From Ramazzottius varieornatus (taxonomy: Eukaryota; Animalia; Tardigrada): a stretch of DNA of 64,000 nucleotides. The notes beneath the pieces were generated by a model. It had not been told where the DNA came from. It was given only the letters and a program-made list of their open reading frames with translations, and ran no database searches. Made by a program: the position numbers and the translations under genes. Below are positions 1 to 64,000 of the stretch, piece after piece. The stretch lies in the NCBI GenBank assembly GCA_001949185.1, contig BDGG01000005.1:2829972-2893971 (forward strand), read 5' to 3'. Position 1 is the stretch's first letter. Each line of letters begins with the position of its first letter.

Positions 1-100
1 TTCTTCGGTCGACCTCTCTTTTTACCTGAAGCAGTTGTGGATCCTCCAGAACCAGCGGCTGAACCTGTTGGAAAAACCACATCTCGGTAAGCGGGACTGA

Positions 101-285
101 GGCAAACAAATTCGACTAGATCGTTCGCCCAAGTGACGCACATTTTCAGCTAATAACATCAAACACTTGCGCCACTTGAAAAAAACATCTGGACAAAGTC
201 TTTACTCCAAGTGGCGCACGCCTCCAGCCAATGACACCGTACACGTGTGTCACTTGGTACAACAATCCTGTCGAGACTGTTTGCC
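101..285. repeat. Palindromic intronic repeat (CAAGTGGCGCAC family), two-hairpin copy
   Basis: Termini GGCAAACAAATTCGAC...GTCGAGACTGTTTGCC; two internal CAAGTG(G/A)CGCAC-N~25-GTGCGCCACTTG-like hairpins; follows a GTAAG donor at 87. Confidence 0.75.
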
Positions 286-3200
286 GGGCAAGTCACAAAA
301 AATCGGCAAGCGAAAAAACCCGAAGTAAATCCCTACAGACTGTCGAATATTTTTTCCGCTTGTGTTGGCATAGGAGCATTAAATACGAGACTTGCCTAAG
401 GAAGCGTCGCTGGGTGGATTTTTCGGCCGACCACGTTTTCGGCCGCCATTCAAGTAAGCAATCACCACGTCCATGTGTTGCACGTGCGCTTCTTGCTCCC
501 ATGTAGCTTCGCTCCTGTGAACCAACCTCAGACTTACTCGACCCCAAAGCAGCTACAGAGGGAGATAACTTACTCTGGTTTGCCCACCCATTTTATCAGA
601 AACTCGCGGTAGGGCGCCTTCATCCCATTGTTGCCCAGAACAGCTTCAGCAACTGGCGTGTCCGGAACATCTCCTGGATCCATTCTCGAAGCTGTCTTCT
701 GGAAGAATACGTAGGATGCAAAGCACAAGGACAGTAGCGGTTTAGCAAAAGTCCGCCGGATTTATGGAGATGTCGAGGAATCAAGTCCAAGGAGAATCAA
801 CATGGCCGAAAGAATCGAAAAAACTTCCAAAAACAATCGCGAAAACTGCCTCACTCGAAAACTTTCACCCCAGGGGCGATTTTGACCGGACCAGCGGACC
901 ATGAGTCGGCTAGGGCCGGAAATGGTGGAAAACGACCACCCTAAATGGCTGATATACAAGAGGTGGAAATTCCCATCCTGGAAGAACAGGGTGGGAACGG
1001 CAGGATGGAAAAGCTGGGAGCAAGTGAAAGGGTGGGATTACCGGTATTCCGTGACATCAAACCCGGCAATCACGAGTTTTGAAAGTTTCTGATGTATGTT
1101 TCAAGGGTTCCCAGTTAAATACCTCATTTGTAATCCTATAGAGTAGTATTCCTCCAAATCTCGGCCATACACCGTCAGCTCGTACAATCTCGACATGCCA
1201 CGCGGAGAACTCCATCACATCAGTGCATCGAAACTGATAAAAGACATCAGTCCGACGGTTGCACTTACCGGGATTACCTAGGGCGGTGCTGCAATGGGTA
1301 AAATGCATACCGGTTCAAAAATTCTATTAGCAGTTGTATCGACAAGGCCACAGTATGCCTCTGTGTCTTACTAATAGATAAACTATTCAAAATGTTAGCC
1401 GGTGGTCTGTATTTTGAACACAGTACAGTAACCCACGGCGATTCAAAGATACTGAATCCTTTCTAAATTTTCGCTGCTCCGATTACGCAAGGACAGTTGC
1501 AGTATTTCCGTAGTCATATTTTCGTTCAGGAGCAGTTATCAGACGAGGTTCATTGCAGGACGATACGCACCATCGCAACCAAGTAGATCTAGGTATCACC
1601 GCTTCGTGACTCGACACCGACCGCGGCTTTCATTTACTGATCGCATCAGAAGCTTCGCTTTAGTACTGGCGCGACGTCGGGTCACTCTGTCCACAAGATC
1701 GACATTAGCATAAAACCGTCGTACTGTCTTACATTCTTTTGGCTGGCGATTCGTGGTCAATTTTCGGGTTTGGTTGGTCTAGCAAACCACCAGGCGCAAA
1801 TGCGGGAAAAGTTAAATGTAGTGCTTTTCTGCTCCTGCGGCTGGTAGTGTTGTCTGTGCTTTTTGTGGTAGATCAGTTCGTCGTGCAGCGGATTGTACTG
1901 CCTGGTCAAACAGTTCACTATACAATCAGTGATGACTCGGGACTGGCTTACCGTGTCAAGCATCCATTGTTCGATCTCGTTTTTGTTAAGTGTATTTGAG
2001 AAATCCGCTTTGATATCCGCCGGTGCTGCGGCCCATCGAAGTTTTTGATTTGTTCGTCTAGAACAGATCGTGACTTCACTTGAGTGACCCAACAAAATTG
2101 AACAAAACAGTGACACACCGCTAATCTTGAAAGGTTCGGTTCCATAAGGAGAGTTACGATTTTTCTACAGTCGCGCTTGAGAGATACATCGAGTTACGGC
2201 ACAAAGATTACTGCACTCCAATAAAATTTCCTACAATCGTCTGGCTTTACAAAATGCTCTTGGTTCCGCGTTCACATTCACCCAGTCGACTTCGAGATAT
2301 CTTCTCAACCCAATGGGAGAATATTTCATCCGCGGTGACTACACAGAAAAATAGTGCTGTCTGGAGGTAGAGAAAAGTAATTGAGGTATGGACTTTCTGC
2401 ATCTGTTTTAGAACGGAACAAAGCTGTGGCTGTGCTTAAAGGTGGAAATAACACTCAGTACAGATAAGGGCTGACAGAGAAAGGGAAGGCTATTCGCTTT
2501 GTCATTGTAGCGAGATTTTGCAGTCCTCAAAAATCTTCCTCATTCTTCTGCAGAGTGAGCAAATTTTCTGCCGTTCTACGGACGGTAGATTGTATTTTGT
2601 GATGTGATACGTTACGTTGGTCTCCTGGTGTTTGGGAGGCGTTTTGTTTCACTTCGTTGAAACTGCCCGACATTAAGGCGTTGTTGGCTCAGTTGACGGA
2701 AAGGAGTTGCGTTAACTACAAGATCTTGAATGGACTAACGAATTAAACCAGTAACTGGAAAAATTCGTAGTTTTTGTGTCATTAAATTATCCGCCCCAGG
2801 TGAAAAAGCAATCGGTCAATCAAGTGTAGCGGAAGGTTCGATATAGGAAATATCGTTTCCCACCCCAGGCTGGCTTGCTAGCCTCTCGTGCAGCGGACCT
2901 GTCACCTGTAGCCTTCTCTGATCAAGGTCGTGTCGGGTACCCGAGAACAAAATTGTCCGGCAGCGCCGCAGCGGTTGCGGACTTGCAGCGTACTTTCGAA
3001 CAGGCCTGTACTGGCGCTAGGCCTTTGGGTGTCGCGCCTGATATCCTATATCATACGACAAATTCAAAAATAAAATTTGGGAAACTGATGAGCAAGTAGT
3101 GAATTCACTTTGTGAGTTCAGAAAAGTATCCGGAAGAATATTTGTTAACATTTAGAATGACGTAAAGCATGCCATCTTTTTGCATGGGACAGGATGTTTA

Positions 3201-5674
3201 ATTTTAAGACATAATATTAGAATACCCACGTAAGCACTGCTGCAAGCCTGCAACAAGTACCGGCCGAAGGCCGAAAGACTTTTTACGTTCTCACCAGAAA
3301 TCAGCGGAACAGCAAGTGACATATTTTTCATTCAAAATTCTATAAAAATATGGCATGTTCGTACCATCCGAACAACAGCTAAAACGTAATCCGCTGCCTC
3401 CAACAGCTTTTGCATACCATCGAGGGACTACTGATTAAGGTTCAGGTTCTGACAGTTCGGCAGAAATCTTTAACCGACTGTCTTTAAATTCTACTCGGTC
3501 AACCCCACAAGATTCCGCCAACTTCTGAGTCCCGAGACTCGACGCAGCATCGCAGGAAATTATTTGGAGAGTATTTTCGAAAGCGGAAAACACAGATTAA
3601 GCGAAAAGAGAAATACTAGAAGACATCGTGGGGCTTGGAGGTGACGGGTTCATTTCGGCACGGTGAAATATATCGTTTTGGTTGAACGATTTAAATGATC
3701 AGGAAATTGCTAGTCGAAGGTGTCAGCTCTGTCGTCAAATTGCGCACCATCATGCTCTTACGATGCAGTTTGGTGCACGGTCCTGTGTTTTCTTCGTGTT
3801 AGCAGACTCCTGATAAACCGTGTGACTCGGTCCAATTTTAGCGTTGCCGGTAGTGGCACGCGGTCTGAGTCTACGGGTGAGAATGGGCTCGTTCTTGTGC
3901 TGACATACCGATGGTCAAACTGTCCGGACAAAAAGATAGAAGAGTATGTTTCCACGACTCTGCCTCTAACTACCGGTGCAATCGTGGGGTAGAGCTCTAC
4001 ATGAGCTTGGCGAACGGACGTCACAGTCAGCATGCGCTGTGTACGTCTTCATACATGTAAACTCCACATTTAGTGTGAGGGCAGTTCGCTTAGCTCCTGA
4101 AGCATTAGAGTGCGCGAAATCTTCGCAAAAACTGAGAATTTTACTGTTGAAAGACGATCTTTATAACCGGAGTTCTGGTTTGATGCGCCAATTCCGACTG
4201 CTGTAGGTTTCCCCGGGATCGTTCCTGTAGTTAGCTACTTGGCTCGGATCATGGGAGAAGCTCTACTCTATCGTTGTGCCGGGTGGTTTGATGATTGAGA
4301 TGTAAGAACAAGCATGAACCCCTCGTGAGTTACATGGCCTGCGGCCCGCCTTAGCCAGGTTCACCGCGCATGGGACCACGACGTCCGATTAACGGTTTAA
4401 ATTCTGCTACGCCATGACGGATTTAGCGCTGATATGGGAGTTATGGGCATTACAGTCTGGTCGGCTGGCGGTCCTATCCACCGTTCTCAGCGCTTTTGTC
4501 GGGAAGATGAATTGATATATCAAACCCGAATTTAATAAAGACACCCTGAATTATTCTCTGGCACCCTGTACACCCTGCTGGAGAGTGGAGACACCTCTAT
4601 CGTCTAGGATGGAAAGGTGGAAAATCCTTTATCAAACCCTATCTCTCACGAGTTTCGTCGAAGACGCCGCTTTGGAGATTCCTCCTCATCTTAGTTCTAT
4701 TCTCTCTGAAAACGTATCGACCTATCATATCCGCGACATAATTTGACGTTGCTGACCTCTGTCATGTCGCGAAAGCCGAGGGCAATTTCGCCCAGCCAAA
4801 GGAATGGCCTGTGTTGACTTAATCTGGCAGAAGACAAATGTTGTACCATGGCATTTTATTGAAACTTGCCATTCGACCATCTTCCACGAAAAACTGGCAC
4901 TGCAACGACGTCAGTAACTTCCTTTGTGTGGATTTATTGATTACTGTAAAAAAAATGGAGTCGAATAATCCACGAAAATCACGCATTTACAAAAACGTCA
5001 GAAGAACAGAAAATTTTAAATTGTCGCGCGTGTCGTCATAACAACCAGTGCAAAAGCTCGCAGCAATCTGACGCAATGTGCGACCCAAACGGGAATGTTA
5101 TTCTACCTGACCAAGCGACGATTGTCTGCGCCAGACGCTCAGCCATTCCCGCGGCAAACATATGATCCTTCTGCCGCTTATCGTCGTTAAAGATCATCCC
5201 CGACATCATGGAGCGGTGTTGGAGCGCCACAAGATCCGCAAGTCCAGTTGAAGCAGCTCCAGCATCGGATGGTTGAGACGCAGAAATGCCACGATGATTC
5301 GTCTCTGATTTTATCCAACAAGCGTACTGCCGATTTTACGAATCAATGTAAGTGGCAATCACCTACACACATGAGACAAACTGAACAAATATTCAAAAGG
5401 AACAAAGTGTTCGCTATTAGGAACATATTTAACTGTTCCGATCAACCAACGAACGACGTCAAACTACACCCAAACTTACATACACAATCAACGTGCACAC
5501 GTTATTGGTTGTGACGTAAAATATTCAGCATGACCGCACTTATCGCATTAAGCTATTAGCTCGACAGTTGCGAGCCATTTTGTACATTTCTTTCGAACCT
5601 TGGATTCTGTCATCCCGTAAATATCATACAACGTTCTTTGTTCCTCTTTGCAGGTGCCCCGATTTTGGAAGAAG

Positions 5675-6273
5675 ATGGGTGGTGTGAGGAAGAAAGCTCG
5701 CAAGGAAAATGCGGATGAAGTCTCCAAGAATGCTGCCCCGAATGGCGATACAGCAGCCGGCAAAGCGGATATCATAGGCAAGAACACAGCAGCATCGGAG
5801 GACGCCTCGACAAAAACCGAGACCGACGGTTCAGCTAAAGACAAGTACGGTTTGAGTGCCCTGATGCTGGCGAGAAAAGGAGGAAACATGGCCGACTTGA
5901 CCAAAGTGAAAGACTTGACAGCCATCTTGACCGGCAGACTCGTCTGGATTCGTGTACATCTCCAGTCCAGCAGAGCTGAAGGAAAGCAGTGCGTCTTCGT
6001 TCTACGACAACAATAGTACACGGTACAAGCCCTGGTGGCTGTCGGAGACCAGGTGTCGAAGCAGATGGTTCACTTTGCTGCGGGGATCGCGGTAGAGTCT
6101 TCAATCCACTTGCTTGGCGTGGTCAGGAAAGTTGACAGCCTCATCGATACGTGTTCCCAACAAGACGTCCAGCTTGTCATCCAAAAAGTCTTCCTTGTTT
6201 CCCCACCAGAGCCACACATCCCCACATTGGCTGCGAAAGCCTACCGTCTGCAGGAACGCAGTGTGACTGCAAG
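5675..6273 (+). pseudogene. DARS1: Cytoplasmic aspartyl-tRNA synthetase N-terminal (OB-fold anticodon-binding) fragment with in-frame stop
   Basis: [37 protein letters not shown]...GVVRKV...CSQQDVQLVIQKVFLVS closely follows the eukaryotic AspRS N-terminus; TAG at 6014-6016; no class II catalytic motifs downstream. Confidence 0.8.
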
Positions 6274-7278
6274 TTAGGGTTTCGTTTTGTGAAACAATCA
6301 ATCAAACGGAAGCCTGTCCATTTCTCAACTCGTGAGACTTGGGTTTCTGTGTTACCATTGACGTCAATACCTAATCAGTTTCCAAATTTCACAAGTTCGA
6401 ATAATCCTCGTAGAGTGCAACTATCCACCCTGCCAGACACGATGCTCCCGTCGTCTCTCTTCCTCCTCCAGCATCACAGTTTGGTGGCCACTTGCCGACG
6501 ACGTAAGTGAAGACTGGAAAGGAAGGTTTGGCGTTCGTCGAAGTGGAAGATCCCGAAGGTTAGCTTATCTTTTAACACACTTTAACATGAGAGATGGGTC
6601 ATTGGGTGCTTTGCAGATTACATCTTTGAACACATCATCTATGTGAAGAACAGCTTCGATCTAAAGAAGAAAAGCCTCGGTCCAGATGGAAAGCCCACTT
6701 CCCATGGATTCGGTGTCCAACAACTGGACCAGGCGTACGTCGCTCCGAAGGATCTAGCGAAGAATGAAGCAGCACATTTGACAGAAGTTTGCCACGGAGA
6801 ACTTTTGCAAACAGCGCGACAACTTGCTGAGTTGCACGAGACCAATAATTTTCAGCCCATTTCTATGTTCTACAGAAGCGATTCTGCTAATCCTTTGCTG
6901 GGTGGTATATCTGGTCTTCTGAGAGTGGCACCGTATCACAATCGTAGAAACTTTTTCTTGTCATCTCTAGCTTTTATTCTTGGTTGTACTGAACAGACAC
7001 TGCATGTTGAGCTGTGTAGATAGCCTTTTTATTGCTTCATATGGCTTTAGTAAGCCGAAGATCTAAGATCACGGGAGCAGCAACAAAAGTCTGGGTTCGT
7101 GCATGGACTAGCATTAACTAGTTTCGAACTCAGCGAAAGCAACACCGCGATAACTGTTGGGACGTTCTCTTTAAAAGAGCTCTAGGGTGGAAAAGACGAC
7201 ACCAAAGACATTTCCAGTGCAGGCGTGCTTTTGAACCTCCGGCCAAGTGCTCTAGGGCCGGGCTCCATCCGGTGCAAC

Positions 7279-8271
7279 AGCCTGCAACATCCGGTGTTCC
7301 CAAGTGGTCACCCATCTAAGTACTAACCGGGCCAGACGTAGCTTATCTTCCGAGATCGAACGGGATCGGGAGTCGTGATGTTGGCATATATGAGTAATAT
7401 ATTAAACTAGAATTCATTAGATGCTTTTTGCATCTAATATATCATATTAACATTTATTTGATGCCTCGGCCGAGGTGGAATATTTATTAGTATTAAATTA
7501 GATGAAAACCAGAGCTAGAACTATCATACTAAAATCAAGCCGCAGGGCGCTCAGCATTAAAATTATTAAAATGCGGATTTTGGCTTCAGTTGATTATTGT
7601 AACGCTTGATTTGCGTCCGCGGCAAGCGTGAAACTGCGCAGAGTGCCGTATGCCAGTAAATCTTACGCATCAAGCACCTGCGCGTGTGTTACACTCACGA
7701 ACGTTTGAATGTGGTGACTTGATTGAAGTAGCTTATTTGATTGGTAAATGCAGGACTGCGATTTCGGGGACTCACTTGCATACCCGCCATTCACACTGTA
7801 AATAACGCATTGCAGCGCGATCCTGCAATGCGTTTAGGATGACTGTCATCCCAAGGATGCCAGCACGGCTCGAAAGAGGGACTTCCCGAACACCAGGCAG
7901 AAGAGACAACAGCCGCTGAAACTGCTGTTATTTTTGGACGGTTCCTTGGTAGTACTTTTAACTGATAATTTATGACGTTTTTATTGCTGGACATGGATAA
8001 GACTGTTTTGCTGGTGAAATTGTTAAGGAAGAAAGTTATCTTTTCCCGTTGACATGTGGATCTAGAAATAACTGAAATATTATAATAAGAACCCAGCGAC
8101 GCAAGTGAATATATTGGCATTATATTAGATGCTCTGCGGTCGGGGCATATTGTATTAAGATTATATTAGAACTCTGGCAGCCCGGGCTTATTAAATTAAG
8201 ATATATTAGGTCGCGATACCCTTATGCCAACATCACTAATCAGGAGCATTCTACGTGGTATGGTCGCAGGC
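7279..8271 (-). rRNA. 5S rRNA gene/pseudogene interrupted by a MITE
   Basis: Joined minus-strand halves (8271-8239 + 7364-7279) read GCCTGCGACCATACCACGTAGAATGCTCCTGATCCCGTTCGATCTCGGAAGATAAGCTACGTCTGGCCCGGTTAGTACTTAGATGGGTGACCACTTGGGAACACCGGATGTTGCAGGCT, a ~120-nt 5S with a pairing terminal helix. Confidence 0.9.
7373..8238. mobile_element. Non-autonomous hAT-type element inserted in 5S rDNA
   Basis: TIR T(C/A)GTGATGTTGGCATA at both ends; 8-bp TSD ATCGGGAG (7365-7372) / ATCAGGAG (8239-8246); AT-rich non-coding interior. Confidence 0.85.
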
Positions 8272-8368
8272 AAGTGTCACCTGATTTCGATCCCTCGACT
8301 CTTCTGCTTAGTTCGACACGGTCCGACGGCTGATGAGGTTCTACCGTTTTTTGTTTCGTAGTGAGTCG

Positions 8369-9087
8369 GTGCACGGCCTGCCACTGCTTTTCTCCGTGCA
8401 CTGCCCGCAACACTCCATTTCACTACGTGCACTGCTTTTACACTGCGTTTTGGCTAGCTACACGGCCTGCATACGACTTTCAAAACATAGGGACTTCGAA
8501 GGTTGTCGGCCCACGAAAGCAGGATTTTTTTACGGAGTAGAAATATGCGTGGTGTAAAAGAGGACACACTTTCCAGGGCTCGGAAGGGAAAGTGCCTCGG
8601 AAGGGAAGGTACTGTAGCGCTACCAAATTATCGCGCACTCAGCCGCGTGCACAGCAAATGATGCCTGGGTGGGAGCCAGCGACGCTAAACTGATAACATC
8701 TGATCACACTGGGCAGCGGTGACTTATCACGTAGTTCAGTGCGCGATAATTTGGTAGCACTGCGGTAACTTAATTGTCCTTTGGAATTAGTTTGGGTTCG
8801 CCATATTTTATACGAAGAAGACCACCACACAAAACCTTGGTCGTAGCGGCTCTCTGCTCCAACACTTCCTTGGTATACTGTCACTGTTTAGCTACCAATC
8901 TCAGCATGGCGCTTTTTGGTCCGTAAGAAATGCCTGCTTTCTTGCGCCGACAACCTTCAAAATCACTGTGTTGTGAAGGTCGTGTCCAGCCCGTGCACCT
9001 AGCCAAAGCAGTGTAAAAAGCAGTGCACCTAGTAAAAGGGAGTGTCACGGGCAGTGCACGGAGAAAAGGCAGTGGCAGGCCGTGCAC
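8369..9087. mobile_element. Foldback/MITE-like element with ~180-bp imperfect TIRs
   Basis: GTGCACGGCCTGCCACTGC... / ...GCAGTGGCAGGCCGTGCAC; inner inverted repeat CTACCAAATTATCGCGCACT / AGTGCGCGATAATTTGGTAG (~8620-8758). Confidence 0.75.
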
Positions 9088-9454
9088 GTAACCTCGACTT
9101 TTTTGTTTTCCATCCGCGATATCCTGAATTTATGGTCCATGGCCAGGCAAAGGAATAGCGACCAAAATTTGGGGAGCTCGTCCGTCGATGTTGATACCGC
9201 TAGAGCGAAAGGCAAAGAGTTTGCAGCAATCTAACGGCAAGTGTCAGGCGAGCCAAAATGCGACGACATGATTCTAACCCGATGTATATAACATTTCTCA
9301 CAGCATCTACAGCTTCTGACTGTACTTGGAGCTGGAAGAGTAAACTATCCGCAAACTGGCGGTATACAACCGGGAAATCGCAAAAGTACGATTAAAACAG
9401 AAGACTCCGAACGCGGGAACGCGTTTGGTATAGCATCAGGACCGATGAGGTAGG

Positions 9455-12400
9455 TTAGGTTATCTCGAGATCGTTCCTTTTCCGTAGAATGATTTCGGTC
9501 TCGTCAGTCTTCAGTACCCGCACTCCGATTTCTTTTATAGCGCTTTCGATCGCTGTTTGTCGCTGGGTGGCTTCTGTAGCGTTCTTGTTGGGAGCTTTCG
9601 CTTCTTGGAAGAGTTCTGCGAGCAACATGGCCGAACCGCGGTTCATGGTGAGAATGCTGCAGGCCTCAACCGACCTGTGATGAAAACCCATGAGGAAATA
9701 ATGAGGTTTCTTGCATTTGCTGGCAATCAGAGACGCAGGAGTTACCGAGTTATTCCGCCATTTGAGAGTCCAGTCAGCCTTCCGATAACGGTTCCGAAGT
9801 TATTCAAGAGATCGAACTTCAACTGCGAAGCTCCACCTGTACTGAAGGAGTTCTTCAACATAACCTGCAATGATAATACAGAACCTCAAAGTGAGCTCGG
9901 CAAATAAACTCAACCAGATCGATCTCCCCAAGTGGCGCACGCTCTATGTGACATCGACTGATGACGTGAGCCACTTGGTAAACGATCTGGTCGACTTGTT
10001 TGCCGAGTAACTTAATTACAGAACGAGTGAGGGAAAGAGTTCGTACGTTTTGGTAGATAAGCTCGTCCATTTCGTGCATCACATCGACGAAGTACCGACT
10101 GGCTAAGACGGTAAAGAGCCGTCCTTTCTGAGCTGCAAGGATGGTGCGAGTTGTGTAGAGAAGTTCTGCCATGCCTGGTGTCATTTGGAGCACCAGGTAC
10201 TCAGTCGAGGAAGGCATACTTTTCCAGCTGGGCGGAAAAGACAAAATTAACAGAACGTCAGAAAAGAGAACTACGTACAGCATACTGAGGAAGGAACTGA
10301 AACTTACTCTTGCTTCCCATATTCCTTGATCATCCGTCTGATTAGTTCTATAGTATCGGTTCGGAGGTGCTTCAGGAAGGAAACCTTCGACAGTCGATCG
10401 CAGTCATCAGTTACAGACGACATCCTCGTCGACAAGTTCCCATTCGTGTTCGAGGATAATATGGCAAGCGTCAGCTGGAAAGAAGGAAAATGACTCGAAC
10501 GTAGGATAATAAACTCTGTTTGAGTTTTAAGTTCCGGAAAGGATATTCGTGATAATTTACTGCATCGGAGCTGAGGTCCTCGAGGTACGTCCAGATGTAC
10601 CTCACGGCCGTAGCGAAAGTGGGAAGCAGTAACGTGGCACAGAACGACAGGTCTTCTTGATTCTCTTCGTAAAGTAACTTCAAACGGTCAATGAAGCTTT
10701 CCACACAGCCAAGCTGGAAGGCGAGGAACTGCTGCTGTTCAGTCCTCGTCGGAAGAAGCTCGTACCTTTCTAAAAACAAGTGTCCTCCCGGTAAAAAAAG
10801 GGGTACACGTACAATTATAATAAAGGAGACGCTGGAAAGGAAGTGAACATGAACGGCATTCACAGTGGCACATATTCCCATTGTTGTTCGCTGTCAATGT
10901 GCGCCACTCAGAATAACGACCATGCACAATTCCGGAAGTCAAAGTGAAGTCAAAGTTGGAATGTTAACGAGTTCTGGCTTACCGGAAATAGCTTTCAGCA
11001 TAGTTACAAAGTGTTGGGCGCTCTCCGCCACTTTGAAGTCTTCCGGGTTTTCTGCCCCGTCTTCGTAGCGGTTTTTGAAAGCTGTTTCGGAAGACAGAAA
11101 AGCTGTGACTCGATCGATGGCAACTGGAAAAGAGGACACTAAGTTAGTTAGAGAGCTCAATATACGAAATTATTCGCCGTTGAAGGGAAGATCCGTCTTA
11201 CGAGTTTTCTCCATCTGCATCCAAGCTTTCAGGACTTCCGGTACGGACAGTACCTCGCAAAACTTTTGCTGTATTATGGAATAACCTATGGAACGAAGAG
11301 TTCTGGCGAAAGTCAGGACTTCGTCCAAGGCATGGGCAAAGTGTCGCTCGAGCTCGAGGAGTTCGGGGAGGGTTGAGAGGAACTTGGAACGAGCTAACAT
11401 GGTTATACTCCATGCAAAGTCATTCTGCGAGAGGAGAATCCGTTTTGCAAACAAGCTGGGTTCGCGAAAAACCATTCAGGCAACTTACTTTAGCATCGCG
11501 ATGGGAATGATCTCGATCGTACAGCGGCTGCAGCAAACTACCGACAAAGTCCGCGTAGTCACGAATCCATGACAGAACTTGAGTGAGGTACCACTCTGGC
11601 TAAAAAGCAGATGAAGATAATTAAGAAACAAACTTTTAAGAATTAAGAAACAAACTAATCATTCAAGAAAAGAGTGTGACCGAAAAAACAGCGGAATCCC
11701 GTACACGCAGGTTACCTAATTATCGGCCGGGACAAAATTACCGGCCGAGAGCGGCAGCGCACCGAATGATTAGTTTGATTGTTCGGCTTCAGCTGGCAGC
11801 TGCCGCTTTCGGCCAGTGGTCGATAATTTTGTCCCGGCCCATAATTCTGTATGCCGCGTGTACTCACCTTGTCAATGCGGTTGGTTTTCTCGGTTACGAA
11901 GAAGTGATACCGAAAACGTTTTTCCAATGGTTGAAGGAAGTACTTCAGTGGAAGCAGGTCGTAAAGGAAGGCTTTTTCTTCGGACGTTTCTGATGGGACG
12001 ATAAACTCTCTGAAATAAAGACTATAGAACCTCGAAAGCAACATATAAGAAACAACACCATCAAGCACTGAGTAAGTCCTTACGGAAGACGGAGTCGAAT
12101 GAGTGTGGAGAAAATATCGTTGAGTTCGCCGCGAAGTTTCGCCTCGATGACGAGCGCTTGCTGCTTCTGCACTGACGGTGGTCTGGGGTAGCCTATCCTA
12201 TTCAGCATCACAGGGATATCTCTGAAAAAGACCAGAAACGTTTCACTGGAAAAATAAAACTATAGCTGCGTTGAACTGCGAGCCTTACTGAGCAACACGA
12301 TCACTGACGAGCCTCGTCCAATAAACCGTGATATCATACAGGTACTGAACAAGGTTGGAGCATTTTGAGGTCCGGAGCTGATGACACCAATCGACCAGTG

Positions 12401-13144
12401 TCAGGAGAAACGACGTGGCATCGGTGTGGGAAGAGCATGCCAGCGCTGATCGGATGCGGTCACTGAAAAGAGAACAAACAAATAAACAAATTAATATCGA
12501 ATTGATTGGGCGGAAGTTGATTGTTCGGAAAGAACTGGCGCGGTTTTGAAGACGCATGGCGTCATCGCGGTATCGAACGAGACAGGGCAACACGTGCAAA
12601 ACTCAACGATCTGATGACGTCAATAGGGTGTTTGATTATGGTATATTTACCATTGATCCTGGAACATCTCGAGCCATCGCAAATATTCAATTTGCTTCTC
12701 GGCGTGCTTGATATCCACGAGGACTTTTTCCGCATCCTCCAGCTGACTATCTTCTCCTTCCGAGGCGATGATTGGGGCTACTTCTTCGAGCTCCCGAGCG
12801 ACGTTTTCGAGGCACTTGTCGAGGGAATGCAGCGTTGCTTCGCCATCAGAAATCAACCGAGCTTTATTCTCCAGAAAATTTCGCTCTTCCTCTTCTGCCT
12901 GAAACGAAAGTGCATATAATAAGGGCAAAAGCTTAGAAACAATTTGGGCGCTTACTTTCGAACGCAAGTCGTTCTGCAAAGTTTCCAATTCGGTCAGAAT
13001 ATCCACCGTTTGCTTGAGCAATTCTTGATTGCTGGCAGACTGCGATAACTCCGCCGACAGGCTCTGGCACACCTTCCTTCGCACATCTTCCGGCAGAGCA
13101 GTCGTGTGAGAGCTTGGCTTGACAATGGTCTTCCTGGCTGCCAT
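9455..13144 (-). CDS. RINT1: RAD50-interacting protein 1 / Tip20 (NRZ tethering complex), multi-exon
   Basis: LQPLEKRFRYHFFVTEKTNRIDK|PEW motif typical of RINT1/TIP20; N-terminal coiled coil; C-terminal exon ends ...EIILRKRNDLEIT*; exon boundaries approximate. Confidence 0.85.
9896..10007. repeat. Palindromic intronic repeat, single-hairpin copy in RINT1 intron
   Basis: CTCGGCAAATAAACTCAACCAGATCG...CCAAGTGGCGCAC...GTGAGCCACTTGG...CGATCTGGTCGACTTGTTTGCCGAG. Confidence 0.85.
11701..11862. repeat. Small foldback MITE in RINT1 intron
   Basis: GTACACGC..AATTATCGGCCGGGACAAAATTA inverted against TAATTTTGTCCCGGCCCATAATT..GCGTGTAC. Confidence 0.65.
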
Positions 13145-13489
13145 ATCTGGATAAGTTAAAAATCCTTCCTCGAACGTGGGGGAGAAGCAGAGGGGGATCC
13201 CCTCTGGGAGAAGTGCGGAATAGAGTTATACGAGTACGCGTACGAGTAAGGATTACGGAATCGGAAAACGAAATGAAGGCAAAGAAACTGGCACGTCGCA
13301 TGGTGCTTGATGGTGTCGGTTGATTGGTTCTTGCCATCGATCAAAGGAGGAAGAGATTTCAAAATCAGATTTCCATCTTCCAAGCCCGACTGCAATTTGC
13401 AACTTCGGTTTTTTCTTCTTCCGTTTATTTCCTCCCGTCATCTATTGAGAAGTTCATAACGAGCTTCTCATTGTAATTCGATCAGAAGA
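13145..13489. promoter_or_regulatory. Probable bidirectional promoter region between RINT1 and MRPS11
   Basis: Divergent ATGs only 345 bp apart; no specific motif asserted. Confidence 0.5.
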
Positions 13490-14480
13490 ATGTCGCGGAA
13501 TCTCCTTCAATCGCTACTACGGCTACCGCAGACGTTCTGCAGGATTCAGGTACATCTTCATCTTCACATCTGTACATCTCTATCTTTAGGTACGCTAAAT
13601 CTTTCGAAGACGACCGGAAGTCAGCTGGTTTGCCCTGTTTTGCAGGTGTCTTCATTTCACACTGCAGCAGCTTACAATCGGAGGAAAGACATGCGGTCTC
13701 TTCATGAGAATGTACCAGACGAGGACGAGGGAACGGAAGGAGAAAGATCCATGGTTGTTAGTAGCAGGTGACAGTGAGACGACTTTGATTAGTTCTATGT
13801 TTGTGATCAAATATTCGAGCAATCAATAATCAACGGACGGTGTCATTTGGAGCTGATAGTTTGTTTTTCATCATTGCAGTTTGCCTGTCTTTCCCACGCT
13901 AGAAACGCACACCAAGATGACTTTCGACGGCATGCTGTACAAGGATATTCCTGTTATCTACATTAAATGCTCCCAGAACAACACCATAATGACAACGTTT
14001 GATGTCAAGACGCGGAAAATCCTCTCAATGCTTACCTGTGTAAGTGCCGAGTTCGATTGTTGCTACCGCTTATTATACTCAGGTTTACGGCTGTGCCAGT
14101 CCGATAAACCGGCGGTGGAAATGTCCGGTCCGCTGACTGTTACGCGCCAGTGTTCCGCAGAGGGTCTTCTGGATTTCTTTCAGACTCTGATCAAGTTCAC
14201 CATCGTTGTACAACGATTTCTCTGGTTTTAGGGTATGGAGGGGTTCAGGAACTGCAAGAAGGGAACGAACGTAGCCGGACAGGCAGTGGGTCTTAGTGTT
14301 GGGAAGAGGTGGGTACAGCAGGGAATGAGGACGTTCCGGGTGGTCATCAGGGGGCTGGGTCCCGGACGCTCTTCCTCTATAAAAGGCTTGGAAATGGCCG
14401 GTATAAACATTGTGTCTATTTCTGATACTACCCCTGCTCCAGAGAACGGTGATAAGCCGAGAAAGGCTCGCCGTGTGTAG
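13490..14480 (+). CDS. MRPS11: Mitochondrial ribosomal protein S11 (uS11m), 4 exons
   Basis: Transit-peptide-like N-terminus; IKCSQNNTIMT, GFRNCKKGTNVAGQA, VVIRGLGPGRSSSIKGL, ISDTTPAPENGDKPRKARRV are uS11 motifs; introns ~13550-13646, 13768-13879, 14040-14231. Confidence 0.93.
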
Positions 14481-17400
14481 TTTTGCAGTTTTATGCGTGT
14501 GAACCGTGTTTTATGGTTCGATGTACAGTACATTGCAGTCCGTTGAAACCTTGCGGATCGTCGGAGCTGGTGACATTCTTAACAGAAATAAACAAACTAA
14601 CTGAAGTTAATTGTGATTCAGGAATTGAGACTAGGTTAGAGACAATAAACTGCTGTAACCCCTTGATTTGCGGAAATTTCCCTCAACGAACGTCAGGCTT
14701 TTGAAGGAGAAACTGGATGGTGAACACCTCCAGTGTTTAGCGGAGCGCTGCATGCTCCCTAAAAAATGTTTTAACATACGCGACGACTGTAACGGTTTCT
14801 GCTGAACGACCAGCACTTCCCAGTATCTAGTAGTTTGGTTGAGATAGTTCACGAAGGCAGATTTCTACTTTTTCCCAGCTCCTTGTTTATGCTAAAACTT
14901 TAAATATCCCCCATATAGTCTGCTGTTTAATGCCGCACTGTTTGACGTTGCGAACGCACATCAGTAAAGCAATATGCTGTTCGAAGAACAAGTAATATTG
15001 AAATCTGCATTTCAACTCTTTGCATTCGGTTGAGATGATCGTCGTTCATGTTCCAGCGAACTGATCTCAGTAAACATATAAAATTATTGTGATCGAAACA
15101 AGTCGACGACCTGTGCAAGGTTGGAGAGGAGAAAGGTATGCGACGTTTCAGAGCAAAGAGCACGATTCGGACTTAGCCATCGCTCCTTCCTGTTTCTCAT
15201 CCTTTTCCGCACTTTGCCGTTTGCTCTGACTGGAACCATCTCCGGGCCGTTTCGCACACGACTGCCAATCAGTTACAGACGACATCCTCGTCGGCCAGTT
15301 CCCATTCGTGTTCGAGGATGATATGACAAGCGTCAGCTGGCCATATTATTTCATATCGTTGTTTGAGGAGGGCGTTTCGGGTCAATCTATTTTTCATGTG
15401 ACGAGTTTGTGCAGCCCGGTTCGTCTCGTTACTGCTCTTCCGCATTCGTCTTCTTCGCTCCTTTTCGTAAAACGATCGCCTTTCCCTCAAAGTACTTTTC
15501 CCATTCGTATCTTTTTGGTTCGGCGTCCGAGACGAGTGAAACTCACCGTCTACAAGGATACGCATGTGCGCGGTAACGCAGCTCGGACCCGGAAAGCACT
15601 AACAAAAGCAGTCACGAATCCCCATAGGCCATTTTACCTGAGCAACTCGCAGATTCTTCGCCTGTCGGATATGATAGGCTCGGCGAAGCTAAAGCAAGCC
15701 GTTTCAGCCGTTTCTTGGCTACAGCTAAAAATATTTTAGCCGTTTTAGCCACGGCTAAAATACCGGTAGTTTTAACCGCGGCCCCTATTGAAAATCCGGG
15801 TATCGAAGGCGTTTGGTAGTCCTGACGCAGGTCAGAATAGAGCGAGAACCAGAACAAATGCTGCCCTCCGAGGTAGATACATACTTTCTAGCTAGTTTCC
15901 GAGCGGGAATCGTCCAGAAAGAGGCGGAATTTCCGACAGAATTTCGTCCAGAAAAAGGAGGAATTTTATAGCACGTATAAGCTGTTCGCTATGGCGTAGG
16001 CACCAAGCCTACGCGCATTCTGTTACACGGTGCGCCGTGGCCGCATTGGCCAACTTCGATGATTTTCGTTGTTTCTCTTGCGACCTGCTTTTCGAATTTC
16101 ACCGTGTTCGGCAAGGAATTTATGATTGACTAATTTTCGGTGGGGTTTTTGAAGATTGATCTTCTTCGCTGTTCCGAATCTGTCTTTTCGAAGTTCTGCT
16201 GCGCTCCGCGTTGCGTCAAGGATTCACGCTGCTGTTCTGAGTTATTAGACGACTGGATTCTTGGGCATGAAGTGTGGGCGTGGCTGCTGTGGAACCCTAC
16301 GGTGAGTTAAGTTAAACGAAGCGTGTTCGTTTCCGTCGCGTCCTGTTGAAGTTTGCAGGATTATCTGCGGCAGGATACCACTTTGCATGGATGACCGTTC
16401 GTCGTGGATGGTTTCTGTATGTTCACCTTGTCCTGGTTTCAGATGAGGCACGGGGCAAAGCGTCTACGCGGTTGAACAACGCTCAGTCACGTCTCAGTTG
16501 GAATGTGAACATGCTTCGGTTCTGAGTGATAGTCGGCCGTCTAGCCGTGTTTTCATGGTCTGCGCTGTTCTCTGTCTCATTCTTTAGATCCAGCTGAGGC
16601 GCGAGCTTCATCTGTTACGTGAGGATTCTGCTTTGTTTTTGTTTCCAAATGGAAGAACGTGTTTGTTTTTCTCACTGAGGGTCAAAGAAGTAACCCCTTA
16701 GGGGCTGTGCAGACGTAACCCCTTAGGGGCCACAGGGCATAGGGGCTTCCCCTACGATCTTCAGAGTTTCTAACTTTTTACACGGTTTCTGAATTTTAAC
16801 AGACCTGCGAAGGTCCCCAGGTTTAGCCGATCAGAAACTAGCTGAAAAAGTTTCATAATCAAACCTGCGTCAGGTCGGCCACCGCCGCAGTATCCTGCGG
16901 CGGTGGCACGTATCTGGCCTGGAACCAGTTAGATTTCAGGCCATTTTATCGTCTTTCCCACACCATGTGTATAATCGGGGGCTTACGAGGGGATTTTGCC
17001 AACGCTCAAAACTGAAACGGCAGAGAAGTAGAGGAGAGTTTTCTCTATCGACGGGGCTAGACCAGGCTGGCAGAAAAAAACGCTGGAAGACACAGCAGGA
17101 AGCGGAAGTGACGTCAAAATCTGGGCGGAACATGGGCATCAGCAAGTTCACATCGGCATCAGTCAAGTGCTTGATTGTGTGCTGGTTGATTCGCTATTTG
17201 ATTGGTCTGTAGCACTATGGGTAGAAGAGCAGCTGATCACTACAGTTTTGACTGTTTTGTCAAACTTCGTTCTCTTGTTTTTTCTCCTCCAGTTATCGCA
17301 GACCCGGATTCTGTTAGACACTTGAACATCCTGAAGCTTTTGGGGATGGACTATGAACAGGATTTTCAGCCGAACGGCTCTCTAAGTGACCATGACAAGC

Positions 17401-18617
17401 TGCTGAAGGCACTTTTCAAAAGTGCGGTAGGCTTATATATAAGGTCCACACCCCCTCGTAAGAACGGCTAAGACGGCTTATTCTTAGCTTCGCAGAGCCT
17501 TGTATCATGTGCTGAAGTATGACTTGTTACTTCCCCGACGAAGATTTCCAAAAATTTTCCTGACTGCCAACCCCGTTATTTTTGATGGGGTTATCTACCC
17601 TTCCTATCACGGTACTTCACTCATTTTTCGGCAGCGAATGCATGCCTTTACTGTAGGAGCATAGGGGAAGAGAAAAGATAAACTCCCCACAGCCATTTTT
17701 CGCAGCCTCTCTGGAGGAGATTGTTTTTCACGTTGGGGGTGCTCTAATTTTTCGACGTGGTGATAATCCTTTAGTACCAGGTCCTCTCTTCCTGATGTGT
17801 GAAGGAGAGTTTCCCGTTCCGCCTTCTGCAGTTTTGCGGAAGTGTTCTGTTCAATGTGTACTCTAAAGCCAATATGCAACATTGGTGCTTTGAGTCGACT
17901 GAACAATTTCGTTTAGTGAACGGCAACTTTCCTCATCATTCTTTTGCGTACCAGAGAGGTCTAGTCACCGGCTACCGTTATGCCGGGCGGAAAGATTTCA
18001 CAGCGGTCTAGACTTTAGAATTGTAACCAGACAGTAGCCACAATTTTCCTTTGGTCCCGCTCACGATTCGAAATTTTCCACACGGCTTCCGCTCTTTCGA
18101 AACATTCCGATTTTTGCCTCAGACCGTTCTACAGAGCCCACTTATCATGGCTGGCAACAATGTGATCTGAGATCGGTTCGCTCTCTTTCAGAACCGGGAG
18201 GGTAAATAAAGGCAAAACCTTGCGTTATCTGTAAGGTGCGCGAGGTAAACGAGGTGTCCGATTCTCTAATTTTATTGCCTTCCTCTTTTGTCCAAATTTC
18301 CAGCGAGGATTTACTAAGACACCTTGAAGTCGCGTAAGGGTTTTACAACAATTCGGCAAGAATCGGATTCAACAAATTCCCCGAGCACGTTGTTGTCCAA
18401 GTTCAGTTTCGGTCTTCCGTTGGAGTGAATTCCGAGCTGAGGACCAGTAGAATGCCAAACAATAGCCAGGCGTTGGAAAAGAGAGAAAAAAGACTTCAGG
18501 ACAAAAGAACAAGGGGGAGCGTAACCATGGTTTTCCGAAGTTGACGTGTTCCCAGGGGTAACAAGTCATACTTCCGCACCTGATATATTCACGAGTGGTG
18601 CACATATCCAGCCAACA

Positions 18618-18736
18618 TAAACAAAACACCGCTTACTTGTTAGATAAACAGCTCCCAGGTGGCGCACGGCTCTGGACAGCATCCGTGAGAACGTGCGCCA
18701 CTTAGAAAAGCGATCTGTTGGAGCCTGTTTGCCGAG
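18618..18736. repeat. Palindromic repeat (CAAGTGGCGCAC family)
   Basis: CCAGGTGGCGCAC...GTGCGCCACTT...GCGATCTG...TGTTTGCCGAG. Confidence 0.7.
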
Positions 18737-19529
18737 CATCCGAGGTACCTGCTCAAAACATCGTTTGACCATCGTTCCAATCGAGATGGCGCTCACGGAG
18801 CAAGAACGTTGCTGGAGTGAGTCTAGTAACTCTAGTTGAACCTCAAAAGTCCCGCTCAGCGAATTGAGGGTTCACAATAAACACAGGAGAATCATTGCTG
18901 AACTCGGACTTGCGAAAGCCGAGGGCAGACCGACACACACGCATTTGGAAACCGGACCTCGTTGCGCGTTGCAGCAGGCTGTGCTAAATATTCTCATTTC
19001 TGAGCATTGATTTCGGTCCGTATTCGATCGGTCGAGGACGCAGCCGGCCTATCGCGGTGACGACATCTGCCGTTAAAGCATGAATAAATAAACAACAATA
19101 TAGAATTTGAGTCATTTCCTATTAGATTTCTTAGCATAAATGTCAATCACTGACTTAATTCTTGGAAAAATCAGTAGTTTAGTACGTAGACATTTATTCA
19201 AACACCGCTTTAATCATCGGTGGTCTCCCGAAACTAGAATACTACCTAAAAATGAAGAAGTCCTATTTCCTAGCTCAAGTAGTATATAAAGCGCGTACCA
19301 CTTTCTAGCTAGTTCTCCATTAGTCTTATCTACCTGTAGTTTAGTTAAAAAACTTACTGTAAAGAACAGTAACCTCTCGCGTTCGTAAATAGGGAATAAA
19401 GTACTTGTCGGTTCGGAATCCTACACCGGCAGTGCATGTGGATTCGAAGTATTACTATCCCCCCCTTTCTCTGCTCGCCCGGCATGAATCTTTGCATTAT
19501 AGTCACTGGTTGTGTCTGTCCTTCCATGG

Positions 19530-19726
19530 TAAGGTTGTAAATTCCAGGCCGAATACCCCTGGATCTTCGACTGTTCACCTCGTGGAATTCCTAAATTTTC
19601 TCTGATTCTTGCTAGTTTTCCAAATAGGAATTCCACCGTACCAAACGGCTACCGCTTGGAACGGAACGGAATTCTAGGAATAGAACGGAATTTGGAAAGG
19701 AATGGAATTGGGAATTCACAACCTTA
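19530..19726. mobile_element. hAT-type MITE (197 bp)
   Basis: TIR TAAGGTTGT(A/G)AATTCC; perfect 8-bp TSD TTCCATGG (19522-19529, 19727-19734); GGAAT/GGAAC subterminal repeats. Confidence 0.85.
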
Positions 19727-19986
19727 TTCCATGGTGTGTGAGGTGTGTGTTGCTTGATATCAGGGGTCTTCAGTCTTGCTTGCGAAACTCGTTGAAGCCG
19801 CAAACGTCTTACTGAATTAGTTTGATCAACACGAATCAAGCGTGAGTGAGGAAAGTTCGAACTTTTCGCAAACTTCGAATTACGGACATATTGTTCTTGA
19901 ATACATTTGGCGGAAACTATGCTTTTAATTCCCGCTTATCATATTCTTACTGTTCCCTCTCACTTTGTACTGCGCTGCAACTCATT

Positions 19987-21266
19987 ATGCCGGGCACTTC
20001 CGAAAGAAACCGTTCATTGAGGATCTGGAAGAATGGGTGGTTGGTCGGAAGCTAGTGAAGATGAATTTGGACCTCGGCGAGCATGACGACGATGATGAAG
20101 TGGATGTTCCTGCCGTGCTACTTCAGCTCGTTACCGCTACAGGATAGCTTCAGCGACCGGAAGTGTCGAAGAGTAAGCACTTTGTGGAGTGTTTGCTTCC
20201 GGCACTGGATGATGGACGGTTTAAGGAGGAAGTCAGGATGTCCCGCGAGTCATTTGAGATGGTACTGAGCAAGATCGTCGGTCATAAGGCCTTTAACCTT
20301 CACGGCAAAACACCTCAAGCCGATCCACGACTACAGCTTGTGATTTGCGCCTATCGTTTCGGGAGTTCGGGAAGCTCAGCCTCCGTAGGGAACATTGCTA
20401 GACGTTTCGGGGTTTCAGAAGGCTTTGCACCACTAGATGTATCGAGGCTGTTGTCGGTCGAAGGAAGTGTGTTCAACTGGCCGGCTAGAGAGGAAAGAAC
20501 TACCATTAAGGTACTTATACCTTAACTCTTGAAATTCTTCGGTATGCTAGACACAGCACCACAAATTTATTAAAGTGTGATGTTTTAGGCGCGAACTATT
20601 CGGGAATCGGGATTTCCTGATTGTGTTGGAATGTTGGACGGCACGTTAGTCCTGTTAAAGTACAAGTCTACCAAAGATGGCGAGGATTACTGGAGCTACA
20701 AGTCCCGATACGGAATATCAGCGATGGTAGTTTGCGATGACAAGCGTGAAATTCGATACATGTTCATCGGAATTTGTGGGTCGGCCCATGACATATGAGT
20801 ATACGGTTATTCTTCGATGGCAAGACAAGTCTCCAAGCTGTTTTCCCCAGGCGAACATCTTGTCGCTGACAGCGCCTAAGCTACGTCAACTCGTACCATC
20901 GCTTCCCACAAGAAGCCCGCCGCCGGAGTCATGTCAGCGAACAACGAGTGATTCAACTTTTACCACTCTTCAACAAGAATTAAGATCGAACACACCATTG
21001 GCATCTTGAAGGGACGTTTTCCGTCTTTGCAGTCCTCAAGAATTAAGATCCACGATGAGCAGACCCATCGAGCAGCTGTAGAGTGGACACAAGCATGTGT
21101 TGTTTTACACAACATGCTACTCAAAGACAGCTGTTTTGATAACAACTGGACAACATACCGAGAACCGGAAGTACCAGAAATGAGCCACGATGCTGCAGTT
21201 ATGGACGGAAAAGGCTTCCGAGAGACCATCAATGAAAGAGTCTTGAGTATCAGAAAGCTAGCTTGA
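19987..21266 (+). pseudogene. Harbinger DDE transposase (DDE_Tnp_4-like), disrupted
   Basis: FKEEVRMSRESF, IARRFGVSEG, GFPDCVGMLDGTLV, AMVVCDD, HLVADSA, RIKIEHTIGILKGRFPSL, ACVVLHNML; several stops/frameshifts. Confidence 0.9.
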
Positions 21267-22538
21267 CGTTTTGCTCAGTGAAACGTTTCTTAGCTAGTTC
21301 GAAATGTAGTTCTAGTTTCTTCAATTCATAATCGCGTACTTCTTTTCTTTCTTCTAGGTCGTTTTCTCTGTGGTCATTTTTGAGTTGTCTTTGCTGTCGA
21401 CGTTCCTCTGGTTTCTCATCAGCAATTTTCCCTGCCAGCTGTAGCTTCTTTTCTTCCAGCGAGAGTTTCTTTTCTGCTACGGCAAGCTGATCTTGTTTGT
21501 AGAGCCTCGGCGTGAATCTGAAAAAATAGGAGCTTGACAAGTAAACTTGACAAGATTCTTTTTCGAATGGCGCGCTTTCGTGGTTAAAACACTGCAAGCG
21601 TGCGCCACTTGGGAAAAGAATTGGGTCGAGTCTGTTTGTCGAGTTTCCATTTGTTCACGAATCCGCCCGCAATCAGACGTTCCGAACGAGCGATAGGCAA
21701 AACGTTCGACCTACATCTCCAACGCCAAACAAGTCCGCTGTTACCCCGTAATGAGCTGAGATGTGGCAACAGGAGAAACATTTTCGGGCAACTCCAGAAG
21801 TCCGCAGGAAAAGTCGACTTCCGGTTCTAAAGCGTTGTTGTACGTTATAGGGCCACTTGCTTCGTTTTCTTCTTCTTCGTCCTCCGAGGCTTTTGCTTCA
21901 GCCGACGTTCTCAGGGTATCTGAAGTGTGTGGTGGTTCCATGGGAGCTCGGTCAGCGAAGACAGGACGCAACCTGCACCAGTATGGGCAATAACTGAGTG
22001 CAATATCGGAATAAGTCGCGTAGTCAATACCCCTTTCATTTTGTATAGCGTGATCTGACGTCACAAACTGCGCCAGTTGATCGAAGTGAAAATTAACCTT
22101 GGTTTTTAGCGTCCTCCATTTTGTCCTCAATAGATATGTCAGGATCAGGATTGCCGCAGCCAGACCCAGCAGACTATAGAAAGACCATTGCCGCCTTGTA
22201 TCCTTTTTTCACGAACTTGTTCTTGATTGTCGTATCTCGGTGAACGCCAAGCTGGCCCAAGTGAACGGATATCTTGTGGTGCACTGCAGGTTTTGTCATT
22301 CCGGTCGTCGCCATCTTTCCCGTCGCGGTGTTCTTCTTTCCTGCTCCCTTGTACAGTAGATGGTGGGATCTTCGATCCACTGAACCAACTGCTCTTCCTC
22401 GCCAGGCATCCACACTCCATAGTTGCGCGGTTGGGAGTTGTCTGAGGCATGCTCTCTGACTGCTCGTGGCTTGCGAGACTTCTTCGCTGGTGTCTGACTC
22501 GTCTCCACGTCGGTAGCTACTTCTTTGTATCTTCCCAT
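21250..22538 (-). pseudogene. Harbinger accessory Myb/SANT-like protein, disrupted
   Basis: WMPGEEEQLVQWIED, CPYWCRLRPVFADR and a charged coiled-coil tail; frameshifts. Confidence 0.75.
21532..21643. repeat. Palindromic repeat copy inside the Harbinger Myb-gene intron
   Basis: GAATGGCGCGC...GTGCGCCACTTGGG...GTCGAGTCTGTTTGTCGAG. Confidence 0.7.
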
Positions 22539-23307
22539 AGTCGGAGCTGTGAAACGGAAGTCAGAATTCGTAACCTGTAGGAAATGTACGCAGGAGGAGA
22601 AAAAAGCTCAAGCAGAAAAGCAGGGAACGATTGGTAAATACAAATAGAAATCTAAATCTCGAGGCGGGCGTGCAAGAGATCAACGGATTTCACTTGCAAG
22701 AAGAGCAGCTCGAGGGCTGCTTTTCTCGTTAGCGAAATTCGGAAAGTTGCTTTCAGCATCAACGCAATCAACACAGTTCTGCAAGCAAGACTGAAGACCC
22801 CTATTATTCGTCATCCAGTGGATTCGCACCAAAGGCACTCCCTCCCACAAGGTTCTGCGTAAATTCATTTTAGTCGTATTACTAGTGCTACTGGAAGTTA
22901 CTGGACTCCTTTTGACTCCATACTTGATGCTGGCCGCGAAGCGGGAAAATTGCCCAGCTCAAACCTGCCAGCGTGCTAAGGGAGCTCCCTAATGGAGTCT
23001 GTAATCGTGTTGATTGGCTGAAGGCCTAAGGGAGCCGAGCGGAGCTCTGGTAAATGTCAGCCGACGCAGCCCGAAACGGAATTTAAATTTCCGTTTTCAG
23101 TTTTAAATTTCCGTTTTCTTCCTTCTTGCGACTGATTCTGATCTTCTCATCTCATGCTGATTCGTATTCCGATCATCGCTTTGATTCATAAAGATGTCAG
23201 CCTAACTCACAACGGTTGCACAAAACGCCAAGCTGCTCACTATCCTCCCGAAACCAAAGCCTGGTCAGACCGCCAAGCCTGGTCAGGCTGCCACACCACC
23301 GCTCGTC

Positions 23308-24372
23308 ATGTTGACTCCCCATCCTATCAAGAAGACCAGAGTAGCATGGTCAACAGCTGCCCAGGAGCACCTACTTTCGTGGATGGAAGAGACCGGCAAC
23401 TACGACAGATACTACTCGGCGAGTAAAGTACTGGATGGAAGGCAGCGAAGCAGCGGCGAGACGAAGGTGTCCATCAGCAAGCAGAGTGTTACCCACTTGG
23501 CTGGTGTTGGCGTGACCAAGACTGACGAGCAGGTTCGGACGAAAATTACCAATTTTGAGGACAAGTGGAAGGAGGCTCATCAGTGAAACGGGCTACGGTC
23601 TGACTGACGTGGACTCAAAGGAATATCGGGATTTGCAAGGTAACTCAACTTGTGAAAGTTGGATTTCGCTGTTGCTACGGTATTGCTGTGGTAAAAAATT
23701 CCAAGTTTCATGACTTCGATTTTGATTGACTTTCTCAGGGTCGGATACTTACTGCTTGTTGCAGTGAAGATACGGAAAATGTGTGAGCATTGGAACAGAC
23801 TGGACCCAATACTCCGCGATCGCGCAGGCATGGCAGCTACATTCACAGCTGACAGCGAACATCCTGTCGACGAGTCCATCTTCCCAGATCTCCACTCAGC
23901 AACAGCTGACAATGCAGCCCCAGCGGAAGAGCATCAGTCCGATGGAACAGCAAAGCCTATCACTCAGGCTGAAGCCGAAGCGATGGGGCTGGACGATGGA
24001 CGAACACCTTTGCAGAAGAGACTCGATGGCGATGGTAGTACAAGTTAAGAGGAAATAGCCACAACGTCATCCGGCAAGAAGAAAAAGCGAGTTCGATCTG
24101 CAGTTCCACCCAAGAAAAAAGACAAAGTAACAAAGCTGGTCGATCTATTAATGGCCACTTCGAAAGAAAAGAAAGAACGGCCCGAACAACGAAATGCGTC
24201 TGCCGAAGAAAGATTTCTTAAAAGGTTTGAGTTCAAAGTGCAGAACCATACCGACAACCACGAAATCCAGATGAAAGATATGAGCCTTCGCAAACGTGAG
24301 CTTAAGTTGAGAGAAACTGAAGCGGAAATCAGGAGGTTGGAATTAATGAAGCAGCTGAATGAGAAGTCTTAA
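23308..24372 (+). pseudogene. Harbinger accessory Myb/SANT-like protein
   Basis: WSTAAQEHLLSWMEE, KTDEQVRTKITNFEDKWKEA, KMCEHWNRLDPILRDR, coiled-coil C-terminus; in-frame stops. Confidence 0.75.
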
Positions 24373-24474
24373 TTCCTTGAATCCGTAAAACCTGGACTAA
24401 AGTGACAGTGTTTATCGTTTTCGACTCAATTTCATGATTTTCACAAATCTGTATGTAAAGATAACTGAACGCGA

Positions 24475-25736
24475 CTATCGATCCTGCATCGCTCTAAGAA
24501 CTGATCTCTTTGCAAGTTCTCTCTTTTCTTTTCTTTTCTTTTGTCAGAGGATTCTCCGGTTGTCTGAGCTCTTGTTCTAGGTCCATCGTCGTCATCTTCC
24601 TCCAGCATAGCACTTCAAACTCGTCCTGATGTAGGAGGTTGTGCAGCACGCAGCATGCTTTGATCCAGTAGACTGCTCACGCATTGTCCTACTTGTCCTT
24701 GATAGCAAGGCGGATCGACTTTAGACTCTTGAATCATCCTTTCAGTATCCCGATGGTACGTTCTGCCACAACACGCGCCGTAGCATGGAGTCTGTTGAAG
24801 CGACTATTCTCTGCAGTGTCTTTCACCGGTTTCTTGTAGGGAGATACCGTGATTTCGGATACAGGATAGGCACTATTGGCTAGCAGATACTCGTCGCCTG
24901 CAAAATACTTCGAGGAATTTCTTGCCAGCTTCGAGTTTGTGAAGACACGATGGTTCTGCGCACTGCCAGGAAACCCGGCGAAGACGTGACGGATTCTTCG
25001 CTGATCGTCGCAGACAACCATCGCATTCAGGAAGTAGTTGTCTTTGCGAGTGTCGCAGCCTTCGCCATGTTGCACTGGCTTCAAACCAAGTCCAACGCGA
25101 GTCCCGTCCACGAACCCAGTACACTCGGAAAATCCCCAGCTATCCCGTACTTTCCTTTATAGCTTCTCGTTCTCTGGCTTTTGGCCAAGAAACTGTATCG
25201 CTTTCAAGTGACAGAAGGGCACGAATAACCCTGCTGGTTTACAGTGGTACTGCACCGTCGCCGACTCCGTAACGAGACCCAACTGTCCATAGCGAAGATG
25301 ATGTACTATCAAAGCCAAGTCAACCAATGGCCACCATAAGTTGCTCTGCAGGATGTACTTGCTGGAATGAGGAATTATTGTAGAAGACCGGATGATCTTT
25401 AATCAGGTTTGTGATACTTTCGAACGCTGCACGGGTCATTTGAGCATTATGGCGAAACGTGATTTCGTTCGAGCTGAAGATGATGTTCAGAAGTTGTTTG
25501 GTCTTTGGTGATCTGCTTCTTTCAGAAAGCTAGCGTGAAGACTCGATGACGGTTCTAACTGCAACCGTCCGAATCGCATCGTCGTCAGAGGAGTCATCTT
25601 CCACCGACTCAAGTTGACTGAATGTTTCCGATTCGTTCCCGCTGCTCCAATCCAATATGATGTCACTGATCACATCATGGGCAATCTTCCGGTCGATACT
25701 CTTCAGCACCTTCTGTCGATCAACTTGTATCGGCAT
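24475..25736 (-). pseudogene. Harbinger DDE transposase, disrupted
   Basis: GFVDGTRVGL, NAMVVCDDQRRIRHVFAGFPGS, YLLANSAYP, FNRLHATARVVAERTIGILKG, ACCVLHNLL; stops present. Confidence 0.9.
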
Positions 25737-27092
25737 TTTGAATGACCTGGATAAGAGGAAAACTAGTACTCGCAGGAACGGTAGCACTCCCATCCGAATA
25801 GTAATCCCATTTAAATAGCGCTCCCTTACCGTCAAACTATATCGGACGTGAAAATTATAATTTCCTACGTTGAGCCAAACTTTGCATCGCAAGAATCCCA
25901 CTTTCATAAATCTTCTAACAGCAAGCTGAAAAATTGCTTTACGCAGGCTTGAAGTGTCCAGATGTCGCCGACAACAGCTGAGCACCATGATGCAGTAAAT
26001 CAACAGTCAAAATCTGCGACCGACGTCACGACACCAATCTGCGTGCTTCGGCCGGTTTAGCTTACTCAGACCTAGACAAGCTTCCTACACGATTAATTTG
26101 TCGATTTTCCTAACGGAGAAAGTGCTCCCTTGCCTTAAGGGAGTCGGCCGATTTAGGTTTGAGCCACGCCAATATATTACTGTCGTCTGGATGGCTGGTT
26201 GTGCCCAGTAGGGGTTTCCTGTTTATGATGACCACATGTCGTACCTTCCAAAGTCTCCAAAACAAATGGCTGAAAATGTTCGCGAAGTATTTCAACCCTG
26301 TCAATATTGTTTTTCAGTGGGCCGGCTCCATACCATTACTGGGAAAGATTGTATTCGGTAACCCGGAAGACGCAGAGCATTCTGTCAATGTCGAGCTGTT
26401 TATCCTTACCTTTGCCTTCGGCGTACTGCAACTGTACATCACAGCACGTAACCTGACATTTGGTGTCGAATTCTGGGCTACCTACCTGAGCCTACAGATG
26501 TTCCCGGGACGATGATTGTGGTAATACGGGATAAATACTGGTTCTTTGGACCTGACGGGGTCGAAAGTCTGATCAAACGCATAGTGCTGGAAAACGTTCC
26601 GATGTTACCACTGTACTATCTGGTCGTGAAAGCGGATCTCCGCTCTCAGTCACAGCGCTGCCTTCATAAGCAAGTGGAAAAAATGTTAGTGATCGCTTTT
26701 GCTCCTACAATCGAATGTTACTATTCATAAACCTTGTTGTAGGGCGATATCAGAGGAGGAAGCTACGGCTTGCTTGGAAGAACTCCGCAGTTCGGGTAAG
26801 CTACCACCATGAACTGCACGGTGGCGCAGGCCAGAGCTGCGTCCGTGCGGTTCCATTGTTTCAGAAATTGGATGAAGTGTATCAGAAATAAACTTGCGAT
26901 CTCGTTAACTATCTAAACAAATCTCATTTGTTTAGATTGTTTCATACTTTTGACTGGAACTTGGCCGTACAATACAGTCTAAACTGATGAAGATTAGCGG
27001 ATTGAACCAGCTGATCATACAAAACTACAAATTCGCTGGACCGAAAAAACTTAATAAAATTTGATGTGACAACTACAGTACACGCGCCTGGC

Positions 27093-29713
27093 CTAAGTCT
27101 TGGCATGGACAAAAGTCTTGGCAAGTGGTTTCCGAAACAGTGGCTCCGCCAGCTGTGTTCGCTTACGGTTGAAACAGAACCGGGCTGACATCCCGTTGGC
27201 CACTGCGCGAACTGCATCCTTCAGACTTTCCTCGGTATACTTCCGGCGTTTCTTGCTGTTAAAACTTTCCGACATTTGCTAAGCTCAAGTTACTCAAGAC
27301 TGGAAGAAAAATTCAAGAAAGAATACGACAGAATTTCAAATGATACTGGAGTGACTGAACAATAAAAAGCGCATTGCGAAATTCCGACTTCATGACGTCA
27401 CACGACCAGTTTCTGTTCCGATACAACATTCTTTAAGTTAAAATGCCGCCGGGCCGTGCTGCCAAGACTATTGTCCATGCCAAGANTTAGGCCAGGCGCG
27501 TGTACAATATCTCCACAAATGAAATTTTGACTGTACTGTACGACCACTACGCGTACCCCGTCAATTTTATCATTCGAAAGACAGGATTGTTGTCCGTCCG
27601 AACTGGCACTTTTTCCTTCTCGCTTTCTCACCTTGTTTCTGGGCATGTGTGCTGAACTCCAAACGTACTCGGGCGGCATCAGCACGTGTGCTGGCACTTG
27701 GCAGTGGTGCCGAAGATCAGCAATGTCTTTGGCGTGTTTATTCGACTTCCGGTGCGAGGACTTCAACATGGAAACACGTCCGGCCCACAGGACTGCGGTC
27801 AGACGTAGATGGTGTGAGATGAAGAACGCATGAGACCAGAAGCGTCCCATTCATCCGGTAGGGTGGAAGATCCAGGCAACCTTGCGAAGACTCGCAGTTC
27901 CGTGTCGGGTAGGATGTCTTTAACGGTCACGAAATAGATGGAATCGCGCTGTTGGTACGACATGACATTGATTTCGGGTAAGCTGAAAGACGGCTGGAGG
28001 AAATTTGTCCAACTGCAAACTTCGTCGTTGCGAAGATCGTAAGCCATGAAACCCCGGCCTATCTCTGACCAGTGGACATATCGAACAGGTAGTGAAGGTT
28101 TTTTTACCTGCTCCAGATGTAGCAGGGGAGCCACGAGAGGCCTAAAAACTGTGCCGGTCCTTATTTTACGTTTCGTGAAGAGGGAAATGTTGTTGCTGTT
28201 GTTGGAGCAGGATACGCGGAAGGCATCTGGTAGGGAGGAGTAAGCCAGGGAGACATCTCGATGACGCCTAACGAGTGGTGATCGAGCGGCTACTTAATCT
28301 CTATAATTTCTCGTCCTGCGTGTACCACTGTACCTCGTACTACGAACTTACGATCATACAGCACCACTGCTGATAACGAAAGTGACCCCATAACGTGCCA
28401 TCGTGTTATAAACTACCGGAGTGGTCCTAGTGGTGTCCGTTTTACAGTAAAATAATACCGAACAGCCTCGAATAGAGCAAATGACCACAGATCGACAAAC
28501 ACAGGTAAATTAACGCAGTCAGAGGATACCATAGGCTAACGGGGGAGCCAAAAGGAAGGAAAAATATGCACATGACAAAAGAATAGAATCTGCCCCCACA
28601 AACTTTTCTATGGCATACAAGCGCCAGAAGAGGAAAGGCAGCCTCGCGCTGGAGAAATGACGACAAAAACATCGCAGTTGCTAAAGGTGAACGAAAGGAC
28701 TCACTCTACTTTAACAAGAATAATTAGTCTGAGCAGAGAAATGTGATCGGATGTCATACAACGCCCCAAGTCGACCCTTCGAAGACCTGACATTCGGTCA
28801 AGCATCTGCGTCATCTTTTGCCACTGGTCCTCTCGATGCTCCAACTATCGAGTGGCGAACCGAAAGCTCTTTGCACGCTTATGGCATATCAGGTATTCAG
28901 GTACGAAGTTATCTGCAACAACAAGGAACCGGAAGCTATCAATTCCGATTCATAAATTCATCAAAGTGACAGAGCGCTTACCAAGACTCAAAACTTCGCT
29001 CTTAAAATTCTTACAATCTGCGAGAAGGATCACCACTACTCGTAATTTTGATGTTCTTATAAGGTTTTGTGCATTCAAGCAAACTCACATCAGTGAATGG
29101 AGTTGCAGAGATACATGTGCGGTAATTATTCAGGTCCAAGAGAACACTAGTACTGATACAGTCGGACGGCCAGTCCATGTTTGTCCTGGGACGCTTTGGG
29201 CGCAGGCATTTCAGGCTTCGGACTTTGGACGGGCACCTTTTGCTGTGGTGTACTGTTGTTGTCGACAGGAGCGTCAGTAGCAGCGTCAGGCGGGACGATA
29301 TGTACTTCCGGTCGCTTCGTTGGCTGCTTCTTCAGGTATGCACTGTGTTCAAGCTTGGCTGCTTTCTGTGCTCGACGTTCCTTCAGGCGTTCCTTTGAGT
29401 GCACCGACAGTGGCTCTTCTGGAAACAGGGTGGGGATGGCTCCAGGTTTTAGCTTGGGCTTGCAGGGGTTGGCGAAGATGTTTCCTTTACCGTCGTGCGA
29501 TGCTTCCATGCGGATGATCAAATCAGGCTCAAAATGACGCTCACATACTCTGATCTCCTTGGGGAATTCCCTGGGCTCTTCCCATCTCTTTGGCAGTACC
29601 TTGATCCACTCATCCCGAGAACCCACTGGACAGACGAAGACGGCGGGTTTGGGACCGGAGTAGGATCTGTAGGAGGTGAGACATCCAGCAGCGCGGCAAC
29701 CAGAACGAGGCAT
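27093..29713 (-). pseudogene. THAP - PR knuckle - PR/SET - pipsqueak HTH paralogue A (decayed)
   Basis: THAP CRAAGC...W...VCERHF...KLKPGAIPTLFP (29713-29420); LAYSSLPD...GTVFRPLVAP...CSWTNFLQP...QQRDSIYFVTVKDILPDTELRVF (~28250-27890); psq RKYTEESLKDAVRAVANGMSAR (27275-27190); linkage of the parts into one gene is inferred. Confidence 0.75.
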
Positions 29714-29979
29714 TCCTGCAAAAGGCAAACACGACACCGTTAGACCAGTTGTTAGGACTCCCCACGAGGGAGCAGCTCCACAAGTTAGGATACGATCTGT
29801 GATGCAACTGATGTTGGTTCTGAGGAGAGCTAGTCTTAGCTGGACATGTGGAAGTTACGAGACGATGACAAATTATCGAGTAAAATACGTTGACCAAGTT
29901 ATCAAGTATCAACAAGACTTGCGAGCAGCTAGGCTGAGATAGCTAACACAGTAAGGCTCACCAAACTAACTTTACTGTC

Positions 29980-31015
29980 ACTTGTTGCTCATCCCGACTA
30001 ACGCCATCTCTTTGTTCCTTTGTTGAATCGGGTGCGAGAACAGCTGCAACAAGACTCTATGCTGGCTCAAATCAATGTTCCAAAAGCAGGCTTGACTTAC
30101 ACGGAACTCTTGCTGGGTAGGCTGCAGCTTCGGGCGGAATGCAGCGAGTTTCCTGTTCGCCAAATTGCGGACCTTTTAGGGACCTCAATACGCCCTTGGT
30201 TGAGACCAACGCGTTGCATGTTGGGGATCATCTTTTCGGCGTCCGTGTGGTTGAAACAGGGTCCGTCGAAGTTTTGCTTGCCCTTAAGGCGATCTGCAAG
30301 CCTATTTGCGCTTACGATGAATGTAAGTATGGGGAATACCTTCGAACAATTAACAAGCCGTTGCCGTAGTACATAGTACATTTACATGTGCGTTGGTTGA
30401 GTAGGACCAACAAGGAACTGCTCGAAACCACGCTTGGAGGTTCGTTGGTTTACGGTCGGAATGACACGATCCCATTCCCTCAACGCGTTTTGTAACGAAA
30501 ACTTAAGAAAGCAACCTCCATCATGAGTACTCGATTGAGTACCACGACGGCAGCACTCGTCTTCCGGACCAGCCACGCCCAAGATGTTGGGCACTTCCGG
30601 TCCCTTCTTTGAATGATTCTCCAGAGCAGCACCAAGCTAACGTACTCGCTTAGCTACTCTCTCTTCAGGGGATGCGGCAGACTGACGTCTCTTCTGTATC
30701 ACTGCCCATTCTGAAAAGATGGTGGAGCAGCCCCAGGTTGTCAGTAGAGGCTTGATGGGATAGGTGACCATGTTGCCGCTCTCGCTCTTGTCACAGAGCG
30801 GCGGGTGATCAGCCAAGGTTCGAAGAAATGACGTTCAAAACCACGATCACCTTCGGGGATTCCTCCTCCTCTTGCCATCTTCTTGGCAGCACTATTGGCC
30901 ATTCATCCCGGCTGGCGGTCAGACATCTAAATACTGCAGGCATCGGTCCATCCACTCCATCGTAGGCCTGACGAAAGGTGATGCATCCAGCAACGCGACA
31001 CTCAGAACGAGGCAT
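29980..31015 (-). pseudogene. THAP - PR knuckle paralogue B (highly decayed)
   Basis: MPRSECRVAGC...AVFRC...SRDEW..VLPRRW THAP with frameshift; NFDGPCFNH knuckle remnant near 30260. Confidence 0.6.
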
Positions 31016-31508
31016 TCTTCTCTCTTAAATCCCGTTCGCCTCTTCACGCTAGCATTGCAGACGAAAGGTACGCCATCCCAAGAAAGCACAAGGTGTTGGC
31101 CATTAACAACGAGCGTGGGAAAATCGTCGAGTAAACTGAAACGGTTACAGAAACAGAACATATGACATGAACAAAGAGTTGATGAAATCGACTCGTTCTG
31201 GATGCCAAGTAGAAACCACGGGTGTGGTGATCCACCCGCAATGGCGATTGTACTTGGCTTCTAGTCTGCATAGCCCATCTTAACTTCTCACGTTGGGCTT
31301 ACGGCCTGCCACGCAGTTTGGTTGGCTAATAAGCGACAAGCGATAGTAAGTTTGTTGTTGTTTTTGCTAAGCTTATAATATAGTAGGATTTCCGGTTGGT
31401 CTCTTCTAATACTATGAACTTTCTCAGCCTTTAGAAGTATCCCAAGCCTACTGGATGCTACCGCGACCCAGAGGTTCTAAGATATACTTCGTCTCCTGAC
31501 AGCCAAGA

Positions 31509-34500
31509 TATGGGCGATACCAGATTCTCAAGATGCGTCGTTTCCGGATGCCCACAATCTCCAGGGATTACGCTGGTCCACCTGTATCTCAGTTCAGATC
31601 CCCACAGAAGTCTCGAGAAGAATGGTGAAGAGCGATACCGCACAAGATGAATCTCATGCCTGGAAACATCACTATCTGTGAACGACTCTTCGAGCCTGAT
31701 GATGTTCAGCGTGCAGGAAGACGTCTCGGCTCTTCCGGCCATATCGTTACCTACAGGCTGGCCAAACCTGCACTGAAGCCTGGCGTTATACCCACGAAGT
31801 TCCCTGATCGTGCTTTCCGACGAAATCTAGGGTACCGAAGGCTCCTAGGACCTCTAGCGGTAGGCTGAAAATTTGGAGCCTCAAGGCGGAGAAATGAGCT
31901 TAGATGGCAATCATGGCATACTAATTTCACCGTTACTTTGTAGCTATCGCTGACTTCTCTTCTGCTCTATCCCGAAGCGTGAGCACAGCTTCACATGATT
32001 CCTTGGAACCGTCGGCTCATTACTTGAAGCAGAAGTGCATTAGTCAGACTTGCGTGAATGGAGCGACACTGCTGAAACGGCGGATAAACCGTTCCACATG
32101 TTAGTGACTTTCGCAAGTTGGCAGTATCAGCCCAGTTTACAATACAGCATCGATTTAAGGTCCAGAAGAGATTCCGGGGAACTACAAAATTTTAGAACGA
32201 ATAATTTTGCGTATTTTCGTTTTAGATTGTGGGAAATGTCAGGCGCACCAGGACGGTCCATGCTTTGAGCATGCACTTCCGGCAGACGTGATTTACGATA
32301 AGCCACCAGTTCCGCTAGCCTACCCCCCCCCTCCCAGATAACCTATTCATATCTTCACGGCTGACGAGTACTGGTAAACATCTCTCTGAATTCAGACAGC
32401 ATACATGTTCAGATGTTCCTACATTCTCGCATCTCTGTTGCAGAGGATGGACTTCCGGCTGTCACAGCCGAGGAATCTGTCAGCGCTAAAGACACGATCC
32501 GACCCGGCATGCTGTTCGGCCCGTTGATCGCTCCTCTGGTCCCACTGGAAGACGTCGAAGAACCTCCGCGGTATGTCCTATGGTCGGAAGACAGAGAAGA
32601 GTTTCAAGCCTACGACCTTCGGGACAATTTCGTCTGTAACTGGACCAAGTTCATTCGGCCCACTTCCGACTTTGCCCAAGTCAACGTCGTCGCCTACCAG
32701 CAGAAGGACCACATATACTTCTTCACCGTCAAAGAAATGCCTGTCGACACGGAACTGCGCGTCTTTGTCAAAGTCGCCAGTAACTGCAAGGTCTTGGAGG
32801 ACTGGGTTTCCACACTGGTCGGTTAGACCATCCATCCACGAGACCCACTGTCGGAAGCACAGTCGATCCATTTCGTGCTCCATACTCGACTACGTCTACG
32901 CTGCTTTTTTGTTGCAGATCACCTGCTGGCCGATCGCGATCAGATGGACGTGCCAATGGCGGGAGATGCCGAAGACTTCCCCGACGTGGATGATCGTTAT
33001 CCTTTTAGTCCCGAAATACCACCTCCTTTAGCTTGCAGCAGCAATAAGGGAAAACGTATGACCACGTCGCTATCCATAAGACCAAGACGGAATTACGCTC
33101 GAAGGGCCAAAATGCAGCGGACGAGCCATGAAGATGGCAGCTCGGAAAACGACGGGTGTGGTCACACGTCGGACGAATATGAATAGTTGGAGGACGAGAA
33201 AGAATTGACCGAGACAGACAATGATGTCAGTGAAGGTGACTTTGAACAACTGGAAGAGTATGAAGACGAAGGAAGGTGATGTTAAAAATACGACAAAGTC
33301 TGGTTGCTGTAGTCTGAAATTTCTGGTTGAAGGCTCGGCAAACAAGCTCGGCTAGATTGTTCGCCCAAGTGGCGCACGTTTCAGGAGATATCGGCTGGAA
33401 GCGTGCGCCATCTGAGAAATCATCTTGGCGTGTCTTGAAGTGGCGCACCTTTGCGGCAGTATTGTAAGGAAGCGTGCGCTACTTGGGAAAGCGATCTGGT
33501 CGATCTTTGTTTGTCAACCTTCATTTTCTCGGTTTGAATTTTACATGACTGTCACTGTGAATAAGCATAAAGCCAGAAAAGAAAAAACACTGTGAGAAGA
33601 AGCGCAGTCAAAAGCAAAAAGGGGAAAATGTCAGGAGATTGGAAAAGAGGATAGAGAAAGATGGAGGTATTGTTTATAACTTTATCAAGTCGGATGACTG
33701 TTATCCGTTCGAACTACCAACCTTTCGTTTTGGCAGAGCCTCCTCAAAAGAGAAAACTGACGGTTCAGCCCCAAAGGAAGCCTTTAACAATGGAGCACGA
33801 ACGAGCCAGACTAGAGCGGGTTAGAGTGTTTTCAAGGAGCGCCTGGAAAGTGCGGTCGGAGTTGTCTTCGGATGCCGTCAAATACAAAAAAAACGGTTTG
33901 TATTTGTACTGCTTTGATGACAGTGCATGCTTGACATTTGGAATATAATATGGCTTTGTTTAGAGTTGAATAGCGAGGAAAAAGCGGCCTTCGAAAGATG
34001 GCGAGAGCGTCGAAAGAAATACATGAAGGATGCCTACAGAGAACGCACTGAAGTAAACCGACGATACGCCAACGGTGGTAAGTTTTGATGGAATCTCGGT
34101 CGACACCACTCGAATGTTCGAATAAATTGTGCGCTTATCTGTCGTAGAAATCTCTCTGGAAGAAAAGCAGGCTTTGGAGAAAAGCGGTCCTTTCCTGGTG
34201 GATCAAGAGGCGTTCTTGCTGCTGCAGCAGTCTTTCTTGGTTAGTGATCAGTGTCTTCAGTCGACAGAACCTCCACCAAACTTTCGTTCGGAGCAGCTGG
34301 TTCGACCGCTAGGGCTGACTGCTGGAGAATTTGCTGACTCTCGGACGAGTAGGGTTGGCCCGCGTAGCTCATCATGGAAGACGGAGCAGGGGTGCGTTGC
34401 CGTCTGTAGGTGCATCGACGAGCTGACTTATTCGGTAAACTACAGATGTCCAGCTTCTCCACCTTCCGTCTCGATATCTGCGTGAGAATCGTTACCAGAA

Positions 34501-34891
34501 ATCAGAGAGCCTATCAGCTGTTAAATAGCGCCTGTCAGTTTTCCAGTGCGTTTCTTGGCGCACGGTACATGCATTCTTTTCCCAGTGCTTGATTTCTCCT
34601 GGCCCTCAGTCTGTTTATCTTTGTTGCGCAGGAAGGGGCAAGAACGGGCTTTCATCGGGAAGTACGGGTATGAAGCTTACGCGAACATAGACAAGGCGGT
34701 TGACGCTGTGATGAATAAGGGTATGACTGAAGCCGAAGCGCGGAAACTGTTAGATTCTCAGTGAAAATACTTTAAGGTTCCGCTTGGTCAGAGCCGGGTT
34801 CCTCCCTCAGAACAATGTCGCGAATACCAAAGCCCCTGACGCTGCTGCCATGGCTGATAACCCGGCCGTCTCGGATAAATTGAAGTGCTGA
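31509..34891 (+). pseudogene. THAP - PR knuckle - PR/SET - acidic/charged region - pipsqueak HTH paralogue C (disrupted)
   Basis: CVVSGC...ICERLFEP...ALKPGVIPTKFPD; CGKCQAHQDGPCFEH knuckle (~32228); PR/SET exon 32444-32821; psq-like IDKAVDAVMNKGMTEAEARK..ENTLRFRLVRAGF; frameshifts and stops. Confidence 0.75.
33334..33517. repeat. Palindromic intronic repeat, two-hairpin copy
   Basis: CTCGGCAAACAAGCTCG...CCAAGTGGCGCAC...GTGCGCCA...AAGTGGCGCAC...GTGCGCTACTTGG...TTGTTTGTC. Confidence 0.8.
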
Positions 34892-35095
34892 GTGACTGCT
34901 CTAGAGGGGAGTCACGATGGGCCTACTGCTTTGAGTGGGAGGACCAGTGCTTCATAGGACCTTCATTTCATAGGTCTTTCATTTCGTTGTTTTATCGGTC
35001 TTAAAGTCACGTTACTACTGCTGCTCGACTAATTTAGATAGTTCGATCTCTGGCCGACGGATAATGTAAGGTTTGGTATTTAATTTCAATCCGGG

Positions 35096-35905
35096 TAGAG
35101 CTGTTAATGGTTTGAACCATATGGTTTGGTTTGGTTTGGTTTATGTGGTGGTTTGCATGCCAAACCGGTCAAATGAAAATGGTTTCTCCCGCAAACCACC
35201 AAAAGTGGTCTGGTCTAAACTCCGGACCAGACCATTCAAACCAAATCACATAATCCGCCGGTTTGCACCGGTTTGCGAACAGCTTTTTTATCACCAGTAC
35301 ATAGTAAATTCTGACACAGTTTTCTTCAACTGACTAATCAACGAAAACAACTAACGAAGACATAAGAAGTTGAGCGACCGTTGCTGGTTTCTCCACAAAC
35401 AGACGCAAACAGAGAAAAATGGCGCATGCTGGACTTAAAAAAGCACCATGGCAAGCCATCCGGTAGTGCAATCATTTTCCACCAGCAGTGTTGTTCAACA
35501 CTGCCGGAACTGCGATTTATACCTGACGGAAGGCGTAGTTCTGATGTTGCGCAGCTTATGACACGATGCTCACCCAATTAAAGCTGTGCATCACGTGGCA
35601 CTCAGAACGATGTGGCAGCGCACGGTGGCAGTGGGGGGAAAAAGATTGGCACTGTCAGACGGCCAATTTCGGCCCGACTTCTAGCACAGAATCTGCAGCT
35701 TTTGTATGAAATTTCCCTTTACCGCAAACTATATTAAACCACATAAACCAGTGGTTCATATGGTTTGGCGTGAGATCGAAACCGGTTTGAGTAGTTCGGT
35801 TTGAGATGCCATATGGTTTGAGGTGGTTCGGTTTGGATGTCAAACCACGAACCACATAAACCATATAAACCACTAAGTGGTCTGGTTTGGTTTTTAACAG
35901 CTCTA
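35096..35905. mobile_element. hAT-type non-autonomous element (810 bp)
   Basis: TIR TAGAGCTGTTAA; perfect 8-bp TSD AATCCGGG (35088-35095, 35906-35913); dense GGTTT/AAACC subterminal repeats. Confidence 0.88.
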
Positions 35906-36728
35906 AATCCGGGCAAGCAAGCGGAAACAACTTTGTGAGTGACACTTGCCTGGTCGTGTAATTCGTCTGTTTGTAGAAATTTCTCTGGAAGAAAAGTAGC
36001 CCCCGAAAACCCGTGCGACGAATGACAATAGTGTACGATAATTTCAGAAGAGCTTTAATAGCTCCAAGTTGTATGGCTTGAGACAAAATCGCAAGCGTTC
36101 ACTGTCTCTGTTAGGGTGAACGAGAAGGATATTAAATTTTGTTGACCAAGGTTCTACGGTCAGACGTTTGTCATGGTGGTCTTTCGTTTCAATAATGTGC
36201 TCAGGCCCGCGAATGGGTTTGATGTAACCTAACTTTCTCATCTATGTCTCTTCTTGGGTTCAGGTTAGACGGCAAACTCGAAACAGCAACAAACGAAAAT
36301 GAATGAAGCCCCGTCATACAGACAATCACATTCATGTGTGACATGCTATCCCATGGGAAACGGCATATGCTAAAACCAGGGCCTGGACTGGATCGGTGGA
36401 TCCCTGTATCTGGATTCTGTATCTGGATTACGCCTGGATCTGTACTCTGTATCTGGACTATCATATTTTAAAACGGAGGTGACAGGTGAATGACAAAATT
36501 TTTTTACAAGGAACCACCGAAAAAAATCCCTAAATAAGACAGACAGAAATTCAGAAAACTGAAAATTCAGAATGAATTTTCAAACGAGGGGTACGGGTAT
36601 GATCCATAAAACATTAATGGTAATAGGAAAATAATAATTGATAAATTGAAGAGAAAAACTTTACCAGATATTTAAAACTGTCTCAGATGAATCTCAAACT
36701 GTTGTAGACAGGGCGTCTGTCGCGTCTT

Positions 36729-37368
36729 CTACCTCTTCTTTCCGTCTTTTTTTCCTACCTCTGGGTACGCTTTCACCATAGCATACTTGACCGAGTTCTG
36801 GATCGATTTCTGATCAGACAGGCTCAGCTCCGCGTAGTTCTTTTCTTTGAAGGAGACAGCAAGGCGTTCATACAGAACATCAGAGTAAACAAAGCTTTCC
36901 GCGTCTTCTTCCACCATCGCTGTTATCGCATATGTTAATGATCCTGTTGGCTTTGATGAAATTTCTTTTGTTGCGGTTTCAACAGCCGCATGCACGGGCG
37001 TGGTAAAAGGAGTGGGTGGCGGATTGGACGCAGGAGAATGCGCATACGTAAACATGTCGCAAAGCCGATTGTTTTGTCTGCAGTTTCGCCCTCCTAATAT
37101 TCCCCAGATATCGGTCGACAGTTTCAACTGAGTTTTGCAAATCTTCCGCAATTCGCCAGCTGTTTTCTTCCGGACCGTAATTCTTCCACTTGACAAGGTA
37201 CTGCTTTACTCCGTTTTCCGTCCTGTCTGCAATTGTTCCGTCCACTTCATATTCCAAAGGACCTTGATCTTCCACTGGAACAACGAGGAGAGGGGACGGC
37301 GGCGGCAATGAAATTCTTGATAACTGTCGTTCCTTCACTGGCACAACAAAGTCCAAGGGTCGCATTTT
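36729..37368 (-). pseudogene. Chromodomain protein inside the MULE (probable frameshift)
   Basis: EYEVDGTIADRTENGVKQYLVKWKNYGPEENSWRIAEDL chromodomain with Y/W/Y cage residues; C-terminal helical region lies in an overlapping frame. Confidence 0.75.
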
Positions 37369-37720
37369 CAAATGACAATATTTTTGATCAAGTTCAGTAA
37401 GAAATGCAAATACCGATGTTAAGACCAAACGTAAAATTCGGGCGCAGAGTGAACTCTGACTAAATGAGTGCATTAAGCGCGATCGGATTTACCAAGGAAC
37501 GAATAACACGAAATGACAGAATACTGGTCGGTGGCTGACCGTGGCTAACCTCGCCCGGTTAGAAACGACAGTCACTACCCGGTTCAGAATGTCAAACTGG
37601 ACAGCTGATTTCCTGTTGTCAGTTCGAAATACCGTGGCAACAACTTTTCGCTAAGTCATAAAACGGGTGACTGAAGACGCAGAATATAGACAAAAAACTT
37701 TACTGTGGCTAATTTCGAAC

Positions 37721-40700
37721 TTAGACCTTCTTTCCGGTGAACTGCTTCAAAAACTTTCTGTGGCTTGGCTCAAACGATTCTTTGTCCTCGGTTCGAATCA
37801 CGATGTCGGATGGGTTGAATTCTTTGTCGTGCTTCTCAACGCATTTTGCGTTAGCGTGGAAGTAAACCGGAGAAACTTTTCCATTTTGTTCTTGATTGTT
37901 CTTCTTGAAGGATCGTATCATCTGACTGACGACGACCAGGTCTTTCGGGGGACTGGGAGCATTACCGTCCAACCGGAACTCGGTATGACAACCAAAGCAT
38001 TTTTTCACACTTCCGTGACAGCCAGACAGAAAACGAAGCTCGTAAGTGAATGGCTCGACAGCTGCAACGGAATTCTTGGTTCGCTTCTTCGCTGTGTTCT
38101 CTGCGGCTGTTCGATAAGCCAAGGCTTTACCTGAAACTGACCAGCATCACACAATCGTTCCGCTACCATGAGGTCAGAAAAGATGAAATACCTTCAGCAG
38201 AAGTTAAAGTTGAAACCTGCGACGTCTTTTCGGTAGTACCAAGACGGCGCTGGGTCCGGTTGTGACGTTTTAGTCCAATGCCTTTTGCAAGCTGGAATGA
38301 CGCAATCTTGTCTAACAGGGCCTCGGACTTCTTTTTGTTGTCCCACATTGCGTATGCCGCGCTGACTTTCTTGACGGCAGCGACAGCCAGCGCGTGTTGA
38401 CATATCTTCCCAACTCTGTATGGAAGACAAGTCTTTGCGTCGCAGGCTACCTGTCCGGTCTTCGGGTTAATGGTAACGGTATGAAATTGATTTCTGTGAC
38501 TGGCCACAATGAAGCACATGTTGTCATCACCCGGCGCAGCGATGATATACTTCTTGTTGTCCACCAAAGCCCGCGCTTTCACTTTGAGCTGAAGACGCTG
38601 TCCACCTTGTATATTCGCAAAGCCATCGAGCAGTGACTCTTCAGAGTCAACAGGGGAAGCACGAGGGGAGGAAGCTTCGGGCAGAGTCTTCTGAGTGAGC
38701 TCGAAAACTTCGCCTTCCAAAGAATCCTTAACGATAACCACGTCTACTTCCTTCTTCAACACAGGCTGGGTGTGTATCTTTCTCAGAAGCTTCTTTCTGT
38801 CTTTTTCCGATTGCCTAATTAAAGACTTAGAATTGTTGACTTTCGAATTTATCAAAGGCTTGAGCTAACGAAAGGGACGAGACTACCGCCTGATCACTTA
38901 CACCCGAAAAAAATCTGTGGCCCGGACTTTCAGATGGTTGTATTGGTCGAGCAGATCCATTCCAGGTGTTCGGTCGATCAGCGTCTCTTCAATGTTCTTT
39001 TCTTGTTTCTGCACGAGCTTCTGCATTGTCTCAACAAAGGGAGTGAGCTTCATCTTCTCTTTGCCTGTCTGCCGCTTTATTACGGAGTGCATACATTCGT
39101 TTGCGTTCTGAGTATAGACGTCCAAGTTCAGCTGACAAGCGATCCGTGTCGACAGCGACATGCAGTTCTGTATCAGGTGCTCTTTCTTCTCCTTGAACTA
39201 CGAGACAAACTCAGCGCCTTCTTCCATGATCGCAGTTCATTTCTCATACAGGGCACCAGCTGCAGTCTCGAAGTCTCCCCCTGCACAGTCCACCAAACCA
39301 GCCGTTTTGTCTGTGCCTTGCTTCTTTCCGAAGATGTCTTGAATGACCTGCATAGAGACGTCAGGTTTTTCCCAAGGGCACGAAGCTTCTTCTCTATGTT
39401 ATCGCGCATGTGTATGTCACAGAGAAGATGGTTCGCCGCTGGAAAGAGATCTTTGAACGGCTGGTACAAAGCCGGATCACCATCAGTGCCATACACCTTC
39501 AAGTCTACCAACTCAGAACAATGTTTCTTCAGAGAAGCTGCCCTCTGCCAGTACGTCGCTCGCGACTTGTCTTGATGGATGAAGATAGCACCTGAACATG
39601 AACAGGTTAGCTTCACATATGATTTTGATAAGCAGTGGACTATCAATACCGAAACTCCTTTAGTATCATCGTTAATGAAACTTACCGAGCATGACTGGAT
39701 GATCCCCAATATTGGCAGATCTCGACCGAAGAAGCAGGTGTCGATACGTCACAGCAGTAACGAAGATCGTTCCCACGTTGAACATGGTGTCGACGCCAAG
39801 CACAGAAAAATTATCAGCATTCGTGCAGAATCGTACCATGTCATCGAGCTGTCTCTGTGTTGCGCAGAAGATGAAGAGCGATGGGACTGCGTGGATTTCG
39901 TTGATGAATCTGAGAGACGGAAAGTCGAATTCTTTCTTGCATTTTTCCTGGAGTCCCATGATGTCATCTACTGGCTGCGCGTCTTGAGTTAAATTTCGGA
40001 TTTGTTTCGTGCCGGTTGGGATACTAGCGGGGTTCTTTACTGTGTAGATCTCATCGCGATCCTCTTCAAAGGTCTTCAGAGCGATGCCGCGGTCTTGGCT
40101 CTTTAATGACTCCTTCACGCTTTGATAGCTTCGACTGTAAGGCTTTGATCCGTGTCAACGGTTACCATGCTGTGAAGGTTCGAAGGAATATGCCTCCTTG
40201 TCAAACTGGTAATACAGAAAGGAGTAATCACACTTGGCATGGCTGTCGTCGTGAGCGCGAATGTACACTCGTCTGAAGTCTTTGGACGAGTTGCAGATCC
40301 AAGTCTGTCGAGTGAACCAGTATCCCTCTTCATCAGCGTCGTACTCTTCCTTCGTTGCGCTCATCAATTTACCTTCAGTGCGGGTGAAATAGAAGGAGCG
40401 CGGACCGTGTGCTGCAGAATATGCTCCGTTATCGTCGGAGAGAACATCACGCGGATCAGTCAGCGACTTCTCATGCATGATTAACACACAATGATCTTCT
40501 GGTCTAAATGGCGGATCTTTCGCGACAGGATCGATTTCCAAATGGACGTCCAGTAACAGCTGGACAGCATCAAACGTGCCGACTGTCTGGTTCCTTCCTC
40601 GACTGAAGCAGTATGTGTTAGCGTACTTGCAAGGCGAATATCCCAAGCTACCTCTGTAAACAATATTAACAGTCGCTTGTTGATTTCTGAACGTGGTTTG

Positions 40701-41385
40701 TCTTGTGAATCGGATAATAGCAATTATCTAATTATAAGTTCGCAATTAAATTTCTGATGCAAAGCTAGTCTTAAACCAGAACCGGCTCACCTGAGCTCAT
40801 CAACGTCCTCTGGATCGAGGTTGAACGATTTTTCTGCTTCTGGTGTCTCCTCGTGTTCGGAACTGATGGTCTGGTAATCATCGGTTACTCTGAATGCTGC
40901 CTTCAAATTCCTCCGCGCACCTTGATCCTCTTCGTCACTGCTGTCGAGCGTGATGACGTCTTTACTTGGCTGCTTCTTTCCGGTGATTGAGAGTACGGTT
41001 GACTGTCTTCCCGCACTTCCCGACAAGTACGCGCTCAAGTGTCTTTTGAAGCCCCGATCAATCTAGAAGACCATCAGACCATCACATGTTGAAATTGAGA
41101 TTATGGAGGTTATCGTGTTCGTATTAGGATAACTAATTAATCCCTTACCGCTTGAAACGACGATGGTTTTTTAATGGGGCTGTTTGGCAAACTGCTTTTA
41201 ATTTCGGAATTATACGGCACAAGCAAGGGAAATCTGCAACCCAAAAGCGTGATGGTCAATATTCAATTTTTTTTCATGATCTGATATTTTTCTAATGGCT
41301 TAATGGCTAAAACGCGAATGTCCACTTACGATGATTTCTCTCTGCTGTCGTTTTCGGCCTCATTCCCGCTGGATGACTCCTCCAT
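37721..41385 (-). pseudogene. MULE transposase with SWIM and C-terminal Cys/His finger, multi-exon, disrupted
   Basis: VLGVDTMFNVG, YGTDGDPAL, HLLCDIHMRDNI (CxxH), TQNANECMH, SWIM CDAKTC...ICQH, C-terminal CFGC...YFHANAKC; TGA at ~40155, frameshift near 39365 and further stops. Confidence 0.85.
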
Positions 41386-44300
41386 GACCCAAAAGTGGCG
41401 ACCAAGAGGCAGAATAACACTCACGAAAATATCGGATTACGTTTCAAATAACAGTATCAAAAAGACGGAAATGAGGAACAAAACGTCGACCGTTATTGCA
41501 TTTGTGCATCAGACACTGATGAAGCAATATCGCCATCGTGTGAGCGCCAAAAGATTTCTCATTTAAGGCTGGTCCTTCACTTCATTGTCTGTAAAAAATC
41601 TCCCTGCAGCTTTGTTGTTCTGTTGCAGACTGGCGCCCTTCACGGTATCAACATTAGGAGCGTGATAAGCCGGTCGAGTTGCATCGGTGGCCGTTACTGC
41701 GTAGTTATGTGAATTTACGTACAGAGACAACATTCCATCTTTGTAGAATATTATTCGGAAAATTTTCGGCTGCATATTGTATTTTTAGTTTTTAAAATGT
41801 ACGTCAGTCCAGATACAGAGTACAGATCCAGGGGCAATCCAGATACAGAATTCAGATACAGGGATCCACCGATCCAGTCCAGGCCCTGGTTTTAGCATAT
41901 GCCATGGGAAACAAACCGTACGTATATGTCTATAGTAAAACTTGAAGGTGTAAATTTAAGTTTGTAAGCAATACTGAAGACATCTTGAAGCTCTATAACG
42001 GAAGGACTGCATATTTATAAAAAGAAAAGCGGCAAGCAACATTTATACCGTACCATCGGTTCTGTCGACGTCGACCATGCAGGGGAATTGAAAACCTTGT
42101 TTGCCTCGAGTGGCGCTGAAGATGTGGCAGGGTCCTCGGAAATAGTTCTCTATGTTCCCCTCGAGCAGCGAACCAGTCAAAAAAAACCGGAGACTCAGCA
42201 ATGGTCGTTCCTTTGGCCAGCTTTTTCTTGAGATACAGCCTATGGGCTGCTCTTTTGAACGTGGCTCGCGCCGTCTCGTGTACCCTCCTTTCCCTGTCCC
42301 CCAGGGCTTCTGCAACACAAAAATCAAAGGCAGGTATGCAAATCACTGTGTAGTTTGTTGCTAAAGACTCAAGGGACTGCACCTCCTCGTAGAATTTTCT
42401 GTCGCAATGCTGCTCGCTTCTTTCGACGGTAGAGGTTAGCCTTAGCTTGCTTCGCGTCGCGCATGCAGAATGTGCGCAGATTCAAGATAAAGCTTGGACA
42501 TTTTGATGGTTTTTGGAAGTCCTCCTCATGTCATAGGTATAACTCGCATCCACACATCCCGCTGCCCGACTGGACATGCAGCAGAAAGTTGGAGCAGAGA
42601 TTAGAGGAGGTAGAGGAACCGCTGTATATACCGTAGAGGCGCAAAACATGGAAGCGGTAGAGGCACTTACCACCACGGCGAACAATACCATTGGCCGACA
42701 CGCACAGAGGCCACGCCCCAGTAGAGTCGGGTACATTACGGTTACTCGACTGTTAAATTGATAAGGTTCCGGTTATACAGCGTCGAAGCACGATGATATG
42801 GAACCGTGCAAACTCAACATCACCCTGCAAAGCTAACGCTCACCAGTAATCCGAGCGTTCACATGTGACGAGGAGAAAGCAACAGGTGGAAGGAAGCTAA
42901 GAAGCTTCGTCGAGCACGGGATGTCAAGCTGCTTACGCAGTAACTTGGTGAACTCATTCAGAAGAGCTTTATTTCTCACGTGTCTTGCTCAACCGTAAGT
43001 CATGTTCGTCTGCCCAAGTGGTTCGATACTTACCTACGGTAGCACCTCTGCAGTGGGCCGTATTTAGGTGCTGGCCAGACCTACATCACAAGCGCAGGCG
43101 CAGCATGTACCTGCATACATAGATAATGGGCAACGACTCGACCTGTTAAGTAAGACCGAACTGTTGGTTTTGTCCCAACAGCTAAAGGTCATCCAAAGTC
43201 ATCCATTTGACCTCGACCTTTGATGGTCACTAGTCTGGCAATGACTGTATCAATGGAAGACTGGCGTCACGCACGTACGCATTCCTCTACCCCATCTAGC
43301 CTCTCTGGTTACAGGAGTAGCCCCGCTGTACGAGCGTGAGCTGGTGATGCAGTCCAGACTCCGGGACGCAGCACCCAGACATTCTTGCGCAGTTGAAGTT
43401 TCGGTTAGTAAGCTTTCGTCAACCAACCTCGTACTAAAAAGTGCTGCAAAAACTCTTAAACATTGGCGGTCGAGTCCGATGGAAGAAAAGGAAGTTCTCA
43501 GAGGATACCCAAGGGGACTCTGAATCGCAAACTCATCAGGAAGCTCGATCTCCAGACAGCAGGATCCGTTTTTCAGGATGATTCCCGATTTTTTTTCTGG
43601 TTTTTCCAATTTGTTTAGTTTTTGCTGAATCATGACTTTATGTCTGATCAATCAAATTCGTACGAATCAACGAAAGCAGTTAGTTGATTAACAAAGAATT
43701 AATTACTCTCAGGACCCTGCCGGTCGGACAAATGGTACGACCGACAGGGTATGACGTAACTCGTGCTGCCTGCTGCGCGATCGGCAGCGACGCGGCTGGG
43801 TAACTAGGTAGAAAGGTGGATGATCGTGCGATGGTAAAATCGCCAGGGTGGGTGGGTAGGTTGGTTGACCACTAGTGGTGGACCATTGATCTTGGTAGTT
43901 TGACCACTAGTGGCTAGCCGTTGGTCTTGCTGTCTTGACCATTTGTGGTTGACCATTGGTCTTTGTAGGTTGAGCACTAGGGACCGGCCATTGGTTTTTC
44001 TATGTCTGACCACCGATACTAGCCATTGGCATTGATAGGTAGACCGCCCAATCGCAGCTGGTTCATTCGCCCGTCCTTTCTGTCTATTGTTCAATGGGCG
44101 TGGTAACCGGTCTGGGCTTTTTATAACGTCAGATGTCAATGAACCTTGGTTTCTGTCCTTTGATCTTTCCGCCACAGGCTCAGGCTTGCCATAGTTTCCC
44201 CAATTTAAGGGCACTAGAATGCCTGAACAGCTTTCTACGATGACTCCAGCGATCTATGATTCATTCTAAAGCTCCGGTGGAAGGCCAGCCTTTTGGGCGG

Positions 44301-44685
44301 AGCTCTCGCAGAAACAACAGAAAAAGTACTGCAGTGTTTCTAATGCAACGCATGAAGTTTGAGAAGTACAAAGTAGAAGGTATGTTCGCTAAAAAATAGT
44401 ACCATTGGTCGAGGGTTGCTGACGGTCTGATTTCTACTCAAGCGGTACCAACGGTGACGCTTGGTCTTACCATACGGCCCGCCATCGTAAAGCGCACCGG
44501 AAGTGGTTCGTATCGCAATCTCTCTAAACTCAGTGTCACTAGTTTGTTAATTACCGGTAGTACTGCCGTTCCAGTTTCCAGAGTCCAGACTTTCTCGCTC
44601 GGGGCATCGTTCCTTTTGCGCAAAGTTGTTCGGATGATCCCAGTACTGGAGCTCGATCTCATCGTATTAGCGCGTGTTGTATGAA

Positions 44686-47600
44686 ATGGCGAAAAGATCT
44701 TCAGGTTGTGTTATTCCAGGTTGTCCAACTCGATCGCTAAAGTACGATGGTCCGAAAGTCTCCGCGTTCGATTGTCCGAAGGGCGCTCGTGACACATGGC
44801 TCAAGATTATACCTCGTAACGGCACAGCCAGACTCAACAGGATCGTCGTCTGCGAGCGACATTTCGAGCCGGACTGCATACGGCGCGACAGTCATGATAT
44901 GGATGACGACGGCAACATCATCATGGTCCCACTCAAAGTCCCCAAATTGAAACCTGCTGCCCTGCCGACCATATTTCCCGACAATCCGGACTTTGTCCAA
45001 CCGAAACTACCAAAGCCACCAAAAGTTGTTAAACCCCCGAAACCCTTGAAAGGTAGAAAGGTTCGGCGGAAGTGTCTCACAACAGTCTGATAATATGCAT
45101 TTAATGTTGTCCAGATCCCGTGTTCTCCAGTTTTCCGTTTGCCCGAAGAAGAACCGGGAAGCCTGCCCCAATGATCACCGTACCCCGGGAACCAACACCT
45201 GAGCCTCCGGAAGGGGAGTTGGCTGTGGAGAGTCCGGTGGATAATGAGGCAGCTACGAAGGAACTCATATACCAGCGAGCATGTAAGGCATCCCCCTCCA
45301 GTCGCATATCGTCCTTACAGCTCTACCAGTTGCCGTACCATATTATAAAGAAGAATAGAGCCAATTTCTCAATGTCTCCGAAGGTTGCGAAAAGTGCGAC
45401 GCCCGTTTGGACGGACCATGCTTCGAACATGCACTTCCGGCTGACATCATCTACGATAAACCACCCGTTGCCCTGGCATATGGATCCCTCCCGGACACCT
45501 TAATTATCTCTGTGAAAGAATTAGACGCAGGTCAGAGGTACCCCTGTACAACAGAGTTTCAAATGGCCATGCGTTATATAACTGTTACTGCAGCGGATGG
45601 ACTTCCAGCTGTCACAGCCGTGGAATTTGTCAGCGCCAAAGAGACGATCCGACCTGGCATGCTGTTCGGTCCGTTGATCGCTCCTCTGGTTCCACTGGAA
45701 GACGTCGAAGAACCTCCGCGGTATGTCCTATGGTCGGAAGACAGAGAAGAGTTTCAAGCCTACGACCTTCGGGACAATTTCGTCTGTAACTGGACCAAGT
45801 TCATTCGGCCCACTTCCGACTTTGCCCAAGTCAACGTCGTCGCCTACCAGCAGAAGGACCACATATACTTCTTCACCGTCAAAGAAATGCCTGTCGACAC
45901 GGAACTGCGCGTCTTTGTCAAAGTCGCCAGTAACTGCAAGGTCTTGGAGGACTGGGTCTCTCCGCTGCTAGGTAGGACTGTTCAACCACCAGACATACCG
46001 TCGAACCCGATTGCTGGCAGCGAAGCGGAGGTCGTTTTCTCGGACTTATTTGACCATGTTGCTCTCCGTTTCAGATCACTTGTTGGCCCACCACGAACAG
46101 TTCGAGACAGGTATGGACGGACGCACCTCTGACGAACTGGAACAGTTCGAGGACGGGGATGAATTGACCGACACTGACAAGGATGACGTGAGCGAAGGTG
46201 ACTTTGAACAACTGGAGGAGTATGAGGCAGAAGGTGAGGGTGGAGTGATCGCGAATGATGTCCTTGTTCGGTTCGTTTTGGTACTATGCTCGCTCTGACC
46301 AGGGATGGAAAAGATCGCCAGACTGGAAATGTTGGAAGCACGAAAACGGAAGAGTCAAATGCTGGTACGGAACCGCGAACTGCGAAAAGCTCGACAGCTG
46401 GAGCGGAACAAAAGTGGCGACAACCCCAGCGACAACTTCCCGTTAGCTGGGGACTACCAGGAAACAGACGATGAGGGGGAAAGTGAGGATGGGATGGACA
46501 GCCTAAACCAGGACGAGGACATGGATGATTTTGGTATGGAAGGTGGGAGGTGAGCGAACAAGTTCGGGATTATTGTCATCTCAAGTGGAGGACGTTTCCA
46601 GTTGAAAAACATGAGAAGCTGCGCCACTTGAGGTTGTGATCGTCTCGAGCTTGTTTGCCGGCATCCCCAATTATCATGGTTTATCTTGCGTCAGATTACG
46701 TTGTTTTTCAAAACTTGTCAGAGTTGTCGGACGAGGAGGATGAAGAAGACTACCAGCACAGACCAAAGGCCCGCCGTGATTTCGGCCACATGACCCGGAA
46801 GCAACGAGCCGCTGCACGTAGAAGAATGGAAAGAGCGCGATACTGGAACGGAGGTGAAGATGTTGAGTCGCCCGAACTTAGGATTGATCCTTCTGGAATG
46901 TGAGCAGTCTAGTGGTGTTTAACAGTTTTGGTTTTGCACAGATATGACTGCCGAAGAAAAAGCGGCTTTCGATGCCAAGGAAGATCGGCGTAGCGACAGA
47001 CAGGCTCTTCGAAGGGGAAAACTTGATCGAACGGTACTGTACAGACTAGCTACGGTACATGTTCGATAATCAGGCCTTTTCACATTGTACGCCCATCTTT
47101 TAGAAAAAGATAAGACATGAGAGAAGACGAACCGGAGGTGACGGTAAGATGATTGCAGTATTGGGCCGGAAAACTTTTGATTATGTCTTCTGACGAGTAA
47201 CGTTGTCATAGCAGAGAAAATGGAAGAAGTTCGTGCAGAGAAGCGAGTGGTAGTTAGTCGGAGCAAGTTTTCTGATATGACGAAGGAGGAGAAGGAAGCT
47301 CATCGAAAAGAAGTGGCGCGGAGATACAATGCGAAATTACGGGAAAAAGTGTTGGCAGAAGGAGAACGATACAAGAATGGCCGTAAGTCGTTGCGAAATC
47401 TCACACAGCGAGTTCGATCAATTTTGTGACTGAGTCTTTGTAGATATGACTCCGGAGGAAAGAGCGGCCTTTGAGGAGAAGCAGAAAGCGGTGGAGGAGA
47501 AGGGAAAGAAACAGTACGCGAAGACAACGGAAGAAGACTTACGCGCCAAACGAGAAGCTCACCGACTGCGAAGGCAACGCTTCTGTGATGGCGGTAATGC

Positions 47601-47964
47601 TTTAGCTTCTCGTAAAGCCTTAGCTAATTGCAATTTCGTTCGGCTCATTTGTGAGTTTGTTGGGTATTTGTTTTGTTTTCAGAAATGACGCCAGAAGAAA
47701 GTGCGGCATATTGGCGAAGGCGGATACGGCACAACCATATGTCCAAACTGAGACGAGCAAGAATCAAGGCTGCGAAGTTGGGTCAGTTCATTTTTGCGAT
47801 GCTCGACTTAAGTTTTCCGGATACGGAACTTTATACGGCAAATATTCTCATAATAGTACGGAATTCTGATGCTCTTTGCAGGTTTGAAGCCGGCCGGTGA
47901 CCATGGAACTTCCCAAAGCAGTATTCGACAGAGTGGTTTGCGGAATCTCGAGGCGGGATCTTAA
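44686..47964 (+). CDS. THAP - PR zinc knuckle - PR/SET - acidic - charged helical repeat protein (paralogue D, apparently intact, ~12 exons)
   Basis: CVIPGC...W...VCERHF...KLKPAALPTIFP THAP; CEKCDARLDGPCFEH knuckle; GMLFGPL...NWTKFIRP...NVVAYQQKDHIYFFTVKEMPVDTELRVF PR/SET; manually chosen GT-AG junctions are phase-compatible to TAA at 47962-47964. Confidence 0.8.
46554..46660. repeat. Palindromic intronic repeat copy
   Basis: CTCAAGTGGAGGAC...GCGCCACTTGAG...CTCGAGCTTGTTTGCCG in intron 46543-46721. Confidence 0.75.
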
Positions 47965-48483
47965 AGCCAGGTGACGTTTTTCGCGTATGGCTAGAAAACG
48001 GGATTCTTCCAGAATCTTCCTCGAAGTATGGGGGGAGGCCTCCGGGTGTCTTTCATCGAATATTTTCCTCGTACATTACTGTATGCAACTATCATTCTTT
48101 TGACCAGTACTGGTCACCACCCGAATAGTTCTTTGCATTCTCCTTTCCCGTTTTATGTTACGTGGATCGAGAGTACTCCGGATATCGTTGTAAGACTGGC
48201 CAACCGGGGTCAACCTGATGCCAAACTTGATTTGCCTGTGGCCACACTACTCCTTCTCTAACGTTACTTTAGCAGGCGCAATAAAACAGTCAAATTTAGC
48301 ATCGGGTTGGCAAGCATTTCCGGCGTTGTAATTACAACGGAGTCAGTCAGAAGCGTTAGGTAGCATGGTGGCCACCCAATTATTCAAAGTTGTGATTAGC
48401 TGCTGTGCTTACGAGTGATGTTGCAGCTCATTTTAGCTACAGTCGGACTTCCATCCCGCGATGGCAGCTTAACACTCATAATA

Positions 48484-49262
48484 CCGGGGGTACAACTCGG
48501 TTTTGCAGCGCACGGTTATCTGACCGCAAATCACTTCCTGTGCAGCTTTGGCGGTTCGGTATTTGTTGTTTGCCTGTGGTGGCAAGTTCTCTATGACATG
48601 TAGCTGGTGACCGCTGGCTAAACACTACGTACGGAATTGGAAATATTTTACAAGGTTCAAGGGCAAACTGCTCCCAACACATGTTCCAGGTCCTCCTTCA
48701 CGCGCCAAGCTTTTCAACAGCTGGAAACCAATTCAGAACAACTCAATCACTTCTTTACAACATCATATCTCCAGCGTCCAACTAGCGGTTGTCCAGTGGT
48801 CAGACAAAAAATCGCAAGTTGCTCGTGGTATTTCGACATATGGCGCAGCCCATGACGTCACGAACGATACCACCACTGGTGGCGCCGCCAAGGTGGCAAG
48901 AAGTAAATTCAATCTTTCAGATTTCTATTTTACGCATTGACTTTTTACGCATTGCCCTGTCCCACAAAGACTGAGCGAAGAACAATGATGGTTTGTGGCT
49001 CATGTAACGTTCATGTTTGTGCACCGCACAGATTAACGAAGCAGAGTGTTGTTTGTTTAAATTGCAGCAAGAAGAAATCGAAATAAGTGTAGCGAAAATA
49101 AAATGAAATACATTGGCTTACCCCGGTCATGTGGCGGAACATTACGTTGGTTTTGCGCAGTAACATTCGCAACTTCATGGGGAAGCATCGTGATTGGTCT
49201 GTACACGCCTCTGTTTTGCTTCCAACCAGTTAGAAGGCTGCGGAACTCAGTTGTACCCCCGG
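48484..49262. mobile_element. Tc1/mariner-type non-autonomous element
   Basis: TIR CCGGGGGTACAACT flanked by TA on both sides. Confidence 0.7.
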
Positions 49263-49292
49263 TACTCTGCCAGCATGAAATTGCCCGGTAGT

Positions 49293-49404
49293 GTATACTC
49301 TCCCGAAATTCACGTACGTCACTCCATTCAGAGTATAAAACTAGAGAAAGAGTTCTCATACGGTGACTATAACAGTGACGTACGTGAATTTCGGGAGAGC
49401 ATAC
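49293..49404. repeat. Small hairpin MITE
   Basis: CTCTCCCGAAATTCACGTACGTCACT / AGTGACGTACGTGAATTTCGGGAGAG perfect 26-bp inverted repeat. Confidence 0.75.
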
Positions 49405-49428
49405 AGTATTACAAGTGTAAATCTCTGT

Positions 49429-49864
49429 TAGAGCATGGAATCTGGTCGCATGTGCTGTACTGAACTGCAGCTGTGCTGTGCTGCAGCACAGCTGCAGCGC
49501 TTCAACCGAAGAAATTTGTGCGGCACAGCACAGCATACAGCAGAGAGCCATAGACTACCGCGCAGATGCACCTACCGAAACCTTCCAAAAATTACAGTTT
49601 TTTGGCATTCGAACGTCAGCCGCCCCAGCTTTGCTGTACTTTAAGGCAACGTTCTCCAGGTTGACTACCGATTTCGTTGACTGAATTACAAACCACGTCA
49701 ATACATCGGCGTTCCATGCAGTTGCATCAGGTCAACGTGCATCTGCAGCACAGCTGCTTAGCCACTGGGCATGAAAGTTGTGCAGCACAGCGCAGCGTAC
49801 TACGCCCTGGTAATGTGCGCAGCTCAGTTACAGCGTACTTTTGGAACTGCGGCCCAGTGCTCTA
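49429..49864. mobile_element. hAT-type MITE (436 bp)
   Basis: Ends TAGAGCA...TGCTCTA; perfect 8-bp TSD ATCTCTGT (49421-49428, 49865-49872); GCAGC/GCACA subterminal repeats. Confidence 0.8.
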
Positions 49865-50054
49865 ATCTCTGTACTGTTACGCTAAATGGACACTGCTCGT
49901 ACGATTTTGACTTTCGAGCCTGCTGGCATACAGAACAAACACCCATCAAGTGTTGCTTTGATAGCTGCGGAACCTCGTTCCCACCTGCTAATCTAAGCCC
50001 GCTTCTGCAGTCGGACTGGTCGATCACGTAACCGGTTCGAACAACTTAACAAGG

Positions 50055-51397
50055 ATGGCGGGTCTGATTCCGGAGGATATCGTAACGAGCTTTGACGCGG
50101 AGCCATCCTGCAGCTCGGCTGAAGAGGCCAGCGACCAAGACAGTGAGCACACAGAAAAATCTGCACGGAAGACGAGGAGAGCAGTGCCACGGATTCGGAG
50201 CGCGGGCGTGTTGGACGAAGCAGGGTGGCTGGAAGGAGTCGTCGGACCAGGTACGAGACGTAAGACCATTGCTCTAGTCAATATTTATAGTGACTTTCGA
50301 TGTTCGTTAACCTTGCTTGATATGCCTTCTTCCTCTCACAGATCGGCTCGCCGGACAAGAGTTGCTCCTGACGCCATCAAGAAGGACTCCGTCATGAAGG
50401 ATGGGATGAGTATGAATGCGGCTTCAAAGTTCCCTGGAGTTGGTGGTGCAGAAACTCTGCGCCGACACCTGATCAAAGCCGGTTTTCAACCAGCGATTCA
50501 TCACCGGAAATCTACGAAGGAGCAAATTGATGCAGCCGTGAAAGATATTGTGGAGCGCCACATGTCCAGAAACAAAGCTTGTAAGGTGCATTAGCTGTCA
50601 TGGCACACGGTGTGCAAAGCGATCAAGGATCGGAACCTGTAAGTTCAGATTTTTCATTCCGCGTCAAATGTTTGCTAGTCGTCGGAATCGGTATACATAA
50701 TTGTCTTCCTGGATAATCGTTTACGGTTGTTGGTTCGTAATTTAGTGTATGCGGAAAGCGAGAGAATCCCATCTACGAGAAAGCTGTGGCCGAAGTCACG
50801 CAGAACGGCGCCTCTTGCAGATCCACCGGCAAACGATTCAACATCCACCCAATGACAATCAAAGCGGGCTATTCGCTGCCGGCCTTGAGGAATAGGGTTG
50901 GAGATGGCGGAAGGACGCAGATTAAGATGGCTGCACAAGCGGTTCTCGACCGGCACATACCTGTCAGACAAGCTGCCATGGAGTTTGGAGCAGACTACAC
51001 GACAGTTCGCCTGGAGCTGACGCTCCGCGGGTTCGAGTACAGCAAGACCAAACCAAGCAAGTGGGTCAAGAAAACCTCCAAGCCGTTTGCTGTAGTAAAT
51101 TCTTCTAACGTAAAACCCAATCAGTCTGCTCAAAAGAGAACTGCGCAATCAGAGTCCGGGGAAACCGATATGGAGGAAGAAGAAATAGATCTACCCGAAC
51201 CGATAGCGCAAGAGGAAGTGACCACTAAAGGACCCAACGAAGGGCTGGGACCGAGGGACTCGCCGGAAATCGAGAGGATCGTGGATGTACGACAGCAACG
51301 ACAGTACCTAGTTCGATGGCAAGGCCAGACAGAAGAGCAGGCGACCTGGGTGGACGAGGATGTCCTCCTGGGACTGGGCGCTTTGAACATCAAGTAG
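50055..51397 (+). pseudogene. Multi-pipsqueak HTH + C-terminal chromodomain protein (in-frame stop at 50592)
   Basis: About four psq-like repeats (VMKDGMSMNAASKF, EQIDAAVKDIVERHMSRNKACKVH, AVAEVTQNGASCRSTGKRFNI, AAQAVLDRHIPVRQAAMEFGADYTTV) then EIERIVDVRQQRQYLVRWQGQTEEQATWV. Confidence 0.7.
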
Positions 51398-52580
51398 AGT
51401 TCTTTGTCGCTTTGCTCTCTTAAAACTCACCAGATGTCACAGGCAAGACATGTACTGGATTGAAACAACTCGAGACTTCTTTATTTTCTTTGAAAAACAC
51501 TGAACTGCAAAGTACCGGGCAACGATATGATCCCAAGAGGCCTTAAGGTTCATTGGCTGGTTTAGGGCATTTGGTCGCTCCGTGATCGGTGGCGCCACAT
51601 CGTTTGCACTTGTGGAAGAACTTGCAGGGGTTCTTGTCGCAGCCTGCGGCGTTGAAGGCTTTGCAAATGTTGAGCTGATCGACGTTTTTGCCGGGCGGAC
51701 CGGTGGGCTTCGCTTTCTCCTCCTTCTCCTGCTTGGGTCCACAGTTCACAGCACCGTGGTCTTTAGCGCCACATTTCGAACAGACGTGGACATAGCGACA
51801 GGGATTGTTGGAGCACGAGCCACGCTGGTCGAAGATGGAACAGGGCGTGTGGGTCTGGCCCTTCTTGGGATCATCATCGGCGGCTTTGCTCAGAGGCATT
51901 GTGGGTATTACCTTAGGTTACACAGTGGGTTTTGCAAAACTATCTGGAAGGTAGTACAGGAAAAAACCTACAACTTAAGTACACGGGAAACCACAGCGGT
52001 CTACTTGAATTTTGTTTTGGCATGTTTTTGTTACTTGGATACTAAATTCATCAGCAGGAAAAGGAAAGAACCAACGGATAAAATTATCGTCTTCTCGCAA
52101 TGAGCAGAAAATCGAACACAGTTTTGGGTAAAGAATCTGGAGAAGCACCGTTTCCATGCCACCGTCGTACCAACAAAGTGGAGGCATCACAAGGAAGCAG
52201 CAAGATCACGAACCACTATGCAACAGTAATTTGAATATAACAGCAATTTTTTTCTCGGAAAGAGGAACAGTGGGAAGTATACTTGAAGAGAAAATCACAA
52301 ACGGTACACATATTGAAACCACTGATTGACACCACAAAGCTGCAGCTCGATCACTATCGGGTACGGTGGGTTTTCTATCTTAAATCCCTCCGGCCGGATT
52401 TTGAATTCGTTCACCGGCAGCAACATCCTCCCGAAGAAGGCACAATCGAGACTGTTCAGTTCACGACCATCGCTCGTCACGCTACTCTATATTCCACTTC
52501 TCCACAGTCTCTTCTCTTTCATCAGTTGTACACTAGGTTACACGGAAACAGAATCAAGCACTCTCTACTGATAATGGGAT

Positions 52581-52769
52581 CTCGGTAAACAAGCTCCACC
52601 AGATTCATTGCTCAAGTGGCGCACGTTCCCGAAGTCATTGGCTGGACGCCTGCACCACTTAACGAAACACGATCTGTCGAGTTCCCAAGTGGCGCACGCT
52701 TTCAGTAGTCCTACCCGAAAGTGTGCGCCACTTGAGAAAACGATTTGGAGAGTTTGTTTGTTTGCCGAA
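52581..52769. repeat. Palindromic intronic repeat, two-hairpin copy
   Basis: CTCGGTAAACAAGCTCC...CAAGTGGCGCAC (x2)...GTGCGCCACTTG...TTGTTTGCCGA. Confidence 0.85.
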
Positions 52770-53859
52770 CTCAAGTTCCCGATACCTGGGAAGCTGTAGG
52801 TACTTCGAGTCTTTCTTCCGGCATTCTGTCACCAATGTCTCCGGTAACTGACTCAGCATATTTTCCAGCCATTGTGTCTGCGCTTTCGGAAAAGGCCACA
52901 TGGTACCCGCTTCGTCCAGCACTTTGAACAGTTTACCCTCACGTCTTGGGATATCTTTGTGTTTCAGAATTCTCTTAGTCAGCTCAACAGGTTTAGGGCA
53001 CCTCAGGAACCCATGACCAATACGAGACGCTACGCTGCCATTCTTCGAAGGTATGTGCATCCTCGCACAGACTTTCCGTCACATCGGCCATGAGAAAGCC
53101 GATCTTGCTGTTGACCAGTCGTAGCTGGCAGGACTTGTCCGAAAACTTTTCGATGAGCTTGATTATCTTGGTGGAACTCTTGGCATCACCATAAAGAGTG
53201 ATGCTGGTTACGATTTGCAAAGGAAAGTCAAAAGCTTTGTTAAACACTTCGTCACTTAACGTGATCCAGAAGTTGGGACGAGAAGGAACGAACACTATGT
53301 GACGCAGGCTGTTCGGTTCGAGGATGAACTTTCGTTTAGCTGTGATCTTCTTTCGCATGTTGTTGCGGGTTATACTCTTTCCGTAGAGTGGATCATCGGG
53401 GGAGAAAGCGAAACCCTTATTCAGGACGGCAGTCCGAGAAAGCGACGATTTCCAGTCGGAAGCAACCCTGTCAACCGATCAATAGAAACATCTCTGCGCC
53501 GCATGTTGAAGTCTTTGTAAGAACGAAGCTCTTCCATCGCGGGCGTTAACGGTGTTGATATCTGCAAAGTGAAACCGTACAGTATAACTGCATAAAATAC
53601 AGACTGGCGGATTGGTTGGTGGTATCGTAGATTAGAACCAGGCATCTACCTCGAGAGTTTTGAACGAGAACGGAAATAGTAACTGTTGTCAGCCGCTTCG
53701 TCCGACCGGACTCCGACGCCGATATCGATGTCCCAAACTGGGAAAATGTTTTGAAGCTGTTTTTTATCAATGACATGCGCAATCGATCGTGCTCTTCCGT
53801 ATGTACTGAACGTCAGGCTGCGATATTAATCAACCATCAGCCAATCAATCGTTTCAAGC

Positions 53860-53908
53860 AGGTCTTGCGCGTGTCCTCGTAAAGTAACGATGGACACGCG
53901 CAAGACCT
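53860..53908. repeat. Short hairpin
   Basis: AGGTCTTGCGCGTGTCC / GGACACGCGCAAGACCT 17-bp perfect stem. Confidence 0.7.
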
Positions 53909-54404
53909 CTGGTAAATTTAGCAAGAAGGATATCCTCTAATAACAAAACCACAAGGTTCTATTTTTAAAGCAACCCCGTCTAAAATAAAAATTCAGTCTG
54001 CATCAATATATGGGTTGAAATGCGAAGAGCTCTGACATTCTGCTGGTTGTGCTGCCTAGTCCCATCCCAGGAGGCGGCCCAACAGGGTACCTGTGTACAG
54101 TATTCGTACCCAGCCCATTGTGTCTTTCCTGGAGTACGAACTTTATGACGCAGTGGCTGGAAAAACGGCATATCTTCCCAACGAAGTTCGTCGTGGAGCC
54201 CTTGCAAGCCATCCATGAAGATTAGCAACATCAGGAAAAAGGCACAGTCCAGGGTATCCAGCTCCTGATCGTTACACGCCGCACCGCTATAAAGTCCCAT
54301 CTTACTCGGCTACAAAACCTCGAGCCCCCAATAAATGAATCGAAATTTTGTCGAGCAGGATTGGAGAGGGAAACTGGGACCTTCAAAACGGAACGCTTGC
54401 AGAA

Positions 54405-54519
54405 ATGACTGATCGAGAGAGTTGAATCAGATAGCCATCTCAAGTGGTGCACGCTCTCATTGTTATTGGCTGAAAGTGTCCGCCACTTTGGAAATCATTC
54501 GGTTCTGATCGTTTGTCCG
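54405..54519. repeat. Palindromic intronic repeat, degenerate copy
   Basis: CTCAAGTGGTGCAC...GTCCGCCACTTTG...GATCGTTTGTCCG. Confidence 0.6.
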
Positions 54520-55669
54520 CGTCCCAAGCGATGAATGGGCTTACCGAGAACCATGCAAGAACTCCTTATCTTGTCAAACTTGGAACAGGACCATGGAAGG
54601 CTATCCCAGTAGTATTCCATCAGCCAAGTGGTGATTCTGGCATCGTGTGGCCAGATGAGACCCTGCTCATCTCAAAACTTGAACAACGTTGTATACATTG
54701 CACTCTTCAAGTACGTGTCTGCTACGTATATTTCTGTGTTGGTACGAGGTAAACGACGTAATTTTCCTTTTTGGGACGTAATTATGACGGGTTATATTTC
54801 TGAGCTCACTGTACCACGTTATTTGGGTTTTCGTTACCGAGGTAGACAAACTTATCTCCCAGAGCTCTGCATAGGTTTTTGGATGAGATGAAGTTTTGGG
54901 TCGAAGAAACTGCTCTTGTGAGGACGAGGGGTCAGTCTAATGTTAAAAAGCCTAAATTTACATCAACAGGAGTACGATGAAAATGAATCAGGCGTTGACG
55001 ATAATGTTCAAACGTTTCACGCCGTCAGAATTACGCCCTAAGAACGGATACGGCAGGATTACGTCATTTACCTGGTAGAGACGTCTGTTACTGGAACCGT
55101 AAACTTCCAGAACAGACGACTGTCCTCCCACCTATTGGAGGTCCCTGTTGACCAGCACCTGCATAATCGGTTGGAATGATGGAGAGGAAGAAGTCCAAAG
55201 ACTTCAGTGATGAGTGATGACAAGACACGGCAGATGAGGCCAGACTTCCGCCACGGCATACGGACTGTGTACCTCTTCCACATCGGTACCCTTGTCTTCC
55301 TTTGTCAATTTCAACAACCCGCTTCTGTTCCATCGTACCTTGCCACAGCAAGCTTCAGGTAAAAAAGAAACACGATTGCCTTGCCGATGCTAGACCAAAT
55401 TGCATAACGCAACTACACACGAAATCCACATGGTATCGACCGTATGTGAGAATTTGCACGTTGGCTACCAGGATGCGAAGGTTCTATCAGGAAACGGATT
55501 TACACGGACTAGAAAAACCGGATTCCACTCTTTGCCTAATCGTAGTATCAATAGATGATCACAGTAGCTATAGGACGTGAGCGTCTAATGTGCTGCATAT
55601 TCGTCCGACCTCGAAAGTCTGCGAGAGACGGTCTTGATTGGTGACCAGCTTCGCCAAGAAATTTCCCCT

Positions 55670-56761
55670 CTAAGTTCCACAAGTGATGTAGCGCCTGAAC
55701 AGCGTTCTCAGCTCCGGGTTAGCCAACACAATCAAAATTGGGTCAAAAATGACCGTCAGTGATTGCATGAGTTTGACAGTTGCGTAGTACTCGGCCGATA
55801 GCTCAGTATCAAAGACCAACAGCAGGGTAAAGTACACCTCGCTCGGCGCCAGACATGTCATCGCACTTAAGGTTGTCAGTGTCAGAGTGACGAACCCGGA
55901 AACGCTTCCGTGCTGAGGCCGTCCACAGCATCCAACTGCTGGAGCTTTCCTACTTGCCATCGTTGACTTTACCATTGAACCGTCGATTTCAATAGTATCG
56001 CTGGCAGGTTTGGTTGCGTTCATTGTAGCTTCGTTCGCTGCTCGAATTCGACGTCGTCTGTGGCGAGTGGCTATGAAGGACTTGTAGAAGATGAGGGGAT
56101 AGAGTGCTACAATAAAGACTAGTGGTAGATCGTAGACCACCAACTGCGAAACGGGTCCCCATCCTCCGATGGGGTCGGTGTCCAACGTGCACTTTCGTTT
56201 ACCGTTCTTGTCTGGGTCGGTGAGTTTAGCGATCGTGAGGATGGTTGGTACGATGGTTATGTTGATAGCAAGCCAGGCTGAAATGCATGTTGCGAACGCA
56301 AATTTGGTGTGGTGCCGATGATGATACGAGACGGGGAAGATGACGGCCCAGAAGCGGTTCACAGCAATGAGGAAGTGGGACCAGTTGACCGCGGCTTCGA
56401 TAATCCATGCCAGGAATTGCCGGAAGACGCAGGCGCCATAACCCATTGTCCAGGAGGAATAGTAGAACTGGATAAGGGTGATCGGTTCCCATAGACAAGC
56501 CATGGCGGTGTTGGCGATGATCAGATTCATCAGGTAGACGCCGAAAGGAGTTCGCAATGTAGGTCGTTTGGCGAACAACGTCAGAAGACTAATATTGAAA
56601 AGCGTACCGGCCAGGATGGTGAACAGTGTAAGCGAAGGCCCGAGAGTCCAACTTCCGGCGTGCTCTGCTGTGGTCCGGTTATAAGTAAGGTTAGCAGTTA
56701 CGTTGGCTGGGGAGCTGGAGTGGATGAGGACAGTGCCAAGGCTGGCGTTCAGATTGGACAT
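55670..56761 (-). CDS. Class A (rhodopsin-like) orphan GPCR, single exon
   Basis: Seven hydrophobic segments; GTLFN (TM1), NLIIAN (TM2), Cys at the top of TM3, IAVNRFWAV (DRY variant), CLAP (TM6), DPILI (NPxxY variant); N-glycosylation sequons at the N-terminus. Confidence 0.9.
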   Translation of the reverse strand: MSNLNASLGTVLIHSSSPANVTANLTYNRTTAEHAGSWTLGPSLTLFTILAGTLFNISLLTLFAKRPTLRTPFGVYLMNLIIANTAMACLWEPITLIQFYYSSWTMGYGACVFRQFLAWIIEAAVNWSHFLIAVNRFWAVIFPVSYHHRHHTKFAFATCISAWLAINITIVPTILTIAKLTDPDKNGKRKCTLDTDPIGGWGPVSQLVVYDLPLVFIVALYPLIFYKSFIATRHRRRRIRAANEATMNATKPASDTIEIDGSMVKSTMASRKAPAVGCCGRPQHGSVSGFVTLTLTTLSAMTCLAPSEVYFTLLLVFDTELSAEYYATVKLMQSLTVIFDPILIVLANPELRTLFRRYITCGT

Positions 56762-57712
56762 CGTAAGAGGAGAGAGATAGACAGGTGAGTTTCCCGAATG
56801 AACTATGCACAAAGTACCATCATTTTATTCGTACAGTAAGAGCATAGCTCGGGCTTTCCAACTCGGTGAAAATGTGTGCGTGCCACATGGGTATCTGACA
56901 CTGGCGGAAACCTCGGAGTGCGTGGTCGAAACCCAAAGGAGTAAGTATTACTGAGAGCGGCAAAAAGGAAGATGGGATCCGAAGGCTATGGGGGTGTTTA
57001 CGAGTATGAAGAGTGGATGAAATGCCCCTCGACTACAGTGTTTATCAAAGGTTTCACCAATCTTGCTAGCTTTTGTCCCCAAAGATGCAGATTCGGCATA
57101 ACACCTCTTCAGCGATGCTGTGCAATTGTGTTTGCTCTAATCGCATTGACGGTAATGGTCGGATGTATTAATTCGACCTTGAACGAAAGGTAAATCCAGT
57201 TGTTTTTTTTGTTGCGTGTTGCACACCGTTTTGAAGATCCCATCGATATCCTTTACATTCTTGTGTTCGTAAACATCGTTTAGCTGTTGCTAGTTGGGGT
57301 ACTGTATTCGCTTTCAGGGTTTGTGTAGCCTTGTTATCGAGCTTAGGATTTTGTGTTTGTCAAGGCATTACGGTGAATACTAGTTCTCGCTTCAGACAAC
57401 GTTTGTTCTTTGAAGCAGAACGTAGTCGAGCCGACACGAAGTCTGTTTATTGGACCCTTTTTAACATCGACCGGCAAGATCAATCACATCACAATGCCAA
57501 AAATGAAAATAAACAAAGAACGAGTCTGTCAAAATCGCAGCGCCCAAGTTTTCTTCGTACAGTAGGAAGTTCCAATAGACGTTACCATGGGCAAACGCGT
57601 GTGAGTATCCCAAATCTCGCGCTATGTTCTAGTGGAAGAAAATTCATACTATGTCGTTCGTAAAGTTGATAAGAATTGCTGCTTTATCTGAGGCTCACAT
57701 TGGTATTTCGAG

Positions 57713-60700
57713 ATGACCGCAACAGCCGATGCATGGCGGGTGGAGGATCGCCACGATGCTTACGATTTCGAAGACGATCCAGGTGGTGCTCCACCAAAAA
57801 TCGACATGGAATGTTCCGCTGACGGTAAATGCGCTCGAGCAACTCAGACTCTTGGTAAAGTTCCTAAAGTCTACCTGACCGAGGCATGGAAGTACATGAA
57901 AATTGCCGGTCGCGAGAACCGCCCTGTGGTCGACTTCCGTCATTACCCCCAGATCGGTACCATGCGCACCGATAAATTCCAGCCAGTTGTTCCGGACAAC
58001 GTCACCCTCGAAGAACTCGAGCAAGAACCCAGCCTACTCCGTGTCATCCGCGAGAACCACCATATGACCAACCACACCATTGCGGATCACTTCGACGCCA
58101 GTGCGCGACACTGTATGCACCTCGGTAACTTCGCGCAGTTACGAGTCGACCCTACATACAACGCTTTGGTCAACGCTATGCCTACCACCAAGAGCGATCT
58201 GTGGTTCGCGACCAACACGAAAAGTGTGGAGAACCAGTTGATGAGTAACAAAGTTATGGTGAAAGAATTTATCAAACAGTCGAAGTTATTCAGCTCGAGA
58301 GATCTATATCTGATGATGCATTTAAAACGAGCCAGAAGGAAACCGATTGAAGGATTGAAAGCCAAGGCCAAGAAAGAGTATCGCGATACAAGGGAAGCGG
58401 ATATACATGCGATAGAGCAGTATGAAATGGCGTCGGATAGACGAGAGTCTCATCTACAGGCGTACGCTCCACAGAACCCGCAGGAAAGAGCGATCAAAGA
58501 TAGTAACATGTACCATCTGCCACCGGATAGTCATCTGACCCACGAGTTACCGGAGTTCAAACAGTTCAAGGAGCCATCGGTGGTAAATCTGTCCGAAGCC
58601 ATGAACGAGGTGTTTCACTACGCGAAACGTCAGAAGAACTTGTTGAATGCGGATCAGATGGCATTTTATGTCGTGAGAGAGACTGATGGGCCGATTGTTA
58701 GTCTAGAGAAGTATCCTCCCCGAAGAGTGTCGCAGTATACTCAGCCCATTCCCGAGAGCTTGCAGTACGGAATGAGCCTGAGTGGTGCTTCGGGAAAAGA
58801 AGGAGGAACGGAGGTCGGTGTAAGTAAAAAACGAGGTGAGGACAATCAGCTGACAATACTTTTGTATTAGTGAGCTCGGCAGACCAACTCTACCAGATCG
58901 TTTTTCTTCACGTGGCGCTTTTCCAGGCAATAATACCGGGAGCCTGCTCCACTTGGAAGAACATTCGAAGTCGATCGTTTTCCAAGTGGCGCGCTCTTCC
59001 AGCCAGTATCAACTGATAATGTACGCCACTTTGACGAACGATGCGGTCGATTCCGTTTGCCCTGTTCCCTCCTGTTACTGTGGGTCTATTCAGTGGGAAG
59101 AACCATCTTCGATTTCAGGACGCACCGAACGGAGTATCGGGATCAAGTCGAGACGTTCGCGAAAGAGAAGACAGTGGGGCCGTGTCAAATGTGGAAAAGC
59201 TGGAAGATGATCTGGACCTGTCCGACACGCAGAACGATGGAGGTGAGCCTGTCAAAAGTCCACCTAAAATTCAAAAGCAGCGAACGTCGGACATCGTGGT
59301 TGACTACCGCGAACCTCATGAGCTGATCACCAAGGTTGTGACAGCCCAGACGTGGTTCTTGATCCCGAATGTCAAGGCTTACTTGTCACGGTACCCACCA
59401 ATCTTACCCGTGATGCCAGAGGACCCCAGGTCCATCATTCTAGTACCGGTTGGACTTCACAGCGGTAAGATCATTGGATTTTTGTCCTTTATCCGTTGTG
59501 GAAGGAAGCCGACATTCACCGAATCAGAAGCGGACATTTCGTTCGTGCATGCAAACTATCTACTTCGGACGAGATACTACGCTGGTGTACGGTCTGTCCA
59601 GCGACAAACGGAGAGGAACATGTTGAAGTACATGCATGACATACTGAAGATAAAAGATCCACCTGTTGAGGAGTTCCTACACCAGACGCTGATACTCGCC
59701 AGGACGCTGGCTGATGCCGATCGAGCAGGATGTTTCCTGGCTAACCAACTTACGGAGAGTTTATCGTTAGATCGACAGCTGATTGTTTACTTGTTGGAAA
59801 GCGGAGGCGAAGACCCTGTCACGGGGAAACCAGCATGCCGAAAAGGCTGTGATATCAGGTAAGTCTTTCCATACACGCGTGGTCCCACTGCGAAATCAGA
59901 AACGGAGTACCGGTATGGAAGGCCGGAATGTGCGAATGGAATGTGCAAGAATTTTCCCTCAAGTGGCGCACTCTTCCAGCGTATAGCATGACAACCTGCG
60001 CCACTTGGCTTGAGATATTGCACGTTTCGTTTGCCGGCCTGCGTTTCTTATTGACGGCGGAAACATTATATCGAGTATAAAGAAACGACGTTTTTGGCAC
60101 TTTAGAATGTCGGTGAATAGTGGTATCGTCGGTTGCGCTTACCGACACCGTCGAACGTACTCCTCGTCCGGAACGCAGTTTGACCAGCATTTCTTCTCCG
60201 CCATTGATAAGATGATGGCCCATAGAACGGAGTCTCTTGTTTGCGTACCGTTCCTGATGGGCGGAGAACCTTACGGCCTGCTTGAAGTCTTGAACAAAAA
60301 GAGTTCCTCCCGTTTCTCCGATCAAGACATCGCGATGCTCCACTTGAACAGCGTCTTCCCTGCTTTGGGTATTCTCATAGCTTGGTACCGAGTAGCCTGC
60401 AACAAACAGGAGTACCTCTGGTGTATCTATCGCGCCAGGATTGCCTCCATGAGGAACCGTAGAGTACACCGAACGACACGCCTCTGGCGTCCACAAGAAC
60501 GTCCGAGGAACTTGCCCAACTTCGCTAACCTCACGCCTGAATTGACCGAACCGGGCTATTTCTACCTGGATGCGATGAAAGAGTTAACGGAGACGTGTGC
60601 GGCAATGATAAAGTCGATGGCGGGTGAACTCAAGCTGGATGACACTGTCGTCTGGAACTTTGTGCACCATGTAAAGAATTACTACACTGGCGCAAAGTTT

Positions 60701-61971
60701 CACAACTGGCGGAATACCTTCGCGGCCTTGCAGACACTGTATGCGATCATGTCCCATACGAATGGTTTCTTCAGTAGCGAGGAGCAGCTGACGATGGCCG
60801 TGGCGGTAATGGTACATGGAATCGACCATTGTCTCTTGAATGGTGCAATAACGGAGGGAACGGACTTGCCAGGGGGACTCGCGCATGTCTATGGAATCAC
60901 CATACCGGAAGCCGGATCAGTCCGGTCGATGTCAATTCTTCTTCGGGTACGTGGTTATTTCTAAGAAAAACTATAAAGGGAAAGAAATAGCAGTGGAAAA
61001 CACATGACGTTGCTTCGTTCAGCCAATGTGATTTTCACCGTTTTTGAATTGCTCGTAGCGTGAAGGGAATTTCACTGCAAGGGAATTATTCTACAGAGTT
61101 TTACCAGCTAGACTTTGTCTTGACATTGAAAATTTTGTCGGTGATTTTGCTCTGGCAAATTTTGCAGGAAAAATCGACCAACGTGTTCCACATGTTCCGT
61201 TCCAAATACTGGCGACGCCTCAAGGAGAACGCCCGGAACTGCGTCTTGGCTACACACCTACCTGGCGTTCCACAGAAGACGGCTAAGTTAAAAGCGTTAT
61301 GGACAGCTGGAGAATTCAAGAGCTTCGAGATCGAGCATCGGCAATTTCTTCGAGAACTTGTCGTGATATGCGCTAGGCTAGGTTTCACTTGCCGATCCCA
61401 CGATCTTTACAAGGAAGTACTGCACTGCGCTCACGAGGAATATTCTGACACATTACACGAGCAGAAGTCTAGACCCGGATCTACGTCATTCTCGCCCAGG
61501 TGGAAACTCCCCGAAGACAAAAAACAGTTCAAGGCACTACAGGTGAATATTGATACGGGGCTGCACGTGGGTAACAGACTTTGTTCGAAGTGGCTCGAAA
61601 TTCAAACCAACACGAAACTTACTTGCCTCCCTTAGGCTACTTTCCTACGACGGTTTTGCGTACCGTTATTCGACCTTCTACGGCTAATCTTTCCCGACAC
61701 CGGAGTGTTTCTGGACGCCTGCGTAAAAAACCTGGAGAAACTCGATCCGGAGTCTCGTTTTGACCAGCTGAGTACACTGAGCCACATCGACGGGGGTGGG
61801 ACAGGCCACAAAAGGAAGGACAGGCACGTCAGTAGTGAAATGAAACGCATGATGCGAAGGAACATTTGGGAAGATATGCGTATACCTTTCGAACAACGGG
61901 ATATTGAGTACAAGAATTTCGCCGATATGCCCCATCTTTGGCACAAGTCTGAAGCTCCTCAGGATTCATAA
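57713..61971 (+). CDS. GAF-domain cyclic nucleotide phosphodiesterase-like protein, probably catalytically inactive (5 exons)
   Basis: GAF motifs ARTLADADRAGCFL, GIVG, FFSAIDKMMAHRTESLVCVP, LEVLNKKSSSRFSDQD; PDE region FHNWRN...VHGIDH...LATH; introns ~58819-59118, 59859-60106, 60947-61168, 61543-61635. Confidence 0.8.
58875..59061. repeat. Palindromic intronic repeat, two-hairpin copy (PDE intron 1)
   Basis: CTCGGCAGACCAACTCTACCAGATCG...CCAAGTGGCGCGC...GTACGCCACTT...CGTTTGCC. Confidence 0.8.
59921..60038. repeat. Palindromic intronic repeat (PDE intron 2)
   Basis: CTCAAGTGGCGCAC...TGCGCCACTTGG...GTTTGCCGGCC. Confidence 0.75.
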
Positions 61972-62021
61972 ACGAAAACTACTTTTTTGTGTTTTAATTT
62001 CACGAATTCTACTGGACTGGA

Positions 62022-63560
62022 ATGGCTTCTCTGCCCTTCGATAGGATTATTATCCAACTGCAGCTTATGGGCTTCCTGTCAGTGAACGTCAATGCCGGTC
62101 TTTCGGATATCTCTAATCGACGGCCAATTCGCGCTTCGGTCATGAGTTGTCTTCAAGCTTTTGCTTTCTCACTGGTTGCTTCAATGATCTGGATATCCGC
62201 TGGTGCCGAAATCGCAGTAGCAACAACCAAACACTTGGCAGCAAAGGAACTGGCGGCGAACTCAACCACCCAAGCTGATACTTCGCAGTTGATCGATTTG
62301 ATATTCCGTTTCCGGTACAGTCTTCGACGAGTCAGTTTCTGCGTGATCACCACCGTGTTCCATATGAATCGAGTTAGTATACAAAATGGTCTTTTAGCCT
62401 TGCAGGCAATTACTTCGAGTAAAAAGAGATTTTGGGGAAAGATCCACAGCCGATTAGCTTTCATATTCAATCTTGGGATAGGTGGGGCTGTCCTGGTTAG
62501 TTTCACTTCCTGGTCGAGTAGACTGCTAGTGAATTACTCAATCATTGTCCTGCCGGCTATCGATCGTCCGGTCGCCTTCCTCGAAAATTTACCTTCGAGT
62601 GCGTGGATGCTCATTACGGGAATATGTTGTACGCCTGGCGAATATGCGTCGTTCCTGATAGCTTCGTTAACCGTCGGGGTGGTGGCCGCTTTGTCCATAC
62701 ATATCGAGGAACTGGTTAGCGAAGCTCACGAACTACGAGAAAACGTGCAGGCGGTGAGAAGCGCGACGGACTTACCACAAAAAATTGCGAATTTATGGGT
62801 GGGTTTCATGGTAATTAAAGATGTGACGCGAGCCTTGGAGCGCGGCTTTTCCACTGTCATGAGTTGCTTGATCATTGGGCAGTTTGCGCCACTATTGGCG
62901 TTCTCACCAATTTTCGTCCGCGCTGGGGTTTTGGCAGCTTTCCAGAATTACAGCCTTCATCTCATTCTATACATCGCCGTTCCCCTTGTAGCGTTGTTTT
63001 CGTTGCTCCTGACATGCGCAAAAAGCTATTCGAAGGTACTGTAATCTAATTTCCAAAAAACTGCAGAAACATATTGAACGGTTTATTTGTTGGTTCGCAG
63101 CGTTCATGTGGTGTTATTACAGTGTGAGGAACTGCAGTTTGAGTTAAGACAGCTGCTGCACATCATGAACAACCTCGACGTAGCCAAGGTGTCGAAGGAT
63201 CTCGTCAGTTTCCCATTACTAAACAAAACGTTCTTCATCGATAACTGGGAGCAAAACAGTGTGACTGGATACTTGAGACCAATGCAAAGCTACGTCAGAT
63301 CATTGGTGCGAGCAATTCAGCAGTATCCATCCATCGTCGAAGTTTGGTTATTCGGCGTCATCGAGTATTCCACTTTGAACGAGGTACAGAGATGTCACCA
63401 GCTGTAGACATTTATTTTTCGAAAGAATTTGACTTTGCAGATGGTCGCCTTCTTCGGGGGATACATGTTTTTTGTCATCGAACGAGGAGCTCCGCCGTCC
63501 GATCCGTTGGCTACGCTATCGGGGCTGCTCAATTTGACCCCTGGGAGTCCAGACTCTTAG
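62022..63560 (+). CDS. Gustatory receptor-like chemoreceptor (7tm_7)
   Basis: Long hydrophobic first exon followed by short phase-0 3' exons ending ...VEVWLFGVIEYSTLNE|MVAFFGGYMFFVIE, matching the GR C-terminal layout. Confidence 0.75.
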
Positions 63561-64000
63561 TAGTGCTTCCTGCCAGGAAGGTCATTGTAAGAAGTACTTG
63601 ACGACAAGCTCTTTTTGGTATCAGATCGACTGCTTAAAATCAATCAGCTGATTTTTGGCTTGTACGGCTTGCAGAGACAAACTCCGTTTTGAATACGGGG
63701 CAGTCGTACAAGTTCGTACGTCCTAACGTGATCATAGCGCTGTTACTTCACGCTTGGAATCAGCAGCTTCTCGCTTACACCAGGGATGCGTCTTCTGGAC
63801 TTCCGGTGCGTTCCCCAGCAAATCCGCTGAAGCAGAAAGAGAATTCTACAACGGCTCACTACTTGACTTTTGAAAATGAAGACTTCACTGATTCTATCAG
63901 GAACGAGAGCAAATAAGGCTATTGCTCAAGTTCAAGAAATGGAGCTTAAGAGCGCCCTCACGGCACAAGCTGTTGCAGCATCTGCAATATTATTAATAAG

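Follow-up and report, generated by a model that had tools for sequence, protein, structure and literature searches.

A transcribed gene joining a THAP finger to a PRDM-type knuckle and PR domain in the tardigrade Ramazzottius varieornatus

Introduction

PRDM proteins are usually taken to read DNA through C2H2 zinc fingers, and in most of them the PR domain is a protein-interaction scaffold. In PRDM4, PRDM7/9, PRDM10/15 and PRDM11 the PR domain is preceded by a zinc knuckle (CX2CX7CX2H). Catalysis by PRDM9 needs the tyrosine of a motif at the C-terminal end of its PR domain, and we know of no robust methyltransferase activity for PRDM10 or PRDM4. The C2CH THAP finger stands full-length at the N-terminus of THAP1-11 and of the P-element/THAP9 transposases, carries an ALPTIF-type box and in many THAP proteins is followed by a long helical region. 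Some host genes arose by capture of a transposase DNA-binding domain; one of them is SETMAR, whose protein unites a canonical SET domain with an entire mariner transposase.

Here we analyse a 64,000-nucleotide stretch of the Ramazzottius varieornatus genome (contig BDGG01000005.1, positions 2,829,972 to 2,893,971; hereafter the window, to which all coordinates refer unless a scaffold is named) with a cluster of four related gene copies, A to D. Copy D resembles each of the systems above: it has the knuckle followed by PR of the PRDM proteins, the full-length N-terminal finger, box and helical region of THAP proteins and, by analogy with SETMAR, a SET-type domain together with a transposase-type DNA-binding domain. 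Unlike the knuckle PRDMs, it has no C2H2 array, KRAB or SSXRD domain, its reader is the N-terminal THAP finger, the Trp-Tyr pair of its PR domain is lost, and its tail consists of basic helices of no known family that open with MTxEE. It differs from the P-element/THAP9 transposases in lacking a catalytic domain and possessing a PR domain, and from SETMAR in carrying a THAP finger only rather than a whole transposase.

A sequence-only reading of the window had proposed that a THAP-PR architecture might be undescribed. Our literature search found no paper describing it, but databases already contain the architecture, in the form of uncharacterised proteins from two tardigrades. A large PRDM survey holds no text match for tardigrades or THAP (PMC4760075).

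Results

Copy D is a spliced, expressed gene

In copy D (RvY_10860) a THAP finger is joined to a PRDM-type knuckle and PR domain in one transcribed gene (Table 1). As the sequence-only reading had it, D splices to an intact frame, which runs from an ATG at 44686 through 13 exons to a stop at 47962-47964; the product is identical to the 738-residue database protein GAU99925.1 (RvY_10860-1, here P0151), on which the Pfam searches for D were carried out. All 12 introns have GT..AG borders and lengths of 61-188 nt. A single RNA contig (X2 record 9, 2594 nt) covers 44554-48209 with all 13 exons and 12 of 12 joints GT..AG, and so answers in the affirmative whether the THAP and PR exons share a transcript, a check that the same reading had suggested. 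Spliced contigs of three studies carry the joints from THAP to knuckle, and D was found transcribed in runs of four studies; that these runs are RNA is only a guess, though the GT..AG joints speak for RNA.

Table 1. Features of the cluster and its surroundings (positions in the window; aa, residues of the copy D protein).
Feature	Position	Strand	Evidence or detail
Psq-like HTH remnant 3' of A	27096..27275	-	Pfam HTH_psq E 0.043, 14 bits against a cut-off of 20.4
Copy A	27850..29713	-	THAP 29713-29393, knuckle region ~28355-28293, PR 28254-27850
Copy B, fragment	30226..31015	-	THAP N-terminal half 31015-30881; knuckle remnant 30300-30226
Copy C, pseudogene	31509..33273	+	THAP 31509-31808, knuckle 32228-32302, PR 32449-32820, acidic exon 33160-33273
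Gene-conversion partner in C	32542..32807	+	identity to D 45692-45957
Psq-like HTH remnant 3' of C, frameshift-split	34600..34858	+	read from translation; no Pfam match
5.5-kb element between C and D	36362..41903	.	98-nt terminal inverted repeats, 97% complementary
Copy D transcript (RvY_10860: 5' UTR, 13 exons, 3' UTR)	44545..48351	+	spliced RNA contigs, 4 runs / 4 studies
Copy D CDS, 738 aa	44686..47964	+	translation of RNA-supported exons = P0151 = GAU99925.1
Copy D CDS exons 1-5	44686-45052, 45115-45282, 45384-45530, 45594-45971, 46075-46233	+	
Copy D CDS exons 6-9	46303-46533, 46722-46853, 46942-47033, 47104-47143	+	
Copy D CDS exons 10-13	47212-47382, 47444-47593, 47683-47781, 47882-47964	+	
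THAP zinc finger of D, aa 8-97	44707..44976	+	Pfam PF05485, E 1.5e-10, profile positions 1-87 of 87
Pre-PR zinc knuckle of D, CEKCDARLDGPCFEH (CX2CX7CX2H), aa 180-194	45386..45430	+	kept across tardigrade family
PR domain of D, aa 237-337	45620..45922	+	Pfam PF21549 (PRDM2_PR), E 6.8e-18, above cut-off
Gene-conversion tract in D, 266 nt	45692..45957	+	identical to C 32542-32807
Acidic region of D, larger part, exons 5-6	46075..46533	+	composition; one long predicted helix
Basic helical repeats of D, five, exons 7-12	46722..47781	+	regex [DHE]MTxEE; K/R 66/212
Psq+chromodomain gene 3' of D, about three psq-like HTHs	50055..51397	+	HTH_psq 19.3 bits (just under cut-off); Chromo E 1.7e-6

Domain architecture of copy D

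The domains of D follow one another as THAP, a Pro/Lys-rich linker, a PRDM4/9/10/11-type knuckle, PR, an acidic stretch and five basic helices with MTxEE openings. Its THAP finger keeps every zinc ligand (C8, C13, C56 and H59), and W38 and the ALPTIF box are present too. The family profile aligns the knuckle of D to that of PRDM11 (CESCQEYFVDECPNH), which is also where the match to PRDM9 begins; the Pfam knuckle family (PF18445) had no match in P0151, and the knuckle exon alone had none in the PDB. The PR domain is closest in sequence to PRDM10 among PDB entries (E 7.9e-10) and Foldseek returned PRDM1, PRDM11, PRDM10 and PRDM9 (E 1e-7 to 2e-9), so that all PDB matches, by sequence and by fold, are PRDM PR domains. 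LAYxSLP linkers had been reported for A, C and D; we saw this linker, which is conserved in the family, in A and D. In Pfam searches of P0151 we found no C2H2 or psq domain at E<=5, no transposase family or catalytic region, no recognised repressor domain and no family in the C-terminal half. On the Pfam results and the spliced contig, the THAP-knuckle-PR arrangement without C2H2 fingers that had been read from the letters is real in D.

The acidic region as a whole spans aa 355-500 (D/E 50/146), with an AlphaFold helix at 398-443. The [DHE]MTxEE repeats start at aa 511, 533, 598, 634 and 684; the second, fourth and fifth begin exons 8, 11 and 12, and the first and third lie within exons 7 and 10. 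AlphaFold models the tail as long helices (pLDDT mostly 85-97); the THAP finger and the linker stay unfolded in the model (pLDDT 25-45, THAP ~30) because the alignment contained no THAP homologues, so that this part of the model is uninformative. The ESM Atlas gave no large cluster with THAP and PR, and no informative match to residues 484-738. We considered the MTxEE repeats as bZIP basic regions and rejected them, as the spacing fits one repeat of one paralogue and no zipper follows.

The PR domain has lost its Trp-Tyr pair

The C-terminal PR motif reads ELRVFV in D, against EL.VWY, which means that Phe-Val has taken the place of Trp-Tyr. No member of the clade that D belongs to retains the pair (ELRVFV, ELRVYN, ELRVYI, ELRVFA); by comparison, PRDM10 has ELKVWY, and tardigrade PR proteins outside the clade have EL..WY. 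Since the pair is missing, methyltransferase activity of the clade's PR domains seems unlikely, and the term chromatin module, used for this region in the sequence-only reading, was too strong. One could still picture D as a THAP-directed histone methyltransferase, with a PR domain active as in PRDM9 and a THAP finger that sets the sites of the mark; the knuckle and PR form a module of PRDM9/7/11/4/10 type, and the fold matches PRDM9 SET structures. This reading is nonetheless very improbable given the replacement of Trp-Tyr in D and in all other clade members, the requirement for the tyrosine in PRDM9, and best matches to PRDM10 and PRDM4, the two proteins named above as having no robust activity known to us. 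With the pair lost, the PR domain of D would most likely serve as a protein-interaction scaffold and not as a methyltransferase.

Decay of the other copies and probable gene conversion

Copy A retains open frames for THAP (a 196-aa ORF, Pfam E 4.3e-10) and PR (E 1.8e-11; the annotated 82-aa protein P0009 lies inside this ORF), which are 47.6% and 42.8% identical to those of D, while its knuckle region contains not one cysteine and lies in a different frame from the PR ORF. Copy B, which over its first 42 nt shares 86% identity with the start of A, is reduced to the N-terminal half of a THAP domain (tblastn E 0.012; local THAP HMM E 0.0018), a frameshifted second half with a Cys->Phe change and a knuckle without its first two Cys; it has no PR domain. 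Copy C has a THAP region that matches the D finger at E 1.4e-15 (40.7% amino-acid identity) and has a TGA at 31626-31628, neither N-terminal Cys and a His->Leu change. Its knuckle (CGKCQAHQDGPCFEH) is intact and directly followed by a +1 frameshift in a poly-C run; the PR frame is open (E 3.3e-19) and the acidic exon holds a TAG. The THAP family signature (C2CH, about 40-50 residues from the Cys pair to CxxH, Trp, AVPTIF-type box) is thus found in D and A, and absent from B and C. A fifth THAP scrap (42535-42576, minus strand; 14 residues, E 0.11) was not counted.

The sequence-only reading had put a THAP domain at the start of each copy, which is right in full for A and D; in B only half is left, and in C the domain is degenerate. 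It had described the knuckles correctly (clear in C and D, degenerate in A and B), and Pfam agrees with its PR/SET domains in A, C and D. Among the copies it took to be decaying, B and C are dead, and A combines open THAP and PR frames with a broken knuckle region. Birth and death is a fair description of the cluster, with D as its one live copy.

Outside the shared 266-nt tract in the PR exon (Table 1), the flanking exons and introns of C and D are 31-62% identical. As judged from this pattern, the PR exon of C appears to have been overwritten by conversion from or to D. We dropped dN/dS of C against D because their similarity is that of a conversion tract and not of divergence. RNA unitigs of 266 nt in runs X1 and X5 end exactly at the bounds of the tract, an indication that these runs contain C-type flanks as well.

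The state of the neighbouring copies raises the question of whether D is itself a young chimera, transcribed with no maintained function and headed for decay like A, B and C. B and C are broken, as is the knuckle region of A, and C is apparently transcribed though broken. Protein searches found no orthologue of D in other species; a word-indexed search with the whole D protein returned only D itself and RvY_00429, and one with the PR exon returned nothing in its length band. Against this stand an open frame of 738 codons across 13 exons and 12 canonical introns, the retention of all THAP and knuckle zinc ligands, and expression in runs of four studies. In addition, the THAP domains of A and D share 47% identity and still keep the family signature, implying purifying selection over a long time. 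We therefore give this scenario a small but appreciable chance. Given that B and C are both dead, that A is in doubt and that the searches turned up no orthologue elsewhere, D itself could be under weak constraint.

Psq-like pieces and mobile elements around the cluster

The psq remnant by A lies inside a 428-bp element with 46-nt inverted repeats (27078-27505), and that by C matches the psq gene 3' of D weakly (E 0.33). This psq+chromodomain gene is probably the counterpart of both remnants, and the psq-like pieces most likely belong to it or to the small element with terminal inverted repeats. The psq-like HTHs noted earlier downstream of A and C do exist, if weakly, but are not part of the D protein. 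Within the 5.5-kb element that is inserted between C and D we found a chromodomain ORF (36982-37473, minus strand; Chromo E 2.7e-10).

With transposons nearby, and THAP being a transposase DNA-binding domain, the THAP and PR exons could in principle be separate genes, or the unit transposon cargo. The exons are, however, joined in spliced contigs, D has no transposase catalytic domain, and the copies are 40-47% identical and limited to one locus. No terminal repeats flanking D were found, for which reason we reject the cargo reading; separate genes or cargo can be dismissed with near certainty.

Relatives in the genome lack the THAP finger

The nearest relatives of the cluster are four knuckle+PR copies on scaffold C1 (RvY_00429, RvY_00431, RvY_00432 and RvY_00436). 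Like D, this group has the knuckle, a LAYSSLP linker, a PR domain without Trp-Tyr and MTxEE repeats (the latter in RvY_00429 and RvY_00432). Unlike D, it has no THAP exon in the whole 26-kb region (C1:1,249,000-1,274,999), where the best hit of a THAP scan had an E of 0.16. In RvY_00429, RvY_00432 and RvY_00436 we found neither THAP nor C2H2, and the earlier idea that THAP replaced a C2H2 array is not supported: with both absent from the closest relatives, the loss of C2H2 fingers and the gain of THAP may have been separate events. Nor is there an expanded family, as had been suggested; only one THAP-PR gene of the genome is intact, and among the PR-family copies THAP is confined to this cluster.

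In the tree, A, C and D fall together with RvY_00429, RvY_00432 and an ENA fragment (SH-aLRT 99) in a clade that is a polytomy, and a single THAP gain within the cluster was not rejected (AU p 0.28). The best PDB matches of the family profile are PRDM4, PRDM10 and PRDM11 (E 2e-27 to 1.5e-22). As to a PRDM10/15 placement, PRDM10 gives the top individual PDB match, and proteins named PRDM10 rank among the closest matches from outside. In the tree, however, the clade falls into a tardigrade-rich group of poor resolution, apart from PRDM10 of molluscs and annelids. The nearest THAP relative of D is a two-THAP, host-like gene on C12 that has ordinary genes as neighbours and is itself no transposase; we identified no transposase source for the THAP finger of D.

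THAP and PR are also paired in predicted proteins of Paramacrobiotus

Outside the cluster we sampled architectures among the 150 best PR matches. Five predicted genes of Paramacrobiotus metropolitanus combine THAP and PR (LOC129585518, LOC129585549, LOC129585551, LOC129585452 and LOC129587659), as do the cluster representatives P0030 and P0049. They resemble D in having both domains in one predicted protein, and one of them, P0108, also has no C2H2; in contrast to D, most have 1-7 THAP domains and long C2H2 arrays, and all are gene predictions only. The PR domains of these proteins come from lineages other than that of D (a single clade of all THAP-bearing PR domains was rejected, AU p 2e-23), the THAP domains cluster apart from those of the window, and the THAP domain of P0108 is 44% identical to that of a Harbinger-type transposase protein, P0168. 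The pairing thus appears to recur in tardigrades, where two species together show it in three or more distinct PR lineages.

This recurrence bears on whether D is a fast-evolving repressor comparable to KRAB-ZNF proteins, whose transposase-derived THAP finger reads transposons while PR and tail recruit silencers. Silencing systems of the KRAB-ZNF kind are marked by numerous paralogues whose DNA-contact residues change fast, by binding to transposons and by a domain that recruits corepressors. Such a role would be in keeping with the birth-and-death turnover of the cluster, with the transposon insertions around it, with the pairings in separate PR lineages, with the Harbinger-like THAP of P0108, and with C and D THAP exons that are far more diverged than the converted PR exon. 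On the other hand, the genome has a single intact gene and no array, no repressor domain was recognised, the nearest THAP relative of D on C12 is host-like and not a transposase, and pseudogene decay explains at least part of the low THAP identity of C. We hold this role to be unlikely. The same goes for a broader proposal, by which tardigrades repeatedly wired THAP fingers, some transposase-derived, onto PR domains to make fast-turnover, DNA-guided chromatin regulators doing a job like that of KRAB-ZNF/PRDM9, with D as a C2H2-free member; we offer it as speculation.

Discussion

The THAP-PR fusion is a lineage-restricted domain shuffle. The explanation that we favour, and think probable, is that D is a real, expressed, lineage-restricted gene in which THAP was added to a knuckle-PR-helical-repeat family, and that it would act as a THAP-guided transcription or chromatin regulator. 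A THAP exon would have joined the 5' end of this tardigrade-specific family, from which C2H2 fingers had already been lost or in which they were never present. Tandem and inverted duplication may have followed the THAP gain, and then decay of B and C as well as gene conversion between C and D. In the protein, the THAP finger would provide sequence-specific DNA binding, and the tail of charged helices may serve in oligomerisation or in contact with nucleic acids or nucleosomes. From the sequence of D we infer a nuclear location, DNA binding and a loss of catalysis.

The practical weight of these results is limited, as the genome has one live gene, its PR domain is probably non-catalytic and its function is deduced from sequence. 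If the broader proposal were true, such a tardigrade class of THAP-PR proteins might recognise transposons or mark specific sites. As it stands, D is a transcribed PRDM-type protein in which a THAP finger is the sole recognisable DNA reader. Together with the recurrence of the pairing, this makes tardigrades a natural setting in which to study how a chromatin-associated module can be re-targeted through exchange of its DNA-binding domain, and whether transposase-type fingers supply the raw material.

Copy D is a single, spliced gene

The window is Ramazzottius varieornatus DNA and corresponds to C5:2829972-2893971 in a 55.8-Mb assembly of 200 contigs. Searching proteins with the translated PR exon of D (one of four THAP/PR paralogues, copies A to D) matched the 737-aa protein RvY_10860-2 at 98% identity. 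Its 738-aa sister, RvY_10860-1 (GAU99925.1), carries the UniProt name ‘THAP-type domain-containing protein’; public databases already list the D protein, labelled hypothetical. Contigs from four sequencing runs of four studies, placed on region 43000-48900, revealed 12 splice joints across D, each GT..AG and skipping 61-188 nt; the RNA label of these runs is a guess, but splice joints like these are expected from RNA. A single contig of 2594 nt (run X2, record 9) starts in the THAP exon at 44554 and ends at 48209, past the stop, placing the THAP and PR exons on one transcript, a point on which the sequence-only reading had called for RNA evidence. In two further runs (X5 and X11), contigs likewise connect THAP exon 1 with exon 2 and with exon 3, which encodes the knuckle (the pre-PR zinc knuckle). 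Joined locally, the exons form one open frame of 738 codons (ATG at 44686, stop at 47962-47964) identical to GAU99925.1, so the start, stop and intact spliced frame proposed from the sequence agree exactly with the RNA-supported exons and the database protein. We conclude that D is a real, single gene.

D combines THAP, knuckle and PR domains

The profile search proposed for D returned a THAP domain over the whole Pfam profile (aa 8-97, E 1.5e-10) and a PRDM-type PR domain (PRDM2_PR, aa 237-337, E 6.8e-18), with no other Pfam family at E<=5, including C2H2, psq and knuckle models. All THAP zinc ligands (C8, C13, C56, H59), W38 and the ALPTIF box are kept. The stretch CEKCDARLDGPCFEH (aa 180-194) has CX2CX7CX2H spacing and is conserved across related tardigrade proteins. 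In a family profile, the PRDM11 knuckle aligned residue by residue with that of the D family, and the PRDM9 match also starts at the knuckle; the profile matched PRDM4 (2e-27), PRDM10 (1.6e-26), PRDM11 (1.5e-22) and PRDM9 (2e-16). AlphaFold, given a 15-row alignment, folded aa 180-340 at moderate to high confidence, and the top Foldseek matches were PR/SET domains only (PRDM1, PRDM11, PRDM10, PRDM5 and PRDM9). The THAP part was left unfolded because it had no aligned homologues, and is uninformative here. C-terminal to the PR domain lie an acidic stretch (50 of 146 residues D or E) and a basic one of 212 residues with five units opening [D/H/E]MTxEE, predicted as long helices (pLDDT mostly 85-97); units 2, 4 and 5 each begin their own exon, and no Pfam family or Atlas cluster accounts for the tail. 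The proposed THAP-knuckle-PR architecture without C2H2 fingers is therefore real, in D. Neither a THAP+PR/SET protein nor an expansion of PRDM genes in tardigrades was described in the full-text literature searched, in which few subscription journals are covered and absence is not proven; a survey of 976 Prdm genes contains neither ‘THAP’ nor ‘tardigrad’ in its text (PMC4760075).

In human PRDM10, PRDM4, PRDM1 and PRDM11 and in other tardigrade PR proteins, the PR domain ends in EL.V(W/F/Y)Y, whose Tyr is required for methyl transfer in PRDM9. D reads ELRVFV there, and every clade member has a non-Tyr residue (YN, YI, FV, FA). An active chromatin module thus overstates the case; judged by this motif, the PR domain of D is probably not catalytic and, given the missing Tyr, would act as a scaffold, as it does in most PRDM proteins.

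State of copies A, B and C, and gene conversion with D

Family turnover is real, and the claim that D is intact and the rest decaying holds for D, B and C. Copy B keeps the first THAP half; in the second there is a frameshift and a Cys has become Phe. What remains of the B knuckle is missing the first two Cys, and B contains no PR domain. In copy C, the THAP is without its two N-terminal Cys and its His and is interrupted by a TGA (31626-31628); a +1 frameshift lies in a poly-C run right after an intact knuckle, and the acidic exon contains a TAG. C is a pseudogene. Copy A is mixed, with open THAP and PR frames (see table) and a knuckle region without any cysteine that runs into a stop and is not in phase with the PR frame. 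The knuckle is thus clear in C and D and degenerate in A and B, as first read. Public annotation at A comprises only an 82-aa protein inside the PR frame.

The perfect-looking PR exon of C is explained by 266 nt fully identical to D (D 45692-45957, C 32542-32807), beyond which identity in the adjacent exons and introns falls to 31-62%; this tract is a gene conversion. In runs X1 and X5, both tract borders coincide with the ends of RNA unitigs exactly 266 nt long, which suggests that those runs also contain C-type flanks, and C is therefore probably a transcribed pseudogene.

A and B share 42 nt around their start codons (29674-29715 and 30976-31017, 86% identical). Copies B and C are divergently oriented, with starts (31015 and 31509) separated by about 500 bp, and an inverted duplication is therefore part of the cluster. 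A 14-residue stretch, CPVGQRDVWMRVIP, at 42535-42576 (-) beside an inserted element is similar to the core of the A and D THAP domains (E 0.11) and may be a fifth copy, almost erased.

Features of the window
Feature	Position	Strand	Detail
Copy A	27093-29713	-	
A THAP		-	open 196-aa frame; Pfam E 4.3e-10; 47.6% identity to D
A PR		-	open frame; Pfam E 1.8e-11; 42.8% identity to D
428-bp element	27078-27505		46-nt inverted repeats, 96% complementary; holds psq-like ORF near A
Copy B	29980-31015	-	
Copy C	31509-34891	+	
Short palindromic repeats	33334-33490, 46579-46667, 52576-52739		units of ~53-77 nt, MITE-like hairpins
5.5-kb element between C and D	36362-41903		98-nt terminal inverted repeats, 97% complementary
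Chromodomain ORF in 5.5-kb element	36982-37473	-	
Copy D	44686-47964	+	
psq-chromo gene	50055-51397	+	~three psq-like HTHs, then chromodomain; HTH_psq 19.3 bits, just under cut-off; Chromo E 1.7e-6
Rhodopsin-family GPCR ORF	55673-56812	-	7tm_1, E 6.6e-21
GAF + cyclic-nucleotide phosphodiesterase exon	60107-60964	+	

Psq-like pieces and mobile elements

The psq-like HTH read downstream of A and C exists as weak pieces and is not part of the D protein. A separate gene on the same strand, 2.1 kb past the D stop, carries psq-like HTHs and a chromodomain, a pairing of which we know no other case. Downstream of C, a psq-like HTH with a frameshift weakly matches this gene (E 0.33); the piece after A scores 14 bits for psq. 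Given these decayed counterparts, the duplicated unit was, with moderate confidence, probably two genes, THAP-PR then psq-chromo. The 428-bp element around the piece after A is possibly a pogo-type element with an internal deletion; the sole N of the window (27486) lies inside it.

Three other ORFs of the 5.5-kb element gave no Pfam match at E<=0.001. A palindromic repeat copy accounts for the unusual length of D intron 6 (188 nt), and another directly follows the acidic exon of C. The GPCR ORF and phosphodiesterase exon are ordinary neighbours.

Relatives within and beyond the genome

‘Expanded family’ proved too strong, since within this genome THAP of the D type is limited to the A-D cluster. 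A transposon-targeting role would be speculative. By PR domain, the closest relatives are RvY_00429, RvY_00431, RvY_00432 and RvY_00436, four knuckle+PR copies on scaffold C1. With D they have in common the knuckle, the LAYSSLP linker, the MTxEE repeats and the loss of Trp-Tyr, but they carry neither THAP nor C2H2. A direct unfiltered scan of C1:1,249,000-1,274,999 found no THAP (best E 0.16), with a model that recovered all four window copies. A PR tree built on 137 rows grouped A, C and D with RvY_00429, RvY_00432 and one ENA fragment in a single clade (SH-aLRT 99) that had no internal resolution. Keeping A, C and D together was not rejected (AU p 0.28), so a single THAP gain in the cluster is enough. 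That THAP replaces the C2H2 array fits the architecture of D; the THAP-less relatives also lack C2H2, however, and C2H2 loss and THAP gain therefore need not be linked.

The nearest relative of the window THAPs is a two-THAP gene among ordinary genes (C12:210052-211100 (-), flanked by ubiquitin-like and acidic leucine-rich-repeat genes), whose second THAP is closest (E 1.3e-4). A second PR cluster (C2:3965606-4073042, at least 4 PR-domain exons) belongs to a tardigrade-rich PR expansion separate from the D clade.

Among the 150 best PR matches, 7 further proteins, all gene predictions, combine THAP and PR, 5 of them named as Paramacrobiotus metropolitanus. Six of the 7 (P0020, P0030, P0042, P0049, P0067 and P0113) carry C2H2 arrays along with 1-7 THAP domains; P0108 (LOC129587659) lacks C2H2 and combines one THAP with a PR domain at the C-terminus. 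The PR domains of the 7 proteins belong to other lineages than that of D, and the THAP domains of these proteins fall apart from the window THAPs. A single clade uniting every THAP-bearing PR domain was rejected (AU p 2e-23), for a group chosen after the first tree and with THAP-less models that may miss 5' exons. Within Paramacrobiotus metropolitanus, P0108 and P0168 (LOC129587227), a protein with the Harbinger-type domains HTH_Tnp_4 and DDE_Tnp_4, have THAP fingers of 44% identity, which hints that a transposase was the source of THAP in one THAP+PR fusion.
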